The notes below the pieces were generated by a model. The model ran no database searches, had not been told where the DNA came from, and saw only the letters and a program-made list of their open reading frames with translations. From a virus (lineage: Duplodnaviria; Caudoviricetes), in IMG/VR virus record IMGVR_UViG_3300046729_000010, positions 1 to 55,527 of that record: DNA of 55,527 bases; one strand, 5' to 3'. This document shows positions 1 to 55,527 of the stretch, in pieces. Both the position numbers and the translations under genes were made by a program. Positions within the stretch are counted from its first letter, which is position 1, and each line of letters starts with the position of its first letter.

Positions 1-23
1 CCTATGCACCAGGAAGACGAACA

Positions 24-428
24 TCAGGTAAGCCTCAGGGGTGGAACTGCTACGGACTCAGCAGGGTGAGGCTTGGATGTCCGACTCCCTAGGGCCGGAC
101 CCTCACCCTGCTCAGCCCGCAACGTTTCACCCGCAGCCAAGTGGCAGTCGTTGCAGAGCATGCGAAGCTTCTCTACTCGGTGGTCTGACCGGTCTCCCTC
201 CAAGTGATGGCACTCGAGTGGTGCATCCTTCGTGGGCCTGGCCCCACATTGCTCGCACTTGCCTCGAGCGATACGGTACCGCTCCCGGCGAGCACGCTTG
301 TACTCCGCGGACCAGCGAGGGTCAGATGGCGCACACTCGGGACAGTAGCGGTCATGTCCGTGCCGGCGCTGCCACTCCTTGGGCTCGAACAGGGAGTTAC
401 ATCCGTTGCAGAACTTGAGCCGAGTCAC
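24..428 (-). CDS. HNH endonuclease (terminase-associated)
   Basis: CEQCG...ECHHL...NDCHL HNH/Zn motif; GTG start at 428 overlaps the upstream stop; lies at the genome end opposite terS. Confidence 0.85.
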   Translation of the reverse strand: MTRLKFCNGCNSLFEPKEWQRRHGHDRYCPECAPSDPRWSAEYKRARRERYRIARGKCEQCGARPTKDAPLECHHLEGDRSDHRVEKLRMLCNDCHLAAGETLRAEQGEGPALGSRTSKPHPAESVAVPPLRLT

Positions 429-634
429 TCCGGATCCTCCGGCACCTGTTCCGGGAACAGGAAGCGCTTCTGGAAGTCGAGCGCAAGCTTGGTCGCTTCC
501 CACTCCGCGACGCCCTCTGCCAGCAACGTAGCGTAGTAGGCTCCAATGATACGAGCCTTCTGCTTCGTCTCGGCATGCACCTGATCATGCAACGCTACCA
601 GATCGGGGCCGGTGGGTCGAGGAGTGGGGTCCAC
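425..634 (-). CDS. hypothetical protein
   Basis: 3' part of ORF 425..1060; coupled to neighbours; start uncertain (GTG 634 or TTG 640). Confidence 0.55.
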   Translation of the reverse strand: MDPTPRPTGPDLVALHDQVHAETKQKARIIGAYYATLLAEGVAEWEATKLALDFQKRFLFPEQVPEDPE

Positions 635-636
635 CC

Positions 637-897
637 TCAAAGACACTCCCCGACGAGGTCTGCAGGCTTGCCATCGTCGATCGAGGGATCGTACGAGCGC
701 CAGATCAGGTGCACCTTGTGACGAGCCCCACAGGCGCTGCAATTGAGGTCGACCACCCGAGGGTGGCCGAGACTCGAGTCGGCGACCCTCACACGAACCA
801 GACGGTCGGCTCGTCCACACCCATAGAACCCGACTTTCGGTCGAGTTCCCCGTCGGTGCTTTTGATCGAACGAGCTCACCAGGGCAGCATACCCCAA
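637..897 (-). CDS. hypothetical Cys-containing protein
   Basis: CSAC motif; same orientation as flanking genes; start uncertain. Confidence 0.4.
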   Translation of the reverse strand: MGYAALVSSFDQKHRRGTRPKVGFYGCGRADRLVRVRVADSSLGHPRVVDLNCSACGARHKVHLIWRSYDPSIDDGKPADLVGECL

Positions 898-1006
898 ACA
901 CGCGGGAGACCGACAACGCGATCATTTTATTCACTATGTAGCATCCGAGGCCACCCCTACCAGGTGCCGTAGCCCGCGGAGGCACCCCCGTAGGGGGGAG
1001 GGCCGC

Positions 1007-1200
1007 AAAAAGTAGAAAGCCCTGCAAATCACTACTTTTTCGAAGGATAGTACCATCCAAGTCAAAAAGTAGGAAAACCCCTGCAAATCACTACTTTTTG
1101 GGCTTCGACCTTTTTGCCGGGCTCAAAAAGTAGGGTTTTGCGCTGCAAAAACGTACTTTTTGAGCTCAAAAAGCGGATCCAAAAAGTCAAAAAGTAGGGG
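1007..1200. repeat. putative replication origin: three palindromic AT-rich units
   Basis: AAAAAGTAG(1007-1015)/CTACTTTTT(1032-1040); CAAAAAGTAG(1063-1072)/CTACTTTTTG(1091-1100); GCTCAAAAAGTA(1121-1132)/TACTTTTTGAGC(1154-1165); CTGCAAA in each spacer; directly downstream of the primase-helicase. Confidence 0.7.
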
Positions 1201-1207
1201 TGGTTGA

Positions 1208-3100
1208 TCACTTCTTAGACCGCCAGAAGTACACCTTGCGCTGACCCTCCGTACGCAAGCCCAAGCCTGGTGTCACGGGCAGTGCCGCGTACTCCTGGAC
1301 CTTGCCGGTGAGTCTCTTCGTATCACCCTTGATGCCCAGGTCCCGGAGACGGGCAAGCAGCTCCACTTGGACGATCTCACCCTCCGTCTGCACGATCTCG
1401 TAGACGTAGGCCTTGAGCTGTTTGTCCTGTTCAACGCGCTCGTGATCACGGTGCTCACCAGCACTCTCGCCAGCCTTGAGCATCCACCGTTCCTCGTCCC
1501 ACTCCAGGTCGAACCGCTCGAGGTCCACATCACGTCCCTTGCCCCAGAGTGTGCGCTGATTCGTTACGTCATCCCGAGAGAGGTACCAGCCAGCGTCCAT
1601 CCAGTCCTCGAGGCGTGTTGCCCCACGACCCCGGCCCTCGGTCAGCCGGCCCTCGTGGTGCGTCAACATGAGCTCGCCGATGCCCGCCTTGAGCTTCACC
1701 TGGTCCAGGGCCGACGTGAACGCCGCGACGAGCGCGTTGTCGTTCTCGTTGTCCACGAGTCCCTGCCACGCGACCACCGTCGGGTCCATGATCCAGTAGG
1801 CGATCTCTCGCTCCACCATCCACTCGACAAGGCGGTCCTGAGCCTTAGGCTCCCATAGGGGCAGGATTGGCTCTCCCCGCCTGTGGAGCGGGAAGATGCG
1901 GTCGGTGTTCGAGATGCCGAGCTTGCGAACGTGTCGTCGCCACTGAGAGGGCGTCTCCTCGTAATTGACGACGCAGATGTTGCCCTCAAACGGCTCGATC
2001 CCGTATCTGCCGAGGAACGGTTGCTCATCCGCCAGAGCTCTCAGCAGGTTCAGAGTTAGGGTCGTCTTGCCCGACTTGTAGGCGGCCACCAGCAGGACGT
2101 TGCCGCCCACCGGATGCATCTGGTCGATGCGGAACACCTCGTCAAGGTCGGGCAACTGGAGCTCTTGCGACAGAGACCACTTCTCAGCCGGTAGACCCAG
2201 GTCCTCCGGGACATTGCGAGCCGCAAGCCTGCGCCGGGCTTCCTCACGCACCTCAGAGGCGTAGACGGCCGCTTTGACGTCTGTCTCGAAGTCCCCCGTC
2301 TGGCGCGACGCCCTGTCCTTCCCCTTGATGGCGGGTTCGATGACCCTGCGCATCAGCCAGGTCGAGCCCGTATCGGGATGGTCCCACTTATCGCGCAACA
2401 GAGCGGACTGGCGCATCAGGCGGTCCAGTTGGGCCACATCCACCGTTCGAGCAGCAAACATGTTGCAGAGCGCTAGGTCCGCCCTCGAGGTGTCGTTCTC
2501 GTACTCAGACGTGTCACCGTCGTCGAACAAGTTGGCGAACGCGGCGGAATGGCGCCGGCACCGATCGATGATGCGGTCATCCACGCTGGTGTCCACGAAC
2601 TCGAGCGATGCGATCTGAGACTCTCGGATAGGCAGCCCGTTGACGGACTCGCCGGTGAACGTAAAGTAGCGGCCTTGGTCATAGACCTCAAAGTTACCAC
2701 CCCAAGGGGTCTTTGAGGTGCGCCGGCCAGCACCACCGAGCTCGCCCTTGAGGATCACATGCACGCCCGTGCCCGAGGGCGAGAGCTCAGCATACGAGCC
2801 GATCGCCTCGATGATCCTCGCAGCCTCAGGGTGGAGTTTTCCCTCACCGATGAAGCAGTTATCGAGATCGACTCCGCAGTAAGGGTCGTCCTCCGAGAAC
2901 ACGAACCCGATGCCATCGGCGTGGTACCGGCTCTGACCCTTGATGGCGTCCTTGTACGAAGCCCAGTCCTCCCGCTTCGTGGTTGACGCGAGACGGCCGT
3001 CTCGAGCCCTGTGGGGCACCTTGGTCGTCTTGCCCTTCCGGGTCAAGAGTCTCCAGATAACCCACTGGTCCAGAGCGGCGAGCTCTTCGGGTACGGTCAA
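1208..3100 (-). CDS. AEP-type primase-polymerase fused to AAA_25/RepA-like helicase
   Basis: N-terminal QWVIW...KVP...GIGFVF...GVDLDNC...YAELSPSGTGVH...EVYDQGRYFTFTG; C-terminal Walker A AAYKSGKTT, Walker B WIMDP, THH, RGATRL. Confidence 0.9.
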   Translation of the reverse strand: MTVPEELAALDQWVIWRLLTRKGKTTKVPHRARDGRLASTTKREDWASYKDAIKGQSRYHADGIGFVFSEDDPYCGVDLDNCFIGEGKLHPEAARIIEAIGSYAELSPSGTGVHVILKGELGGAGRRTSKTPWGGNFEVYDQGRYFTFTGESVNGLPIRESQIASLEFVDTSVDDRIIDRCRRHSAAFANLFDDGDTSEYENDTSRADLALCNMFAARTVDVAQLDRLMRQSALLRDKWDHPDTGSTWLMRRVIEPAIKGKDRASRQTGDFETDVKAAVYASEVREEARRRLAARNVPEDLGLPAEKWSLSQELQLPDLDEVFRIDQMHPVGGNVLLVAAYKSGKTTLTLNLLRALADEQPFLGRYGIEPFEGNICVVNYEETPSQWRRHVRKLGISNTDRIFPLHRRGEPILPLWEPKAQDRLVEWMVEREIAYWIMDPTVVAWQGLVDNENDNALVAAFTSALDQVKLKAGIGELMLTHHEGRLTEGRGRGATRLEDWMDAGWYLSRDDVTNQRTLWGKGRDVDLERFDLEWDEERWMLKAGESAGEHRDHERVEQDKQLKAYVYEIVQTEGEIVQVELLARLRDLGIKGDTKRLTGKVQEYAALPVTPGLGLRTEGQRKVYFWRSKK

Positions 3101-3400
3101 GTCCTTTGTACCTCCCTGCTCCTTTGCAAATGAAGCGTGACGGAGTCGTAGGCGCCCTGCCGGGCGCGCTGGCCACCCTACGCCCTATCACTCCACTTTT
3201 CAAGCACGCAAAGACCGCCGCTCCTGGGGAAGGACTTGGGACCTCAGGAGCGACGGCCATGCGGAGCGCGAGCAAATCCAGTGACCGTATTCACGTCGGG
3301 AAGGAGAACGTGAGCGATCGGCTGAACCCGGCAGGGTACCCGGCGCCAGCCCAGCCTACAGCACGTCCGCCGGGCTCATCAAGCCTCAACCGCCAATCTG

Positions 3401-3429
3401 TTGACTTCAGGCTCAGGATGCTGTATGCG
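3401..3429 (+). promoter_or_regulatory. putative sigmaA-like promoter
   Basis: TTGACT-17 nt-TATGCG upstream of a structured leader and gene 3603; -10 is weak. Confidence 0.4.
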
Positions 3430-3602
3430 CGCGCGCCCGCGTCTATCCGCCGGAGCCAACCAGCCGCGCAGAAGCGAGCTTCTGAAATCTTTAGGCTCCC
3501 AACTGTTGTCTTCTTCGCGGGATAGGCCGATGATGCCCTTAGTCGAGTCCACCGGGTCCAAACAGAGGCCCAGGACAAATCAACCCAAAAGGAGCCACTC
3601 TC

Positions 3603-4181
3603 ATGGCCGACGCACCCGCTACAACCCGTACCCGCACCCGCCGCGCCTCTTCGGCGAAGGCCGACACGACCGCGGCCGAGAACGACACCGCTGCCGCGCA
3701 GGCCGCGGAGAAGGCTGCCGAGGACGCGGCCAAGAAGGAGGCCCGCGACAAGGAGGCCGCCGAGAAGAAGGCCGAGCGCGAGGCCGAGGCGGCCGCCAAG
3801 AAGGAGCAGAAGGAGAAGGAGAAGGCCGAGGCGAAGGCCGCGAAGGAGGCCGAGCGCGCCAGCGAGCGTCAGGCCCTCATCGACTCCGGCGACCTGATCG
3901 AGGTCGAGGACGACGACAGCAACGTCACCACGTTCGTCACGTCCGAGCCCAAGAAGGACGCAGTCGCGCAGCGCGCGCTCGAGGTCATCGAGGTGCTGAA
4001 GGCGGACGGTCGCGAGATCCCCGTCGCCGGCAAGGAGCTGGCCGACCGCTTCGGTGGCGGGACCGTCCAGTGGGTCGCGTTCTTCGGGATGCTGCGTGTC
4101 CTCGGACTCGTGAAGGTCTACCGCTTCCGCACCGGTGAGCGCGGCGGCTCGGGCCTTTCATACCTCTGGATCGGGGACTGA
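3603..4181 (+). CDS. Ala/Lys/Glu-rich protein with C-terminal winged-HTH-like domain
   Basis: AAGGAG RBS; strongly biased codons; AKE-rich helix then KELADRFGG...LRVLGLVKVYR. Confidence 0.75.
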   Translation: MADAPATTRTRTRRASSAKADTTAAENDTAAAQAAEKAAEDAAKKEARDKEAAEKKAEREAEAAAKKEQKEKEKAEAKAAKEAERASERQALIDSGDLIEVEDDDSNVTTFVTSEPKKDAVAQRALEVIEVLKADGREIPVAGKELADRFGGGTVQWVAFFGMLRVLGLVKVYRFRTGERGGSGLSYLWIGD

Positions 4182-4224
4182 CCTCTCCGCACGAGAGCTC
4201 GTCGGGCATCCAGTAGAAACCACG

Positions 4225-4255
4225 GGGCCGCTCCGAAATGGGCGGCCCTAGGTTT
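4225..4255 (+). terminator. putative terminator hairpin
   Basis: GGGCCGCTC-CGAAAT-GGGCGGCCC followed by TAGGTTT, after gene 3603. Confidence 0.5.
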
Positions 4256-4270
4256 AGCCTGAATCGACCG

Positions 4271-4338
4271 TTGCCTTCCGAAGCGCGTAGGGTGTACGTT
4301 GCAGCGGCAGCAGTCAACCAACCCCAAGGAGAGCCATC
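4271..4338 (+). promoter_or_regulatory. promoter/leader cassette (variant without leader ATG)
   Basis: TTGCCT-18-TACGTT...CAGTCAACCAACCCCAAGGAGAGCCATC-ATG. Confidence 0.65.
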
Positions 4339-4617
4339 ATGAAGAAGACAGCATCAACCCTCGCAGTGATCGCAGCGCTGGGACTCGGTCTCAGCGCCTG
4401 TGGAGGCCAGAGCTCGTCTCAGGCCGGCCACACTCGCTCAGCAACACCCTGCCTCGTGGACCTGGGCCAGGGCTGCAGGAGCGACGGAAGCCCCGTCGGA
4501 GGACCCACAGCGGGCCAGGAGGCCGACCACCAGCGCCGACTCGATGCGGCCGCGGACGACGTCACGTACAACGCCGAGGTCGAGCGCTGGAACACCACGT
4601 ATCCGAACCTGCCATGA
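4339..4617 (+). CDS. lipoprotein
   Basis: MKK, hydrophobic stretch, lipobox LSA-C; strong RBS. Confidence 0.75.
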   Translation: MKKTASTLAVIAALGLGLSACGGQSSSQAGHTRSATPCLVDLGQGCRSDGSPVGGPTAGQEADHQRRLDAAADDVTYNAEVERWNTTYPNLP

Positions 4618-4889
4618 CCGTCGAGGAACTGCTCACGGAGCTCGGCTTCCTAAACGCCGGAGAGTCGAGAGATCACGACAACTGCATCGGTATGTATGAC
4701 CGTGCAAACCTGGACGCTCATCTCAGGTACAACCTCGGGTGCGCCGGACTAGACCAGGATGCCGGAGAGCTCGTAGCCGACTTGGCTCGAGACCTGGAGC
4801 CCGACCCTGGAAGCCATGAGGACCCTGGATCGAAATGGGAAGTCGAGGCAGCGATGCTGGAGGACCTCGAGGGTAAGGACCGTGTCTAA
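4614..4889 (+). CDS. hypothetical protein
   Basis: ATGA overlap with upstream gene. Confidence 0.6.
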   Translation: MTVEELLTELGFLNAGESRDHDNCIGMYDRANLDAHLRYNLGCAGLDQDAGELVADLARDLEPDPGSHEDPGSKWEVEAAMLEDLEGKDRV

Positions 4890-5220
4890 GACCCGGAAGA
4901 AACGCCCCGGCGGCAATCCAGCGAAGGAAGGCCCAAGAGTGGCCAAGCTAGAGCGCCGCATCGCTGATCTGGAGCGTCTTCGCGACAGCCTCGATGCGCA
5001 GCTGGAGCGCGAGCGTCTCGACCGTCAGCAGGAACGTCAGTGGGAGCGCGGAAGCACCGTCGCCGTGAACACGGGGCCGAATCTCGTGACGCCACTCGCG
5101 CAGCGGTCATCATCTGACCCTGTCCTGCGTCTCGTGATCGATCCCGAACTGTTTGGGCGGGAGGTCGATAAGGCGGTGGCAGAGTTCGAGGTCAGACTAC
5201 GACCAAAGAGCGACCGATGA
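4882..5220 (+). CDS. hypothetical coiled-coil protein
   Basis: GTG start after AAGGA; LERRIADLERLRDSLDAQLE heptads. Confidence 0.55.
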   Translation: MSKTRKKRPGGNPAKEGPRVAKLERRIADLERLRDSLDAQLERERLDRQQERQWERGSTVAVNTGPNLVTPLAQRSSSDPVLRLVIDPELFGREVDKAVAEFEVRLRPKSDR

Positions 5221-5444
5221 CACTTCACGGACCCGATGAATCACGCGTGCGATTCATGTGTAGCGACAACGACGGTCTCTGGATCGAGAGCGAGGAGGCG
5301 ATCCACGTGGGTCGTGAATCCGACCGTCCGGATGCGCCCGATTGGCACGTGTTCCGGGTCGGCACCCAGATCATCGCGCTGTGGAACCCGTTCGATCGCG
5401 GTATCGTCGAGAAGGTGGAGCTTGGTGCCCCTCCTACGCTGTGA
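5217..5444 (+). CDS. hypothetical protein
   Basis: ATGA overlap. Confidence 0.55.
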   Translation: MTLHGPDESRVRFMCSDNDGLWIESEEAIHVGRESDRPDAPDWHVFRVGTQIIALWNPFDRGIVEKVELGAPPTL

Positions 5445-5457
5445 GCTCCTGACACCA

Positions 5458-5775
5458 GTGAGCGACGCGGACGCGGACCGCCTGGAAGACGAGGGAGCAA
5501 CTATCGAGTGCTGGAATGACCAGGCATTCGTTGTCGAGACAATCGTGCTACCCACAACACATCGTGTGATCGGTCCTCAGGACCCTCCTCGTTTCAAGCT
5601 CACGCGCGACGAACGCAATCCTCACAACCGGGACGGTCCGTTCCACCGTGCCGAGTGGGATGCGTGCAGCTTTGACAAGTTCAAGGACAGCATAGTCGGT
5701 CGGATGATGCGATTCAGCGTCGACGACGGGGGCGAGGAGCCACGTAGCTTGACCAGCGGGCCAGAGAACCCGTAG
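5458..5775 (+). CDS. hypothetical protein
   Basis: 3' part of ORF 5236..5775; start uncertain. Confidence 0.45.
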   Translation: MSDADADRLEDEGATIECWNDQAFVVETIVLPTTHRVIGPQDPPRFKLTRDERNPHNRDGPFHRAEWDACSFDKFKDSIVGRMMRFSVDDGGEEPRSLTSGPENP

Positions 5776-5778
5776 GGT
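5749..5778 (+). promoter_or_regulatory. putative sigmaA-like promoter of the Rpf-like gene
   Basis: TTGACC-18-TAGGGT. Confidence 0.5.
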
Positions 5779-5910
5779 CCGCAAGGTCTCGTCAAACAAC
5801 CAGTAACAAGGAGGTTCGCCACCGGCCAGCTGCCCGCCCGCGGTCAGGGGCTAGGCTCGAGGAAGTAACAAGGGTACTCGAGCAACGTAGGGCGCTGGAC
5901 GAGGCTGCTC

Positions 5911-6381
5911 ATGGCACGTAAGTGGACGTTGTGCGCCACACTCATCACGCTGCTGACGCTCACTGCGCCGGCGGACGGGCTCTCGAGGACGGTCCAAGAC
6001 CCATCGATGAAGCCGCATCACCGAACACCCGCTGAGCTCTGCTGGCGTATCACGTGCAAGCGCCGAGTCGCCAAGAAAGCGATCGTGCAGCACTGGCATG
6101 CTCGAGTTCAGGCCTATGGACCCGGGCTGTTGCAAGCCCGTGTGGCCTGCGAGTCGTTGTCCTCCGGCGGATACAACCTGAGCACGACCGGGAACGGATT
6201 CTGGTTCGCTCATCAGTTCACTCCTCCCACGTGGCACGCGGCTGGTGGCCGGTTGGCCTACGGCAGCAGCGGTCGTCCCGTGGGTGTCTGGAGCCCGCAG
6301 CCATCGAGGCTCGAGCAGGACTTCCGGGCGGTCGTCGCAGACGAGCAGAGCCCTGGAGATCCCTGGCCCAACTGTCCCTGA
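5911..6381 (+). CDS. secreted Rpf-like (resuscitation-promoting factor/transglycosylase) protein
   Basis: Signal peptide; ACES..GG..TTGNGFW.AHQFTPPTWHAAGG...SRLEQ...WPNC matches the Rpf motif CESGG..NTGNGYYGGLQF...TW..GG...EQ...WPxC. Confidence 0.75.
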   Translation: MARKWTLCATLITLLTLTAPADGLSRTVQDPSMKPHHRTPAELCWRITCKRRVAKKAIVQHWHARVQAYGPGLLQARVACESLSSGGYNLSTTGNGFWFAHQFTPPTWHAAGGRLAYGSSGRPVGVWSPQPSRLEQDFRAVVADEQSPGDPWPNCP

Positions 6382-6421
6382 AAGGAGGACGAAGGATCGC
6401 TTCTCTGTTAGTAGCATTTTG

Positions 6422-6470
6422 TTGACCAATCGGGCCCGGCAGGGATACGATGTCGGGCCCGGAAGGTCAG
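6422..6470 (+). promoter_or_regulatory. promoter with overlapping palindrome
   Basis: TTGACC-18-TACGAT; TGACC-AAT-CGGGCCCG...CGGGCCCG-GAA-GGTCA symmetry. Confidence 0.6.
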
Positions 6471-6504
6471 CACAACTAGTTACAACACCCGGCAGGAGGA
6501 CCTT

Positions 6505-6732
6505 ATGTCAGACCCCGTACTGGGCATCGTTAGCAGCCATGTGCTGCAAGCGCTCCAGATCGGAGGACCGCAAACTGTAGAGCAACTCGCGACTCGGTGC
6601 GGTATTCCCACTCCGCACATCCGAGCTACCGTGAGCGAGCTCTGCTACGTCAACAGGCTCGTCACCTGTAGAGACGGTCGGCGATTCGAAGTAGGCCCAC
6701 CGCCCGACTCATGGCCGAAGCCGAAGCGATGA
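6505..6732 (+). CDS. small winged-HTH DNA-binding protein
   Basis: GGAGG RBS; GPQTVEQLATRCGIPTPHIRATVSEL. Confidence 0.65.
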   Translation: MSDPVLGIVSSHVLQALQIGGPQTVEQLATRCGIPTPHIRATVSELCYVNRLVTCRDGRRFEVGPPPDSWPKPKR

Positions 6733-6941
6733 GCACCCTGTATCTGGCCGCTCACGCGGCGACATCGATTGGGGCGCTGTGGGCCGTGTGGAATGTTCTC
6801 CATCCCAAGAACCGGCAGCCGTTTACCGATGCGGCTCAGGAACTGCACCTGGACACGCTCGCGACCGAACTCGGAGCTCAGGGCGTCCAGACGTTCGTCG
6901 TGTGGCAAGACGGCTCAATCACGACCCACAGCCGCAACTGA
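6729..6941 (+). CDS. hypothetical protein with N-terminal hydrophobic segment
   Basis: ATGA overlap. Confidence 0.55.
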   Translation: MSTLYLAAHAATSIGALWAVWNVLHPKNRQPFTDAAQELHLDTLATELGAQGVQTFVVWQDGSITTHSRN

Positions 6942-6942
6942 C

Positions 6943-7167
6943 ATGCGCGCGTACAGAGACGGCAAAGCTATCCTCGTCTGCGACGGTTGTTTCCAGCAGA
7001 TTCGGACCGTCACAAAGACGCAGGCCAAGACTAACGGTGGCCTGGCTGCTCATGCGGAATGTCACAAGCTCATCAAGGCTCCGTCTGAGCCTGGCTTCTG
7101 CAGAGGCTGCGGCTTTCGACTAAGCTCAGACCCGAGCGACCTCAGCCACGCAAAGTGCGATGGCTGA
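6943..7167 (+). CDS. hypothetical Zn-finger-like protein
   Basis: CDGC, HAECH, CRGC. Confidence 0.55.
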   Translation: MRAYRDGKAILVCDGCFQQIRTVTKTQAKTNGGLAAHAECHKLIKAPSEPGFCRGCGFRLSSDPSDLSHAKCDG

Positions 7168-8038
7168 GCTCCTCAGCAGCTATCACCGAGATCTGGCTCC
7201 ACCCGTTCTGATCGTCAAGTGCCCCGGCGGGGGTGGCCACTACTGGGCACGTCTCAACACGAAGTGGTGCTCGGACACGAGGGTGAACACTCGAGAGCGG
7301 CATTGGTGCTCCAATCATCAGGTCGAGAAAGAGGCAGCGGTCAAGTCCAAGCTCGCGGAGAGCAGTCGGCAGCGAGCTCGGGCTTACGGAGAGCTGCCAC
7401 TACCCCAAACAAAGCGCTGCTGCAACCCCGAGCCAACGAGCCATCGTCCAGGAGCGGTGCTGCCCAGTAGCAAGTTCTACCGTCGCAGGGGCAAGGGTGT
7501 GAATGCGGATCGGGACGTGCTGGACAGCCGATGCAGGGACTGTCGAGCGGAAGAGGCTCGAGTGCGTCGCGAGGGCTGGGACCGTGACCAGCGAGAGGCT
7601 GAGCGGGTCCGTCGAAACAACCTCACCAGGGAGCGCCGACGCAGGGGCAAGGAGGTACTGGCCAAGGAGAGGGACCACCAGTACCCCGTAGGCCCGCTTG
7701 CGCGGCTGCTTAGGGACCTGAGGCTCGAGTTCGGAAGTTTGAACACGATCGCCCAGTCTGCAGGCGTAGACGAAGCTCAGCTACGTAGGTGCGTGAAGGG
7801 CACCAAGAAGTACATCGGTCGCAAAGCGATCGACAACATTCTCGTCGCTGTGGGCCGGCCAGACGCGTTCGCAACGCTCTATCCGTTCGACGAGCACGAA
7901 GGGGCTCCGAAGCCGAGGAGGGCGCGCTCAGTCGGGCGGGCGCAGAGTGTCGACGATGGTGAGAACAGCGGCCACGAACAACACGATCAGAAGCGCGATG
8001 ACGAACTGGATCCAGAAGTCGTTCAGGGGGAACGGTAG
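7160..8038 (+). CDS. Cys-rich protein with C-terminal HTH-like region
   Basis: TKRCC...SKFYRR...SRCRDC Zn-ribbon; SLNTIAQSAGVDEAQLRR HTH-like. Confidence 0.6.
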   Translation: MAELLSSYHRDLAPPVLIVKCPGGGGHYWARLNTKWCSDTRVNTRERHWCSNHQVEKEAAVKSKLAESSRQRARAYGELPLPQTKRCCNPEPTSHRPGAVLPSSKFYRRRGKGVNADRDVLDSRCRDCRAEEARVRREGWDRDQREAERVRRNNLTRERRRRGKEVLAKERDHQYPVGPLARLLRDLRLEFGSLNTIAQSAGVDEAQLRRCVKGTKKYIGRKAIDNILVAVGRPDAFATLYPFDEHEGAPKPRRARSVGRAQSVDDGENSGHEQHDQKRDDELDPEVVQGER

Positions 8039-8252
8039 GATAGTCGCCGAGCAGGCCCATTGAACCGTCCCAAAGGAGAAATGGATCGGTCCTGGCTTTA
8101 CGCGCGCCAACCCACAACGCGACCTGCTCGACGACTTCGCGCGACCGGACACGAGCTTGAGGTCAGGGGTCCGGAACCGCACGTGCTCTGCAGGGTAGGG
8201 ACCGCCTCCGGAGGCCATCAAGGGACAACTACAGGATCCAGTCAACTGCTAC

Positions 8253-8320
8253 TTGACTTCCTCACCGGGCAGGACTACGCTTCCGAGCGAGGTCAGTACC
8301 CAACCCTAAGGAGACGGAAG
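8253..8320 (+). promoter_or_regulatory. promoter/leader cassette (variant without leader ATG)
   Basis: TTGACT-17-TACGCT...GAGGTCAGTACCCAACCCTAAGGAGA. Confidence 0.65.
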
Positions 8321-9106
8321 ATGGACTACGCAGCCAAGATCGCTGCCCTGCTCAAGAAGGCTGAGTCGACGACGCCCGAAGAGGCCGAGCTGCTCATCGC
8401 TAAGGCGCAGGAGCTCATGTCGACGTACGCGATCGACGAGGCGATGCTCGCTCACGCTCGTGGACAGAAGACGGAGCGGATCGTCGAGGAGAAGATCGAG
8501 TACCATTCGACGTACTCTCGAGCTCAGTTCCACATCGGCGCCGCCATCGCGCGCAACAACGGCTGCAACGTGATGGTGTCCAAAGGCAAGGACCTGATGC
8601 GGACAACCCTCTGGGTCATCGGGTTCGAGCGCGACGTCGAACGGGTCCGCCTGCTCAACTCGAGCCTGCTGATCCAGTCCACAGCGGCGATGAACGAGTG
8701 GTGGATGAGGCGTGAGGACGTTCCGTCCAACCAGCGTGAGCGCTTCAAGCTTCGCCGTGAGTTCCTGTTCTCGTTCGCGGACGGCCTCAGCCGGAAGCTC
8801 AGGCTCGCGCGAGAGCACGGACGAACCGTGGCCACCAAGATGGAGGCCAACCGCAGCAACGTGGAGTACGCCAGCGCGGCTGACTCGGTCGAGCTCGTCC
8901 TCGCGGACAAGCGAACCCGTCTCAAGCACTGGATGAACGAGCAGTACGGCGAAGGCGCCATCAAGATGGCCCGCGCGGCTCGCTTCGCGCGCGGCGACTT
9001 CGACGCCTCGATCAACGGACGCGTGGCTGGCGAGCACGCGGACACGACCACACCCAAGCCGCGGACCCAGGTGGGTCGCGGAGCACCGAAGAGGCTGAGC
9101 GCATGA
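8321..9106 (+). CDS. DUF2786-domain protein
   Basis: KIAALLKKAEST-TPEEAELLIAKAQELMSTYAID is typical of DUF2786; AAGGAG RBS. Confidence 0.8.
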   Translation: MDYAAKIAALLKKAESTTPEEAELLIAKAQELMSTYAIDEAMLAHARGQKTERIVEEKIEYHSTYSRAQFHIGAAIARNNGCNVMVSKGKDLMRTTLWVIGFERDVERVRLLNSSLLIQSTAAMNEWWMRREDVPSNQRERFKLRREFLFSFADGLSRKLRLAREHGRTVATKMEANRSNVEYASAADSVELVLADKRTRLKHWMNEQYGEGAIKMARAARFARGDFDASINGRVAGEHADTTTPKPRTQVGRGAPKRLSA

Positions 9107-9486
9107 GCCTGATCAACGACGATAACACGATGTCCGCTGTGGCGGAGGATACGCGTGAGATGGTTCTCGCCAAGACGCTGTGGCTGGCCAAGCGCCTCGT
9201 GGACCACGTGGACGAGCACCGTCTCGGCTTCGGATGCATGACCGAGGAGCTCGAGACAGGCGACTACCTGTGGACGATCATCGTCAGCTACGGGTTCGAG
9301 CACACGTTCGTTCGTGCGCAGGCCGAGATGACGGCAGTACGAGCGGACTCTGACTTCGATGGCCTGCCCCGCGGTCTGCTGGCGCAGATGCTGATGAGCC
9401 CGTCACCCACGAGCGCCTCGTTCGACTCCAACCTGCCACGCACCTGGCTCGAGCTCGCCTACGCGGCGTCGGAGAAGATCCGATGA
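9103..9486 (+). CDS. hypothetical protein
   Basis: ATGA overlap. Confidence 0.6.
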   Translation: MSLINDDNTMSAVAEDTREMVLAKTLWLAKRLVDHVDEHRLGFGCMTEELETGDYLWTIIVSYGFEHTFVRAQAEMTAVRADSDFDGLPRGLLAQMLMSPSPTSASFDSNLPRTWLELAYAASEKIR

Positions 9487-9668
9487 TCTTCCGCTTCAAC
9501 GTGAGCGTCGAGGTCGAGCGGTCGCAGGGCAAGTTCGCGAGCCGTGACGAGATAGGGGAGTTGGTGCTGGAGGCTCTCGAGCAGGCCAACCCCGAGCAGA
9601 TCGAGGGGGAGAATGGCGGCCAGTTCGATATCACGATGTGGGACATCACCATCGAGGAACCGAAATGA
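9483..9668 (+). CDS. hypothetical protein
   Basis: ATGA overlap. Confidence 0.6.
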   Translation: MIFRFNVSVEVERSQGKFASRDEIGELVLEALEQANPEQIEGENGGQFDITMWDITIEEPK

Positions 9669-9847
9669 ACGACCGCGACCCCGATCGCATCATCTACTGG
9701 GCAGAGAACCTGCTCGATGGACGAGGCCAGCTACATCGTGACGTTGTAATTGACGACGAGGTAGACTCGAGTCTGAGCGGTCCCGTTGGCAGTCCTGCTC
9801 CGATAGCGTTTGTGAAGGCAGCCGAGTACACCTTAGTGCTGCGATGA
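9665..9847 (+). CDS. hypothetical protein
   Basis: ATGA overlap. Confidence 0.5.
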   Translation: MNDRDPDRIIYWAENLLDGRGQLHRDVVIDDEVDSSLSGPVGSPAPIAFVKAAEYTLVLR

Positions 9848-10044
9848 ACGACCGTGACCTCGAGTACATCTGGAATCGTCTCAGCGTCCCCGATATCGGG
9901 GCGCTCGAGGCGCACGAACGACTCAAGAAGTGCGGCTACGGCCAGGAGGCGGGCGAGCTCATGGCCCTGATGCAGAACTTCCAGGACGAGTGCCGCAAGA
10001 TCCGAGTCCGGGTCAGCGAACGCCGAGCGGGGGTGATCACATGA
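9844..10044 (+). CDS. hypothetical protein
   Basis: ATGA overlap. Confidence 0.6.
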   Translation: MNDRDLEYIWNRLSVPDIGALEAHERLKKCGYGQEAGELMALMQNFQDECRKIRVRVSERRAGVIT

Positions 10045-10232
10045 GCCTACTCAAAGCCATCGGACTGCGTGGCGTCTGGATCCCACGAGCCGAACTCCTG
10101 ATGATCCACTCGATCATCTACAGGCATCCACCGGCCAGTCCGGTGGAGGCGGACCTGTACAAGCGACTCTCGAAGCGCTGCCGCGAAGTGACCGGGGACG
10201 AACGATTCGGGAAAGTCGGTGGAATCACATGA
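10041..10232 (+). CDS. hypothetical protein
   Basis: ATGA overlap. Confidence 0.55.
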   Translation: MSLLKAIGLRGVWIPRAELLMIHSIIYRHPPASPVEADLYKRLSKRCREVTGDERFGKVGGIT

Positions 10233-10498
10233 CCGTCGAGGAGCTCGTCGACACGTTGGGCCTGAGCGGCATGGAGCCAGTCGTTACCGCACTCGAGCCG
10301 GCCGACGGTTCACGCCACGAGCTCGGTGATCTTCCTGCCCACGTCGTCCAGTACTACAACAAGATCGGCAACGACACCATCGTCGTCGTGATCGGCAACG
10401 AGCATCTCATCGTGGCCGTGGACGGCAAGTTCGATCTCGCAGGACCGCAGATGCGCCGGCCCAAGGAACGGGTGGCCGAGGGTGACGCAAAGTGGTGA
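10229..10498 (+). CDS. hypothetical protein, paralog of 11200..11442
   Basis: VVTALEPADGS..LPAHVVQYYNKIGND. Confidence 0.65.
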   Translation: MTVEELVDTLGLSGMEPVVTALEPADGSRHELGDLPAHVVQYYNKIGNDTIVVVIGNEHLIVAVDGKFDLAGPQMRRPKERVAEGDAKW

Positions 10499-10686
10499 GC
10501 TTCGCGTCCAGGACCCAGCGCAAGAGAGTCGTGTTCCACGTCATGTATGGACACCCCACCGAGCTGACAGACGACGTTGAGCTCACGGAGTGGCGCACGC
10601 TGTGCGCGACCTACATCTACGAGGGCGGCCCGATTCCGCCCCTGACACTCAAGCAGTTCAGGCAGTGGAAGGAGGCTCAAGCATGA
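10492..10686 (+). CDS. hypothetical protein
   Basis: Overlaps both neighbours in operon fashion. Confidence 0.5.
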   Translation: MVSFASRTQRKRVVFHVMYGHPTELTDDVELTEWRTLCATYIYEGGPIPPLTLKQFRQWKEAQA

Positions 10687-10931
10687 GCCGAGACGATCTC
10701 ACTCCGATGGAGAAGCTGCTGTACGACGACTCCTACGAGTCCAAGAAGAAGGTGCACCGCAAAGGCTGCTACATCTGCGAGGACCCGGACTTCCAGAAGA
10801 TGGGTCTGCCGCTCTGCAACCCTTGTCCGGAGTGTCAGAAGGCTGGCCGGGGCGACGGACACATCGCGGCCGATGACACCGTCTGTGACGAGTGCGGCTA
10901 CGACTGGGCCGACCCGGAGAACCGCGCATGA
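10683..10931 (+). CDS. Cys-rich Zn-binding protein
   Basis: CYIC, CNPCPEC, CDEC; GGAGG RBS. Confidence 0.65.
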   Translation: MSRDDLTPMEKLLYDDSYESKKKVHRKGCYICEDPDFQKMGLPLCNPCPECQKAGRGDGHIAADDTVCDECGYDWADPENRA

Positions 10932-11203
10932 TCTTCCGAGACGAGGGTAAGCGCACCGATACCAAGAGCGACTATCAGCGTTCACTGGACAGACACGCTC
11001 CGTGGCTCCCCGAGTTTCACGTCTGGCAGCAGCCATACAGGAGCTTCGGAATCTGGCGGCTGTGGATCTGCCGTTGGGACGGACCGTACGGTGGTCGCTA
11101 CAGGCACATTCGACTGACTGAGAGGGGTGTGCGAAAAGCGGCCGTCGAAGAGATCGCAAGCTGGACACACGAGCTCGATCGAAAGATGCGGTACAAGCGA
11201 TGA
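10928..11203 (+). CDS. hypothetical protein
   Basis: ATGA overlap. Confidence 0.5.
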   Translation: MIFRDEGKRTDTKSDYQRSLDRHAPWLPEFHVWQQPYRSFGIWRLWICRWDGPYGGRYRHIRLTERGVRKAAVEEIASWTHELDRKMRYKR

Positions 11204-11442
11204 GCCTCCAGGAGACCGTAGATCGTCTCGAGCGAGAGCACATCGAGTACGTCGTCACCGAGCTCGAGCCCGTGGATGGCTCCAAGAACGAGGGCCTGAG
11301 CCACGAGCTCCCGACACACGTGGTCCAGTACTTCAACAAGACAGGTGACGACATCGTCGTTCTCTGTTGCGGCAACCAGAGCAAGGTGGTCTGCCTCAGC
11401 GGCTACTTCACGACTCCGATCCGTATGAGGGACGCGTTCTAA
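11200..11442 (+). CDS. hypothetical protein, paralog of 10229..10498
   Basis: VVTELEPVDGS..LPTHVVQYFNKTGDD. Confidence 0.65.
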   Translation: MSLQETVDRLEREHIEYVVTELEPVDGSKNEGLSHELPTHVVQYFNKTGDDIVVLCCGNQSKVVCLSGYFTTPIRMRDAF

Positions 11443-11633
11443 TGCGCCAAGGCGAAGAAGACTACACCGAAGGAGAGTCCTGGATCTGGAATCGTGGCGA
11501 CACCATCTGGCTGTTCGAGCCGGTAGGACGCCGACCCGTCGAAAAAGGCATCATCGTCTACCGGCCGCCCGAGAACCCAGGCTGCAGCGGAATCTTTGAT
11601 CGAGTCTGTCGAGAGAGTGGTCGATCAGTGTGA
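11442..11633 (+). CDS. hypothetical protein
   Basis: TAATG overlap. Confidence 0.5.
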   Translation: MRQGEEDYTEGESWIWNRGDTIWLFEPVGRRPVEKGIIVYRPPENPGCSGIFDRVCRESGRSV

Positions 11634-11857
11634 GCACGTGGATGACCGAAGACGAGGAGCACCACGAGTACGTTGGACCAACAATGGTCCGGAATCCCAG
11701 CGCAAAGAAGCACGCACCGCAGTGGGTCACTACGGCCGGACCGTGGGAACTCAGAGTCGTCGTTCGGTGTGAGCACTGTAAGGGTCGCGGTCCCGAGGAC
11801 AGCTGCTACTTCTGCGGCAATACCGGGACCATCGAGGTCAGAAGAAACAAGCCATGA
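11630..11857 (+). CDS. small Zn-finger protein (CxxCxGxG-type)
   Basis: CEHCKGRG...CYFCGNTG. Confidence 0.6.
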   Translation: MSTWMTEDEEHHEYVGPTMVRNPSAKKHAPQWVTTAGPWELRVVVRCEHCKGRGPEDSCYFCGNTGTIEVRRNKP

Positions 11858-12204
11858 GCAACGAGGGCAAGCCCGACCCGGACTACGCAGGCTACATCCA
11901 AATCGGCCAGGTACTAGTCGCTAAGGAAGTACTACGCTGCGAGCCGGTCGAGGTGATCGCCGGCTTGACCAACACCTCAGTCGACTATCTCTTGGAGCTC
12001 GCAGCCGAAGAGTTGGCTCCGCTTGGCTTGACGTGGGCACCGAAGGACACGCACTCGTGCGAGAAGGAGCTTCGAGCTCGACCCGACTGGGACGTGTTCC
12101 TAGGCACGCCAGACGTATTTCACTGCAGCTGCGGTGAGACCTGGGCCTACGTCCACAGCGAGGCAGAGGGCGCTTGGTGGGAGAGAACTGGGTCGGATCC
12201 TTGA
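11854..12204 (+). CDS. hypothetical protein
   Basis: ATGA overlap; HSC...CSC. Confidence 0.55.
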   Translation: MSNEGKPDPDYAGYIQIGQVLVAKEVLRCEPVEVIAGLTNTSVDYLLELAAEELAPLGLTWAPKDTHSCEKELRARPDWDVFLGTPDVFHCSCGETWAYVHSEAEGAWWERTGSDP

Positions 12205-12275
12205 GTATCAAGTCCATCAGGGCCCGCGCAGGGCTCCGTAGACAAGCCAGGGCTGAGGAATCCATCAGGCTCCCG

Positions 12276-12341
12276 TTGACTTCTGAGCCGGAAACGGTGA
12301 GGATGCGTTGCATGAGGTCAATCAACCCCCAGGAGACCAAC
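12276..12341 (+). promoter_or_regulatory. dual-start promoter/leader cassette, copy 1
   Basis: TTGACT-17-GAGGAT-7 nt-ATGAGGTCAA(12312)...CCCCAGGAGACCAAC-ATG(12342). Confidence 0.7.
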
Positions 12342-12512
12342 ATGGCGATCATCGAGCACTTCAACGAGCGCGGTACCTTCACCGGCTGCAGCCTGCAGGA
12401 CGCGGAGTTCAACATCGTCGGCTTCTTCGACACCGTCGGTCAGGCCCTGAGCCACGCCGAGTCCCTCGGCCACAACCAGGACGACATCGCTATCCTCGAG
12501 GATGAGGTCTGA
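12342..12512 (+). CDS. small acidic hypothetical protein (alternative in-frame start 12312)
   Basis: AGGAG RBS; high GC3. Confidence 0.7.
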   Translation: MAIIEHFNERGTFTGCSLQDAEFNIVGFFDTVGQALSHAESLGHNQDDIAILEDEV

Positions 12513-12784
12513 TGACCGAGATCACCTTCGTCGAGGCGACCGAGCCTCTCAAGGGCAAGCGTGCCGCTGTGGTGGCCAGGATGATCGAGCAGATCGTCCA
12601 GGCTGACGGCGAGTGCGTGACGTGGGACGAGCTTATCAACGGTGTCGAACATCCCCACCAGTACACACCCGCGCTGCACGCACTCGAACTCGTGGGCGCC
12701 ATCGAGCGCTGGGAGTTCAGTGAGCCTGGCCATCGGAAGAAGCAGGTTGCGTACTCTCTCCACGCCAACGTGACCGTGGCGTGA
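12512..12784 (+). CDS. winged-HTH-like protein, paralog of the C-terminal domain of 3603..4181
   Basis: TFV..EP.K...IE..ADG..V...EL...L..G alignment by eye; TGATG overlap. Confidence 0.65.
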   Translation: MTEITFVEATEPLKGKRAAVVARMIEQIVQADGECVTWDELINGVEHPHQYTPALHALELVGAIERWEFSEPGHRKKQVAYSLHANVTVA

Positions 12785-13059
12785 TGCTACTCCTCGGCCT
12801 ACAGGTGAAGCAAGAGCTCATCGACCTTGCCGTGGAGCGCGAGTCGGCCGGCCGTCAGGCCAAGGGCGCTGGACCACGACTGCGAGTCGTGTCCGACTAC
12901 GTGGTCCAGATCACCAGGACACGCTATCCGAGCTGCAAGTGCGAAGATCACGGTCTGTTCGCGGGCATGACTTTCGACTCAATGATGCGCCTGACTGGCT
13001 GTCGCGATGGCTGGGTGTGTCCGCGCCTGGACTCCCTCCGACGTGAGATGGGACACTGA
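12781..13059 (+). CDS. hypothetical protein
   Basis: GTGA overlap; CKC..H, C..WVC. Confidence 0.55.
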   Translation: MMLLLGLQVKQELIDLAVERESAGRQAKGAGPRLRVVSDYVVQITRTRYPSCKCEDHGLFAGMTFDSMMRLTGCRDGWVCPRLDSLRREMGH

Positions 13060-13065
13060 GTTTCG

Positions 13066-13320
13066 ATGCCCTGGAGGACGATTGCAGAGGACGCTGTGGA
13101 CAGCGCTGGGAAGCATTGCAGCGTCTGCGGAGAGACGTTGCCACACGTTTGCTCACCTATGCCCATCTACGTCTGCTGTCAGTGCGGCTCTGGAGCAATC
13201 CTAGTTCGGCTCAAGAGCCCGGACGACTCAATGGACCCCAGCGGCAATGACGTGTACTTCTCGTGCGCAGAACACCATGCAGGGACAATCGTGACACCAC
13301 GAGTCTGGCGGTCAGAATGA
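13066..13320 (+). CDS. hypothetical Cys-rich protein
   Basis: CSVC, CCQC, CAEH. Confidence 0.5.
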   Translation: MPWRTIAEDAVDSAGKHCSVCGETLPHVCSPMPIYVCCQCGSGAILVRLKSPDDSMDPSGNDVYFSCAEHHAGTIVTPRVWRSE

Positions 13321-13400
13321 AACAAGTAGCATTCGTATCCGCGCTGGGTGTCCTGGCCTACGGTTCGTTCATGTTCGGGCTCCTCGTCGGGGCCGGGTGA
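13317..13400 (+). CDS. 27-aa membrane peptide
   Basis: MKQVAFVSALGVLAYGSFMFGLLVGAG; ATGA overlap; below the ORF-track cutoff. Confidence 0.4.
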   Translation: MKQVAFVSALGVLAYGSFMFGLLVGAG

Positions 13401-13409
13401 CGATGACAC

Positions 13410-13439
13410 TTGACCCCGACCTCGAGGTGGGTATAGGGT
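13410..13439 (+). promoter_or_regulatory. putative promoter of the recombination/replication operon
   Basis: TTGACC-18-TAGGGT. Confidence 0.5.
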
Positions 13440-13440
13440 G

Positions 13441-13869
13441 ATGGCCTTCCCCGTGCCCTCCTCGAGCAGCCATCCGCACCGCCTTGTTTCCATCGACCCT
13501 GGTCTCTCGACTGGGGTCGCTGTGTTCCTGGACTTGCGGCTGGAGCGATCAATGACCACAGAGGCGCCTCATATCGCGTTGGAGCACCTCTTGATCGAGC
13601 TCGATGGGGGCGCGGTGATCGTTGCAGAGAAGGGTCCCACCAATCACCGTCGCCAAGCCGACGCGTGCGCCCCAGTAGAGGCGCTCATCACACGGCTGGC
13701 GAACCATGTCCACTGGGTAAGGCCTACCGACTGGAAGCTGCATCCGTCCGCCAACCTCGTACTCGGCGATGCGCCGGCCACGAGACACGAGCGTGACGCG
13801 ATTCAGATGGGTCGATGGTTCCTCGCCCGCAGGGGTACACCCGATGGCACCCAAGCCCGAGCTTCCTGA
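13441..13869 (+). CDS. RuvC-like Holliday junction resolvase
   Basis: LVSIDPGLSTGVA...IVAE...PTDWK...HERDA RNase H-fold motifs; start uncertain. Confidence 0.7.
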   Translation: MAFPVPSSSSHPHRLVSIDPGLSTGVAVFLDLRLERSMTTEAPHIALEHLLIELDGGAVIVAEKGPTNHRRQADACAPVEALITRLANHVHWVRPTDWKLHPSANLVLGDAPATRHERDAIQMGRWFLARRGTPDGTQARAS

Positions 13870-15103
13870 CGCACGTCCAGTGATGCATATGTCGCCCCTC
13901 GAGGCGACGAGTCGTCTGTTGGACATCTCGGTCACGGAGCGTGGTGAGTTCCGCACGTGCCGACGCAGGTGGTATCTGAGCACGATCCTGAACCTCCAGT
14001 CCAAGGGCCAAGGAGAGATCGCGCTCTCGTTCGGCACGGCCATCCACTCCGCGCTCGAGATCATCTATCGAGCCGATTTGAGCGATCCTGAGCAGCTCAG
14101 GGCCACGGTCCTGCTCGAGATGCAGGCTTGGAAGGACGTCCAGGCAGGGCTCGATCTAACGCAGTCAGAATGGGAGGAAGTACTCGACCTCGTCGAGCTG
14201 GGCGAGATCATGCTCCACAACTACTTCGCCTACGAGAATAGAGCTCCCGTCAAGCTCGGACGACCCGTTGCGGTGGAGGGCCTGATCCTGGACGAGGATC
14301 GACTCAAGCCCAGCAGACCAGACGGTTACGGACCCTACGCTGAGGTGGTCCGTCACGAGTCCGGCCGGCTCATGGTGCCCATCGTCGATCCCTACACCAA
14401 AGTTCCGATCACGAGTCTGGACGGCATTGCGTACCTGACGGGACGTATTGACGTCCTCACGGAGCGTCTGACACCCAAGCTAGGCCTGTGGGTCGTCGAT
14501 CACAAGTCGGCCGCTACCGCGCCCTCGGACAAGGGTCTGGACTGGGACGATCAAGTGACCGGCTACTGCTACATCGTGTGGCGCTGGTTGGGCATCGTCC
14601 CTCGAGGCGTCATCTTCAACTACCTGATCAAGAACGCGCCGTCAGAGCCGCGGCTGGTCAAGGGCAAGAAGAAGGGCGAAGGTCTCGTCCTCTCCACCGC
14701 GAAGGACCAACAGACCACTCCTGATCTCTACCGTGAAGCTCTCAAGGAGCACGGTCTCATGTCGGGTGGACGAATCACCTCAGAGAAGCATGCGGACTGT
14801 CTCGCAGCCCTCCTGGCCCGAGGCGACGAGCCGTTCTACCGCAGATACGAGGTCACTCGGAACATGGAGCAGCTGCTCTCGTTTGAGCGCCGACTGGTCG
14901 CGGAGCATCGTGACATGACCTTAGCTCGATTCGGACGAGAAGAAGACGAGCTTCTCTATCCCAACCCGCATCGAATGCTCTGCCCGCGCTGCTCGGTGAG
15001 CTCGATCTGCCTCGCGCTGGAAGACGGCAGCGACGTCGAAGACATCATCGACTCTCAGTACGTGACTGGACCTGACCGTAAGGCCATGAAGCTCGAACAA
15101 TAG
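13844..15103 (+). CDS. PD-(D/E)XK (RecB/Cas4-like) exonuclease
   Basis: ISVTE..FRTCRRRW..FGTAIHSALE..GRIDVL..VVDHKSA..Q..GY..CPRCSVSSIC. Confidence 0.85.
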   Translation: MAPKPELPDARPVMHMSPLEATSRLLDISVTERGEFRTCRRRWYLSTILNLQSKGQGEIALSFGTAIHSALEIIYRADLSDPEQLRATVLLEMQAWKDVQAGLDLTQSEWEEVLDLVELGEIMLHNYFAYENRAPVKLGRPVAVEGLILDEDRLKPSRPDGYGPYAEVVRHESGRLMVPIVDPYTKVPITSLDGIAYLTGRIDVLTERLTPKLGLWVVDHKSAATAPSDKGLDWDDQVTGYCYIVWRWLGIVPRGVIFNYLIKNAPSEPRLVKGKKKGEGLVLSTAKDQQTTPDLYREALKEHGLMSGGRITSEKHADCLAALLARGDEPFYRRYEVTRNMEQLLSFERRLVAEHRDMTLARFGREEDELLYPNPHRMLCPRCSVSSICLALEDGSDVEDIIDSQYVTGPDRKAMKLEQ

Positions 15104-15114
15104 GAGGCTGGGGA

Positions 15115-15426
15115 ATGAACGCGACAGAGCTTAGTGAGTGGAGCTCTCAGACGGGAGCAAACGTCACATGGGCGTCCATCGAGGGCGACCGTGTCCAAGT
15201 AACGGTGCGTAAGGGGGACATCACGGCCACGGCAGAGGGCTCGGACGCTCACGACGCAGCAGACAAGGTCATGCCGATCGTGCGCCAACTGATCCCCACA
15301 GCGCCCAGCGGTGAGGCCCAGAGCGGGGTCGAGGGCAGCGTCGTCGACGAGTCGACTCCGGAGCCACTCGATCCGCCACTCGATCCCGAGACGGATCTAC
15401 CAACAGAAGGAACCGAGTCGGCGTGA
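15115..15426 (+). CDS. hypothetical protein
   Basis: GGAGG RBS. Confidence 0.6.
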   Translation: MNATELSEWSSQTGANVTWASIEGDRVQVTVRKGDITATAEGSDAHDAADKVMPIVRQLIPTAPSGEAQSGVEGSVVDESTPEPLDPPLDPETDLPTEGTESA

Positions 15427-15614
15427 CCCCTGAGACGTTCTGGGAGAGGATCGCCGAGGCGACCGAACTTGTTGCACACAAGGGTGCGAAGCGAGTGGAC
15501 GGCCACGGGTTCAAGGTGTACACGATCCCTTCAGGCGTCACGCGTATCGACATCGAGCCAGGTCAAGCCCCAAAGGAGGCAGTTGCAAATGGCCACACAG
15601 ATGTCCGCGGTTGA
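15423..15614 (+). CDS. hypothetical protein
   Basis: GTGA overlap. Confidence 0.55.
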   Translation: MTPETFWERIAEATELVAHKGAKRVDGHGFKVYTIPSGVTRIDIEPGQAPKEAVANGHTDVRG

Positions 15615-15765
15615 GCTCACGCTCAGCCACGACACAAACAAGGAGCTCAAAGCGGGTAAACGCCGCTACTCCGACGGGGAAGGCCACACGGTCTACCTCA
15701 GTGGTCCCGAGGTCGAGCAGCTCGGCAGCGTGGACAAGATCAAGCTGACGATGGAGCCGGCGTGA
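15589..15765 (+). CDS. hypothetical protein
   Basis: AAGGAGG RBS. Confidence 0.6.
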   Translation: MATQMSAVELTLSHDTNKELKAGKRRYSDGEGHTVYLSGPEVEQLGSVDKIKLTMEPA

Positions 15766-16034
15766 TCACGCTTGGCGACAGGTGTCGCGACACGATCACT
15801 GGATTCGAGGGCACTGCCACTGCGCGTTACGAGTTCATCAACGGATGTATCCGGTACAACCTCGAGACAAGTTCGCCCAAGGAGGGCGTGCTCGAGCTCG
15901 TGTTCGACGAGCAGCGCCTCGAGGTGGTCCAGGATGCCACCGAGGAGCCAGTGGTCAAGCGTACGGGTGGGGCCAGGGATCAGCCTGCGGGGGCCAGCTC
16001 CCGAGACGCACCACCCAGGACGGGAGTGCGCTGA
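15762..16034 (+). CDS. phage hypothetical protein (SH3-like)
   Basis: ITLGDRCRDTITGFEGTATAR.EFINGC...FDEQRL, a pattern I recognise from small phage proteins. Confidence 0.7.
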   Translation: MITLGDRCRDTITGFEGTATARYEFINGCIRYNLETSSPKEGVLELVFDEQRLEVVQDATEEPVVKRTGGARDQPAGASSRDAPPRTGVR

Positions 16035-16216
16035 TGGCGGACGACGACAAGGTCATTCTGGTGACCGTAGAGCACAAGGGGATCCTGTACGAGCTCTACG
16101 TGTCACCGGTGCACCCGGACGTGTTCCAGTCCGGCGTCTTTCAAGGGGTGGGTCAGTACACCCAGGAGGCGCACGTCCGAGCAACCAGGATCGAGCCAAA
16201 GGAGGGCTCCGACTGA
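16034..16216 (+). CDS. hypothetical protein
   Basis: TGATG overlap. Confidence 0.55.
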   Translation: MADDDKVILVTVEHKGILYELYVSPVHPDVFQSGVFQGVGQYTQEAHVRATRIEPKEGSD

Positions 16217-16401
16217 TGCCTCAGTACATCATCACGCTGCTCCAGGGAGACGGCGAGCACATCGACGCAGCGGACAACGTTCAGGGCGACAACATGGACC
16301 AAGCGCTGATGGACTCCGGTCTGCTCGAGAACCACCTCGCGAACATGACTTCGGGCGACATCATGCTCATCGTCTCGACCCGACCCGAGGGAGACCTGTA
16401 G
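16216..16401 (+). CDS. hypothetical protein
   Basis: TGATG overlap, GGAGG RBS. Confidence 0.55.
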   Translation: MPQYIITLLQGDGEHIDAADNVQGDNMDQALMDSGLLENHLANMTSGDIMLIVSTRPEGDL

Positions 16402-17208
16402 GTGTCTCTCCTGATCGGGAAGCCGGCGGACACTCGGTTCGCCAAGGTGCTCATGTTCTCACCGGCTGGCCACGGAAAGACTCACTTCCTGGGCACCGCT
16501 GAGGAGGACGAGCGCACATCACCAATGCTCCTGCTCGACTTCGAGGGCGGGGAGGAAACGCTCACGGGGCTGGACATCGACGTGGCGCGCATCAGGTCCT
16601 GGGACGACTACTCCGAGGCGTACGAGATCCTCTCAGACCCCGATACGAAGTACAAGTCGTGCGGGGTGGACTCCATCTCGGAGACTCACATCTGGGCCCT
16701 TCTGTCTCGGCTCGACGAACAGGGCGCTCGCAGAAAAGACCCCGACCTCATCGAGATCGGTGACTACGGAGTGGCCGGCACGCAGCTGCGCCGGCTCCTG
16801 CGCGAGTTCAGAGACCTTCCGATGCACGTGTTCTACACCGCTGCCTCCAAAGAGGTGGACGAGCGCGGCGTCGGTCGAGTCAAAGTGCCAGCCATGTCTG
16901 GCCAGATGGCCGAAGAGGTCGTCCACCTCATGTCGATCGTCGGCTACCTCGCGCTGGCTCCGAGCGAGGAGACGGGTGAGATGGAGCGCCTCATGCTGCT
17001 CCAGAACTATCCCGGGTTCAGGACGAAGGTCAGAGCTCCGTGGCGAGCAATCGCTCCGGACGAGATCGTCCAGCCCACGATCACGAAGCTCCTGGACGCC
17101 CTCAACTTCCAGGTGCCCAGCACCAACGGCAAGGTCGATGCCGCGCCGGCCAAGGCTGTGACCAGACGACGCACAACCACCAGCAGCGTCAAGGAGAAAA
17201 CGGAATGA
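16402..17208 (+). CDS. AAA_24/Sak4-like ATPase (recombinase)
   Basis: SPAGHGKT Walker A; LLLDFEGG; GVDSISE; lies between exonuclease and SSB. Confidence 0.85.
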   Translation: MSLLIGKPADTRFAKVLMFSPAGHGKTHFLGTAEEDERTSPMLLLDFEGGEETLTGLDIDVARIRSWDDYSEAYEILSDPDTKYKSCGVDSISETHIWALLSRLDEQGARRKDPDLIEIGDYGVAGTQLRRLLREFRDLPMHVFYTAASKEVDERGVGRVKVPAMSGQMAEEVVHLMSIVGYLALAPSEETGEMERLMLLQNYPGFRTKVRAPWRAIAPDEIVQPTITKLLDALNFQVPSTNGKVDAAPAKAVTRRRTTTSSVKEKTE

Positions 17209-17627
17209 ACAAGGCTCCAAGAAAGACCTGGAACATCCAGGTCACGGAGGACGACATCCAGTGGGCTCAGCGCAACAACTCGTCCAAGTGCGTCGTCGCA
17301 AAAGCGATCGCAAGGACGCTGCCTGAATGCTCCTACATCGGAGTGGACATCCAAACGGTCAGGTTCTCACTTGGCCTATGGCGCTACGAGTACCTGACGC
17401 CGCCCAGCATCCAGGACTACATCGTCTCGTTCGATGCTGGTGACGTGATCAAGCCGTTCAAGTTCCGGCTGCAGCGGCCCAAGATCCGCGAGCGCCAGGT
17501 GCTCAGCGATTCGATCGAGCCACCCAAGAAGAGGGACAACCGCAGGGTCAATCGAGGAGCACGACGCTCACGAGCGGGCAGGGCCTACGGACGTCGCACC
17601 CTACGTGAGAACCAAAAGGAGAGCTGA
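17205..17627 (+). CDS. hypothetical protein
   Basis: AAGGAG RBS, ATGA overlap. Confidence 0.65.
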   Translation: MNKAPRKTWNIQVTEDDIQWAQRNNSSKCVVAKAIARTLPECSYIGVDIQTVRFSLGLWRYEYLTPPSIQDYIVSFDAGDVIKPFKFRLQRPKIRERQVLSDSIEPPKKRDNRRVNRGARRSRAGRAYGRRTLRENQKES

Positions 17628-17630
17628 CAC

Positions 17631-18137
17631 ATGGCAGGCGTTCGCATCAACTTCGCAGAGGTCGAGTCGAGCTTCGCACCGATGCCCGAGGGCACGTACG
17701 ACGTGATCGTCGAGCTCGTTGAGGTCCGCGAGTCGAAGTCCAGCGACAACGATTACCTGAACTGGGAGTTCACGGTTCAGGACGACGAGTTCCAGGGGCG
17801 CAAGCTCTGGATGATCACGAGCCTCAGCGCCAAGGCGCTGTGGAAGCTCAAGGACACGTTCCTCGCCCTCGAGGTGATCGAGGAGGACGACGAGGTCGAG
17901 GTCGAGTGGGAGGACGACGTGGACATCACGCCCGGCGAGGGTCCGCGTGTCACGTTCCCCGAGCTCGACGGACTCGCCTGCAAGGTCGAGGTTCGCAACG
18001 AAGTGTACGAGGGGCGTGAGCGCAACAAGGTACAGGACGTCCTCGGCGCTGGCGGAGCTCCCGCGAAGGCCACCAAGTCCAGCGGCCGGCCGTCCAAGTC
18101 GGCCAACGGCGCCGGTCGGACACGCAAGCTGCGCTGA
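17631..18137 (+). CDS. DUF669-family ssDNA-binding protein
   Basis: FAPMPEGTYDV..VEVRESKS..YLNWEF..GRKLW..LWKLK..YEGRERNKV. Confidence 0.8.
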   Translation: MAGVRINFAEVESSFAPMPEGTYDVIVELVEVRESKSSDNDYLNWEFTVQDDEFQGRKLWMITSLSAKALWKLKDTFLALEVIEEDDEVEVEWEDDVDITPGEGPRVTFPELDGLACKVEVRNEVYEGRERNKVQDVLGAGGAPAKATKSSGRPSKSANGAGRTRKLR

Positions 18138-18140
18138 GCC

Positions 18141-18527
18141 ATGAGAGCGACGGTCTGTAAGATCATCGACTTCCCGGCGGCTCACTCCAACCAACACCAC
18201 AGCGGGCACTGCTCCAGAGTTCACGGTCACACGTGGACCCTGGAGCTTCACTGCAGGGGTCCGCTGGTGCAAGATCCGAGATCAGAAGCGTACGGAATGG
18301 TCGTGGACTTTGCCACGATCAAGCGTGCCTACCAGGAGTACGTGGAGCCGCGCGTCGAGCACCAAAACCTGAACGAGACCCTGAACCTTCCGGAGTACAC
18401 GACGGAGCACGTCGCTATGTGGATCTGGCAGCAGCTCCATCCTGTCCTCCCGCAGCTGTACAAGGTGCGGCTGTGGGAGGGCAAGAGTTCGTTTGCTGAA
18501 GTGTGCAACGGGGACCAGATCGCATGA
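18141..18527 (+). CDS. queD: 6-carboxy-5,6,7,8-tetrahydropterin synthase
   Basis: FPAAH...CSRVHGHTW...GMVVDF...HQNLNE..TTEHVA..VRLWE; CxxxHGH motif intact. Confidence 0.9.
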   Translation: MRATVCKIIDFPAAHSNQHHSGHCSRVHGHTWTLELHCRGPLVQDPRSEAYGMVVDFATIKRAYQEYVEPRVEHQNLNETLNLPEYTTEHVAMWIWQQLHPVLPQLYKVRLWEGKSSFAEVCNGDQIA

Positions 18528-19096
18528 GCACCTCCGGGTCTGGACTCGACGGATGGTGGCTCTGCGAAGGCCCAGAGCACAGTCGTCATCCCTGCTTCGA
18601 GTCCAAGCTGGGTGAGCCCTGTGGACGATGCGGAAGCTCGTCCCCATCACCTATCCGAATCACAAAGAAGGATCCGATCGAAGCGGACAGCGGACGTGTT
18701 CAAGAGCTCCTCGCGAAGGGACCGATCCAGGTGTCACCCAACCCGAACGTGGGCTCGGTGGGCAAACCGCCGGCTCACTACCGCGGAGCAGGAGGGATGC
18801 AACCGTTCGATGTGATCGACGCGTTCGATCTCTCCTTCTACGAAGGCTCCGCGGTGAAGTACATCCTGCGATGGCGACGCAAGGGAGGCGTTGAGGACCT
18901 GCACAAGGCCCGACACTTCCTGGAGGAAGTCATCCTCCGAGCCGAGGCAGAAGAGCGGTTGGACCGAGAGGCTGAAGAAGCGACCACCTACCGCTGCGCA
19001 TACTGTCACGAGCCCCTGGGCGAGGCCGTCTTCGTCGTGGTCGGAGGCGGCGAGGTACATGAGAGCTGCGCCGTCACAATGATGCAGACGACCTGA
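18524..19096 (+). CDS. DUF3310-domain protein with flanking Cys motifs
   Basis: PAHY...FYEGSAVKYILRWRRKGGVEDLHKARHFL. Confidence 0.8.
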   Translation: MSTSGSGLDGWWLCEGPEHSRHPCFESKLGEPCGRCGSSSPSPIRITKKDPIEADSGRVQELLAKGPIQVSPNPNVGSVGKPPAHYRGAGGMQPFDVIDAFDLSFYEGSAVKYILRWRRKGGVEDLHKARHFLEEVILRAEAEERLDREAEEATTYRCAYCHEPLGEAVFVVVGGGEVHESCAVTMMQTT

Positions 19097-19112
19097 GGGA
19101 GGAACTTACTAG

Positions 19113-19436
19113 ATGGACTTGGACACGTACCAGGAGCGAGCCTGGAGGACTGCTGTCTACCCCCACGCGGGGGAGGGGCAGTGGACCGGACTCGCGTACG
19201 CGGGACTCGGAGCCACGGGCGAAGCAGGGGAGATCGCCAACAAGATCAGGAAGATGGCACGTGACGACTTGGGCGAGCTGACCGCTGCCCGTCGCGACGC
19301 GATCATGTCAGACGTGGGAGGGACGTTGTGGTACCTCGCAGCTGTAGCGCAAGAGCTCGGCACCACGCTCTCTGTTATCGCCGAACGGAACATCGGCGAA
19401 CTCTCCAGTCGCGCTGAGCGCGGAGGCGAGCAATGA
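19113..19436 (+). CDS. MazG-like nucleotide pyrophosphohydrolase
   Basis: YQERAWRTAVY...GEAGEIANKIRK...LWYLA...NI. Confidence 0.8.
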   Translation: MDLDTYQERAWRTAVYPHAGEGQWTGLAYAGLGATGEAGEIANKIRKMARDDLGELTAARRDAIMSDVGGTLWYLAAVAQELGTTLSVIAERNIGELSSRAERGGEQ

Positions 19437-19537
19437 CCATCGTCATCGATGTGATCGCTGCGGTCATTGGGGCGGTAGGCATCGTCCTGATGGGCGTTGC
19501 TGTCTACCGTGTCTACAAATGGGAAAGACCCAAGTGA
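19433..19537 (+). CDS. 34-aa membrane peptide
   Basis: MTIVIDVIAAVIGAVGIVLMGVAVYRVYKWERPK; overlaps both neighbours. Confidence 0.5.
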   Translation: MTIVIDVIAAVIGAVGIVLMGVAVYRVYKWERPK

Positions 19538-20328
19538 GCGCGATCAGACCAAAGATTCCGTCCTGGCCAGTGATCGAGATGTTCGGCCCCACCGTTCAGG
19601 GCGAAGGTGTGGACCAGGGCGTCGCATGTCACTTCGTTCGATTCGGAGGCTGTGACTACAGGTGTGACTGGTGCGACACTCCCTACGCAGTCTTGCCGAA
19701 TCAGGTGCGCGCCAACTCGACCAAGATGTCCACGGCTGACATCCTGTTGGACCTGGACAGTCGACCCCACGTGCCCTGGGTCGTGCTGTCTGGAGGGAAT
19801 CCGGCGCTGCATGATCTCACCCACCTCGTCCAAACCCTTCACGATCACGACTACCTCGTCGCGGTCGAGACTCAAGGATCGAGGTGGCGCGAGTGGATGA
19901 AGGGCGTGGACAGACTCTGCGTGAGCCCGAAGCCTCCATCGTCCAACGAGCCGAAGTCGAAGATGTCGCAGCTGGCCAGGTTCCTGCAAGAGGGAATGGC
20001 AGCTCGAGAAAGTGGCATGCGACCGTACGAGTGGTTGTTCCTCAAGGTCGTCTGCTTTACCCCGTCAGACCTGGACTACGCAGTCAACATCCGGAAGCAG
20101 CTTTCGGACGCAATGATGTTTCTGTCGGCCGGCAACGATGCTGGAGCAACGGTGGCCTACCCCGGCCGAGAGGACCTGCGGTCGTTGGCGGGCATTCGCA
20201 TGGGCCTGTTGGACCAGGCTCGCTGGCTGACAGAAGAAGTGCTCAAGCGTCCGGAGCTTTGCGCTCAAGACGTCTACATCCAAGCTCAATTCCATACGCT
20301 CCTGTGGGGCAACGGAAGGGGATTCTGA
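19534..20328 (+). CDS. queE: 7-carboxy-7-deazaguanine synthase (radical SAM)
   Basis: EMFGPTVQGEG...FVRFGGCDYRCDWCDT...LSGGNP...VETQGS...VSPKPPSS...QFHTLLWGN; GTG 19534 or ATG 19519. Confidence 0.93.
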   Translation: MSAIRPKIPSWPVIEMFGPTVQGEGVDQGVACHFVRFGGCDYRCDWCDTPYAVLPNQVRANSTKMSTADILLDLDSRPHVPWVVLSGGNPALHDLTHLVQTLHDHDYLVAVETQGSRWREWMKGVDRLCVSPKPPSSNEPKSKMSQLARFLQEGMAARESGMRPYEWLFLKVVCFTPSDLDYAVNIRKQLSDAMMFLSAGNDAGATVAYPGREDLRSLAGIRMGLLDQARWLTEEVLKRPELCAQDVYIQAQFHTLLWGNGRGF

Positions 20329-20970
20329 ATGGCGATCCAGCCCAAGCCTATCGAGCCTGAAGCAGACCTCTGGCCGCAGAGCCGGATCACCCATCACAAG
20401 CGCTTCGTGACTGCGGTTCACAACCAGCTGCGGATCATCGAGGAGTGCGGCCGCGGAGAGGACGTCCGCGCCGGCCTGAAGGAAACTCCACAGCGAGTGG
20501 CCAAGATGTGGCTTGATGAGCTCACATCTGGCTACGCGATCGACGTCGAGAGCCTGTTCAAGGTCTTCGACGACCACGGTGACTACAACGGGATGGTCGT
20601 CCTCAAGGACGTGCCCGTGATGAGCCAGTGCGAACACCACCTCGTACCGTTCGTGGGTTACGCGCACGTGGCCTACTTCCCCGGCGAGCATGTCCTGGGC
20701 CTGTCCAAGATCCCGCGGGTCATCGACGCGTACGCTCGCCGGCTCCAGATCCAGGAGCGCCTCACACAACAGATCCACGACGCGCTCGACAAGTACCTCA
20801 AGCCACGTGGCGTGATCGTCGTCATCGAAGCAGAGCATCTCTGCATGACGCTCCGAGGCGTCCAGCGTCCGGGTACGAAGACCATGACCAGCGCCGTCTC
20901 GGGCATCTTCCGCGACCCCGACGAGTACGCCCGAGCCGAGTTCTTCCAGCTGCTGGCGCGGAGGACCTGA
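20329..20970 (+). CDS. folE: GTP cyclohydrolase I
   Basis: ETPQRVAK...[11 protein letters not shown]...GLSKIPR...[10 protein letters not shown]...[11 protein letters not shown]. Confidence 0.95.
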
Positions 20971-21324
20971 ATGAGTATCACGACCTACATCGAGGTCAAG
21001 TTTCAGTGGCCCGGGGTTCACTCGTGGCCGGGGGCGTCCGGCACACACGAGTACCTCAAGTGCCCGCACCGTCACCTGTTCAAGGGGGTGGCTCGGATCG
21101 AAGTGCTCCATGACGATCGCGAGCTCGAGTTCCTCGAAGTGCTCGACTACATCCTGGAAGGACAGAAAGACGGACAGCTCGCGTTGCACGGCTCCGCGTC
21201 GTGTGAACAAATCGCCTCGGCTATCCTCGATCGTCTTCTGAGTCGCTATGGCGATGCACGAATCATGATCGTCAGCGTGCTCGAGGACGGAGAGAACGGG
21301 GCTCTGGTCCAGTGGATGCCGTAA
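20971..21324 (+). CDS. dpdL: QueD-paralog T-fold protein, putative CDG decarboxylase (DpdL-like)
   Basis: LKCPHRHLF (LxxxHRHxF) in place of CxxxHGH; SCE; VLEDGENGA; located in the folE/queE cluster. Confidence 0.7.
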   Translation: MSITTYIEVKFQWPGVHSWPGASGTHEYLKCPHRHLFKGVARIEVLHDDRELEFLEVLDYILEGQKDGQLALHGSASCEQIASAILDRLLSRYGDARIMIVSVLEDGENGALVQWMP

Positions 21325-21341
21325 CACCTCGCATCGTTCCA

Positions 21342-21578
21342 ATGCCCGACCTCAAGGGCGCCATGCCAGTCTGGAGGTTCTACTACAAGAACTGGCGCGG
21401 AGAAAACCACGTCTACAAGGTTCAAGTCCAAAGCGTTCGATACGGTGAGGTCGGATACCCCGCGCCGAAAAAGGACTGGCTTCTGGACGCCACGGTGGTC
21501 GATCGCGACAGCAAGTACCGACCCGGTGAACGCACGTTCGTACTGAACAACATCAGGCACGTTGAGGTGGTCTCCTGA
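21342..21578 (+). CDS. stand-alone WYL-like domain protein
   Basis: FYYKNWRGE...WLLDA...ERTFVLNNI; start uncertain (21312/21342/21363). Confidence 0.6.
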   Translation: MPDLKGAMPVWRFYYKNWRGENHVYKVQVQSVRYGEVGYPAPKKDWLLDATVVDRDSKYRPGERTFVLNNIRHVEVVS

Positions 21579-22519
21579 TGCATGCTGCCCTGATCTGTCC
21601 GGTGCCGGACCTGAAGAAGTACGTTGATCGCGGAGCCACGCACCATCTGCTACTGGCTCATCTGTTCGACATTCCCGGCTACATCGAGTTCTACCGGGAA
21701 CGTGTCGAGCTCTACGACGACTACGTGATAGTGGACAACGGAGCGAAGGAGAACGGGCGAGGTCTCGGGCTCAAGAAGGTGCTCGAGCTCGGCCACCTCG
21801 TCCGTGCCAAGGAAGTCGTTGTTGCGGACGTGCGCTACGAGTGCGATGCCACCATCGAGTCCGCTCAGAAGGAGCTCGCTTGGCTCGCCTCCAAAGAAGG
21901 ACAGCAGCACTACACCTGGGTCGGCCAGCCTCGACTGATGGTCGTACCGCAGGGAGAGACGCCCGAGCGTTGGTTCGAGTGCTTGCTCGAGCTCACGCGA
22001 CTAGTCGCTGAGGCGCTGCAGTGGACGCCGCACCCACAGCCCGTGATCGGCGTCGCGTATCACTACGACCACCTGTTCGAAGCAGGCTTGAATGGCCTTC
22101 TGGATCTTCCGGTGGTACAGCGCTACGACGTCCACCTGCTCGGGTGGCCCAGGGCGCTCAGGCCCCTCCTGGACGCGTCAAAGCGCTACAGGAACCTGCG
22201 ATCGGTAGACTCGAGCCGGCCGTTCGTCTACGCCAAGGGCGGACTCGGGAACACCAGGGGCTATCCCGGATTCGAAGCTAACCCCTACCCCTCCCGCGAT
22301 GAACAGTTCTTCACCGAGTCGATATCACCTTCGCTCGACAACTTCGTTCGAGCTAACGTTGCCCATTTCCGTCGCTATGCCGGCGACGTCGCTGGCCAAA
22401 GTCGATGCATTGAGTGCGGGTCCACCCGACTCAACATTCGCAACTACTCGATGATGTGGCACGACGGGGATCTCTACTGCGAGAACGGGCACTACGTGAG
22501 AGGATACGACGCGGGATGA
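21578..22519 (+). CDS. dpdA: divergent TGT-fold DNA guanine transglycosylase (DpdA-like, possibly DpdA3)
   Basis: VIVDNGAKE, VVADV, MVVPQG, HLLG, SVDSS occur in the order of TGT/DpdA motifs; next to queE/folE. Confidence 0.7.
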   Translation: MHAALICPVPDLKKYVDRGATHHLLLAHLFDIPGYIEFYRERVELYDDYVIVDNGAKENGRGLGLKKVLELGHLVRAKEVVVADVRYECDATIESAQKELAWLASKEGQQHYTWVGQPRLMVVPQGETPERWFECLLELTRLVAEALQWTPHPQPVIGVAYHYDHLFEAGLNGLLDLPVVQRYDVHLLGWPRALRPLLDASKRYRNLRSVDSSRPFVYAKGGLGNTRGYPGFEANPYPSRDEQFFTESISPSLDNFVRANVAHFRRYAGDVAGQSRCIECGSTRLNIRNYSMMWHDGDLYCENGHYVRGYDAG

Positions 22520-22592
22520 AACCTCACCTGCAGTACGCAAGCTACGTTGCAAGGATGAAACCTCACCTGCAGTACGCAAGCTACGTTGCAAG
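22514..22592 (+). repeat. perfect 39-bp tandem duplication
   Basis: GGATGAAACCTCACCTGCAGTACGCAAGCTACGTTGCAA twice; duplicates MKPHLQYASYVAR. Confidence 0.95.
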
Positions 22593-23004
22593 ACACAAGT
22601 GGTTCGTGTTCTTGGCCGGCCTGAAGACAGGTGCACCGCTGTGGAGACTCGTCATCCACGACTGGTCCAAGCTCACGCCCGCGGAGTGGGGTCCCTACGT
22701 GCGGACGTTCTACGACAAGAGCCGGAAGCGCCCAGGTGAGTTCGACGCGGCCTGGCTCCACCATCAGCACCGCAACCCGCACCACTGGCAGCACTGGGTT
22801 CTGCGCGAGGACGACGGTGACACAAAGGCGATCCGAATGCCCGACGTCCTGGTGAGAGAGATGGTTGCGGACTGGATGGGCGCCGGACGAGCCATCACCG
22901 GCAAGTGGGACCTCGATGAGTGGTTCGGGGCCAACCGACACAAGATGGTTCTGCATCAGGACACGGAAGAACTCGTCTTTGAACTGGTGCTGGATTACGC
23001 GTGA
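22516..23004 (+). CDS. DUF5662-like HD-type protein
   Basis: RHKWFV...HDWSK...HHQHRNPHHWQHW...EMVADWMGAGRA; alternative start 22555. Confidence 0.75.
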   Translation: MKPHLQYASYVARMKPHLQYASYVARHKWFVFLAGLKTGAPLWRLVIHDWSKLTPAEWGPYVRTFYDKSRKRPGEFDAAWLHHQHRNPHHWQHWVLREDDGDTKAIRMPDVLVREMVADWMGAGRAITGKWDLDEWFGANRHKMVLHQDTEELVFELVLDYA

Positions 23005-25580
23005 CCGACTCCTGCCACTCACAGTGCCGCTCCGGCTGCCCTTGTCCTGGCCCGGAGGTCGTCAGCCGGCACGACAACGCTGAAGTCGCGATCGTTCTCG
23101 ACTGGCCAAGTGAGCAGGAGTCAAAGGCGGACGAGTGGCTGGTGGGCAAACGCGGAGGCGCGTCAGAGCTCCTTCGCACGCTCCTGCTCCACTACGAGAG
23201 CGATCTCGAGAAGCTGTACATCTGTTCCGCGGTCAACTGCAGACCCAATCCCAAGAAGAAGGCGATGCAGAAGAAGGCGATGACCGCGTGTCGCGAGAGG
23301 CTCGTCAACGAGTTGCGCGAAGCCGGCGTCAAGAAAGTGCTGTGCGTTGGCCCTCTCGGGTACGGCGCGCTGACGACATCCAAGGCCCTGCCGGCCATCA
23401 CGAAGGTTCGGGGCCGATGGAAGAAGGCGTTCGGGATGGACGTGATAGCCACGCTCCCTCCCGGGTTCGCGATCGGTGAGCCAGAGTACTTCCGTGACCT
23501 GGCCTACGACGTGCACAAGTTCTTCACGACCGATGGACTGCAGCCAACACCCAACGTTGACCTCTGGGTCCCCGAGACCCTGGAGGAAGTGGACGAGGCG
23601 TTCGAGTTCCTCTACGCCGGACACTCGTTCGTTGCGATGGACCTTGAGACGACTGGCTTCTCACCGATCAGCGAAGTCCCGCTCGCTGTGGGACTCGGAG
23701 TGCTCGAGGGTCCAACGGACGCGACGGTGGTGGCCTTGAGTGAGACGATGCTCGAGTCCAAGAAGGTCTGGCGTCGGATCGAGAAGCTACTCAACGGTCC
23801 GATCGAGACGGTCTTCCACAACGCCAAGTTCGACCTTCAACACCTCAAGCAGCAACTGCTGGAGCACGGTCTCAAGTACGAGCCTCAGGCAATCCACGAC
23901 ACGATGATGCTCAACTACGCGCTCGACGAGCGACCGATGGGCAAGTACAAGTGTCATGGCCTGGAGGCCATCGCTCGCATCCGGTACGACGCACCCGACT
24001 ATGGTATCAAGATGGGCGAGTTCCTCAAGGAGTGGGAGACCGCCACGTCGGAGCATCGCGAAGAGATGCGACTCAAGATGCACACATACATGGCGTTGGA
24101 TGTCTACTACACGGCTCGGCTCTTCCCCGATCTCTACAACGAGTGCCTGGACGAAGACGAGGACCTGCTCGAGCTCTACGACCGTCTGTTCATCCCAGGT
24201 GTCCTGGCTCTGGCCAACGTCGAGCACCACGGCATCCTCCTGGACCGACCGATGTACGAGAAGTCGCGACAAGAGCTCGGTCTCAAGGCCGATGTCATCC
24301 TCAAGCGCATCAGGCAAGCCACGGACAATCCCGAGTTCAACCCCGGCTCGCCGGTCCAGGTGAAGAAGTTCGTCTACGACGAGCTTGGCTTGACCATCGA
24401 CGCAGGCCTGGCCGCAGCCGTGGCCCAGATCACGGACGTCTCGAGCCGCAAGGAGGGCATCAGATCCAGAGGTACGTACACGGACCCAAGCCGCCTCAAG
24501 GTCTCGGCCACAGCGGCTCCGGTGTTGAAGATGATCGCCCGAGGCCATCCGGAGCACCGACAGCTGCTGGACGACATCTGCGAGTGGCGCAATCTCTCAA
24601 AGAACGCGGGCACCTACATCAACGGGTTGCTGCAGCGCTGCGACGTCGACGGACGAGTCCGGGCCACGCTGAACATCCACGGCACCGCTTCTGGCCGGCT
24701 CAGCTCCACGAACCCGAACCTACAGAACCTCCCTCCGGCGAGCCACACGGGCATCGCGGTCAGGTCCGGCTTCCTGGCCCCGCCCGGCTACTCCTTCCTA
24801 GACTGCGACTACAAGCAGCTGGAAGTCCGCATGGCCGGAGAGATGTCTCACGATCCGGCGATGAAGGAGTTGTTCGAGTCCGGTGGTGACCCCCACGCTG
24901 AGACGTCGAAGATCATCTACGGACGATCTGACGTGTCTCACTACGAGCGGATGCTCGGCAAGATCCTGACGTTCGGACTCCTGTACGGCCGCTCACCCAA
25001 CTCCATCGCGACCGGACCCGAAGCTGAGGACATCGTCGCTCGAGGAGGCAAGCGTTGGGGTCCACGCGACGTCCACGAGTTCTTCGACAACCTGCTCAGC
25101 AACTGGGCGGTGTACGCAAAGTGGAGGCAGGGCTGTCGCGAGGCTCCGTACAAGGACGGAGAGATCAAGTTCAGCATCGGACGCAAGAGACGTTTCCACT
25201 TTGTGCCCAAGCACGACGGCGGACACATGGGCCGGCAGGGCATCAACACACCGTGCCAGGGCACCGCGTCCGACTTCTGCCTCTACGCTCTCATCAAGCT
25301 TGACGAAGTGCTCAGGCCCTACCGAGCCCAGGTGGTGGCCACCGTCCACGACTCGTTGCTCGTCGAATGCCACGACGACGATCTCGAGGCTGTGGTGCCA
25401 ATCGTCATCGAGGTCATGGAACGCGACACGCTGTGGAAGACTTACATTCCGCTCAAGGTCGATCTCAAGATCACGAAGCGGTGGGGGCAGGACGACGACG
25501 AGCAGTATGCAGGCACCTCGTCCGCGGACGACAGCCTCGAGCTACTCGAAGCGTCTCTGCGCGAGCACGCCGATGACTAA
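23001..25580 (+). CDS. family A DNA polymerase with N-terminal UDG-like domain and 3'-5' exonuclease
   Basis: Exo DLETTG, FHNAKFD, YMALDV; Pol TASGRLSS..PNLQN, DYKQLEVR, R..GKILTFGLLYG, NTPCQG, TVHDS; N-terminal NCRP..C..ITKVRG. Confidence 0.93.
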   Translation: MTDSCHSQCRSGCPCPGPEVVSRHDNAEVAIVLDWPSEQESKADEWLVGKRGGASELLRTLLLHYESDLEKLYICSAVNCRPNPKKKAMQKKAMTACRERLVNELREAGVKKVLCVGPLGYGALTTSKALPAITKVRGRWKKAFGMDVIATLPPGFAIGEPEYFRDLAYDVHKFFTTDGLQPTPNVDLWVPETLEEVDEAFEFLYAGHSFVAMDLETTGFSPISEVPLAVGLGVLEGPTDATVVALSETMLESKKVWRRIEKLLNGPIETVFHNAKFDLQHLKQQLLEHGLKYEPQAIHDTMMLNYALDERPMGKYKCHGLEAIARIRYDAPDYGIKMGEFLKEWETATSEHREEMRLKMHTYMALDVYYTARLFPDLYNECLDEDEDLLELYDRLFIPGVLALANVEHHGILLDRPMYEKSRQELGLKADVILKRIRQATDNPEFNPGSPVQVKKFVYDELGLTIDAGLAAAVAQITDVSSRKEGIRSRGTYTDPSRLKVSATAAPVLKMIARGHPEHRQLLDDICEWRNLSKNAGTYINGLLQRCDVDGRVRATLNIHGTASGRLSSTNPNLQNLPPASHTGIAVRSGFLAPPGYSFLDCDYKQLEVRMAGEMSHDPAMKELFESGGDPHAETSKIIYGRSDVSHYERMLGKILTFGLLYGRSPNSIATGPEAEDIVARGGKRWGPRDVHEFFDNLLSNWAVYAKWRQGCREAPYKDGEIKFSIGRKRRFHFVPKHDGGHMGRQGINTPCQGTASDFCLYALIKLDEVLRPYRAQVVATVHDSLLVECHDDDLEAVVPIVIEVMERDTLWKTYIPLKVDLKITKRWGQDDDEQYAGTSSADDSLELLEASLREHADD

Positions 25581-25818
25581 GCGTGACACGTTCAAACCGG
25601 ATTACGCTTTGATCGAGAAGCTGGAGAGCGAGCTGCTCGTTGGCCGTCACGAGCATCCTTACGGCATGAGCCCTGAGGGCCTCATCACGGAGGTTCGGGT
25701 CGAGCATGAACGACTCCATCGAGAGAGCCAAGACTGGGGCATGCCGTCGCTGATCGAGCGTGAAGCCGCTGCAGAAGCCGAAGCACGTCGTCGCTGGCCG
25801 AACTACTTCCCGGTCTGA
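25573..25818 (+). CDS. hypothetical protein
   Basis: Overlaps the polymerase stop. Confidence 0.55.
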   Translation: MTKRDTFKPDYALIEKLESELLVGRHEHPYGMSPEGLITEVRVEHERLHRESQDWGMPSLIEREAAAEAEARRRWPNYFPV

Positions 25819-25824
25819 GCGCAG

Positions 25825-25853
25825 TTGACCGCACCGGGAAGATTGGATACGGT
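25825..25853 (+). promoter_or_regulatory. putative sigmaA-like promoter
   Basis: TTGACC-17-TACGGT. Confidence 0.6.
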
Positions 25854-25889
25854 TTGACCTCGAATCCAACCCCGAGGAGAACCGACCCT

Positions 25890-26117
25890 ATGCGAGCACT
25901 AGAGCTTCACCAAGAGTTCCTTCGCGATGGCTTCGACATGATCGAGGTCACCTTGAACTCCATCTCAAGCGACGGCACCCCCGTCCTCAAGTGGGTCGTC
26001 GTCATCAGCGAAGGCCTGGTCTGCGAAGGCTCGTTGGCCAAGTCTGAGGGCTGCCTCGAGGCTTGCGTCCGCGACGCGAAGATCGCGTACAAGGCCTTCC
26101 TCCCCCTCTACGGCTGA
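25890..26117 (+). CDS. hypothetical protein
   Basis: GAGGAG RBS. Confidence 0.6.
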   Translation: MRALELHQEFLRDGFDMIEVTLNSISSDGTPVLKWVVVISEGLVCEGSLAKSEGCLEACVRDAKIAYKAFLPLYG

Positions 26118-26125
26118 ATCGTCTG

Positions 26126-26154
26126 TTGACTTGTCCGCGTCGGTCGTAGATGAT
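26126..26154 (+). promoter_or_regulatory. putative sigmaA-like promoter ahead of a ~110 nt segment without an evident gene
   Basis: TTGACT-17-GATGAT. Confidence 0.5.
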
Positions 26155-26270
26155 GCGGACAAGTCCTCTGCGAAGGGGCGCGCGAAGACCGGAGAGACGC
26201 CGGGAGCGACACCACCCCTGCCCTAATCTCAGAGACAGAATGCTGGGGTGCCCAGTCTTGACTCAGATCG

Positions 26271-26338
26271 TTGCCTTGACCGCGTTCAGGGACGATGCTT
26301 CAGCCATGAAGTCAACCACTCACCCCAAGGAGAACACC
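26271..26338 (+). promoter_or_regulatory. dual-start promoter/leader cassette, copy 2
   Basis: TTGCCT-17-GATGCT-6 nt-ATGAAGTCAA(26306)...CCCCAAGGAGAACACC-ATG(26339). Confidence 0.7.
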
Positions 26339-26923
26339 ATGATCACCTTCACCCGCGAGCAGCTCAAGACCGCCTACCTCGTCTGCTTCGACACCTTCGC
26401 TACGGACGCAACTGAGGTCGCCTCCGTCCTCGACGTCAAGCCGGCTGAGGCCACCAAGATCCTCAAGACCGTCGGTCCCCTCCTCGTCTCGGACCACACC
26501 AACGGCGAGCGCAAGCTCACTTGGCAGTGCTACGAGACCTACGACTCGATCACTCGCGATGAGGCCATCGAGCTCTTCGATGCGGCCTTCCCCCTCCCGG
26601 TCGAAGTCGCTGCCGGAGACGACCGCAACCACGCGACGGGTCCGCGCTACACCGACGAGCAGCTGGCTCAGGCCGCTGAGATGCGCAACACCACGGACCT
26701 GAGCTGGGCCGCGATCGCCAAGAGCCTCGGGATCAAGACCCCCTACCGGCTCGCCAAGAAGGTCAAGGCGGCTGGGCTCGAGGTCCGCACCGAGCGGGCC
26801 ACCAAGCCGGCCAAGCAGAACGAGACGGTGGCCCGCCTCGAGACCCTCCTGCGCAAGGCCCTGGCGGAGAAGCGGACGAGCGGCTCGCTCAAGGCCGAGA
26901 TTCGCGTCGAGCTGGGCATCTGA
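26339..26923 (+). CDS. HTH-containing protein (alternative start 26306)
   Basis: DATEVASVLDVKPAEATKILK and LSWAAIAKSLGI HTH-like segments; high GC3. Confidence 0.75.
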   Translation: MITFTREQLKTAYLVCFDTFATDATEVASVLDVKPAEATKILKTVGPLLVSDHTNGERKLTWQCYETYDSITRDEAIELFDAAFPLPVEVAAGDDRNHATGPRYTDEQLAQAAEMRNTTDLSWAAIAKSLGIKTPYRLAKKVKAAGLEVRTERATKPAKQNETVARLETLLRKALAEKRTSGSLKAEIRVELGI

Positions 26924-26941
26924 GAATGTTGAGCCGGCCCG

Positions 26942-27009
26942 TTGCCTTTCGGCAGCGGGTCGGTGAGGATGCACGCATGAGGTCAATCGCAGCCCCCAAG
27001 GAGATCACC
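26942..27009 (+). promoter_or_regulatory. dual-start promoter/leader cassette, copy 3
   Basis: TTGCCT-17-GAGGAT-6 nt-ATGAGGTCAA(26977)...CCCCAAGGAGATCACC-ATG(27010). Confidence 0.7.
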
Positions 27010-27681
27010 ATGAACCGTCGCCGCACCTTCCGCGACAACAGTCCCTACCAGCCCGAACTGGTCCACGGCTCCCGGGCTGTGTGCCAAGAGCACGGCGAGC
27101 CGCAGCCCTGCTCCGCCTGTCAGGTCCTCGAGGGCATCAACGCCCAGGTCGCGCCGGCCAGCGACAAGCAGCAGGCCTTTATCCTGAGCCTTCTCGGCCA
27201 GAAGGACCTGAGCAAGTCCGATAAGCTCGCCGGCGCCACGCCCGCTGAGCTCGAGGCCGCGATCGCAGGCATTCAGACCTCGATCCCGACCCTCTCTAAG
27301 AAGGCGGCCAGCGCTTGGATCGAGCGCCTCCTGGCCATGCCCAACTTGCCCACAGCGGCTCGCGCGGACGGGCCCGATGTTCCGTCTGGTCACTACGCCA
27401 TCCGCACCGACGTGGTCCGCTTCTACAAGGTCGATCGCCCCGAGAAGGGCCGATGGGCCGGATTCACCTTCCTCTCGATCCAGGCGTCGGATGAGCTCCA
27501 CCCGGTCAAGGGCGAGAAGAAGCACGACATCCTCGCGGCGATCGCTGAGGACCCCAAGGCCGCATCCCTGCTCTACGGACTCGAGCTCGGCGTCTGTGGC
27601 GTGTGCTGCCGCACCCTCACCGACGAGACGTCACGCGCCGCGGGCATTGGCCCGGTCTGCCGCGAGAAGATGGGGTGGTAG
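27010..27681 (+). CDS. DUF6011-domain protein (alternative start 26977)
   Basis: C-terminal CGVCCRTLTDETSRAAGIGPVC; ASDKQQAFI; RFYKVDRP..GRWAG. Confidence 0.8.
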   Translation: MNRRRTFRDNSPYQPELVHGSRAVCQEHGEPQPCSACQVLEGINAQVAPASDKQQAFILSLLGQKDLSKSDKLAGATPAELEAAIAGIQTSIPTLSKKAASAWIERLLAMPNLPTAARADGPDVPSGHYAIRTDVVRFYKVDRPEKGRWAGFTFLSIQASDELHPVKGEKKHDILAAIAEDPKAASLLYGLELGVCGVCCRTLTDETSRAAGIGPVCREKMGW

Positions 27682-27683
27682 TG

Positions 27684-28013
27684 ATGACGACCAATCGATG
27701 GACCATCGGGTTCTGGAGCAACGGCTCCGCGTTCGTTACGGAGTCGCCCGCAAGCCAAATCGCCAAGCGACCAGACTTGCGCGTAGTGGAAGTCGTGCCC
27801 GCCGAGTCGATCGTGTCCACGAATGTCTTTATCGCAACCTGCACCGAGCTCTATCTGGACGGGTCTGACCACGTCGGTCGAATCGGAGTATTCCGCTTCA
27901 AGGAAGATGCCCACCAGGCGATCGTCGAGCACAAGATCAAAGCAGGTCTCGACCCCTACGAGACCGAGTACCCCGATCGGCGCTACGAGATCGAGACCGT
28001 GGCCGTTCGCTAG
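27684..28013 (+). CDS. hypothetical protein
   Basis: Directly follows the DUF6011 gene. Confidence 0.55.
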   Translation: MTTNRWTIGFWSNGSAFVTESPASQIAKRPDLRVVEVVPAESIVSTNVFIATCTELYLDGSDHVGRIGVFRFKEDAHQAIVEHKIKAGLDPYETEYPDRRYEIETVAVR

Positions 28014-28021
28014 AAGATCTG

Positions 28022-28089
28022 TTGCCTTGGCCCGCAGCGTTGGATACGCTGCAGGCATGAGGTCAACCGCACAACCCGAGGAGAACAAG
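28022..28089 (+). promoter_or_regulatory. dual-start promoter/leader cassette, copy 4
   Basis: TTGCCT-17-TACGCT-6 nt-ATGAGGTCAA(28057)...CCCGAGGAGAACAAG-ATG(28090). Confidence 0.7.
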
Positions 28090-28227
28090 ATGTTCACCAC
28101 CACTTGCGAGATCGACAGCAACGGAACTCAGAGGACGTGGACGTACGAGACCGAGGCTAAGCAGGAGCGCCACGTCTCAAGCCTGCTCCACCAAGGCTTC
28201 GTCATTCTTGACTTCACCAAGCCCTGA
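28090..28227 (+). CDS. 45-aa hypothetical protein (alternative start 28057)
   Basis: GAGGAG RBS; TGATG coupling to the helicase. Confidence 0.6.
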   Translation: MFTTTCEIDSNGTQRTWTYETEAKQERHVSSLLHQGFVILDFTKP

Positions 28228-30110
28228 TGATCACGTTCAATGGCCAGGACCTGATCGTCCAGCCTCCGCGCTACCCGAGCGAAGAGATCAAGGTTGAGCT
28301 CGGTGGCCGCTGGGACAAGAAGTCGAAGTCCTGGCGCGTCGCCCCAACCTCGCTCAACGTCCTCACCCTCGTCGAGTGGTATGGGGAGTCGATCCTCGAG
28401 GGCGCGCCCGAAGCCGTCCGCGACCTGGCGTTTGAGCCGTGGGGCTTCAAAGGCTTCTCCGAAGACGAGCAGGCCATCGCTGAGGCCCATCCGTCCTGGT
28501 CCACGCTCTACGACTTCCAACACGAGGGCATCGAGTATCTGTTCTGCAATCCCCACGGCGCAGCACTCTGCAACCTTTCCTGGGGTCATGGCAAGGCTGC
28601 AGTCTCCGTCGTCACGACGGACCTGCTCGAGGCCGAGAGGATCCTAGTCCTGGCGCCCCTCACTCTTGCGCCGGCCTGGCGGGGCGAGTTCGAGCGCTGG
28701 TCGGATCGGACACGCGACATCAAACGTGCGGTCGCTGGCGATCGCTCTCCCGGCCCGGAAGTCACGATTGCAAATCACGAAGTGATTCAGGAGGTTGTCC
28801 TCCGCGATGAGCATGGCAAGCTTGTCAAGGGCGATCTCATCGACGACCACGCGGACGAGCTCATCGTCCTGCTGGAAGCCAAGGACAAGCCTTTCCTCAA
28901 GCAGTACGGTCAGTCACTCTACGACGGCGACAAAGACTGGACCACCAACCCTCGGCTCGTGAGCAAGTGGATCAAGCTTGGGCCCACCAAGAAGGATGCA
29001 CGCGACAAGACGGTCCCTTCACGCGAGCGCATCGTCCAGGTCCGTCGTGACTACGCCGAGGTCGACTGGGACGTCATCATCGTGGACGAGTCTGTCCTCC
29101 TAAAGAATCGCAAAGCGGTCAAGGTGGATGTCCTGACCACGCTACGCAAGAAGTCGGACCCCATCGTCATCGAGCTCTCCGGATCTCCGATCACTAAGAC
29201 ACGAGCCGACCTCTACCCGCAGGTGAAGATCGCATATCCACGGGGCTTCGCCAGCTTCTGGCGCTTCGCCAAGTTCTTCTGCGTCGTGGATGAGGGAGGG
29301 TGGGGCTGGACGATCGAGGGTGACCGACCCGACCATGACCCGCACCACTACTTGCGTGATCTCCTGTGGGTCAAGTCCGACATCGACGCTGGCTCGGACC
29401 TGCCCAAGTACATCGAGCAGCCGGTCCTACTCGATCCCCTCCCACAGCAGGCTAAGGCGCTGCAGCAGATGGTTGACAAGTGGATCGTCGAGCTCGAGGA
29501 CTCCCCGCTCGACCGCGTGGAGGCCAGCAACTGGCTTGCGCGCAACACTCGTCTTCAGCAGATCACGTCCAACATGGGCACACTGCCCAAGCCGACCGGT
29601 GGCTTCTACTCTCCGGCGTCCGCTAAGGAAGACTTCCTGCTGCAGCAACTGGCGGAAGGTGAGATCGAGACACCCCTGCTCGTGTGGTCCTGGTACGTCG
29701 AGACGACTCTCTCGATCAGCCGTCGCGTCGCGGCTCAGCATCCGGAGCTCCGAGTGGGCCACATCGTCGGAGCGATGAAGACCGAGGACAAGGACGCCGC
29801 GATCGCTGCCTACCGGGAGGGCGAGCTCGACGTCCTAGTGATGCAGATGGCCACTGGCAAGTTTGGCCACACCTTTACCAACACCAAGACGGTCTTCTAC
29901 CACGACCGCGCGTTTGACTCGGACGCCTACGTCCAGAGCCTCGCACGAGTGCGTCGTATTGGACTCAAGCACCGTCCGGTACTGATCGTCCCCAAGGTGG
30001 TTGGCTCGGCCGATGCACTCATCGATCTGAACCTAGAAGGCAAGCTCGGGAACATGGCCCGCCTCACCAACGCGGACCTGGCCGGCCTGCTGCGAAGCCT
30101 CGGGACTTAG
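28227..30110 (+). CDS. SNF2-like SF2 helicase/ATPase
   Basis: LYDFQHEG, WGHGK, IIVDES, LSGSPI, RLQQI, GHTFT, QSLARVRRIG. Confidence 0.8.
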   Translation: MITFNGQDLIVQPPRYPSEEIKVELGGRWDKKSKSWRVAPTSLNVLTLVEWYGESILEGAPEAVRDLAFEPWGFKGFSEDEQAIAEAHPSWSTLYDFQHEGIEYLFCNPHGAALCNLSWGHGKAAVSVVTTDLLEAERILVLAPLTLAPAWRGEFERWSDRTRDIKRAVAGDRSPGPEVTIANHEVIQEVVLRDEHGKLVKGDLIDDHADELIVLLEAKDKPFLKQYGQSLYDGDKDWTTNPRLVSKWIKLGPTKKDARDKTVPSRERIVQVRRDYAEVDWDVIIVDESVLLKNRKAVKVDVLTTLRKKSDPIVIELSGSPITKTRADLYPQVKIAYPRGFASFWRFAKFFCVVDEGGWGWTIEGDRPDHDPHHYLRDLLWVKSDIDAGSDLPKYIEQPVLLDPLPQQAKALQQMVDKWIVELEDSPLDRVEASNWLARNTRLQQITSNMGTLPKPTGGFYSPASAKEDFLLQQLAEGEIETPLLVWSWYVETTLSISRRVAAQHPELRVGHIVGAMKTEDKDAAIAAYREGELDVLVMQMATGKFGHTFTNTKTVFYHDRAFDSDAYVQSLARVRRIGLKHRPVLIVPKVVGSADALIDLNLEGKLGNMARLTNADLAGLLRSLGT

Positions 30111-30122
30111 GCCCCTCCAGGA

Positions 30123-30147
30123 CGGAAGGCCCACCCCGGGCCTTCCG
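30123..30147. terminator. hairpin at the convergence of the two arms
   Basis: CGGAAGGCCC-ACCCC-GGGCCTTCCG, perfect 10-bp stem. Confidence 0.65.
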
Positions 30148-30240
30148 CCCTGCGCTGCGGGGCCGGCGTCTGAGCCCCTTGCGAGCCCGAGGATGAGGAA
30201 TCCATCAGGCGAGGTTTGTTCTGAGCTCCTAGGGCCACCT

Positions 30241-30597
30241 CTACTGCGCCTTGCACACGGGCTTGCCCGGGTAGCTGATGATGAGCCGCCTGGACCCCTC
30301 TCGAGCAAACGCCACTCGAATGGTCCCGACGCAGTCCTGTTGGAGCTCTCGGAACGAGAAGGTAGTTCGACAGTCGACGACATGAGGCTTGGGCAGGCCA
30401 GTCACCGTTCGAGCTCGAGTGCACTTGACCACCAGGTAAGTGACCCTCTCGCCGTTGATCGAACCGGCTCGAGCCAGCTCGGCCGCTTCACGATTGGCGA
30501 TCCTCCTGGCACCATCCAGCGACAGGGTGTGCGCAAGGCTCGGGGGCGTGAGCAGGGCCCACAGCGGGATGGATACCACCAGCACCAGCCACTTCAT
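30241..30597 (-). CDS. secreted hypothetical protein
   Basis: Signal peptide ending SLA; four Cys; ATGA overlap. Confidence 0.6.
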   Translation of the reverse strand: MKWLVLVVSIPLWALLTPPSLAHTLSLDGARRIANREAAELARAGSINGERVTYLVVKCTRARTVTGLPKPHVVDCRTTFSFRELQQDCVGTIRVAFAREGSRRLIISYPGKPVCKAQ

Positions 30598-31088
30598 GGC
30601 GTCACCGGCTCAGCGTTGGGAAGCGAAGAGCACTTCGAAGGTTGGAAACGGGCTGCTGCATCGTCTGCAGCTGTGGACTGTCCGTTGGGCGACGAACGGA
30701 TGACGCCTCGGATGGCCTGCTTGAGCTTGTTGATCTCACGACACTGCACCGCATCAGCGCGTGCGCCGGCCAGCTGTGCCAGCTCGGCGACTCGATCGAG
30801 GCGCTTGATCAGGATTGCGTTCTGAGCAGCCTGCAGCGCCGTGGCTGCGACCGCGGAGGCGGCTCGATCCTGGGCGTCGCTCACCTCGCCGTAGAGGCTG
30901 ACACCGATGCCCAGGGCAGCAATGGAGATCAGAGCAAGTACCGAGACAACGAGCAGCATCTTCCTGGAGAACGAGAGATACGCGGTCTTCAGCTCCGCCA
31001 GGTCGTTGTGGAGGGTGGTGAGCACGCTTACCTTTTGAGCCGTGTCTTCCATCATTCTCTGTATCGGAGTTAGCTCATCGTCTGGCAC
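30594..31088 (-). CDS. membrane-anchored coiled-coil protein (lysis region)
   Basis: TM MLLVVSVLALISIAALGIGV; start uncertain. Confidence 0.6.
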   Translation of the reverse strand: MPDDELTPIQRMMEDTAQKVSVLTTLHNDLAELKTAYLSFSRKMLLVVSVLALISIAALGIGVSLYGEVSDAQDRAASAVAATALQAAQNAILIKRLDRVAELAQLAGARADAVQCREINKLKQAIRGVIRSSPNGQSTAADDAAARFQPSKCSSLPNAEPVTP

Positions 31089-31287
31089 GGCGCTTCCGAG
31101 GCTCCTTCTCAACCGCGTCGCAGATGAACAACAGGACGCCGATTGTGACCATCACGGCGCAGTAGCCGACGCCCACCGTCCTGGCCGCGCTCGCTCCGAG
31201 CACGGCCAGGACCAACGCATAGGCGCTGAGCACCACGACGAGGGCTGATGCAAACAAGCGACGCTTACGAGCGATGGCTCGAAGCAT
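31075..31287 (-). CDS. small two-TM membrane protein
   Basis: GGAGG RBS; two hydrophobic segments. Confidence 0.55.
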   Translation of the reverse strand: MLRAIARKRRLFASALVVVLSAYALVLAVLGASAARTVGVGYCAVMVTIGVLLFICDAVEKEPRKRRARR

Positions 31288-31541
31288 CAGTCCTCCTTCG
31301 AGGGCGACACCGGCAAGGGAGGAGCAGCAGGCATCTTGGCCAGGTTCTGAATGGCCTTGCCGCCCTCTCCAATCGCCATCATTGCCCCGAACGAGAGCAG
31401 GTACTGAGTGGGTACCTCGACGGGGGGAGGCGCCACGGTCGCGGTCACCACGTAGAGGAAGAACGACCCCAGCATGCACGCGAAGCCACCGTACCGGAGT
31501 ACCGCCGGCCACCACGCTAGAGCTCTCTCGAGCCGGGTCAT
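31287..31541 (-). CDS. small membrane protein (holin-like)
   Basis: Two hydrophobic segments, just downstream of the endolysin. Confidence 0.55.
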   Translation of the reverse strand: MTRLERALAWWPAVLRYGGFACMLGSFFLYVVTATVAPPPVEVPTQYLLSFGAMMAIGEGGKAIQNLAKMPAAPPLPVSPSKED

Positions 31542-31558
31542 TCATCGGTCCTGGTCCA

Positions 31559-32485
31559 TCAAGAGAGCCACGGCGGGACCGCGAAGCCCACGATGTAGAA
31601 CGATCCCGTGGCGGGCCGAGTGCGCTTGGCCACCATCCCGCCATCGGACTGTGAGCCGTCGCCCGCACTCGTGTTGCCCTCGATCGTCTCGTACAGGTCG
31701 TACCTCAGCTGCTTGAGCACGACTCCGACGTGAACAGCTGGGTCGCCACCGGGCGTGTCGAACAGGGCCAGCATGCCGCGCTGACCGCTGCCAGGTCCAA
31801 CCCACTTCCATCCGCCGGCGCCGCTCTTGGCGTGCTGGATGATGGCGGGTGTGTAGCCGATCCATCCAGCCCCTGACGGCACTCCGCCTTGGCAGAGCAC
31901 CGCGTTGGCGAAGCAGCCGCACCAGGGCACCGGACCGATGTAGCCCGCGAGCTTCTCCCAGTCCTGAACGGGGTGACCCCAGTTGGAGCCGGGAGGTGAC
32001 TCCTTCGTTCCGGACTGATTGACAGCCCACTTGAGAGCGTTCTCCATGCTGCCGGACGAGAGGCCAAGATCCTTGGCCAGCTTTTCGTAGTACCGAGGAC
32101 CCCTCTCGATCTGAGCCTGACGCCCCTTCGCGCGGGCAAGCTGCTTGGGGTTGCGTGCATCGGGATGGCGAGCGATCTCCTGAGCGCCCTCGCTGAACAC
32201 CAGACGACGATCTTGTCCGACCTTCGTGACCTTGAGATACGTAGTCGACTCAAGGCCCAGGAAGTAACCAGCCTCCACAGCGGCGACGGCGCTGGCGTGT
32301 GTCCACTTGCCGTGGACCGGTGTTGGAACGTTCAGACCTCGAGCGTCGATGCGCTCCTTGACCGCGCGCTGGGCGTTTGCGACGTCTCGTCCCTCCATCG
32401 GGGGATAGAGGACAACGAGGTCACGATGTGGATCGGGGTTCTGCGACGGCTCTCGCTTGATGCCGTCACTCAGTGTCGGAACCAT
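31559..32485 (-). CDS. endolysin with C-terminal CHAP domain
   Basis: PWCGCFAN...HVGVV...TIEGNTS...IVGFAVP; possible N-terminal peptidoglycan-binding region. Confidence 0.85.
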   Translation of the reverse strand: MVPTLSDGIKREPSQNPDPHRDLVVLYPPMEGRDVANAQRAVKERIDARGLNVPTPVHGKWTHASAVAAVEAGYFLGLESTTYLKVTKVGQDRRLVFSEGAQEIARHPDARNPKQLARAKGRQAQIERGPRYYEKLAKDLGLSSGSMENALKWAVNQSGTKESPPGSNWGHPVQDWEKLAGYIGPVPWCGCFANAVLCQGGVPSGAGWIGYTPAIIQHAKSGAGGWKWVGPGSGQRGMLALFDTPGGDPAVHVGVVLKQLRYDLYETIEGNTSAGDGSQSDGGMVAKRTRPATGSFYIVGFAVPPWLS

Positions 32486-32731
32486 TCAGGAGACCTTCCC
32501 GGCCGCGATGCTCGCGACTACGTGGGCAGTGTCCTGCTTGATGATCTCCTTGGCCTGCATGTAGCGGCCGATCTGCGTCGTGACCATCGAGATCGCAGCG
32601 AAGATGCCCGATGCGATCACGCCGAGGGTCTGTGCGTCCGCGTCCGCGAACAGGTACGCCAGGATCGCCGCGATGGCCGTCGTGATCGTTGCTCCGTATC
32701 CGACCTTGGTGGTTGTGCCTACTGGAACCAT
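32486..32731 (-). CDS. putative holin
   Basis: GGAGG RBS; two TM segments; immediately upstream of the endolysin. Confidence 0.65.
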   Translation of the reverse strand: MVPVGTTTKVGYGATITTAIAAILAYLFADADAQTLGVIASGIFAAISMVTTQIGRYMQAKEIIKQDTAHVVASIAAGKVS

Positions 32732-32756
32732 TAGTGTTCCTCCGTATCGTATTTCC

Positions 32757-33146
32757 TTACAGGACTTCCCCTGTTCCAGGAAGATTGGTTGTTGCTGCTG
32801 CTCGAGCCTGCTCCGCATGCTCGGACTCGACTGCGACCTTGTCGAAGGTGTCGCGCAGGATCTGGCGCTGCTCCTTCACGATGTCACTGTCGTCTCTCCG
32901 AGCTCGCTTGCGACCCTTGCCCTTGAACCAGCGATCGTCGTTGGCATCGAACACGACGTCGTTGACGTCCGAGTATCCGACCAACTGCTCCTCGACTTCT
33001 GGCTCGTCGTTGTCCCGAAGCACTGGATTGCCGTCACCATCGAGTACGGAAACGAGCTCCTTGATCTCGACCCCGTGACGAATCCGATAGACCGGAGCTT
33101 CCGGGTCTGACTGGTCGAGCTGATGGCTGATCACGACCCTGGCCAT
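32757..33146 (-). CDS. hypothetical protein
   Basis: TAATG coupling to the tail fibre gene. Confidence 0.6.
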   Translation of the reverse strand: MARVVISHQLDQSDPEAPVYRIRHGVEIKELVSVLDGDGNPVLRDNDEPEVEEQLVGYSDVNDVVFDANDDRWFKGKGRKRARRDDSDIVKEQRQILRDTFDKVAVESEHAEQARAAATTNLPGTGEVL

Positions 33147-33919
33147 TACAGAACCCTCACGATCACGTTTTCGACCTCATACGGTTGCATGTTGTTGTGT
33201 GCGACGATTGCGTTCACCGACGCGGAGGCCCCCACGGTCACCGCTGCGGCAAGCGTTGGTACGATCAGCCCGAAGGGGCGCTCGCTGGAGTTACCTACCG
33301 CACCGTAGCCGTCTGTCGGAGCGCCATTCCAAACGGCGCCCGAAGTAACGGTGGCCGTCGCCGTGGCTGAGTGGGTGTGTCCAGGTGAACCCGCTTCAGC
33401 TGAAGTGGTGAGGTGACGCTCTTCTCCGCCGGACTGGCCGGCCACGCGGTTCGAGTTGGGGATGCGATTGGCTGTTCCTTGAGCCGTACCCATACTGTCC
33501 GGACCGATGCTGGTGCGTCCTCGCTTGTCCTGAATCCTGACCTTGTTGTTGCCCGGATCGACGCCTCCGTTGAACTTGTGACCCACGATCGCGAAGTAGG
33601 CAGCGTAGGTCGTGCGATCAACAAGTCGTCCGTCAGCGAGCAGCCACGAACCGCCAGCCGGGTCGCCATCGCCACCGTACGTCATCGTCGATCCGATGCG
33701 TGGCAAAGCGTTGGATACGTCCGCTGCCAACTTGGTCATCGTGACGCTTGCGTCTGTGGGAGTCCGAGCGTTGGTGAAGCGTGTGTCAGTGAGCAGAGCC
33801 ACAGCCGCATCGAATGTGTCCGTGACGGCGTTCACCTGAGCGGCAAAGTTCGCCTCATCTGTCGCGTTGTCGTACCGCGGCGCTCCGACTCTCGGAGATA
33901 CAGCAGGGCTACCTGGCAT
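33146..33919 (-). CDS. tail fibre protein with tail-collar domain
   Basis: IGSTMTYGG..WLLADGRLVDRTTYAAYFAIVG..DKRGR..GGEERH..HNNMQPY..IVRV. Confidence 0.85.
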   Translation of the reverse strand: MPGSPAVSPRVGAPRYDNATDEANFAAQVNAVTDTFDAAVALLTDTRFTNARTPTDASVTMTKLAADVSNALPRIGSTMTYGGDGDPAGGSWLLADGRLVDRTTYAAYFAIVGHKFNGGVDPGNNKVRIQDKRGRTSIGPDSMGTAQGTANRIPNSNRVAGQSGGEERHLTTSAEAGSPGHTHSATATATVTSGAVWNGAPTDGYGAVGNSSERPFGLIVPTLAAAVTVGASASVNAIVAHNNMQPYEVENVIVRVL

Positions 33920-34118
33920 GTACTTCCCTCTCTCCTCGCAGAGTCGACTCGAGGTTCGCTTGGGCTTCGTAGGTCAGTTGGCGGATGAGTCCCTTGATCG
34001 CCTTCTCCTGCTTGTCAGGAAGACCAGCAGCTTCGACGGCTTGAAACAACTTGCCCCTGAGTCTGTTCATGTCGTCTCGAACGGTGGAGATCGGATCGTG
34101 AGAAGCCGTGGCGTTCAC
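33909..34118 (-). CDS. hypothetical protein
   Basis: GTGA overlap with the upstream baseplate gene. Confidence 0.55.
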   Translation of the reverse strand: MNATASHDPISTVRDDMNRLRGKLFQAVEAAGLPDKQEKAIKGLIRQLTYEAQANLESTLRGEREVHAR

Positions 34119-34738
34119 GGCCGGGGCCTTGTGTACGTAGTGAAGCCAGGCGTAGCGTGACGCAGGTCTTGCCACGTAGGGTTGGCCGTTCGAACCGCGG
34201 CCCAGGTCGCATACGTAGTTCGAACGCTTGCCCACGTCTGTCCTCCCAGCACCTGATGGACGAGAACGATGTCACCCGGAACCACGTCTCGACGCAGGTC
34301 CGCGAACACTCCGGCTGGATCAGGCGTCTCGGACGTGTACGTATTGACAATCAGACGGTCCGGATCATCCGTTCCACCCACGCCGCTTCTCTCGTCGATC
34401 TGCACCGTTCTTTGTCCGATGAGCCGGCGCTGGGCTGCCCGGACGATCGACGCAACGGTGCCGCGAATCTGGTTGGGTGCATCCTTGATCCACTCTCGAG
34501 CCATGACGTCAGAGATGCCCACTGGCAAACGCTCGCCCGCGTACATTGCTCGATGCGGGAGAGCCTTAGGTGGACACAAGTCGGTGTCGAGCAGTACAGA
34601 CCAACCCAGCTCGTCGTCTGCAGCGACTGAGTAGAGCTCGACCTCTGAGAACATGCCGCCGATTGCGCGCAGATACTCCTCCAGATCAGGAGTGATCCAG
34701 GGCTCAAAGGCCGCAACGAAGTCGTCAGCAAGACTCAC
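34115..34738 (-). CDS. baseplate wedge protein (P2 gpI-like)
   Basis: LLDTDLCPPKALP...RGTVASI; follows baseplate J. Confidence 0.7.
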   Translation of the reverse strand: MSLADDFVAAFEPWITPDLEEYLRAIGGMFSEVELYSVAADDELGWSVLLDTDLCPPKALPHRAMYAGERLPVGISDVMAREWIKDAPNQIRGTVASIVRAAQRRLIGQRTVQIDERSGVGGTDDPDRLIVNTYTSETPDPAGVFADLRRDVVPGDIVLVHQVLGGQTWASVRTTYATWAAVRTANPTWQDLRHATPGFTTYTRPRP

Positions 34739-35856
34739 GTGATCGTTCCTGTCAGAGTGCCTGGTCGGGTCAGGGCCACGGTACCGGCGAGTGCGAGATC
34801 TGCGGCCACGCCGTTGATCGTGAGAGCGCTCACGTAGTTGACTCCGTCGACATCCCCGATCAGATCGATGATCTTGTTGAGCCTGACCACGGTCTCATTC
34901 TGCCAAGCTCCTGGTGATCCGGGATCGCCGAAGTTCTTGGGCTTGCCCCACACCGCTGGGGACAGCCAACTGGCCAACATCGAGTTGATGCGAGCCTTCA
35001 GGTCGACGGGATCGAACCCTGGATAGGCCTTGACGGTGTACGTGATCGCAACCGTGGTGTAGGTCGCGTCCGCCACCGTGACGGTGGTGTTGACCTGACG
35101 GAGCTCTGCGTACTTCGCGACCAGCCAGGCCTTGATTGTGGCCGAGAGGGGTTCCCCGACCGAGTCCGTCCCGACTACAAGCACAGCGCGGGATCCGTTG
35201 TTGGAGGCCACCAGCCTTCCAACTCCAGCGTGGGAGAGGCCAAGCAGCTCGAAGTCTCGAGTTGTGACGAGCGTAATAGACTGCAGCTGAAGCTCTCTGG
35301 ACAGCCGATCCTGGTACGCGATGTCGTCCTCGGGATCGGATCCGTTTGCTGTGGGTGTGTTGACTGTGATGTCCTCCACCCAGTCCAGAGCCGAGATCGG
35401 AGCCACGACCGCTCCCGTAAGACCGTTGGCTGCCGCAGTTGGTGTGCTGCAGACAACGGCCACAGCGGGAGCAGTGAGCACTCCGGTAGCGACCACTACG
35501 TCGTCCTCGACCAGGAACTCGAACCCGTCGATCTCGATCGACAAGCCCGCCTGGATTGTTCGTCCGGACGGATTGCTGATCAGAGTCCAAGTCGTTGTGG
35601 TGGAGGCGGCCGTGCCCTGTTGGTACGGAGTTCCGATGAGGTCTGTTCCGTACTTGCGGAAGATCGCTGGATACACCCTTGCAGCGACCTCAGCCGCATT
35701 CTGAGCCATCGGAGCCAGCGTCTCGATCTGAATGACTTCGAGATCGCCCTCGTTGGGGTCCCAGTCCGTCCATTGGTCGCGCAACCTAGCAACCGCTTCG
35801 TCGGCCAGGGTCTGGGAGTCGGTGACGATGTCGACCTTGATGAACTCGCCGGCCAT
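34735..35856 (-). CDS. baseplate J-like protein
   Basis: DWDPNEGD...ANGSDPEDDIAYQDR...TTRDFE...VDGVNYV. Confidence 0.85.
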   Translation of the reverse strand: MAGEFIKVDIVTDSQTLADEAVARLRDQWTDWDPNEGDLEVIQIETLAPMAQNAAEVAARVYPAIFRKYGTDLIGTPYQQGTAASTTTTWTLISNPSGRTIQAGLSIEIDGFEFLVEDDVVVATGVLTAPAVAVVCSTPTAAANGLTGAVVAPISALDWVEDITVNTPTANGSDPEDDIAYQDRLSRELQLQSITLVTTRDFELLGLSHAGVGRLVASNNGSRAVLVVGTDSVGEPLSATIKAWLVAKYAELRQVNTTVTVADATYTTVAITYTVKAYPGFDPVDLKARINSMLASWLSPAVWGKPKNFGDPGSPGAWQNETVVRLNKIIDLIGDVDGVNYVSALTINGVAADLALAGTVALTRPGTLTGTIT

Positions 35857-36176
35857 CAGGACCTGACCTCGATCGAGATGTGACGAATGGACGCTGAGGC
35901 CGCGTCAGCGTACTCCTGAACATCGGCTTCGCCTCGAGGCTCAAAGAGGCGCAGAGCCGCTCTGAGCGGCTCCAGAGAGATTGGAACGGTAGCGAACTCG
36001 GGGAAGGGCCACCCGAACTCGGGACGAGCTTCCCGGAACCCCGTGGGGCAGCGAACGATCACGTTCTCACAAGCTGCAACGTGCTCAGGTGTCGACTGCT
36101 CAACGACGTTCACGGAGCCATTCTCTCCACGCTGGAAGGGAAAGGCAAAGTGTGGTCGGTCCGTCACATCCATCAT
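35856..36176 (-). CDS. gp25/gpW-like baseplate protein
   Basis: FAFPF...T.G.R..RPEFG...LRLFEPR. Confidence 0.8.
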   Translation of the reverse strand: MMDVTDRPHFAFPFQRGENGSVNVVEQSTPEHVAACENVIVRCPTGFREARPEFGWPFPEFATVPISLEPLRAALRLFEPRGEADVQEYADAASASIRHISIEVRS

Positions 36177-36185
36177 TCCTTTCGA

Positions 36186-36761
36186 CTATCCGAGCCTTAG
36201 AGGGGTTGCGGTCAGACGTCGGTCGCTGAACGTTGTCGCGTTTGTGCCATCGGCAAGATACACCAGCTTCACGACCGTCCCGGCTGGTGTGATCGTCCGT
36301 CGCTTCGTGCGGCCCATAACAGCGATACCGCCTGCACCTGGGCTCGTTCCGCGGAACATGAGTCGTTCCACCTGGTCAGCAGCGACCGCACCGATCTGAA
36401 TGTTGGTGATGCCGTAGCCGTTCGTTGCCGCAACCGTCGACATTTCTGCGAACATGCCAAACTCCCAGTCTCCTGCGAATGGGCACGCGATCGAAGGGCC
36501 AACAGTCGTAAGGTCAGCAAAGGTGTTTAGGGTCCTCGGTTCACCTGTTGTAACTAACGCAGCGAGAGGCTGCGGCCCAATGACGTGCCACTTGTAGGTC
36601 CCGGCGGTCGCGGACCGGTACTTGCAGAGCCACAAGTGCGGTCCACCATACGTTCCGGCAGAGTCCGCGAGCAGATTGACCACCTGGCCATCGTACGGAC
36701 TCGCTGGAAGCGTCGTAACTTCGGGCACGTACGTCTCGTCTGAAACAACCGGACGGGCCAT
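36186..36761 (-). CDS. putative receptor-binding protein, paralog of the C-terminal domain of 36761..38656
   Basis: [15 protein letters not shown]...DSAGTYGGP...PLRLG shared with the upstream gene. Confidence 0.75.
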   Translation of the reverse strand: MARPVVSDETYVPEVTTLPASPYDGQVVNLLADSAGTYGGPHLWLCKYRSATAGTYKWHVIGPQPLAALVTTGEPRTLNTFADLTTVGPSIACPFAGDWEFGMFAEMSTVAATNGYGITNIQIGAVAADQVERLMFRGTSPGAGGIAVMGRTKRRTITPAGTVVKLVYLADGTNATTFSDRRLTATPLRLG

Positions 36762-38656
36762 CAGCCAAGCCTCAACGGACGTGCCCACAGGCGACGATTG
36801 GTGTACGTGATCGACTGCGATGGGTTGCTACCGTACTGTACTCGTAGCAGGGTACCCGCAGCCAGACCCGGCAGCACCCGAGACCGGCTTATCCACACCT
36901 TGTAGTTGAGTGTAGCTGGCATTGACGCCAGATTGTAATCAGCCGCGACTGGTGCCGCACCGCCAATGCTAAGACCCGGATATACGTCCACGAACGTCGC
37001 AACACCGTTAGTGCACCACATCTCGAACCCGTACTCCCAGTTGCCGGCAAACGGAACCGTGATGTCAGGCCCGACAGTTGCAGCGTTTGCCCAGCCCGCG
37101 CTCGTTACGGCCTGACCCGTCAGGACTTCGGCGTTCAGAATCGGCGGTCCAATAACCTGCCACTTGTAGGCACCCGCAGTGGCTGCGCGGTACTTGCAGC
37201 GATAAAGGAACGGCCCTCCATAAGTGCCCGCTGAGTCCACGAGCAGGTCGACGATCTGTCCATCGTACGGAGTCGCGGGGAGCGTCGTAACCTCGGGCAC
37301 TGACACTGGAATCGCAAAGCTCGTGACCGTGTCCGTGTCGAACGTGATCCCATCGAGACTGATCGATGCCGTCGAAACGGCCACGTCCGGAGTGACCACA
37401 CCAGCCGAACTAACCTGGACCCGACCGTGGGCGCCCTGCGCGTCAGACACGAAGTACTGACTGGTGGTTGGAGGACGGTACCCAGCGGGCAGCGTGAACG
37501 CGGCGGACCCAGTCACACCGGACTTGATCAGGCCCCGAAGGTGCACGATTCCGAACGGGTCTTTGCGGAAGGCCGCTGACTGACCAGCGGCTCCATAATT
37601 GACCCAGGCTCCCTGGAAGGCCGGCTCACCCGCTGTGCCCACAACGTGCCAGATGTCCAGCACCCCTGGGGAGGTCAGCGCCGATCCAGGAGCTCCCACG
37701 ACGACCGTGTACTGCCCAGACGTTGGCGCTGGATCCGTAGATCGCGTCCGTACCGTTACTGTGTTACTATCCGTACGCTCAACCTCTGCCGTGACCTCGG
37801 AAAAGGGTGATGCAGTCTGGTACACCGCAACCTGTACGGCCTTTGTCCCAAAGCTGTGGGTGACCGTGAACGCTCTCGCGACGCCATCACCGATCGCTTG
37901 CGTGAAGGTCTGACCACCGGACGGTCCCGTTGGACCCGTTGATCCAGTCGAGCCCGTAGGCCCGGTCAAGCCAGTGGGTCCTGTCGATCCGGTGGAGCCC
38001 GTTGCTCCAGCAGGCCCGGTTGGCCCAGCTGCGCCTGTGGCCCCGGTCGGTCCTTTCAGGTTGCCTCGTAGAGTCCAGGCAGCTGCACCAGTCTTCTCGT
38101 AGTAATCGCCATTGGTCGTGTCGAGGTACCAGTCGCCGACGATCGAGCCGGCGAGACCACCGGAAGGTGCGCCAGCTCCTGTGAACCACTTCTCTCCGGG
38201 AGAGCCAGTTGGCCCGGTCAGGCCTGTTGACCCGGTCGAGCCGGTTGCTCCTGTTGGCCCTGCCGGTCCAGTAGCTCCTGCTGGACCTGTCGATCCAGTG
38301 GCACCCGTTGGCCCCGTGGCTCCGGTAGGACCTGGAGGTCCTGTTGAGCCGGTGGGACCCGGAGGACCGGCAGGCCCGACTGGGCTCGTGGTCACCCCCT
38401 CCCACGCTGGGACCCACGCGTCACCGTCATCGTCGAACAGGACCACGCATTTTTCACCGACCGAAGGAAGCGTTGCACCTCGAGTCATCCAGTTGCTTCC
38501 TGGAATATCGAATGGTTCGTCCGACGAATAGTTGACGAGCCTAACCCACAGCGGGTCTGTGTTTGTGGCGGGCGCTCGAGTCACCCTGCCGCGGGCGGAC
38601 ACTCCCCGGTGATAACGAGTGGGTCCACCTACGAGCTCAGCCAGATCGGAGGGCAT
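36761..38656 (-). CDS. baseplate spike (gpV/gp5 OB-fold-like N terminus) fused to collagen-like fibre and distal domains
   Basis: GRV...[17 protein letters not shown]; two Gly-X-Y tracts; [22 protein letters not shown] fibre motif; lies between hub and gp25. Confidence 0.75.
37915..38380 (-). repeat. collagen-like Gly-X-Y coding repeats
   Basis: [13 protein letters not shown]-type tracts interrupted by a WFTGAGAP...GDWYLDT...W module. Confidence 0.85.
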
Positions 38657-40563
38657 CAGCGACCGGGCCAATGTCGAGGGGTGAAACCTGAGGTCGAACG
38701 CCAGCTGTCGCGAACGTGCGGTCCTGACGGTGGCCCACCGCTCGTGTCAAACCGCCACTTGGATCCCTCACCCTCGGACTGGATGAAGACGTGCTCCGCG
38801 TTGGCCCACACGGTGAAGTCCTTGCCGCGTCCAGCCTCGCCCCACGAGCGGGCAAAGTCGCCACTGACGATAGCGTCTGAACCCTTGAACATATCGGCCC
38901 GGCTGAGGGCCAACGAGCACGAGCTCGAGCAGTCCAGCGGGTCCTTGGGCCCGATCGCTGAGAGCTTCCCATGACCGCCTCCCCAAAGGTAAGATCGGTT
39001 CTGGCTATCGATGTGGTCGCAGACATCCTTGAGATCGCTGCTGGAGCCAGCTTTGTCCGCTTGTGCGCGCTGGCCGACTTCGCTGGCCGGCTCGGGATCA
39101 GGTCTCTCCGGCTGCTTGAGAGTGAACTGAGAAGACAAGTCGTAACGACCTCGGGTGATCTCCTCGACGAGCCAGCGACCTGGCAGCTTCGCGGTGGAGC
39201 CGGTGGACGCCGCTCCGAAGCCTTCGAGCTTGAACACCTCGCCGGCCCTGAACTCGAACGGATTGCATAGCAGCGTGAGAGTCAGCTCTGTTGCGATGTT
39301 GCGAACGTCCCAGGTGTAGTTCCAGTCCACCACTTCTACATCGTCGCGGCTCACTACTAGAACAGGCTTCTGTCTAATGAGCGTTGTCTCGGGATCGAAG
39401 TAGACTCGTGGTCCGTCGGTGAACAAGGGCCACTTGACCTCGTCGGCAAGCCGACCCATACCGTCCCAGAAGTTCTCGTGCGGATTGTCGGTAGAACCGA
39501 TCTCAAAGTTGTACGATTTGCGGTAGGTGCCTCCGCTGGAGCCACCAAGCCCTCCGTACGCCTCGAGCACCTTCTCTGCGCCTGCTCGCACCTTCTCGTA
39601 TCGATCGCCGAACGCTGACCCCTGTACCGCCTGGGCGATCTGGCCTGGAGACCAGTCGGGGTTCTCTCTAGCAAGCTTGATCGCGCCACCCCTACCGGTG
39701 AAGCCCTTCTTGAGAAACGTGTCCACTACTCGAGGGATGTCCCGCCGAGCCTCGACGCTTCCACCGAAGTGAATGTTCAACAACTGAAGGATGCCCACGC
39801 TCGAAGCGTCGCCACCTGAGGGGTTGCGAAAGAACGGAGCCTCGACGATGATAGCCTCCAGAAGCGCGAGAACGGCCCTCTCAGGCGCTTCCCCCGCTGC
39901 ATCGAGGGCTTCCTCAGCATTCTGCAGTTCACCCGGCTTGAGCGTGTACTCCTGGCCGTCCCAGTTGGTAAAGGTGATCTTGTCCTTGCGGTTGATACCA
40001 CCGTCCTTGTTAGCCTTGCGTGTCGCTTCATCCTTCGGTGCTGGCGCAGTCTCGGACGCGTCCGCTCCCGTGGGCTGCTTCTTGTGCAACTCCTTCGAGA
40101 TGAACTTGATTCCGCCACCGGACTTGACACGGCCGCAAAGGAACAGCATGAACTCAGATCGAGTCTTCTTGGCCCGACTGACCTTGAGAGGACCACGCTT
40201 CTCCATGAGGTAGGCTGCAGTCCGCTCCATGAACACCATATCGATTGTCTCTCCGGCGGTGATCGAAGTCTGTGTCAAGCGCCACCAGAGGTCGGAACCC
40301 TCCGGGTAGTTGAGCTCAATCTTGTCCATGCGGCCATCCTTGTCCGCATCAAAGAAACCACTATCGAGCAAGTCGAAGTTGGGGTCGCTGATCGACAGGG
40401 TGATCGTACTCGAACCCTTGATCGTGTCAACGATCTGTATATCGACGATGGCCGTTGCGAGATTCACCGCGGAAGGAGTTGCCTTCTTGAGCTTGGCCTT
40501 GGACTTTACGACCTGCGTAGCCACCACATCCGCGTCGATCGAGGAGTCGATCTCAACAGTCAC
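38656..40563 (-). CDS. baseplate hub with inserted lysozyme-like domain and C-terminal NlpC/P60-like domain
   Basis: Hub-like termini; AIIVE...DASSVGILQ...[11 protein letters not shown]; YLWGGGH...DCSSSCS...HVF. Confidence 0.75.
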
Positions 40564-41318
40564 TTCTTGGCCTTCTTCTTCTTCTTCGACTTGGCTCGTA
40601 CGGTGACGGAGCGACTCGCTAGCGACAGGCTCGTGTGCTGCTGAAGATTGACCGTAACCTTCTGGCGAATGCGGTTACCGGAGTTGTTACGGAGGGGCTC
40701 GGCGTCCCAATCGAGTCCTGAAATCCTCCACAGCGGCGCAGTGGGGTTCTGAGACGACCATTGGTAGTTGGACGGAATCAGGGGCACGACGTCACCGTTA
40801 CCGTTGGTCGAGGACACGCGAATGACCGGGGGTGGCCCGACCGCTGACCCAGCAAACGCTCCTCGGCCGGCCATTCTCTCGAGCAGCCTGATGTCCTGCT
40901 CGATGTTCACGCCTTCACCGGAGAGCACGTTGTCGAACACGATCGCTACGTCCATCGCGGTGGGGCTGTAGCCCGTAAAGTGGCTCAGACCAACCCGCTC
41001 GGGGCGATCCACTATCTCGAACTTTGCATACCCATCGGCGATCAGTGGAGCCTGGTCACCCGCCAGGGCATGAAAGCTTTCGGACTTGGCCGCAGATGCT
41101 GGCACACGAAGACGCTTGCGAGTCAAGACCGTGCGTACGGAACGAATACCGTTGAGATCTGCTATCGCCCTTGCGTCGTCGGGATGGCCCCGACGTGAAG
41201 CGACCTTAGCAACGGTGTCACCCTTCTGGAGGGTGATCCAGATGTAGCCACTCGAACGCTTGTCGTCGTCAGCCTCGATCGCAAACGTGATGAGCTGACC
41301 CAGTCGGCTACGCGGCAT
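40560..41318 (-). CDS. LysM-containing tail tube initiator-like protein
   Basis: TLQKGDTVAKVA...IADLNGI..LRVP; follows the tape measure gene. Confidence 0.75.
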   Translation of the reverse strand: MPRSRLGQLITFAIEADDDKRSSGYIWITLQKGDTVAKVASRRGHPDDARAIADLNGIRSVRTVLTRKRLRVPASAAKSESFHALAGDQAPLIADGYAKFEIVDRPERVGLSHFTGYSPTAMDVAIVFDNVLSGEGVNIEQDIRLLERMAGRGAFAGSAVGPPPVIRVSSTNGNGDVVPLIPSNYQWSSQNPTAPLWRISGLDWDAEPLRNNSGNRIRQKVTVNLQQHTSLSLASRSVTVRAKSKKKKKAKK

Positions 41319-41319
41319 G

Positions 41320-43119
41320 TCAACTCACCGACTTCTTCTTGATCGCTTGACGTACGATGGTCTTGGCAAATGGCTTGCCATCCACGACCAGTGTCACGGG
41401 AACAACGACGTCCCCTCCGAAGCCACCGTGAGGCTCGACGATTGCTCCAGTTGGTAAGTACACCCTCTCACGACCGCGCTCTCCAACGTCGTAGATGCCC
41501 GGCCGCGTGATTGCTCCCCCTCGAGCCCTGTGGCCAGCCGTGCCAGAGTCGGGTCCTGGACGGGCTCCTGGATCGGGCTTGCCGCCTGCGCCGCCGACGT
41601 GAACTATGAGACCGATGTCCTTATGGAACGGAAGCTTGTTGAACGCCTTGATGGCGAAGTTGATGACGTCGATTATGTTGTTGATTCGATCCTGCAAAAA
41701 GTGCACGATCGAATCGATATTGCCCTTGATGACCAGGAACGCCAGTCCGAATGGACCGGTCAGGATTGTCAACAGCAGGGGCCAGTTGTTCTTGACCCAA
41801 CCCCACCCTGTCTTGAGTGCGTCCCACACCGCGTTGATGATGTTGCGGAAAGTTTCGGACTTCTGGTAGGCGACGTAGAAGCCTGCAGCCAGGGCAACAA
41901 GGGCAATGAACACGAGGCCCAGCGGGCTGGCCCACAGCGCTCCATTCAATGCCAGCTGCGAGCCAGTCAAGCTGATCGTTCCCATGCGCCACATCGTCAG
42001 GATCACCAAGCCGGCTCGCATTGCGGCCATGACCTTTGAGATGAACATGTACGCCTTCCAAGCAGCGTAGCCCGCCAGGACGGACGCGGTCAGGGGCACC
42101 ATGACGTCGTCGTTGCGCTTGATCCAGCCCGCCATCGACTTCAGGGGGTCGATCACCTGAGTGACCTGCTCCTTGAACTTTCCTCCTGCTCCGGTGCCCT
42201 CTCGGAAGCCCAGGATGAACTTGTTGAATGCACCGACAGCCTTAGTGACTAACGGTATCAGCTGAGTGCCGATCGCGACCTGGAGCCCCATCGTCGCAAA
42301 CTCCGACTCCCTCTGGGCCTTGATTAGGTCCTCGATGGACTTGATGCTCTTGCCCTTGAGCGTGACACCGTACTTGTCCGCAAGGGCGAGCTGCTCGTCC
42401 ATCGCCTTCGACCCTCCACGCAGCAGAGGCCCAAGCGTTTGCCACCCACGTCCCAGCAGCTTCATCGACAAGGCTGTGCGCTCTGCGCCGGCGGGCATCG
42501 CGTGCAGGCCATCCGCCACACGACCAAGCAGGTGGTCGAAGTTCTGGTCCTTCAACTCGTTCTGGCTGATGCCAAGCTTCTTGAACATATCCGTGACCTT
42601 GCCGGCGCCCTTGGACATGAGAGCTTGACGCTTGACTCGATTCTTCTCGGTGTTACCGAGAGCGTCGAGCTTGGACTTGTACTTGCCGTGCTCTACGCCA
42701 GCTGCCTGTACCTGCTTCGAGACTGTTCCAAACGTCTGAGCCATCGCCTTCGTCTCGATGTTTCTGGAGGCTGCAACTGCGGCCCACCGAGAACCCTGCT
42801 CGACACTGAAGCCCAGATTCCTGCTTAGAACGAGAGTGGTCTTGGCGAGGCTGACCGTAGTCTTGATCGCGCTCTTGGCGCCCGCGATCGAAGCGTAAGC
42901 GCCGACGAATGCGGCGCCCATTCCCATCGCCCTCTTGGCCACACCGGACAAGCCTCGGCTCATCACGTTGAACTGGCGAGTTGACCGAGCAGCCTTCCGT
43001 CCGGCCATCTCAGTGTTACGTCCGAGCTTGCCCATCGAATTCGCTGTGCGGTCGACGTCACGGGAAGCTGCTCGGGCTCCCTGTGCGCGCATGCGGAGGA
43101 TGAGGTCTTCGGCTGCCAT
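41320..43119 (-). CDS. tape measure protein
   Basis: Ala/Gly-rich helical protein; AYQKSETFRNII..W..W repeats; ARGG..VGERGRE; follows the chaperones. Confidence 0.9.
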   Translation of the reverse strand: MAAEDLILRMRAQGARAASRDVDRTANSMGKLGRNTEMAGRKAARSTRQFNVMSRGLSGVAKRAMGMGAAFVGAYASIAGAKSAIKTTVSLAKTTLVLSRNLGFSVEQGSRWAAVAASRNIETKAMAQTFGTVSKQVQAAGVEHGKYKSKLDALGNTEKNRVKRQALMSKGAGKVTDMFKKLGISQNELKDQNFDHLLGRVADGLHAMPAGAERTALSMKLLGRGWQTLGPLLRGGSKAMDEQLALADKYGVTLKGKSIKSIEDLIKAQRESEFATMGLQVAIGTQLIPLVTKAVGAFNKFILGFREGTGAGGKFKEQVTQVIDPLKSMAGWIKRNDDVMVPLTASVLAGYAAWKAYMFISKVMAAMRAGLVILTMWRMGTISLTGSQLALNGALWASPLGLVFIALVALAAGFYVAYQKSETFRNIINAVWDALKTGWGWVKNNWPLLLTILTGPFGLAFLVIKGNIDSIVHFLQDRINNIIDVINFAIKAFNKLPFHKDIGLIVHVGGAGGKPDPGARPGPDSGTAGHRARGGAITRPGIYDVGERGRERVYLPTGAIVEPHGGFGGDVVVPVTLVVDGKPFAKTIVRQAIKKKSVS

Positions 43120-43122
43120 GCC

Positions 43123-43293
43123 CTACTTTGTCATCTTCGCTTTCTGCTTTCGATCTTCTCGGGCCAGCGTCTCGTTTACGATATCCACGAGTGAGCTGAT
43201 CCAGAGCTCGTAACCAGGGTCAGCTCCGTCGTAGAGACGTCCAGTGTCCACCGAGATGCCGAGCAGCGCCGCGTCGTGCGCCAGTCTCGTCAC
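43123..43293 (-). CDS. tail assembly chaperone, second ORF
   Basis: -1 frame relative to 43290..43805; GTGA overlap. Confidence 0.6.
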   Translation of the reverse strand: MTRLAHDAALLGISVDTGRLYDGADPGYELWISSLVDIVNETLAREDRKQKAKMTK

Positions 43294-43805
43294 CCCGTCG
43301 GAACAAAATCGGCCACCACCTCTTGGTCCACTTCGACGCCCTCGCCCTGCTGCCACTCCACGTACTCGGAGTAGTGTCCGACGATGCGGCTGTCCACATC
43401 GAAGATCGCGATGAGTGCCTGACGATTCGTGGACGCCTCAGGAAGATTGTCCACCCCCAGCTTGACCGCGAGCTCAGGACCCCACTTCAGTCCCAGCGGC
43501 CGGCTCAGACCGTTCTCCTTCACTTCGAAAACCTGCTCGCATGCGAGCAGGAGAGTGTCAGACGCGACGTACAGCTCACGAACACCTTCGTCGCGAACCT
43601 TGCGATGCCTGTGGGCGATCTTGCGAATCGTCGGCCACGTAAGCAAACGGTACTCCGCAGCGAGAATGCCCACATAGCCCGGAACGTCGAGGGTGACCGT
43701 ACGCTGTGACTGAAGCTCAGCGCGCCTCTGATTGACCCTCTGCGCCAACGAAGCGAACTCCACAGGCGCATCATCTTCGAACTGATCGTCTTCCTGTTCC
43801 GTCAC
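43290..43805 (-). CDS. tail assembly chaperone
   Basis: Between tail tube and tape measure; AAGGAG RBS. Confidence 0.7.
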   Translation of the reverse strand: MTEQEDDQFEDDAPVEFASLAQRVNQRRAELQSQRTVTLDVPGYVGILAAEYRLLTWPTIRKIAHRHRKVRDEGVRELYVASDTLLLACEQVFEVKENGLSRPLGLKWGPELAVKLGVDNLPEASTNRQALIAIFDVDSRIVGHYSEYVEWQQGEGVEVDQEVVADFVPTG

Positions 43806-43856
43806 CTTGACTCCTTCGACTTTGACCTAACCAGCGAGCGGGTGCCCGCCGGCTTG

Positions 43857-44270
43857 CTACGCGGCGAGCTCGTTCATGGAGAAGACCAGCTCGTACAGCC
43901 CGACGTCGTTGCCTCCACCCATGTCGGGAGGGTTGACCGCCTTGAGGGTGCCCTTGCGGGTCCTGGTCATCCCCGTTGGGATCTTGTCGGGGCCGAGCCA
44001 AGTCACGCCCACGATTCCGACTCCGTTGCCGACGAGTGCTTCGTGGATCGGAACCCAGGTGGCCACGACGTCCGTGAACTGCGTGCGGACGGTGAGGTCT
44101 TCCCTCGAGGCTGGACCGCCGGCGCTGACCTCGTAGCCCATTCCGCCGGGTCGGGTCTTGACGTCGTCCGCTGTCAGGTTGCCGCCTTCGACTTCCTTCC
44201 ATGAGTCGCCGTAAGCGACACCGGCCAGCGAGACACGAATGTCTGCGTTGTCCTCTCGGATGTATGCCAC
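43857..44270 (-). CDS. tail tube protein
   Basis: 137 aa, follows the sheath; GGAGG RBS. Confidence 0.8.
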   Translation of the reverse strand: MAYIREDNADIRVSLAGVAYGDSWKEVEGGNLTADDVKTRPGGMGYEVSAGGPASREDLTVRTQFTDVVATWVPIHEALVGNGVGIVGVTWLGPDKIPTGMTRTRKGTLKAVNPPDMGGGNDVGLYELVFSMNELAA

Positions 44271-44284
44271 TTGACTGTCCTCCG

Positions 44285-45415
44285 TTACGTGGTCGAGACA
44301 CGGCCCGTAATGGGCACGCTCACGAGATCGATGATCACGGCCTTGGCGTGGAGACTCAGCCTCGCCTCACACGTCGCGTGGAGCTCGCCCTGAGCGACGG
44401 TCGCTTCGGTGTTCACCGAGACGCCCACCGTCGTGGCGAATGCCTCCATCGGCGTGGCTCCGTACAGACCGTTGGCCTCGTACAGGGTCAGGAGCATGCC
44501 GTCGAGGTCCTTCTTGAGAGCGCCAGCGAGCCGGCCCCTGCCGTCGATCGGCTTGAACATGTAGTTCTCGCCGAGAGCGTACGCCTCGCCCGTCATCCAC
44601 ATCCGAGCCCTGGAGCAGTTGGCCTGCCAGAACGGATCCGTCTCGTTCTGTGGCACTGTGGTCTGGAAGCCGTAGAGCTCGAGCACGCCGTACACGGTTG
44701 CGAAGGTGTTGACCCCGAGGTTGAGCAGGTCCACGCGCTCCTGATCGGTGATGTTGCGGACGAAGCTGGTGACGTACTGGAGGGGGAAGTCGCGGCCCGC
44801 CGCGGCCCGATTTGGGTTGCCCAGGGCATCCACCCGCTGGCAGAGGGCGGCGACGACGGAGGAGGCCGGGACCTGGCGTGTGCCCGCCCCGACAACTCCG
44901 GAGGGTCCGGGGATATTCAGCCACGGACCGAATACCGCACCGTAGGTCTGATTGGAGTCCGGCACCGCGCCTCCGAGCACTTCCATTGCCGCGACGGTGT
45001 CGTTCATGCCCACGTCCATGAGGGCGAAGCGGTTGTGCGTGGCCGCGTGATCCAGCAGCTTTCCGTAGAGAGCGGCTCCCGGGGTCTCGTCTCCGATCAC
45101 ACTGACCTGACCGGGCCCAAGCCCCCTCGGGAACAGATTCAGGCCGCTGTCGACCGTGCCTGCGTCCGTGTAGCGACCGAAGTAGGCACGTGATCCTCCC
45201 TCGCGGAAGAACGTGTCCAGAGCGTCGAAAGCTGCAGCATTCGCTGTCTCACGAACTCCGTACTCTGAGACGAAGTCGGCGATCGACCGCAGAAGCTTGG
45301 CATCGGTGAGCGTGCCGGAGTTTGCCTGGCCGGCCACGAACCACGTGCCCGTGTCGGTGGGTGCTCCCCTCGACGGAGGGGCAGTGCGGGGCTGAACGAC
45401 AACTCCAAGCGGCAT
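44285..45415 (-). CDS. tail sheath protein
   Basis: FFREGGSRAY; NRFALMD; PWL; NRAAAG; LLNLGVN; LYG; MFKPID. Confidence 0.9.
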   Translation of the reverse strand: MPLGVVVQPRTAPPSRGAPTDTGTWFVAGQANSGTLTDAKLLRSIADFVSEYGVRETANAAAFDALDTFFREGGSRAYFGRYTDAGTVDSGLNLFPRGLGPGQVSVIGDETPGAALYGKLLDHAATHNRFALMDVGMNDTVAAMEVLGGAVPDSNQTYGAVFGPWLNIPGPSGVVGAGTRQVPASSVVAALCQRVDALGNPNRAAAGRDFPLQYVTSFVRNITDQERVDLLNLGVNTFATVYGVLELYGFQTTVPQNETDPFWQANCSRARMWMTGEAYALGENYMFKPIDGRGRLAGALKKDLDGMLLTLYEANGLYGATPMEAFATTVGVSVNTEATVAQGELHATCEARLSLHAKAVIIDLVSVPITGRVSTT

Positions 45416-45418
45416 CAG

Positions 45419-46075
45419 CTATCTCCCAGTGATCTCGACGGTAACGTCCCGAACAATCGCCAAGGGATCGTACGGGTCGTCCGGACTCAGGAAGTCGGGC
45501 GGATCGTACGGACCCGGCAGGCCACCCGGGTTGGGCACGTATGGGCCGGCGCCGATTTGCAACACCTGGTCCACGTAAACGGTGAACTCGTTGATGGATG
45601 CCGACAGGTAGCGACCATCCTCAGTCGCTACCGGAGCGACACGACCGCTCATCCACTTTGTGTCACCAGCGAATCCTCTGAGCGAGGCGTTCTGAGTCAG
45701 GATGCGGCGCACGGCCCCTCCATACAGCGAAGCATTCACCCTTGATTCGGGGGCATGTCGACCTCGAGCGACCGCTGTGATGATGACGCTCCACGCCGCA
45801 TAAACGAGACCTTCGCCGTCTGAAGCTGGCTCTCCGACGGTGTTCGCAGTTGTCACCAGAATAGCGGGCAAGCTGCGATCCAGGAACTCATCATCGTCCA
45901 GAACGGAGCGATAGTCTGCTCGACGTGGACGCTGCAAGAACCGCTCCGGAAGATCGCGCTCTCGCTCGATCACTGAAAGCATGTTGGGGACACGCTCGAT
46001 CAGAAGACCCACCACAGCGGCATCGACGTCGGTCTCGATGATGAGCGGACCGAACTCAGCAGCGACGATTGTCAC
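45419..46075 (-). CDS. putative tail terminator/completion protein
   Basis: Position between neck genes and sheath. Confidence 0.55.
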   Translation of the reverse strand: MTIVAAEFGPLIIETDVDAAVVGLLIERVPNMLSVIERERDLPERFLQRPRRADYRSVLDDDEFLDRSLPAILVTTANTVGEPASDGEGLVYAAWSVIITAVARGRHAPESRVNASLYGGAVRRILTQNASLRGFAGDTKWMSGRVAPVATEDGRYLSASINEFTVYVDQVLQIGAGPYVPNPGGLPGPYDPPDFLSPDDPYDPLAIVRDVTVEITGR

Positions 46076-46500
46076 TATCTCACCGCGCCCTTGGTCGCTC
46101 CATGCACACCGTGAACGATGTAGTCCAGGATCGCGTTGCCGCTGGCCTTACGCTCCTTGGGCTTGAGCACGAGCACGGCCGACCTTGGACCCTTGCGCAA
46201 GTAGCGAGCGTATGGGATCGATGTGCCGAACAGGAGCTCAGACCCGTGGTACTTCCGAATGGCTCCGTTGGCAGTCTCCTGCGTGAGAGAGGCGAGCGTC
46301 GCTCCCGTCCTGACGTACTTGCCACGAAGCAGAGCGAAGTGCTTGAGCTCCCCCTTCTGTAGAATACGAGCCACGTCCTTGAACGCCGGCTGAGCGTTGT
46401 TCATCCGGTCGGCCACCTGACGGGTCCGTTCCTCCGTCTTCTTGAGTGGCTGCTCTTTCGAGCCGCTGACTCGGATATCGAGAGTAAGACCCCTGGGCAT
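46075..46500 (-). CDS. neck/virion morphogenesis protein
   Basis: VRTGATLASL...FGTSIPYARY. Confidence 0.65.
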   Translation of the reverse strand: MPRGLTLDIRVSGSKEQPLKKTEERTRQVADRMNNAQPAFKDVARILQKGELKHFALLRGKYVRTGATLASLTQETANGAIRKYHGSELLFGTSIPYARYLRKGPRSAVLVLKPKERKASGNAILDYIVHGVHGATKGAVR

Positions 46501-47235
46501 TTACGCGATCAGACTGGTCGAAATGCGTGGCTCGAACGTACCGATGAGTCGGGCCTGCGCTAGGTCCTTCTCGATGTTGTTTCGCAGGGCGATGATCGCT
46601 GTGCTGTACATCGAGCGCCAGAGGCCGGAAGATCCGGACGAATCCTGTTGCTCGCGGAAGTGAGAACCCTCGATCAGGATTGCGGTGTACAGGGCGATTG
46701 CTCGCTGAACGCCCTCGTAGTGAGCCACGGGCATGCGCGTTGGAAGCTCTGGCAGCACGAGATCGATCGCCTGCTGAATCAGGCCCTCGACCTGCGCCGC
46801 TGTGGGACTCGTCTCGGCGGTGAAGGTGGCCGCCACGCTGCTGCCCTCCGCAACGAGCCGAGTACGCTCGAAAGCTGCGACCTCGTCCACGGTGGGAGTG
46901 ACGTCCCCACGAGACACGAGCGGGTACACGCCCGTGAGCGGAACATCCTCGACCACAGCGATGGAGTCGACAGAGACCAGCGGCAGGAGTGCCTCGTAGG
47001 CGGGAGGCTCGGGGTCGCCGGTTCGCCACACGAGGAGAAAGTAGCCCGGCGTGGGTGGACCGTCCAGGGTAACGGTCCACACCGACCCGATGAGGGATGC
47101 CTCCCGCCAGTACGAGACGATCGCGCGAGTGACTGGGACTTCAACTCGCGCGCCGAAGTAGGCCAGCCCGCCGGGATCGTCGAAGGTAGCCACGAAGGGC
47201 GTACCTGCGACGACCGTTGTCGGCGAGCTGGCCAT
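46501..47235 (-). CDS. putative head-tail adaptor
   Basis: Position; PTVDEVA...PTAAQVEGLI...AILIE.S. Confidence 0.6.
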   Translation of the reverse strand: MASSPTTVVAGTPFVATFDDPGGLAYFGARVEVPVTRAIVSYWREASLIGSVWTVTLDGPPTPGYFLLVWRTGDPEPPAYEALLPLVSVDSIAVVEDVPLTGVYPLVSRGDVTPTVDEVAAFERTRLVAEGSSVAATFTAETSPTAAQVEGLIQQAIDLVLPELPTRMPVAHYEGVQRAIALYTAILIEGSHFREQQDSSGSSGLWRSMYSTAIIALRNNIEKDLAQARLIGTFEPRISTSLIA

Positions 47236-47241
47236 GAGCTT

Positions 47242-47574
47242 CTACTCGTGAAACTCCGCGTCGTCTGCCCGCAGAGTGTCGATGAGATCGGGCTTGCGGG
47301 CGTTGGCCGGCACCTCGAGGCCGCGTGCCCTGATCTCGTCCTCGAGGTCCTTCACGGTCCAGGGAGGAGAGCGCGTCTCGTAGTCGTCGCCCGGTTCGGG
47401 AACGTCGTCGCCGGAAGCGTTCTCGTCGCCGGTCTCGTCCGGCTGCTCCGCCGCCGAGTCGTCCTCGAGACGGTAGTGGTCGGGAACGTTCTGGCCGGCT
47501 CGAACGATCCGACGCACTTCGACGCCCGCGATGTCCTCGTAGCCGTACGTGTCCTTCGTAGCCTTTCGGGGCAT
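47242..47574 (-). CDS. small acidic protein with SAP/HeH-like motif
   Basis: WTVKDLEDEIRARGLEVPANARKPDLIDTL; follows the major capsid gene. Confidence 0.7.
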   Translation of the reverse strand: MPRKATKDTYGYEDIAGVEVRRIVRAGQNVPDHYRLEDDSAAEQPDETGDENASGDDVPEPGDDYETRSPPWTVKDLEDEIRARGLEVPANARKPDLIDTLRADDAEFHE

Positions 47575-47617
47575 GGTTCAGGTTCCTCCTTCGATCGTGG
47601 GCCGCACCTGGTGCCCG

Positions 47618-48958
47618 TTACGGAGTCGGGTCGGTGGTGTTCGCGACTGCGAACGCCGATGGGTACCAGACCGGCAGCGCGACACGCGCCTCGGCGAGAA
47701 CGGTGACGCGGTTGCGGACGAAGTCGTCCTGATCCGAGTCGCTCGTCTTGACGTTGACGCCCTCGCGGACGAGCAGCGTCGCGCCCATCGAGTCTCCGAC
47801 CAGGGGCGCTCCCTGGGTCAGAGCGACCGACGGGGTGATCGCCATGCCCCAGATCGTGGCCGCGGCCATCGTGCCGGGGCCGCCGTACAGGTACTGGCCG
47901 GTGCGTGCTCCGCCGAGCGACCCCTCGCGCATCAGCAGCAGGTTCTGCCAGTCGATGGGATGCAGCGCCGCGAAATTCGGCTCCTGGTTGGACAGGATGA
48001 CCAGCGTCATTGCTCGGAGGATCGCGTCCGCGGTGTTGTCGCCCTCGACGAATGTCGGAGCTCCGACGCCGGTGGTGTTCAGGATGCCGGTCAGGTTCTG
48101 ACCCGTGCCGTCGCCGCGCAGGATCTGGAACTCGATCTTGCGACGGACGTCGTAGGGGAGCAGCGTGTTGATCAGGGTCGACAGACCGGCGGTGTCGTCC
48201 ATCGCCTGACGGTTGACCTTGATCCAGCCCGCGATCGTACGGACGGGTGCGGTTGCGTCGTCCATCGTCAGGCCGGCCTCGGGCTTGACCGCTCCCTCTG
48301 CCTGCATCCCGACGGTGTTGGGAATGGCCGTGATCTGGACGTACTCGATGGAGTTGCTGTCCGTCGGTCCCGTCGGAATGAGGTCCAGGAGACGGAGTGG
48401 CCGAAGCATCGGAGCGATGATGCCGCGACGGTCCGGCTGGATGGCGCCACCGACGCTTGCCGTTCCGATCGGAGCGGCCGGCGCACCGGGCAACTCCGAC
48501 ATGAACCGAACCGCGTCCTCGCGGGAGGCGATCTGGCCCATCTGGATGGTTCCGAACCTGGCCGAGCTCGAGAAGACGCCCTGCTCACGCGCCTGCTGGT
48601 ACGGGGAACCCGAGGCCATCAGGTTCTGAGCGCTCCAGCCCTGGACCCGCTGAACGCCGTCGTTGTCGAACGAAGGAGAGTCCGGCTGGTCCTGTCCGAG
48701 CATCTTGAGGATCGCGTCCTCCGCGATCTTGAGGTCGGCCAGATCGTCGTCGATGATCCCCAGGTTCTTGACCGCCTCTTCGGCGTTCTTGAACTCGGGC
48801 ATGTCGGTGATCTTCACGTCACCGGGTGTTGCGCCGGCGAACGCGCTCTTCGCGTCGTCGCGCTCCTTGCGTGCGGCCGCTCGCCGATCGCGCAGCTCGC
48901 GCGACTTCTCGCGCACCTCCTTGAGGCGATCGCGGATCTGCTGATTGGCGTTGGTCAT
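47618..48958 (-). CDS. major capsid protein (HK97 fold)
   Basis: N-terminal coiled-coil delta domain; AEGAVKPE; TIAGWIKVNRQAMDD; QILRGDGTGQNLTGILN; FVRNRVTVLAEAR. Confidence 0.95.
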   Translation of the reverse strand: MTNANQQIRDRLKEVREKSRELRDRRAAARKERDDAKSAFAGATPGDVKITDMPEFKNAEEAVKNLGIIDDDLADLKIAEDAILKMLGQDQPDSPSFDNDGVQRVQGWSAQNLMASGSPYQQAREQGVFSSSARFGTIQMGQIASREDAVRFMSELPGAPAAPIGTASVGGAIQPDRRGIIAPMLRPLRLLDLIPTGPTDSNSIEYVQITAIPNTVGMQAEGAVKPEAGLTMDDATAPVRTIAGWIKVNRQAMDDTAGLSTLINTLLPYDVRRKIEFQILRGDGTGQNLTGILNTTGVGAPTFVEGDNTADAILRAMTLVILSNQEPNFAALHPIDWQNLLLMREGSLGGARTGQYLYGGPGTMAAATIWGMAITPSVALTQGAPLVGDSMGATLLVREGVNVKTSDSDQDDFVRNRVTVLAEARVALPVWYPSAFAVANTTDPTP

Positions 48959-49965
48959 GCTTGGTCGTCCTCCTGCGTTGAATGGAACTCGAGCACACCC
49001 GCCATAGCGGCAAGGCGACCACGGTCTTCGGCCGTGTACTGGACTCCTTCCGACTCGGCCCCTAGGCCGTTGGTGCTTCCGGTCCGACTGCGACGCTGGA
49101 GTCCGGACACGACGTTCTCGAGAGTGTCGACACGGTCGGCCAGCCCAGCGTCCACAGCGCGCTTGGCTGTCAAGACGCGACCTTCGCCGTAGCCGTTCCT
49201 GACGTCGGCCACGGAGGCTTGGCGCCCGGTTGCGACAGCCTTCACGAACATGCTGTAGAAGTCATCGACGCCCTGCTGCAGCGCCGTTCGGGCTTCCTCG
49301 CTGAGCGGGCTGTAGGGGTTCGTCTCGATCTTGTACTTGCCCGCGGAGATCAGTGTCGGCTTGATGCCCATGAGCTCGAGGGCGCCACTGATGTCTCGAT
49401 GCTCCGTGAAGACTCCGATGGAGCCAACCTCGCCCGAGGGAGTGACGACGATCTCGGTTGCCTGCGACGCGATCCAGTAGGCTGCGGAGGCGATCAGAGT
49501 GTTGGCCACTGCGACGACTGGCTTCTGCTTCGCGGCCGCCGCAACCTCGTCCGCGATCTCGGGAATGAGATCGACGACACCGCCTGGCGAGTCCACGTTG
49601 ATCACGATGGCCCCAATGTCGGGGTTGTTCGCAGCCTCGGCGAGCTGAACCCTGAACGAGCTGATGCTCGAACCGAGACCGAAGATCAGAGCGAACAGTG
49701 ACACGTTGGGAGTGAGCACGCCCTTGAGGTCGATCGTCTGGACCTCACCGTTGATCGCGGGCGGACGACCCCGAGGACGGGCCGCGTCCGCAGCTGCCCG
49801 AAGATCCTCTGACGTGATGTCGAGAGACCTGATCCTGTTCTCGAGACTGGAGAACGAAAGGAAGGTCTCGGGCAAGATCGCCCAGGTGCGAGACTCGAGC
49901 TCGAGAGCCCAAGCGAGATCTGCGATCAACTCCTGAGCTGTTCCGGTTTTCGGGTCGTCTGACAT
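48955..49965 (-). CDS. S49-family prohead protease
   Basis: NVDSPGG; ASAAYWIASQA; GSIGV; ISAGKYK; GLADRV; start at ATG 49965 (MSDDPK). Confidence 0.9.
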   Translation of the reverse strand: MSDDPKTGTAQELIADLAWALELESRTWAILPETFLSFSSLENRIRSLDITSEDLRAAADAARPRGRPPAINGEVQTIDLKGVLTPNVSLFALIFGLGSSISSFRVQLAEAANNPDIGAIVINVDSPGGVVDLIPEIADEVAAAAKQKPVVAVANTLIASAAYWIASQATEIVVTPSGEVGSIGVFTEHRDISGALELMGIKPTLISAGKYKIETNPYSPLSEEARTALQQGVDDFYSMFVKAVATGRQASVADVRNGYGEGRVLTAKRAVDAGLADRVDTLENVVSGLQRRSRTGSTNGLGAESEGVQYTAEDRGRLAAMAGVLEFHSTQEDDQA

Positions 49966-50041
49966 CAGGGCGTCTGTCCTCCATCGTACACCCAACGGCC
50001 CGAGGTCAACACCCAGCCGTGGAAGATTTTTGGATGATCGC

Positions 50042-51463
50042 TCAACGGAACTCCAGCTCGAAGTCTGCATCCTTGGATCGGACGTGAAGACGACGGTGAC
50101 TGGAAGCACCTTGAGAGGGCGTGCTGACTGTGACTGGGGGACGCGCCGGCGTACCGACTGGAACGAGGTTGTTTCCAGGAATGTAGAATGTGTCCATTCC
50201 CGGGTCATCGGATCGAGGCTCGTTGATCTTGGACCGACCCTCGTTTGGAGTGAGCAGAGCCGAACCGATGGCCTCACGCAGAGACTGAATCTCCTTGAGT
50301 CGATCGCCTCGAAGGACGCCCGCGAAGTCGAACTCACAGTAGACGTCCGTCTCTCGCAACAAACCCCGAACGACCTGAGCGTTGATGCACTGCTCGATGA
50401 GAACCAGAGGCGGGCCAAGACACTCGGTGTAGATCATCTCGCGCTGTGTCTCGATGTTGCTGTACGTAGCCTTGTCCAGAATCCCCATCATCGGAGGCGG
50501 GATGAGGTAGACCGCTGCGATCTCGTCGCGAACAATCTTGCGCTGGTCGATCAGCTCCGCCTCCACAGCGGAGTGGCCGACTGGCTTCCAGTCCAGACCC
50601 GGAGGAAGGAGCGCCGGCCGGCCAGCATTCTCCGGTCCGGTGTAGAGCTCCGTGATGTCCTTGCGCAGCTGGCGCATGATGATCTGGCGCTCAGGCTTCT
50701 CGAGCCCCAGGAACGCCTCGCTTGCCGTGACCGCTGAGGGAGGCCTTGCTCCGTTCTTGAAGAGACCGCGCTGGTAGCGCTGTGCGCCATCCTCGATCGA
50801 GAGCGTCACTCCCAGCTGCTGAAGAGGCGACGTCCCGAGATTGCCCACCGGAGACCACCACGCGACATGGATCATGTAGTCGATCGAGACTTCGCGAGCG
50901 AACTGAGCGCTGTCCGTGTCCACCTTGAAGCCCTCGAGCGAGTCCCTCCAGGGACGGATCGGCTGACTGAAGCGCCAGTCTCTGGGCCCGAACTGAATCT
51001 GGCCGCTGGCCCCTTCCTCCACCTCTGTGAGCGAGTTGCCGTGGACCAGCATCGGACCGAGAAGGTTCATCACGAGCCCTGCTTGGTGCCCGCGCTCCCA
51101 AGGGGATATGACCGCTGCGGCCAGAGGATGCTCGTCTTCGCGAAGACGGACACGGGAGTCGTCACCGGTCCGGCGATAGACCTTGAGTGGTACTCGCACC
51201 GCCCACGTGAGCATCCGCATCACCGCGGCTGCGACCCAAGGCTGAGTCTGGAACAGACGAGTGTAGGAGACGGTGTGGTTGTCAACGAGCAGGAGCTCCT
51301 GGGGAAAGAGCTCGCCGTCTCCCAGCCACGTCGAGCTGGTTCGAGTGAGGTCCCCTCGACCGGGAGCGACCTCTACGGGGTGGTTGAACAAGTCGCCCCG
51401 ACGCTCGGCTCGACCTTCCTCGAGCCTGGCAATCCTCTCGGCGCGCTGGGCATCAGTCTCCAC
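50042..51463 (-). CDS. portal protein (HK97 family)
   Basis: VPLKVYR; HGNS; GTSPL; FKNGARP; YTGPENAG; ATYSNIE; LTPNEGR. Confidence 0.93.
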   Translation of the reverse strand: METDAQRAERIARLEEGRAERRGDLFNHPVEVAPGRGDLTRTSSTWLGDGELFPQELLLVDNHTVSYTRLFQTQPWVAAAVMRMLTWAVRVPLKVYRRTGDDSRVRLREDEHPLAAAVISPWERGHQAGLVMNLLGPMLVHGNSLTEVEEGASGQIQFGPRDWRFSQPIRPWRDSLEGFKVDTDSAQFAREVSIDYMIHVAWWSPVGNLGTSPLQQLGVTLSIEDGAQRYQRGLFKNGARPPSAVTASEAFLGLEKPERQIIMRQLRKDITELYTGPENAGRPALLPPGLDWKPVGHSAVEAELIDQRKIVRDEIAAVYLIPPPMMGILDKATYSNIETQREMIYTECLGPPLVLIEQCINAQVVRGLLRETDVYCEFDFAGVLRGDRLKEIQSLREAIGSALLTPNEGRSKINEPRSDDPGMDTFYIPGNNLVPVGTPARPPVTVSTPSQGASSHRRLHVRSKDADFELEFR

Positions 51464-51537
51464 GGACCCTCAGCCTACCCCGGATCCGTGCGTCCACACA
51501 AGCTCCGGAGTTGAATCTAAAGATTCGTAGCGGACTG

Positions 51538-51606
51538 TTGCCTTCGTCGTCGTTTGGCCTGATGATGCATCGCATGAGGTCAACCAGCCGCACCAAGGAG
51601 AGCACA
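51538..51606 (+). promoter_or_regulatory. dual-start promoter/leader cassette, copy 5
   Basis: TTGCCT-17-GATGAT-7 nt-ATGAGGTCAA(51574)...CACCAAGGAGAGCACA-ATG(51607). Confidence 0.7.
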
Positions 51607-51753
51607 ATGAGCCAGAACAACGTGAACCTCGAGACGCGCCCCGACTTTGTCCCACGCACAAAGCTTCCGGAGTGGGACTACTCGCTCAGCACCTGGGCCA
51701 ACACCGCGATCCGTCTCTCCGCCCAGGCCGAGATTGATCAGCAGGCCAGCTGA
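51607..51753 (+). CDS. 48-aa hypothetical protein (alternative start 51574)
   Basis: AAGGAG RBS. Confidence 0.65.
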   Translation: MSQNNVNLETRPDFVPRTKLPEWDYSLSTWANTAIRLSAQAEIDQQAS

Positions 51754-51932
51754 TGCCCAAGATCAACGTCTACTACGACACGCGCGGAACGACAAAGCGT
51801 ACCAGCAGGAACTGGTGCGTCACACTCTTCACGGGCTCAGGCGCCACCACCGAACGCTTCGAGACTGAGCAGGAGGCTCGCGATCGAGCGGCCGTCCTGC
51901 AGGAACTGCACCTCGACGAGTCGATCCAATGA
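51753..51932 (+). CDS. 59-aa hypothetical protein
   Basis: MPKINVYYDTRG...; TGATG and ATGA overlaps; below the ORF-track cutoff. Confidence 0.6.
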   Translation: MPKINVYYDTRGTTKRTSRNWCVTLFTGSGATTERFETEQEARDRAAVLQELHLDESIQ

Positions 51933-52126
51933 AGTGGATTCGTGTCCCAGACGGTGGATGGCTCAGGGGCCAGTCCGGGTACGAGTCCGAAGACGGACGG
52001 TTCTTCGTCGCCCGTGACTACGTTGACGAGGACTATGGTCCATTGACGATGTGGATGCTTCACGGGCCCAACGGATTCATCGACGCGTTCGACACCCTAC
52101 GCGACGCCAAGTCCTACGTGAGCTAA
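51929..52126 (+). CDS. hypothetical protein
   Basis: YESEDGRFFV...W...FDTLRDAK. Confidence 0.65.
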   Translation: MKWIRVPDGGWLRGQSGYESEDGRFFVARDYVDEDYGPLTMWMLHGPNGFIDAFDTLRDAKSYVS

Positions 52127-52209
52127 AGTACCTCTTCGAGCGTGATGAGCCACGCAACCAAAATGATGACGATACAGAGCCCGGCGACCCTCCAGTCGAC
52201 CGGGCTCAA
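52123..52209 (-). CDS. 28-aa membrane peptide
   Basis: MSPVDWRVAGLCIVIILVAWLITLEEVL; TTGA overlap. Confidence 0.4.
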   Translation of the reverse strand: MSPVDWRVAGLCIVIILVAWLITLEEVL

Positions 52210-52337
52210 CCTATGATGTAGGCGAGCATCGCGACCCCGAACATGGCCACGGCGAAAAGCAGTGGCGCGCCCACCAGGACCGAGATGAAGCCCAGCGCCG
52301 TGGCCAGTACGACGGTCAACTTCGTTCCCTCTCTCAC
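52206..52337 (-). CDS. 43-aa membrane peptide
   Basis: MREGTKLTVVLATALGFISVLVGAPLLFAVAMFGVAMLAYIIG; GTGA overlap. Confidence 0.5.
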   Translation of the reverse strand: MREGTKLTVVLATALGFISVLVGAPLLFAVAMFGVAMLAYIIG

Positions 52338-52465
52338 GGCTTGTCCTTCTCATCGTCGTATACCGGCTCCTGCCAGCCTCCTGGAGCGTTGTCGCCCTGA
52401 ACACCGCCCTGAGGCAGAAAGCGTCTCAGAAGCGCTCTGAGCCGGCTCAAGAGACATTGAACCAT
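52334..52465 (-). CDS. 43-aa hypothetical protein
   Basis: GGAGG RBS before ATG. Confidence 0.45.
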   Translation of the reverse strand: MVQCLLSRLRALLRRFLPQGGVQGDNAPGGWQEPVYDDEKDKP

Positions 52466-52548
52466 TTGTCCTCCAGTTGATGGCGTCGATGGGCGAGAGC
52501 GAGGATCACGAGACCCACGATCAGAAACAGGACGGAGAGAACGGCCAC
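52447..52548 (-). CDS. 33-aa membrane peptide
   Basis: MAVLSVLFLIVGLVILALAHRRHQLEDKWFNVS; GAGGTG upstream. Confidence 0.45.
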   Translation of the reverse strand: MAVLSVLFLIVGLVILALAHRRHQLEDKWFNVS

Positions 52549-52554
52549 TGCGCA

Positions 52555-52752
52555 TCACCTCGAGCGTGTGCCGATGAGCCAACCGAGCAGGACAGACGCT
52601 CCGGCGGTCACGATGAGTCCAACGATCGACCCGGACACGACGCCGGCCGCAGCTGCGAGGATGGCCCACAGCGAGACTGTTCGGAACCATGGACAATGCC
52701 ACGACTCAGACGTACGCGGCAAGCGAAGAAGTAAGGAGTCGAGACGCTTCAT
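52555..52752 (-). CDS. small membrane protein
   Basis: ATGA overlap with terL; long hydrophobic C terminus. Confidence 0.55.
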   Translation of the reverse strand: MKRLDSLLLRLPRTSESWHCPWFRTVSLWAILAAAAGVVSGSIVGLIVTAGASVLLGWLIGTRSR

Positions 52753-54443
52753 AGGCTCTCAATCCGGTAGTCTCCCGGCTCACCCGACGCAACGCCCTTC
52801 GACCCCTTGCCTGCCATCGGCGATGTCGCAACGTTTAGGGCCATGACGAGTGCATCAAAACCGTCGATGTGCGTCTCGTCGTCGGGCTTTTCTCCGCGCC
52901 AACGCTTGCCTCCTGCGGTCATCTTGGCCACCGCGGCCAGGACCTGATCGGACAGCTTCTGATCACCGTCGTGCTCAAGCTTCCGATTCTCGACATACTC
53001 CGCAGCTTTCATGCTCGCCAGGTCGAACGCCTTGCCCTGATCGTGGTCCACGATCGTGATGCCGTGGTCCTCCTCGAGCTCTTCAGCCGCGTCGCCCCCA
53101 CCCTGAGCTCGGTCAAACGCCACGATCATGTCTGGCCAGCGTTCGTGCATCACCTCGAGGATCGAGCCGACCTCTCGCGTGCGGCGCTGCTCGCCACCGA
53201 CCTTGGGATCGAGGATGACCGCGCCGGCCACTCTGACGCGTCCTCCACCCGGTGGCTTCCAAACCGGCACGATCGCGGTGTTGTCCCACTTCTGCGCTCG
53301 GTCGAGCCCGACAACGACACGAATGCCCGGACCGGTCGGGATCTGGAGACCCTCGACCTTGAGCGCCCACCATTGGCCACGCTCGATAGCTCCGACACCA
53401 GCTGTGACCCACTGGTTGGCGTTCTGTCGCAGGAACTGCCAACGCAGAAGTCGGCCAAGGGCCTTCCAGACCCGACGCAAAGATCGAGTTGTAATCCACG
53501 ATGCGGGGTTCGCTCGCTGGACATGCTCGAGATAGGCGTCGAGCTCTGGTCCGGCTGCCACGGATAGTGGCGGAGGACTGATCTCCTCCGGCACAGCGAA
53601 GATGTGAGCGACAGTCTCTCGATCAACGTCCACTGCGCGAGTGTAGTATTCGCCTGGCCGCAGGTCCTTCTCGACGGTTGCTCCAGCCTCCTCGTCCAAC
53701 ACCAGCGCCTCGATGCGGCCGAGAAACGAGTCTCGGTTCGTGCCGGCTGTGGAGCCCAGCAGGCACTTGACGGTCGCTCCGCGAGCGGCAGCCTTCACGG
53801 TCTTGGAGATCAGGACGGACACGGACGCTCCGTTGTCAGCGTGGCGATGGAGCTCTTCGACAACGATCAGGCTCGGATCCTTACCCTCCACGCTCGAGCC
53901 GCCAGAGTGCTCGGAGCGACGGCCGGCACTTTTAGCGAAGATGCCGACATCCGTGTTGTCCAGCCACATCGGAACAATGCGTCCGCCGAGGTACTCCTGG
54001 GGCTCCCACCAATATCCGAATGCACTGCCCCTCCTGCGAGCTTCGAGCACGAAAGCTGCGGCCGCGTTTGTGGTGTTGCGAGCGTGCTCGAGCTCGCCAC
54101 CAATCACGAACACCCTTGGGAGCTTGACCACGTACGTCCCGTGGTGGAGACAGATCGCACCGTTCAGAGTCGACTTACCGTTCCCGGTCGGCCACTCCCA
54201 AAGGTGCTGGAAGAATTCAGCCTCCCACAGCGGGGAGTTGTCCGGTGAACGACCTGTTTGCAACCTCGAGAAGAAGTCTTCCAACGGGCCCAGCTGCCAC
54301 TCCTGGAGCCTGAATCGGCCGTCGATCGAGTCGGGATCGGGCAGTGTCCAGCAAAACCTCTCGAAGTGATCCAACGTTTCCTTCTCGGGTGAAGGGTCCG
54401 GCAGCGCGATCCCCTGAGGCAGTCGTCGGGAGCGCTCGCTCAC
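52749..54443 (-). CDS. terminase large subunit
   Basis: LQEWQ; PTGNGKST Walker A; IVVEELH Walker B; STAG; GLDRAQKWDNTA; IDGFDALVMA. Confidence 0.9.
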   Translation of the reverse strand: MSERSRRLPQGIALPDPSPEKETLDHFERFCWTLPDPDSIDGRFRLQEWQLGPLEDFFSRLQTGRSPDNSPLWEAEFFQHLWEWPTGNGKSTLNGAICLHHGTYVVKLPRVFVIGGELEHARNTTNAAAAFVLEARRRGSAFGYWWEPQEYLGGRIVPMWLDNTDVGIFAKSAGRRSEHSGGSSVEGKDPSLIVVEELHRHADNGASVSVLISKTVKAAARGATVKCLLGSTAGTNRDSFLGRIEALVLDEEAGATVEKDLRPGEYYTRAVDVDRETVAHIFAVPEEISPPPLSVAAGPELDAYLEHVQRANPASWITTRSLRRVWKALGRLLRWQFLRQNANQWVTAGVGAIERGQWWALKVEGLQIPTGPGIRVVVGLDRAQKWDNTAIVPVWKPPGGGRVRVAGAVILDPKVGGEQRRTREVGSILEVMHERWPDMIVAFDRAQGGGDAAEELEEDHGITIVDHDQGKAFDLASMKAAEYVENRKLEHDGDQKLSDQVLAAVAKMTAGGKRWRGEKPDDETHIDGFDALVMALNVATSPMAGKGSKGVASGEPGDYRIESL

Positions 54444-54727
54444 TTGTCTTTCTCCAGACGTTCCATCTGAGCGAAAGGCTTGCTACTGAGAAGAACTCCG
54501 GATTTCCTTGGTGTGTCGTAGTTGAACCTGACGTACACGACCATCGATCCGTTCTCCCCGTGGTAGAGACACTCGGGATCAAAACGCTCAGACCGTTCTG
54601 AGAATCTGCACGTACAGGGAGGATCAGGCTGCGCCACGACTGCGTCCTGTGCTGGCGTGATCGTGAGGCTCATCGCCGTGCCCACCTTGGCAGTGATCCG
54701 TGGCGACGCCAGTACGGACGCCACCAC
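54440..54727 (-). CDS. hypothetical protein
   Basis: CTC...C..HG; stop overlaps the terL start; start uncertain. Confidence 0.5.
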   Translation of the reverse strand: MVASVLASPRITAKVGTAMSLTITPAQDAVVAQPDPPCTCRFSERSERFDPECLYHGENGSMVVYVRFNYDTPRKSGVLLSSKPFAQMERLEKDK

Positions 54728-54891
54728 CCCTGCACGTCATCCCAGCATTCCCAGCGCTCCGCCAAACCGGTGCGTTCGGCCAGCCCCACCATCCAGCCCA
54801 CTTCCCTTGCGAGCCGCAGCTCGCCGCGGAGGACGACCCTAATCAGCCTGGCGTGGTCATTGCCCAGAAACGTTTCAGGGCGATCGCTCAC
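54670..54891 (-). CDS. hypothetical protein
   Basis: GTGA overlap with the terS stop. Confidence 0.4.
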   Translation of the reverse strand: MSDRPETFLGNDHARLIRVVLRGELRLAREVGWMVGLAERTGLAERWECWDDVQGWWRPYWRRHGSLPRWARR

Positions 54892-55505
54892 AGCGCAGAC
54901 CCATCCGGACCGACGACACTTGAAATGCCGGTGTGCTCCGCTGCCGACTGTTGCAGTCGACTTTGGTGGTATGCGTCGACAGGCTTGGCGTGGCCGTTGG
55001 AGGACGGTTGGACCGGCTCTGATCCGGCCAGCCCAAGCTGCGAAGCGCAAGCGGCAGCCTTCGCCTCCTCCTTCTCGCTCATGGTCCAGCCTGGGTGTGG
55101 CCGAGTTGTGCCCTTGGACGTAGTGTTGAACGGCGCATCCTGGGCGTAGAGTCGGTACAACTCAGCGAGTCGAAGAGCGCGGACGTACTTCTCCACGAGA
55201 TCCACGTCGACAGCATTCCACGTCTCATGCGTTGCGGCGATCACTCTCACCGTGTCGGTCCACTTCTTGCGCCAGCGGTCGGCGTAGTCTTCGTCGTCCA
55301 GGAGCTCGCCCTGCTCGAGCCACTCTTGCATCACTCGCTTGGGAGGCTTGACTCGACCCGACAGTTGCTGAAGGAACCAGAGCGCGTGATCGGAGCAGTA
55401 CTTCGGCCACTGACCGCCCGTTTTGGGACGACTCCACTCGTGTCCGGCGGCGCATCTGAACGTTTGGACGCCATCGGCTTCGGAAACGAGCACACCGACG
55501 GCCAT
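54888..55505 (-). CDS. terminase small subunit (P27-like) with N-terminal Cys/His motif
   Basis: DLVEKYV...TTSKGTTRPHPG...SQLGL; CAAGH...YCSDH; upstream of terL. Confidence 0.75.
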   Translation of the reverse strand: MAVGVLVSEADGVQTFRCAAGHEWSRPKTGGQWPKYCSDHALWFLQQLSGRVKPPKRVMQEWLEQGELLDDEDYADRWRKKWTDTVRVIAATHETWNAVDVDLVEKYVRALRLAELYRLYAQDAPFNTTSKGTTRPHPGWTMSEKEEAKAAACASQLGLAGSEPVQPSSNGHAKPVDAYHQSRLQQSAAEHTGISSVVGPDGSAL

Positions 55506-55527
55506 CAGTCGTCACTTTCTTGAAAAG

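Follow-up and report, generated by a model that had tools for sequence, protein, structure and literature searches.

Five genes in the window (the whole 55,527-nt stretch of phage DNA that was analysed) are preceded by copies of one cassette, consisting of a promoter and a short leader, in which an ATG at the predicted transcription start is in frame with a second, Shine-Dalgarno (SD)-led ATG 30 or 33 nt downstream. The first-pass annotation had proposed a reusable module, and this was borne out by the five window copies together with cassettes in two distantly related phages, L005 and G003. Comparison of the sequences supports the view that the frame between the two ATGs has been kept beyond what shared ancestry easily explains. 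The retention of the in-frame ATG suggests, without proving, that both starts are used.

The window phage is of soil origin; the one sequencing run that could be traced is of soil DNA, and no RNA run was found. All five ATG-bearing cassettes lie on the plus strand, each in the short gap after the preceding gene, and extend from the -35 hexamer to the second ATG. Cassette 1 (12276..12344) has its -35 at 12276-12281, its -10 at 12299-12304, a 12-nt box opening with the first ATG at 12312-12323, the SD at 12331-12336 and the second ATG at 12342 (ATG-ATG spacing 30 nt), and is followed by a gene for a 56-aa protein of no family (12342-12512). The other four share one layout, with a spacing of 33 nt. 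Cassette 2 (26271..26341; -35 at 26271-26276, -10 at 26294-26299, box at 26306-26317, SD at 26328-26333, second ATG at 26339) precedes a gene for a 194-aa protein, also of no family (26339-26923). Cassette 3 (26942..27012; -35 at 26942-26947, -10 at 26965-26970, box at 26977-26988, SD at 26999-27004, second ATG at 27010) precedes a DUF6011 / phrog_636 gene (27010-27681). Cassette 4 (28022..28092; -35 at 28022-28027, -10 at 28045-28050, box at 28057-28068, SD at 28079-28084, second ATG at 28090) is followed by a gene of 45 aa (28090-28227) and then a helicase gene (28227-30110). Cassette 5 (51538..51609; -35 at 51538-51543, -10 at 51561-51566, box at 51574-51585, SD at 51596-51601, second ATG at 51607) precedes a 48-aa gene (51607-51753) that is oriented away from the portal gene.

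The box reads ATGA(G/A)GTCAA(C/T)C in the window. It is separated from the SD by 10 nt in four cassettes and 7 nt in one; in all five the SD is AGGAGA followed by 5 nt and ATG, confirming a canonical SD and downstream start. The N-terminus of orthologues P0122, P0123 and P0127 corresponds to the SD-led methionine. Between the paired ATGs no in-frame stop occurs, and the leaders would encode, in genome order, MRSINPQETN, MKSTTHPKENT, MRSIAAPKEIT, MRSTAQPEENK and MRSTSRTKEST. These pairs, spacings, stop-free leaders and peptides had all been reported from the first reading and were found at the positions given here. Searching both strands of the window for the box 12-mer ATGARGTCAAYC with at most one mismatch returned 5 matches, all on the plus strand and all within the cassettes; shuffled sequences gave a mean of 0.66, and 5 matches were reached in 0 of 100 shuffles.

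Two further copies lack the first ATG, as had been claimed. The copy at 4271..4341 (plus strand) carries CAG at the box position, a -35/-10 spacer of 18 nt and an SD-to-ATG spacer of 6 nt, and leads to a gene with a lipoprotein-like signal (start 4339). In the copy at 8253..8323 (plus strand), before a DUF2786 gene (8321-9106), GCG replaces ATG and the SD-to-ATG spacer is again 6 nt. Measured from the aligned box position to the gene start, their equivalent spacings are 31 and 34 nt, both out of frame. A profile built from all seven copies recovered exactly those seven from the window, with E values between 1e-16 and 1e-11; ranked below them were 3502 (E 0.15) and 26122 (E 1.1), where only the promoter part is present. 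Looser ATG-less copies are present on the plus strand at 25825..25893, before the gene at 25891, and at 3506..3605, where the leader is longer and TCAACC is retained just 5' of the SD. The former contains a 7-mer of the box in inverted form (TTGACCT at 25854), and this 7-mer resembles the reverse complement of the -35. The promoter-like sites at 6422 and 26126, described below, also count among these looser copies. The ATG-less copies precede genes with the same SD, and there the SD-led start is used alone.

The promoter part would have the geometry of a housekeeping-sigma (sigma-70 type) promoter (-35, 17 nt, -10), for which spacers of 16-18 nt are characteristic. In the five window cassettes it consists of TTG(A/C)CT, exactly 17 nt and a hexamer in which A2 and T6 are constant; position 1 is T in only one of them and G in the other four, and the hexamers match TATAAT at 3-4 of 6 positions. 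A promoter scan requiring at least 4/6 matches per hexamer and at least 9/12 overall to the E. coli consensus called none of the five, a point against reading them as promoters. The host is putatively actinobacterial. Only two sites on the early-gene strand passed, one of them at 6422..6507 (plus strand), which has an SD-led start at 6505 and is without the ATG box. The promoter-like site at 26126..26154 (plus strand), separated from cassette 2 by about 110 nt free of ORFs, passed the scan as well.

Conservation among the five cassettes was found to be patchy. Mean pairwise identity was 0.93 for the -35, 0.70 for the -10, 0.92 for the box and 1.00 for the SD, but 0.30 for the 17-nt spacer, 0.50 for the middle and 0.36 over the gene's initial 30 nt; overall the conserved blocks ranged from 0.70 to 1.00 against 0.30 to 0.56, near random, in the intervening stretches. 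The box is thus conserved to about the level of the -35 and the SD. This patchiness argues that the cassettes are not recent duplicates, and the random-level identity of the spacers between the blocks indicates that the copies are old. Variation within the box is limited to second codon positions, its TCAAYC part is read in another frame in L005, and the added peptides are unlike between phages. The box is therefore conserved as nucleotides rather than codons and maintained by something other than coding. For the same reasons the earlier suggestion that the M(R/K)S(T/I) tag is functional is weakened.

In the relatives, L005 carries the cassette once (spacing 33 nt) and the complete phage G003 twice (27 and 30 nt), so that the predicted multiple-of-three spacing in related contigs was indeed observed; frame was never a condition of the searches that yielded these copies. 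A DUF6011 gene is preceded by a cassette in L005 and G003, as it is by cassette 3 in the window, and the second G003 cassette occupies the position of cassette 4, 5' of a small gene just before the helicase. The -10 hexamers of these cassettes (TATCAT and TATGAT, full TANNNT as in actinobacterial leaderless genes) are closer to the consensus than those in the window, with 7 nt to the ATG before the DUF6011 gene; the SD is AGGAGC, followed by 4-6 nt. G003 and the window share only 12 ORFs, at protein identities of 22-46%, and across the three cassette-bearing phages shared proteins are only 22-54% identical. Closer relatives are represented by contigs whose polymerase homologues show 60-78% identity. 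Two other relatives have genes without an SD: L006, where the polymerase gene is followed by a consensus -35 and a -10 spaced 17 nt apart and then, after 6 nt, by an ATG, and L007, where a -10-like hexamer and 8 nt are followed by ATGAGATCA, which opens the signal peptide of a Transglycosylase-like protein (E 9.7e-19). Since these SD-less genes begin 6-8 nt past a -10, leaderless geometry is in use in this phage group.

All eight ATG-bearing cassettes in the window, L005 and G003 are in frame and stop-free. They do so with five different box/middle/SD/spacer layouts (12/10/6/5, 12/7/6/5, 14/7/6/6, 12/5/6/4 and 12/8/6/4), which means that a change in one block by a length other than a multiple of three is offset in another. 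By our own estimate, it is between improbable and highly improbable that this frame rule arose by chance. The sample is small (n=8) and the cassettes are not independent, because copies within a genome resemble one another; cassettes within one genome are in fact more alike than they are to the copy at the same position in the other phage. The first-pass annotation had allowed for shared ancestry as part of the cause of the frame conservation; the resemblance within genomes agrees with this, but eight out of eight in frame over five layouts is more than it readily accounts for. Evidence against the dual-start reading came from more distant relatives, whose DUF6011-gene promoters have an RTSAG motif at the box position, 6-7 nt past the -10, in 21 distinct leaders. 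In 17 of these the motif provides no start codon (GTC, ATC, GTA), and the 4 with GTG are evenly divided, 2 being in frame and 2 not. The chance rate of in-frame spacing may exceed one third, because 9 of the 17 start-less leaders also have spacings that are multiples of three.

In all eight cassettes the first ATG is 6-7 nt past the -10 (6 nt in three and 7 nt in two of those in the window), and its A in the window is a purine preceded by a pyrimidine. Transcription would most likely start at this A, plus or minus a base or two. With such a start, the predicted mRNA would have one AUG at its very 5' end and, 27-33 nt downstream, a second one led by the SD. The cassette can be described as a putative repeated promoter of early and replication genes, with a short, A+C-rich leader (A+C content 0.64-0.76) that is unstructured and bears a strong SD. 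Predicted leader folds of the five cassettes had z-scores against shuffles of +1.53, +0.61, +0.73, -0.99 and +0.66, and 6 of 7 leaders folded no better than shuffles.

Judging from sequence comparison, it is slightly more likely than not that the cassettes act as early promoters, with transcripts beginning at or beside the AUG, and that ribosomes enter both leaderlessly and through the SD. If the host translates leaderless mRNA, ribosomes would initiate at both AUGs. As the two share a reading frame that no stop interrupts, one protein would result from either route, longer by 9-11 residues when begun at the first AUG. That extension is probably tolerated rather than functional. Selection would maintain the frame, since ribosomes starting at an out-of-frame 5' AUG would cross the SD and the second start while reading the wrong frame. 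The likely gain would be an additional way of loading ribosomes, or a protected 5' end. A wider form of this idea, which we put forward tentatively and with some doubt, is that of a portable module giving one early mRNA both leaderless and SD entry, its frame held by selection over deep divergence, so that translation of replication genes would continue under changes to ribosomes or initiation factors brought about by the phage or by a host defence.

The nucleotide-level conservation of the box could have a different origin, namely that it is a transcription-level element, either a start-region or initial-transcribed motif or a regulator site over +1. The ATG would then be accidental, the SD-led start would be the only one used, and the frame would result from small numbers and relatedness. 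Variable sites at second codon positions, the shifted frame of TCAAYC in L005, the RTSAG leaders (mostly start-less, with their GTGs evenly divided by frame), the inverted 7-mer in the ATG-less 25825 copy with its likeness to the -35, and the fact that genes driven by ATG-less copies have that SD too all fit this explanation. We nevertheless consider it unlikely, given that five layouts with compensating lengths are in frame whereas both ATG-less copies are not, and that the box is absent outside the cassettes, unlike operators scattered over a genome. Moreover, no repressor or integrase family was detected among the 33 window proteins scanned.

The box might also be recognised in RNA, by a translational repressor or nuclease of the phage that shuts off early messages jointly, either alone or on top of a dual start. 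The T4 early-mRNA regulators RegA and RegB are comparable. A box common to unrelated early genes, located at the extreme 5' terminus of the predicted transcript, unpaired in predicted folds and conserved as nucleotides, would suit such a target, but no candidate factor was identified, the frame rule is left unexplained, and an Rfam scan of the whole window gave no matches at the gathering score; we regard this as quite improbable. Equally improbable, in our opinion, is that the in-frame ATG has no present function and was inherited from an ancestral cassette. While the likeness of copies within a genome and the 33-nt layout common to four of the five window copies would follow from inheritance, the spacers have decayed to random level and the copies are old, yet the ATG is intact in all eight, across three phages with such low protein identity, and length changes have preserved the frame.

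Should initiation at both AUGs be confirmed, the cassette would provide a compact natural system in which to study how one mRNA is shared between two routes of initiation, a rule by which gene starts in phages could be annotated, and a ready-made expression part for actinobacterial hosts. The combination of an in-frame 5' AUG with an SD has previously been put aside or treated as an annotation error. Its fivefold repetition, with the frame kept in two distant relatives despite internal length change, constitutes comparative evidence that the 5' AUG matters. The portable module with two entry routes, if true, would show for the first time on evolutionary grounds that leadered mRNAs can have in-frame 5'-terminal AUGs which are used and under selection. 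Failing confirmation, the ATG box stays an unexplained, strongly conserved element at predicted early phage transcript starts.

Leaderless starts are common in Actinobacteria. Both leaderless mRNAs and mRNAs with a 5'-terminal AUG are known already; new is the cassette as a variant that is in frame, repeated and kept in frame in relatives. In E. coli, mRNAs that begin with an AUG and also have an SD can function both ways; the AUG, no more than 2 nt from the 5' end, binds 70S ribosomes and can be translated (Beck, Fleming and Janssen 2016, PMC4965119). The phage cassette likewise combines a 5' AUG, at an end that is only predicted here, and an SD-led start on one message. The E. coli cases, however, are scattered host genes chosen for their out-of-frame starts, and in-frame ones, which 'could produce longer isoforms', were put aside (PMC4965119), whereas the phage starts are in frame, belong to a repeated promoter module and have kept their frame across three phages.

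In mycobacteria an RTG at +1 suffices for initiation (Shell et al. 2015, PMC4633059; PMC3898074), and transcription begins 7-12 bp past the -10, at a purine in 85% of cases (Cortes et al. 2013, PMC3898074). In these leaderless transcripts a -10 and 6-7 nt are followed by an ATG or GTG at +1, and the phage arrangement has this geometry with an ATG at the predicted +1. Leaderless RTGs in frame upstream of annotated starts number 26 in a strict and 99 in a wider set (Shell et al., PMC4633059), and there the upstream start is taken as the true one and the annotation corrected (PMC4633059, PMC3898074). In the phage cassettes, unlike mycobacterial leaderless genes, a conserved strong SD and ATG follow 27-33 nt downstream, and the ATG-less copies use that start alone; a +1 RTG as sole start without an SD was seen in L006 and L007 and not in the cassettes.

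Stoperators of Cluster A phages are many asymmetric sites distributed genome-wide and accompanied by an immunity repressor. We rejected sites of this type for the cassette, as the box occurs only in the five cassettes and the 33 window proteins that were scanned included no repressor or integrase family. Other actinobacteriophage repeats are the Start Associated Sequences (SAS) and extended SAS of Clusters K and EF and those of Clusters EC, EG, EI and O, the function of which is described as unknown (PMC3203893, PMC7302621). SAS has a 13-bp consensus at the position of the ribosome binding site, 3-7 bp before the start, to which the extended form adds an upstream 17-bp inverted repeat (PMC3203893, PMC7302621). 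Like these repeats, the cassette is short, asymmetric, of a single orientation, located before non-structural genes of unrelated families, contains or abuts the ribosome binding site, and is conserved in related phages. An assignment to SAS or extended SAS was rejected despite the like position and orientation: the sequence differs, the 17-bp inverted repeat is absent, and the cassette combines full -35/-10 geometry with an ATG where transcription is predicted to begin. In the available parts of PMC3203893 and PMC7302621 no frame relation is described for SAS-type motifs.

The cI gene of phage lambda is leadered when transcribed from PRE. From PRM it is leaderless, and Shigella virF yields two proteins, the short one through a leaderless mRNA (PMC10491246, PMC5101355). 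As in these cases, a gene of the phage would be served by leaderless and SD-led initiation, or would have two protein forms by way of a leaderless message; but cI and virF depend on two transcripts from two promoters, whereas in the phage cassette both starts are predicted to lie on one transcript.

Five cassettes start at positions 12276, 26271, 26942, 28022 and 51538 of the plus strand, lying in short gaps behind the preceding gene. The first-pass annotation had described their ATG pairs, with spacings of 30, 33, 33, 33 and 33 nt, stop-free frames and five added peptides, and all of this was reproduced. The 12-mer ATGARGTCAAYC occurred five times in the window, on the plus strand only and in the cassettes only; in shuffled sequences its mean was 0.66, and five occurrences were reached in none of 100 shuffles. 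Mean pairwise identity among the five cassettes was 0.93 in the -35 hexamer, 0.30 in the 17-nt spacer, 0.70 in the -10 hexamer, 0.50 in the 6–7 nt behind it, 0.92 in the ATG box (the block opening with the first ATG), 0.50 in the middle, 1.00 in the Shine-Dalgarno (SD) sequence, 0.56 between SD and second ATG, and 0.36 in the first 30 nt of the gene. Such block-wise conservation with divergent stretches in between indicates that the copies are old and, judged from the sequences, four blocks of the cassette are under selection, the ATG box among them.

A profile built from seven copies, the five cassettes and the two related copies at 4271 and 8253 that lack the first ATG, matched those seven in the window at E values of 1e-16 to 1e-11; no match of similar strength came from the 170 other loci searched. 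Besides those two, looser ATG-less copies of promoter and leader were present at 3506, 6422, 25825 and 26126. Read on the opposite strand, the ATG box is similar to the -35 element, and in the ATG-less cassette at 25825 a 7-mer of the box recurs inverted (TTGACCT, 25854–25860), immediately following the -10. An antisense promoter arising from the inverted -35-like box was rejected, as no -10 follows it. At 26126–26270, TTGACT, a 17-nt spacer and GATGAT pass the consensus scan and are followed by about 110 nt free of ORFs and then the next cassette; the predicted fold of this stretch is no better than that of shuffles (z +0.93), and the site may belong to a small RNA or be one of two promoters in tandem.

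The window, a whole virus record of 55,527 bases with 62% G + C, carries portal, tail sheath, large terminase and primase genes on the minus strand. On the plus strand, genes for replication and nucleotide metabolism form a long block between about 3.5 and 31.5 kb. It includes genes for a PD-(D/E)XK nuclease, a helicase and a family A DNA polymerase (23001–25580) with an N-terminal domain of the uracil-DNA glycosylase (UDG) superfamily, a fusion common to many metagenomic homologues. The same block contains a PTPS/QueD-like gene (18141–18527, E 1.3e-28), a radical SAM/QueE-like gene (19519–20328; a weak match, E 6.8e-6, below the Pfam cut-off) and a GTP cyclohydrolase I gene (20329–20970, E 2.2e-64). 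Together these form a gene set for 7-deazaguanine precursor synthesis, which suggests guanine modification in the phage's own DNA. The portal gene (51463, minus strand) has a GTG start 8 nt after a -10-like TAGGCT (region 51464–51537), and an in-frame stop precedes this start by just 3 codons; the gene is directed away from the fifth cassette and may itself be leaderless. No tRNA genes were found in the window. Since the closest named protein matches, all below 60% identity, were to phages of the actinobacterial genera Arthrobacter, Mycobacterium, Gordonia and Skermania, we infer an actinobacterial host.

The geometry of the putative promoter is exact, with a spacer of 17 nt in all five cassettes; both hexamers are conserved and the spacers are random. 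A simple scan with the E. coli promoter consensus called none of the five. The -10 hexamers agree with TATAAT at 3–4 of 6 positions, with G first in four of five. In relatives, cassettes before the DUF6011 gene, the one that follows the window cassette at 26942, have TATCAT or TATGAT at the -10 position, which favours the assignment of the cassette as a promoter. M. tuberculosis promoters have a TANNNT -10 centred 7–12 bp upstream of the start, which is a purine in 85% of cases (PMC3898074). In all five window copies the first ATG has a C before its A, 6–7 nt separate it from the -10 hexamer, and the transcription start is predicted at, or within a base or two of, this A. The run search listed no RNA sequencing runs with window sequence. 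One soil DNA run (X1, share 0.07) matched the window exactly over short stretches at low depth, 28046–28196 among them; these showed no sequence variation and no transcript ends.

Relatives were sparse. The phage collection gave no DNA match to the window and only protein matches below 60% identity, single-protein locus searches found no close relative, and blastn with one cassette as query returned chance matches. Scans with the cassette pattern gave three matches in IMG/VR, all low-GC and by chance, and seven in genome_contigs, about chance level; one of the seven, in a Nesterenkonia genome, has in-frame stops. A looser pattern gave more than 111 matches in IMG/VR, all chance or coding sequence. 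In genome_contigs the polymerase alignment retrieved only cellular polymerases (24–31% identity); homologues with 60–78% identity are present in Logan assemblies. The polymerase alignment led to 160 loci, among them L005, a metagenome contig (record searched in part) whose polymerase is 54% identical. Its cassette lies directly behind the polymerase gene and before a DUF6011 gene, the same gene that follows the window cassette at 26942. An alignment of the DUF6011 protein led to 80 viral loci, one of them in G003, a complete phage of 50,925 bp with terminal repeats that has 12 ORFs in common with the window (22–46% identity). G003 contains two cassettes of the window type, one preceding its DUF6011 gene and the other a small gene before the helicase, the position of window cassette 28022. 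A pattern of the G003 type matched 64 stretches, the real ones being G003's own two only. By this comparison, the cassette is shared with two more phages, L005 and G003.

These copies were found by steps without any frame condition. The first-pass annotation had suggested testing whether ATG spacing stays a multiple of three in related phages; it is 33 nt in L005 and 27 and 30 nt in G003. Thus all eight ATG-bearing cassettes, from three phages, have a spacing that is a multiple of 3 and no stop. The lengths of box, middle, SD and spacer in the eight were 12/10/6/5, 12/7/6/5, 14/7/6/6, 12/5/6/4 or 12/8/6/4, so that block length changes of 1, 2 or 5 nt are offset elsewhere in the cassette. In the two ATG-less window copies the SD spacer is 6 nt, with no compensation elsewhere, giving 31 and 34 nt. 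By an informal estimate, the rule would arise by chance with a probability of about 0.01, taking four comparisons (within the window, within G003, window with G003 and window with L005) as independent at one third each, or of about 0.06 with a background frequency of multiples of three close to one half, as a set of distant contigs hints. Copies within a genome are more alike than same-position copies across phages, which makes this independence doubtful, and we regard the frame rule as suggestive to moderately strong.

Could the first ATG serve something other than initiation? A functional N-terminal tag, as the first-pass annotation had allowed, is unlikely: conservation of the box is at the nucleotide and not the codon level, its two variable sites among the window copies being second codon positions, its TCAAYC part falls in a different reading frame in L005, and the added peptides differ between phages. 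The main rival is that the ATG box has a purely transcriptional role. A near-consensus promoter (TTGACA, 17 nt, TAATGT) precedes DUF6011 genes in many phage contigs of high GC (L389–L441), with a conserved RTSAG 6–7 nt further on and often then a G + C-rich hairpin. In these more distant contigs (63–75% G + C), RTSAG follows the -10 by 6–7 nt in 27 consensus promoters located within 500 nt upstream of a DUF6011 match. With a stricter pattern, 24 of these leaders were retrieved, representing 21 different sequences, with GTCAG in 11, ATCAG in 4, GTAAG in 2 and GTGAG in 4. Two of the GTG leaders are in frame (39 and 39 nt) and two are not (43 and 34 nt), and leaders without a start codon are multiples of three in 9 of 17. 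The distant leaders carry G + C-rich hairpins, unlike those of the window. There is therefore a start-region motif independent of translation, and the window's ATGAG resembles a variant of this motif. Set against the frame rule, a role confined to transcription appears rather improbable.

Other explanations of the region failed. A conserved peptide across the promoter was rejected because the -35 frame differs between copies, and a gene running through the cassettes because GC3 upstream of the first ATG is 0.62–0.72 as against 0.80–0.91 in genes; a separate gene ends at 28013. The protein database lists the gene at 26926–27681 as a 251-aa product from ATG 26926, reading through the promoter. 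Orthologues support a start at 27010, 26977 being the start of the putative long form, with N-termini called from the SD-led Met and hence uninformative on any upstream ATG. A structured RNA leader was rejected, as there is no Rfam match in the window and the leaders are unstructured (z-scores against shuffles +1.53, +0.61, +0.73, -0.99 and +0.66). The five leaders are also rich in A + C (0.64–0.76), and both properties suit them to initiation by either route.

Genes starting without an SD occur directly behind the polymerase gene in two other relatives. L006 (2422–2616) has a consensus -35, 17 nt, TATATT, 6 nt and the ATG of a 64-codon ORF. L007 (2816–3376) has TATCGT, 8 nt and then ATGAGATCA, at which a 186-aa secreted protein begins with a typical signal peptide; it has a Transglycosylase-like domain (E 9.7e-19), and the first bases of its gene nearly match the window ATG box. 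The -10-to-ATG geometry of the cassette is thus used for real gene starts in this phage group.

We lean slightly towards the reading in which ribosomes enter both leaderlessly at the 5' AUG and through the SD at the second AUG, in the same frame. The evidence for the frame rule and for the start-region motif is mutually compatible: an old start-region motif may have turned into an AUG in this lineage, and selection on the frame would have followed where the host can translate leaderless messages from such a 5'-terminal AUG. Translation of the first ATG is made plausible by results from other bacteria. In mycobacteria a 5'-end ATG or GTG is necessary and sufficient for initiation, the proof using a reporter with codons +1 and +30 in one frame (PMC4633059). 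In E. coli, mRNAs having both a 5'-terminal AUG and an SD function either way, and the in-frame class was noted as capable of longer isoforms and left unstudied (PMC4965119). Our literature search, which covered abstracts and text passages, found no description of a phage module of the dual-start type. Actinobacteriophages are well known to carry repeated intergenic motifs of unknown function before their non-structural genes (PMC3203893, PMC7302621); in the sections of these papers on such repeats no frame relation is reported for any of them.

Follow-up and report, generated by a model that had tools for sequence, protein, structure and literature searches.

In the genome of an uncultured tailed phage (IMG/VR record IMGVR_UViG_3300046729_000010) we find a gene cluster that is probably a DpdL/DpdA3-type 7-deazaguanine DNA-modification module, with 2'-deoxy-7-deazaguanosine (dDG) as its predicted product. 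The record, analysed over its whole length of 55,527 bases and hereafter called the window, is linear, has an estimated completeness of ~94% and a GC content of ~62%. The cluster (18141-22519, + strand) sits inside the replication gene block and encodes five enzymes: QueD, QueE, FolE, a homologue of DpdL and a DpdA3-type protein of the tRNA-guanine transglycosylase (TGT) fold. It is a new example of the gene set without QueC that has been published for the Cellulophaga phage phiST (Cui, Hutinet et al., Nucleic Acids Res 2023, PMC10516641). A preceding sequence-only reading, whose coordinates for the five genes were confirmed, had set this configuration apart from the QueC-containing clusters of actinophages; it is not unusual, as table DS1 of the same paper lists 27 DpdL genomes, all 27 without QueC and 21 of them with DpdA3.

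Organization of the cluster

The cluster and its downstream neighbours comprise the following features:

18141..18527, + strand: queD, 6-carboxytetrahydropterin synthase (PF01242, E 1.3e-28; canonical CxxxHGH)
18503..19096, + strand: putative accessory protein with a DUF3310 domain (PF11753, E 1.1e-9, residues 89-141)
19113..19436, + strand: accessory MazG-like nucleotide pyrophosphohydrolase (phrog_229, E 2.1e-26; Pfam MazG only E 0.097)
19519..20328, + strand: queE, 7-carboxy-7-deazaguanine synthase, radical SAM (TIGR03365, E 8.3e-60; phrog_2076, E 3.6e-36; CDYRCDWC read by eye)
20329..20970, + strand: folE, GTP cyclohydrolase I (PF01227, E 2.2e-64; TIGR00063, 205.4 bits)
20971..21324, + strand: dpdL homologue, 117 aa, a QueD paralogue and proposed CDG decarboxylase (homology, motif and T-fold model)
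21342..21578, + strand: small ORF of 78 aa, counted from an ATG at 21342, with a resemblance to WYL domains in model features only
21578..22519, + strand: DpdA3-type DNA guanine transglycosylase, 313 aa (TGT-like barrel in residues 1-271, then a C-terminal CxxC...CxxxH tail)
22514..22592, no strand: perfect 39-bp tandem duplication (TRF: period 39, 2.0 copies, 100% matches)
22516..23004, + strand: DUF5662 protein between dpdA3 and polA (PF18907, E 4.5e-39; start at 22516 set by eye)
23001..25580, + strand: family A DNA polymerase, polA (PF00476, E 3.6e-66; PF01612, E 5.4e-15; PF03167, E 8.4e-6)

A megablast search with the region found no match among 50,697 phage records, and no tRNA genes were found in the record. 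Among cultured phages, identity to the best matches does not exceed 30% for the portal protein, with Arthrobacter phages first, and 27% for PolA (26-30% for the two together). An actinobacterial host is weakly indicated, and the 'actinophage' setting of the sequence-only reading is not established by identities of this level.

Enzymes of CDG synthesis

FolE, QueD and QueE convert GTP into 7-carboxy-7-deazaguanine (CDG), and all three are recognisable in the cluster. QueD scores 99.8 bits with PF01242 (cut-off 22.4) and 75.3 bits with TIGR03367, below the cut-off of 89.25; its alignment shows the CxxxHGH motif as CSRVHGH, and its gene is the sole match of this PTPS family in a six-frame search of the whole record. 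QueE, with 202.3 bits, lies marginally under the curated TIGR03365 cut-off of 206.1, and FolE lies above that of TIGR00063 (181.6). Six-frame searches of the entire record, an estimated ~94% of the genome, yielded no match to QueC (PF06508; the same search matched 14 of 14 reference genomes as a control) or to GATase_7 (PF13537), the glutamine amidotransferase that forms the Gat part of Gat-QueC, and for QueF (PF14489) only an 18.4-bit cross-hit below the cut-off within FolE. Both the presence of queD, queE and folE and the absence of QueC, QueF and Gat-QueC had been noted in the sequence-only reading, and both hold.

The DpdL homologue

The ATG of dpdL follows immediately after the folE stop. 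Its 117-aa product has no match in Pfam or NCBIfam; sequence comparison identifies it as homologous to the DpdL proteins already published. In tblastn searches it matched 29 phage records, published DpdL proteins among them, with identities of 42.2% (E 1e-17) to that of Acidovorax phage ACP17, the closest in a cultured phage, 37.4% to RHph_I1_18, 30.4% to PA5oct and 31.4% (E 4e-5) to phiST, the homology running end to end. A profile of the window DpdL family likewise recovers the published DpdL gene in all five control phages, with E-values from 1e-20 to 5e-32.

The motif described as defining for DpdL, LxxxHRHxF in place of the CxxxHGH of QueD (PMC10516641), reads LKCPHRHLF in the window and aligns with LGSPHRHLF in ACP17, LAHPHRHLF in RHph_I1_18 and LSLNHRHLF in phiST. 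A leucine thus takes the position of the QueD cysteine and is followed by HRHxF, where the window's own QueD has CSRVHGH. The AF2 model of the protein is a T-fold (pLDDT 89.2), the best Foldseek matches of which are E. coli QueD (4ntk, E 5.9e-5, TM 0.69) and the PTPS of P. horikoshii (2dj6, TM 0.74). The gene is accompanied by FolE, QueD, QueE and a DpdA, with QueC absent, a pattern shared with the 27 genomes of table DS1. Motif, model and homology sustain what had been read from the letters alone, namely a second, DpdL-like T-fold protein.

The DpdA3-type transglycosylase

No Pfam match was obtained for the 313-aa protein, nor any match of PF01702 (TGT) in six frames. Searching PDB sequences with profiles of the DpdA3 and DpdL family alignments returned only chance matches (E 0.09-0.27 over both searches), so that the links to known folds come entirely from the predicted structures. 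For DpdA3 the model (pLDDT 90.0, pTM 0.85) has tRNA-guanine or archaeosine transglycosylases as all 50 of the 50 Foldseek PDB matches listed (E ~1e-7), and VIA-align superposes it on the TGT of Zymomonas mobilis with Z 15.5 and an rmsd of 3.6 A over 229 aligned residues. The TGT fold proposed for 21578-22519 is supported by these models.

Assignment to a subfamily was examined against DpdA1, DpdA2 and DpdA3. With the window protein tblastn matched DpdA3 of the phiST group only, and hhalign gave 99.3% probability over 249 columns against phiST DpdA3, at 23.6% identity, as compared with 0.35% against the DpdA1 of phage 9g. The family HMM scores the named DpdA3 proteins of phiST, BSP7, RHph_I1_18 and Ahp1 at 91.0, 80.3, 48.2 and 46.6 bits, the DpdA2 of nt-1 and ACP17 at 9.9 and 5.2 bits and the DpdA1 of 9g at -1.9 bits; PA5oct, a named DpdA3, reaches only 0.5 bits. 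Sequence and model comparisons support a DpdA3-type protein, nearer to the named members of that subfamily than to either DpdA1 or DpdA2, in agreement with the subfamily call previously made by eye. In a quick tree search (LG+G4; PA5oct excluded, 16 duplicate rows dropped) the window DpdA3 falls among QueC-associated relatives, apart from the DpdA3 of phiST, RHph and Ahp1; phiST and BSP7 stand on long branches, and deep placements are unsure.

D53, D84 and D211, which by the familiar TGT motifs may correspond to the catalytic aspartates, are invariant in 32 members of the DpdA3 family and are found in QueC- and DpdL-linked relatives as well. The core residues D53, N54, D84, H186, G189, D211 and N260 are identical in both kinds of DpdA3. 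Among 41 columns at least 75% conserved in QueC-linked DpdA3, none differs in at least three of the four DpdL-linked lineages; the differences at positions 83 and 161 are confined to the clade of the window and a single further lineage of this kind. With no residue change common to the DpdL-linked lineages, the sequence does not reveal base specificity. The Cys/His tail, ~45 extra residues, was seen only in the closest relatives of the window DpdA3, a restriction described here for the first time.

QueC and DpdL in related phages

Of the 79 IMG/VR records with a DpdA3 related to that of the window, 61 contain QueC, 2 contain DpdL and none contains both. The two genes are mutually exclusive in these records as in the 27 published DpdL genomes, and the fact that they never occur together argues that DpdL functionally replaces QueC. 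The two genes also share a position: the slot between folE and dpdA3 holds QueC in related loci and dpdL in the window and in L063 and L077. For example, L003 shares with the window the order Cas4-like nuclease, AAA_24, DUF669, queD, queE, folE, slot, dpdA3, polA and SNF2 helicase, and L015, its Cas4 end cut off, has the same order from AAA_24 onward; in both the slot contains QueC, whereas in the window it contains DpdL and the small ORF, and the window's MazG, DUF3310 and DUF5662 genes are not found at those positions. Proteins neighbouring DpdA3 in such QueC-containing relatives are 46-64% identical to those of the window, while DpdA3 itself is only 34-40% identical, below its neighbours. 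This difference in the slot from the nearest IMG/VR relatives is new here.

No relative of the window DpdA3 above 40% identity was found in IMG/VR. For its 25-member clade, a scan of metagenome contigs confirmed no relative, and a scan of genome contigs gave one weak partial match, in a MAG. Three DpdL-like proteins and three DpdA3 of this clade report equal longest-contig sizes (1711, 8321 and 3160), which hints, as the sole sign of it, that members of the clade carry DpdL.

Accessory and neighbouring genes

In 14 of the 79 related loci DUF3310 is encoded immediately upstream of DpdA3, and in Rhizobium phage RHph_I1_18 the named DpdA3 itself carries a fused DUF3310 domain; in the window protein, matches to PHROG profiles labelled 'nucleotide kinase' cover only the DUF3310 part of those profiles. 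MazG was rejected as a fixed member of the module, phrog_229 being present in only 11 of the 79 records and in neither of the two with DpdL. The small ORF, the stop of which overlaps the dpdA3 ATG, has no Pfam match, and a word search (as an 88-aa ORF) found no relatives except itself; by Protein Atlas its feature score is 0.92, with TM 0.72-0.75 to WYL clusters. Downstream, the 39-bp duplication extends across the stop of dpdA3 and the beginning of the DUF5662 gene, a gene that phmmer found adjoining DpdA3 in none of the 79 related loci. The polA product combines a 3'-5' exonuclease with an N-terminal UDG-like domain, and a PolA homologue is present in 74 of the 79 loci, in most of which the per-locus maps place it downstream of DpdA3.

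Comparison with known systems

Gene content and order of the window parallel those of phiST (queD-queE-folE-mazG-dpdL-x-dpdA3-x-polymerase): the same five enzymes occur without QueC, with a MazG-like gene in the cluster and the replicative polymerase just downstream, the DpdL proteins share the L/HRHxF motif, and DpdA3 aligns over its full length. The two differ, however, in the low identity of DpdL (31%) and DpdA3, in the polymerase, annotated as Pol III alpha in phiST and of family A with the UDG-like domain here, and in the gene between dpdL and dpdA3, an AAA_18 ATPase in phiST and the WYL-like ORF in the window, which also has the extra DpdA3 tail and the high GC content. In Bacillus phage BSP7, with a QueC-containing DpdA3 module, dpdA3 is directly upstream of DNA polymerase I, similar to the window. 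Acidovorax ACP17, Xanthomonas BUDD and Burkholderia BCSR5 likewise combine DpdL with the absence of QueC (table DS1, PMC10516641), but their transglycosylase is DpdA2, and in ACP17 a glycosyltransferase-like gene adjoins dpdL, while none was found in the window. Finally, bacterial TGT shares the barrel fold but no sequence-level match; the aligned TGT chains exceed the window DpdA3 in length by ~100 residues, and the context of the latter is DNA replication rather than tRNA modification.

Proposed pathway and alternatives

In the proposed pathway FolE, QueD and QueE, identified by sequence, would turn GTP into CDG, DpdL would strip the carboxyl group to give 7-deazaguanine, and the DpdA3-type transglycosylase, judged by fold and family, would exchange guanine in the phage DNA for this base. 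The product would be dDG, taking the place of a large share of G and possibly the whole of it, and would protect the DNA from restriction enzymes with G in their sites. By analogy dDG is the best prediction because phiST, the one measured precedent, has the same gene set: its DNA is reported to contain 302,000 dDG per 10^6 nucleotides, 0 dCDG and no detectable dG, among dDG measurements given for phiST and two near-identical phages only, and complete replacement of G is described for the DpdA3 phages phiST, CP220 and immuto_2-6A (PMC10516641). Points that weigh against the dDG reading are the 23.6% identity to phiST DpdA3, the place of the window DpdA3 beside QueC-associated relatives in the tree, the 0.5-bit score of PA5oct, the ~94% completeness of the record, a possible host QueC and the negative expression results in E. 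coli described next.

Alternatively, the DNA might carry dCDG or another CDG derivative, either because DpdL is no decarboxylase or because DpdA3 inserts CDG, with any tailoring taking place on the DNA. As presented by Cui et al. (2023, PMC10516641), decarboxylation by DpdL is a prediction demonstrated for no member, E. coli co-expressing the dpdL and dpdA genes of phiST and ACP17 yielded no detectable dDG, the authors' attempts at testing DpdA3 in that host failed, and CDG is considered as a common precursor inserted by DpdA3. The identical core residues of QueC- and DpdL-linked DpdA3, and the lack of a column separating at least three of the four DpdL lineages, would fit such a precursor. 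The phiST measurement, with its 0 dCDG in a phage of the same gene set, speaks against this reading nonetheless, as does the authors' structural model of DpdL, which favours action on the free base (PMC10516641), and we consider it unlikely. More improbable still is an exchange before replication, with dGTP hydrolysed by MazG, the base exchanged by DpdA3 while still on a nucleotide, and the resulting modified dNTP used by the polymerase in DNA synthesis. Such a route would account for the complete replacement reached in DpdA3 phages (PMC10516641), and it would agree with the MazG-like gene in the cluster, here and in phiST, and with the PolA homologue mostly found just downstream of DpdA3. However, few of the related records contain MazG, searches of the window revealed no nucleotide kinase, and the kinase label in the PHROG matches of the DUF3310 protein concerns only the DUF3310 part. 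Moreover, TGT-fold enzymes act on polynucleotides. Insertion after replication is also what the published account argues for (PMC10516641).

The lowest probability, and a very small one, falls to the idea that the CDG made by the phage passes to a host QueC, so that the DNA receives dPreQ0 or dADG and DpdL has another role. Many bacteria encode QueC, as the control search illustrates, and the nearest relatives by neighbouring genes use it; against this stand the position of dpdL in the very slot of QueC and the mutual exclusion of the two genes in related and published genomes. Returning to dDG as the probable product, a wider picture is possible, if rather doubtful: a single syntenic lineage in which QueC and DpdL are interchangeable cassettes upstream of a DpdA3 with unchanged core residues, the enzyme being blind to the 7-substituent or inserting a common precursor. 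The window's clade would then represent an independent switch from QueC to DpdL with a gained zinc-ribbon-like DpdA3 tail, and a fully dDG-substituted genome in a high-GC, possibly actinobacterial, phage group.

Significance

The window leaves the published picture unchanged and adds to it a compact minimal case from a high-GC phage, with five enzymes and no genes for sugar tailoring. DNA with 7-deazaguanine in place of all its guanine is resistant to many restriction enzymes; it is also of interest in DNA technology and in the study of conflict between phage and host. The window and its relatives with QueC form a natural matched pair, the comparison of which could reveal what sets the choice of 7-deazaguanine by DpdA3 and whether DpdL is a CDG decarboxylase.

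Deazaguanine genes of the window

The sequence-only reading had recognized queD, queE and folE, and all three are confirmed as members of a closely packed cluster on the plus strand, in which the ATG of a 117-aa ORF directly follows the folE stop and the stop of a small ORF overlaps the ATG of a 313-aa ORF:

18141-18527, +, queD
18503-19096, +, DUF3310 protein
19113-19436, +, MazG-like protein
19519-20328, +, queE
20329-20970, +, folE
20971-21324, +, 117-aa ORF (DpdL homologue)
21342-21578, +, small ORF
21578-22519, +, 313-aa ORF (DpdA3-type)
between the 313-aa ORF and polA, +, DUF5662 protein
23001-25580, +, polA

The same reading had reported no QueC, QueF or Gat-QueC, and six-frame HMM searches of the whole window record agree: QueC and the GATase_7 domain gave no match, and QueF only a below-threshold cross-match inside FolE.

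Two further features of the cluster were observed. The small ORF between dpdL and dpdA3 has no Pfam match and no relatives by word search, and resembles stand-alone phage WYL-domain proteins in language-model features (score 0.92) and predicted structure (TM 0.72-0.75). A perfect 39-bp tandem duplication (22514-22592) covers the stop codon of dpdA3 together with the beginning of the DUF5662 gene, yielding two in-frame copies of MKPHLQYASYVAR and therefore two possible start sites.

DpdL homology of the 117-aa protein

The 117-aa protein has no Pfam or NCBIfam match. A tblastn search against phages returned 29 records, each with at least 80% query coverage, among them ACP17 (42.2% identity, 1e-17), the group of Cellulophaga phage phiST (31.4%, 4e-5), BCSR5, BUDD, RHph_I1_18, PA5oct and Ahp1. 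Cui et al. 2023 (PMC10516641) list these named phages as DpdL encoders in their Table DS1, and the matched genes of phiST and ACP17 are those named DpdL in that paper. A leucine of the window protein aligns with the catalytic cysteine of QueD and is followed by HRHxF (LKCPHRHLF; motif histidines H33 and H35). The HDDRE..EF, SCE and EDGENGA blocks are shared as well; the window's own QueD reads CSRVHGH at the aligned motif position. An AlphaFold model built from an 8-sequence alignment is a T-fold (pLDDT 89.2) with QueD and 6-pyruvoyl-tetrahydropterin synthases as best PDB matches. The protein, which had been read as a second T-fold protein with LxxxHRHxF and as DpdL-like, is a DpdL homologue. 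In ACP17 a gene between DpdA2 and DpdL (L002:4963-5991) shows weak glycosyltransferase matches (Glycos_transf_1, E 2.5e-4; GT4-conflict, E 1.4e-3); the window has no such gene.

The 313-aa protein is of the DpdA3 type

DpdA3 has been described as a distant TGT homologue, detected by HHpred only (PMC10516641), and the 313-aa protein is likewise invisible to the Pfam TGT profile: it has no Pfam match, and a six-frame search with PF01702 came back empty. Its family comprises 1,019 representatives at E <=1e-3 among 1.84 billion. The TGT fold proposed earlier is borne out by the structural model (32-sequence alignment, pLDDT 90.0), in which residues 1-271 form a barrel; all 50 Foldseek matches listed for this barrel are tRNA-guanine or archaeosine transglycosylases, and VIA-align gave Z 15.5.

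The subfamily, previously called by eye, was assessed with DpdA1, DpdA2 and DpdA3 as comparators. The sole tblastn match of the protein is the phiST-group gene named DpdA3 in PMC10516641. The family HMM scores 91.0 bits on the named DpdA3 of phiST, 80.3 on that of BSP7, 48.2 on RHph_I1_18 and 46.6 on Ahp1, as against 9.9 and 5.2 bits on two DpdA2 proteins and -1.9 on the DpdA1 of phage 9g; it fails on the named DpdA3 of PA5oct (0.5 bits). With hhalign, the family matches phiST DpdA3 with 99.3% probability over 249 columns and gives nothing against 9g DpdA1. Set against DpdA1 and DpdA2, the protein is DpdA3-type, and the earlier call stands.

The last ~45 residues, modelled with low confidence, contain CxxC...CxxxH by eye. 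In the family alignment this Cys/His tail is confined to the closest relatives (the window protein, P0002-P0005 and P0007); P0041 probably carries it as well, judged solely from a full-length 313-aa match.

The phage and its relatives

The window takes in one IMG/VR virus record from end to end (55,527 bases). This record is linear, with an estimated CheckV completeness of 94%, and the high GC content claimed earlier holds along its length (58-65%). Pfam and PHROGs identify portal, major capsid, large terminase, tail sheath, baseplate J and tape measure genes, and the window is a tailed phage. They also identify a replication block of primase-helicase, Cas4-like PD-(D/E)XK nuclease, AAA_24 ATPase, DUF669 protein, family A polymerase and SNF2 helicase. 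No tRNA genes were found in the window, and at the DNA level the region has no match among phage records. Compared with cultured phages, the portal reaches at most 30% identity (Arthrobacter phages on top) and PolA at most 27% (Brevundimonas, Lysinibacillus, Gordonia and Clostridium phages); an actinobacterial host is our guess.

Replication genes for a Cas4-like nuclease, AAA_24 (Sak4-like) and DUF669 (13769-18137) that border deazaguanine genes and a polymerase are likewise annotated in Enterobacteria phage 9g (L087), which uses DpdA1 and Gat-QueC. The window PolA bears an N-terminal PF03167 uracil-DNA-glycosylase-like domain (residues 26-154, E 8.4e-6), which is probably lineage-wide because the PolA of the closest relatives aligns over nearly its full length.

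For comparison we took 79 IMG/VR loci whose DpdA3 relative is 25-40% identical to that of the window; they come from the best 80 among 157 confirmed stretches. Their usual gene order is Cas4-like, AAA_24, DUF669, queD, queE, folE, queC, (DUF3310), dpdA3 and polA, with a PolA homologue in 74. Whole-record searches found QueC in 61 of the 79 records (43/50 and 18/29), including 8 of the 9 that are at least 90% complete. The DpdL profile, which recovered 5/5 positive controls, matched 0/50 and 2/29. Both DpdL records (behind L063 and L077) lack QueC, and the sole complete record without it is one of these two. Neither gene was found in 16 records, most of them short fragments. Where dpdL is present (the window, L063 and L077), it comes after folE, in the slot otherwise taken by queC.

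DUF3310 associates with DpdA3: a separate gene in the window cluster, it immediately precedes dpdA3 in 14/79 related loci and forms a C-terminal fusion with the named DpdA3 of Rhizobium phage RHph_I1_18 (L082:7080-8348; residues 353-411, 24.2 bits). The PHROG label 'nucleotide kinase' on the DUF3310 protein derives from the other part of fused profiles.

Towards the closest, QueC-bearing relatives L015 and L003, identity is 64% for AAA_24, 55-61% for SNF2, 46-54% for PolA and 57-61% for FolE, but just 34-40% for DpdA3, below the neighbouring proteins. In a quick maximum-likelihood tree of 100 rows, built after removal of PA5oct and 16 duplicates, the window DpdA3 falls within a well-supported clade of 25 metagenome proteins (SH-aLRT 98), which nests among QueC-linked proteins and is separate from L063 and from the L077/RHph_I1_18/Ahp1 group; the long branch of phiST is close by, and its placement is unsure. 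DpdL-linked and QueC-linked DpdA3 are not told apart by any alignment column in at least three of four lineages, and both groups have the invariant polar residues in common, so that the sequence offers no handle on base specificity.

Predicted DNA modification

The phiST system, with the same genes, provides the published counterpart: its DNA holds 302,000 2'-deoxy-7-deazaguanosines (dDG) per 10^6 nucleotides, with dG undetectable, and DpdL was proposed as decarboxylase of 7-carboxy-7-deazaguanine (CDG) from context and motif (PMC10516641). According to its data set DS1, QueC occurs in 0/27 DpdL genomes, which carry DpdA3 (21), DpdA1 (2) or DpdA2 (4); none is a named actinobacterial phage, many being uncultured with host unstated. 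As reported there, co-expression of dpdL and dpdA in E. coli gave no dDG, and attempts at DpdA3 activity in E. coli were without success.

For the window, FolE, QueD and QueE would probably make CDG, DpdL would decarboxylate it and DpdA3 would exchange a high fraction of G in the DNA for 7-deazaguanine. The analysis establishes the identities of the genes, their folds and families, the lack of QueC and the equivalence of the slot; we infer both new enzymatic steps, the DNA product and its level. The earlier interpretation is to this extent supported, as far as sequence goes. That the DNA carries the deoxynucleoside of CDG (dCDG), or a base tailored on DNA, seems unlikely. A pre-replicative nucleotide route appears quite improbable, weakened as it is by the scarcity of MazG-like genes in relatives (just 11/79, and 0/2 of those with DpdL) and because searches of the window turned up no kinase. 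We give least credence to the use of a host QueC.

Apart from a 2026 preprint on E. coli HS phages that was also listed, full-text literature searches found phage DpdL and DpdA3 in PMC10516641 only, and the QueC-less DpdL/DpdA3 configuration of the window is already known. What is new is confined to the tail of the DpdA3 and, among close relatives, the swap of QueC and DpdL in one slot. Gene content and tree would fit repeated swaps of QueC and DpdL within DpdA3 phages.
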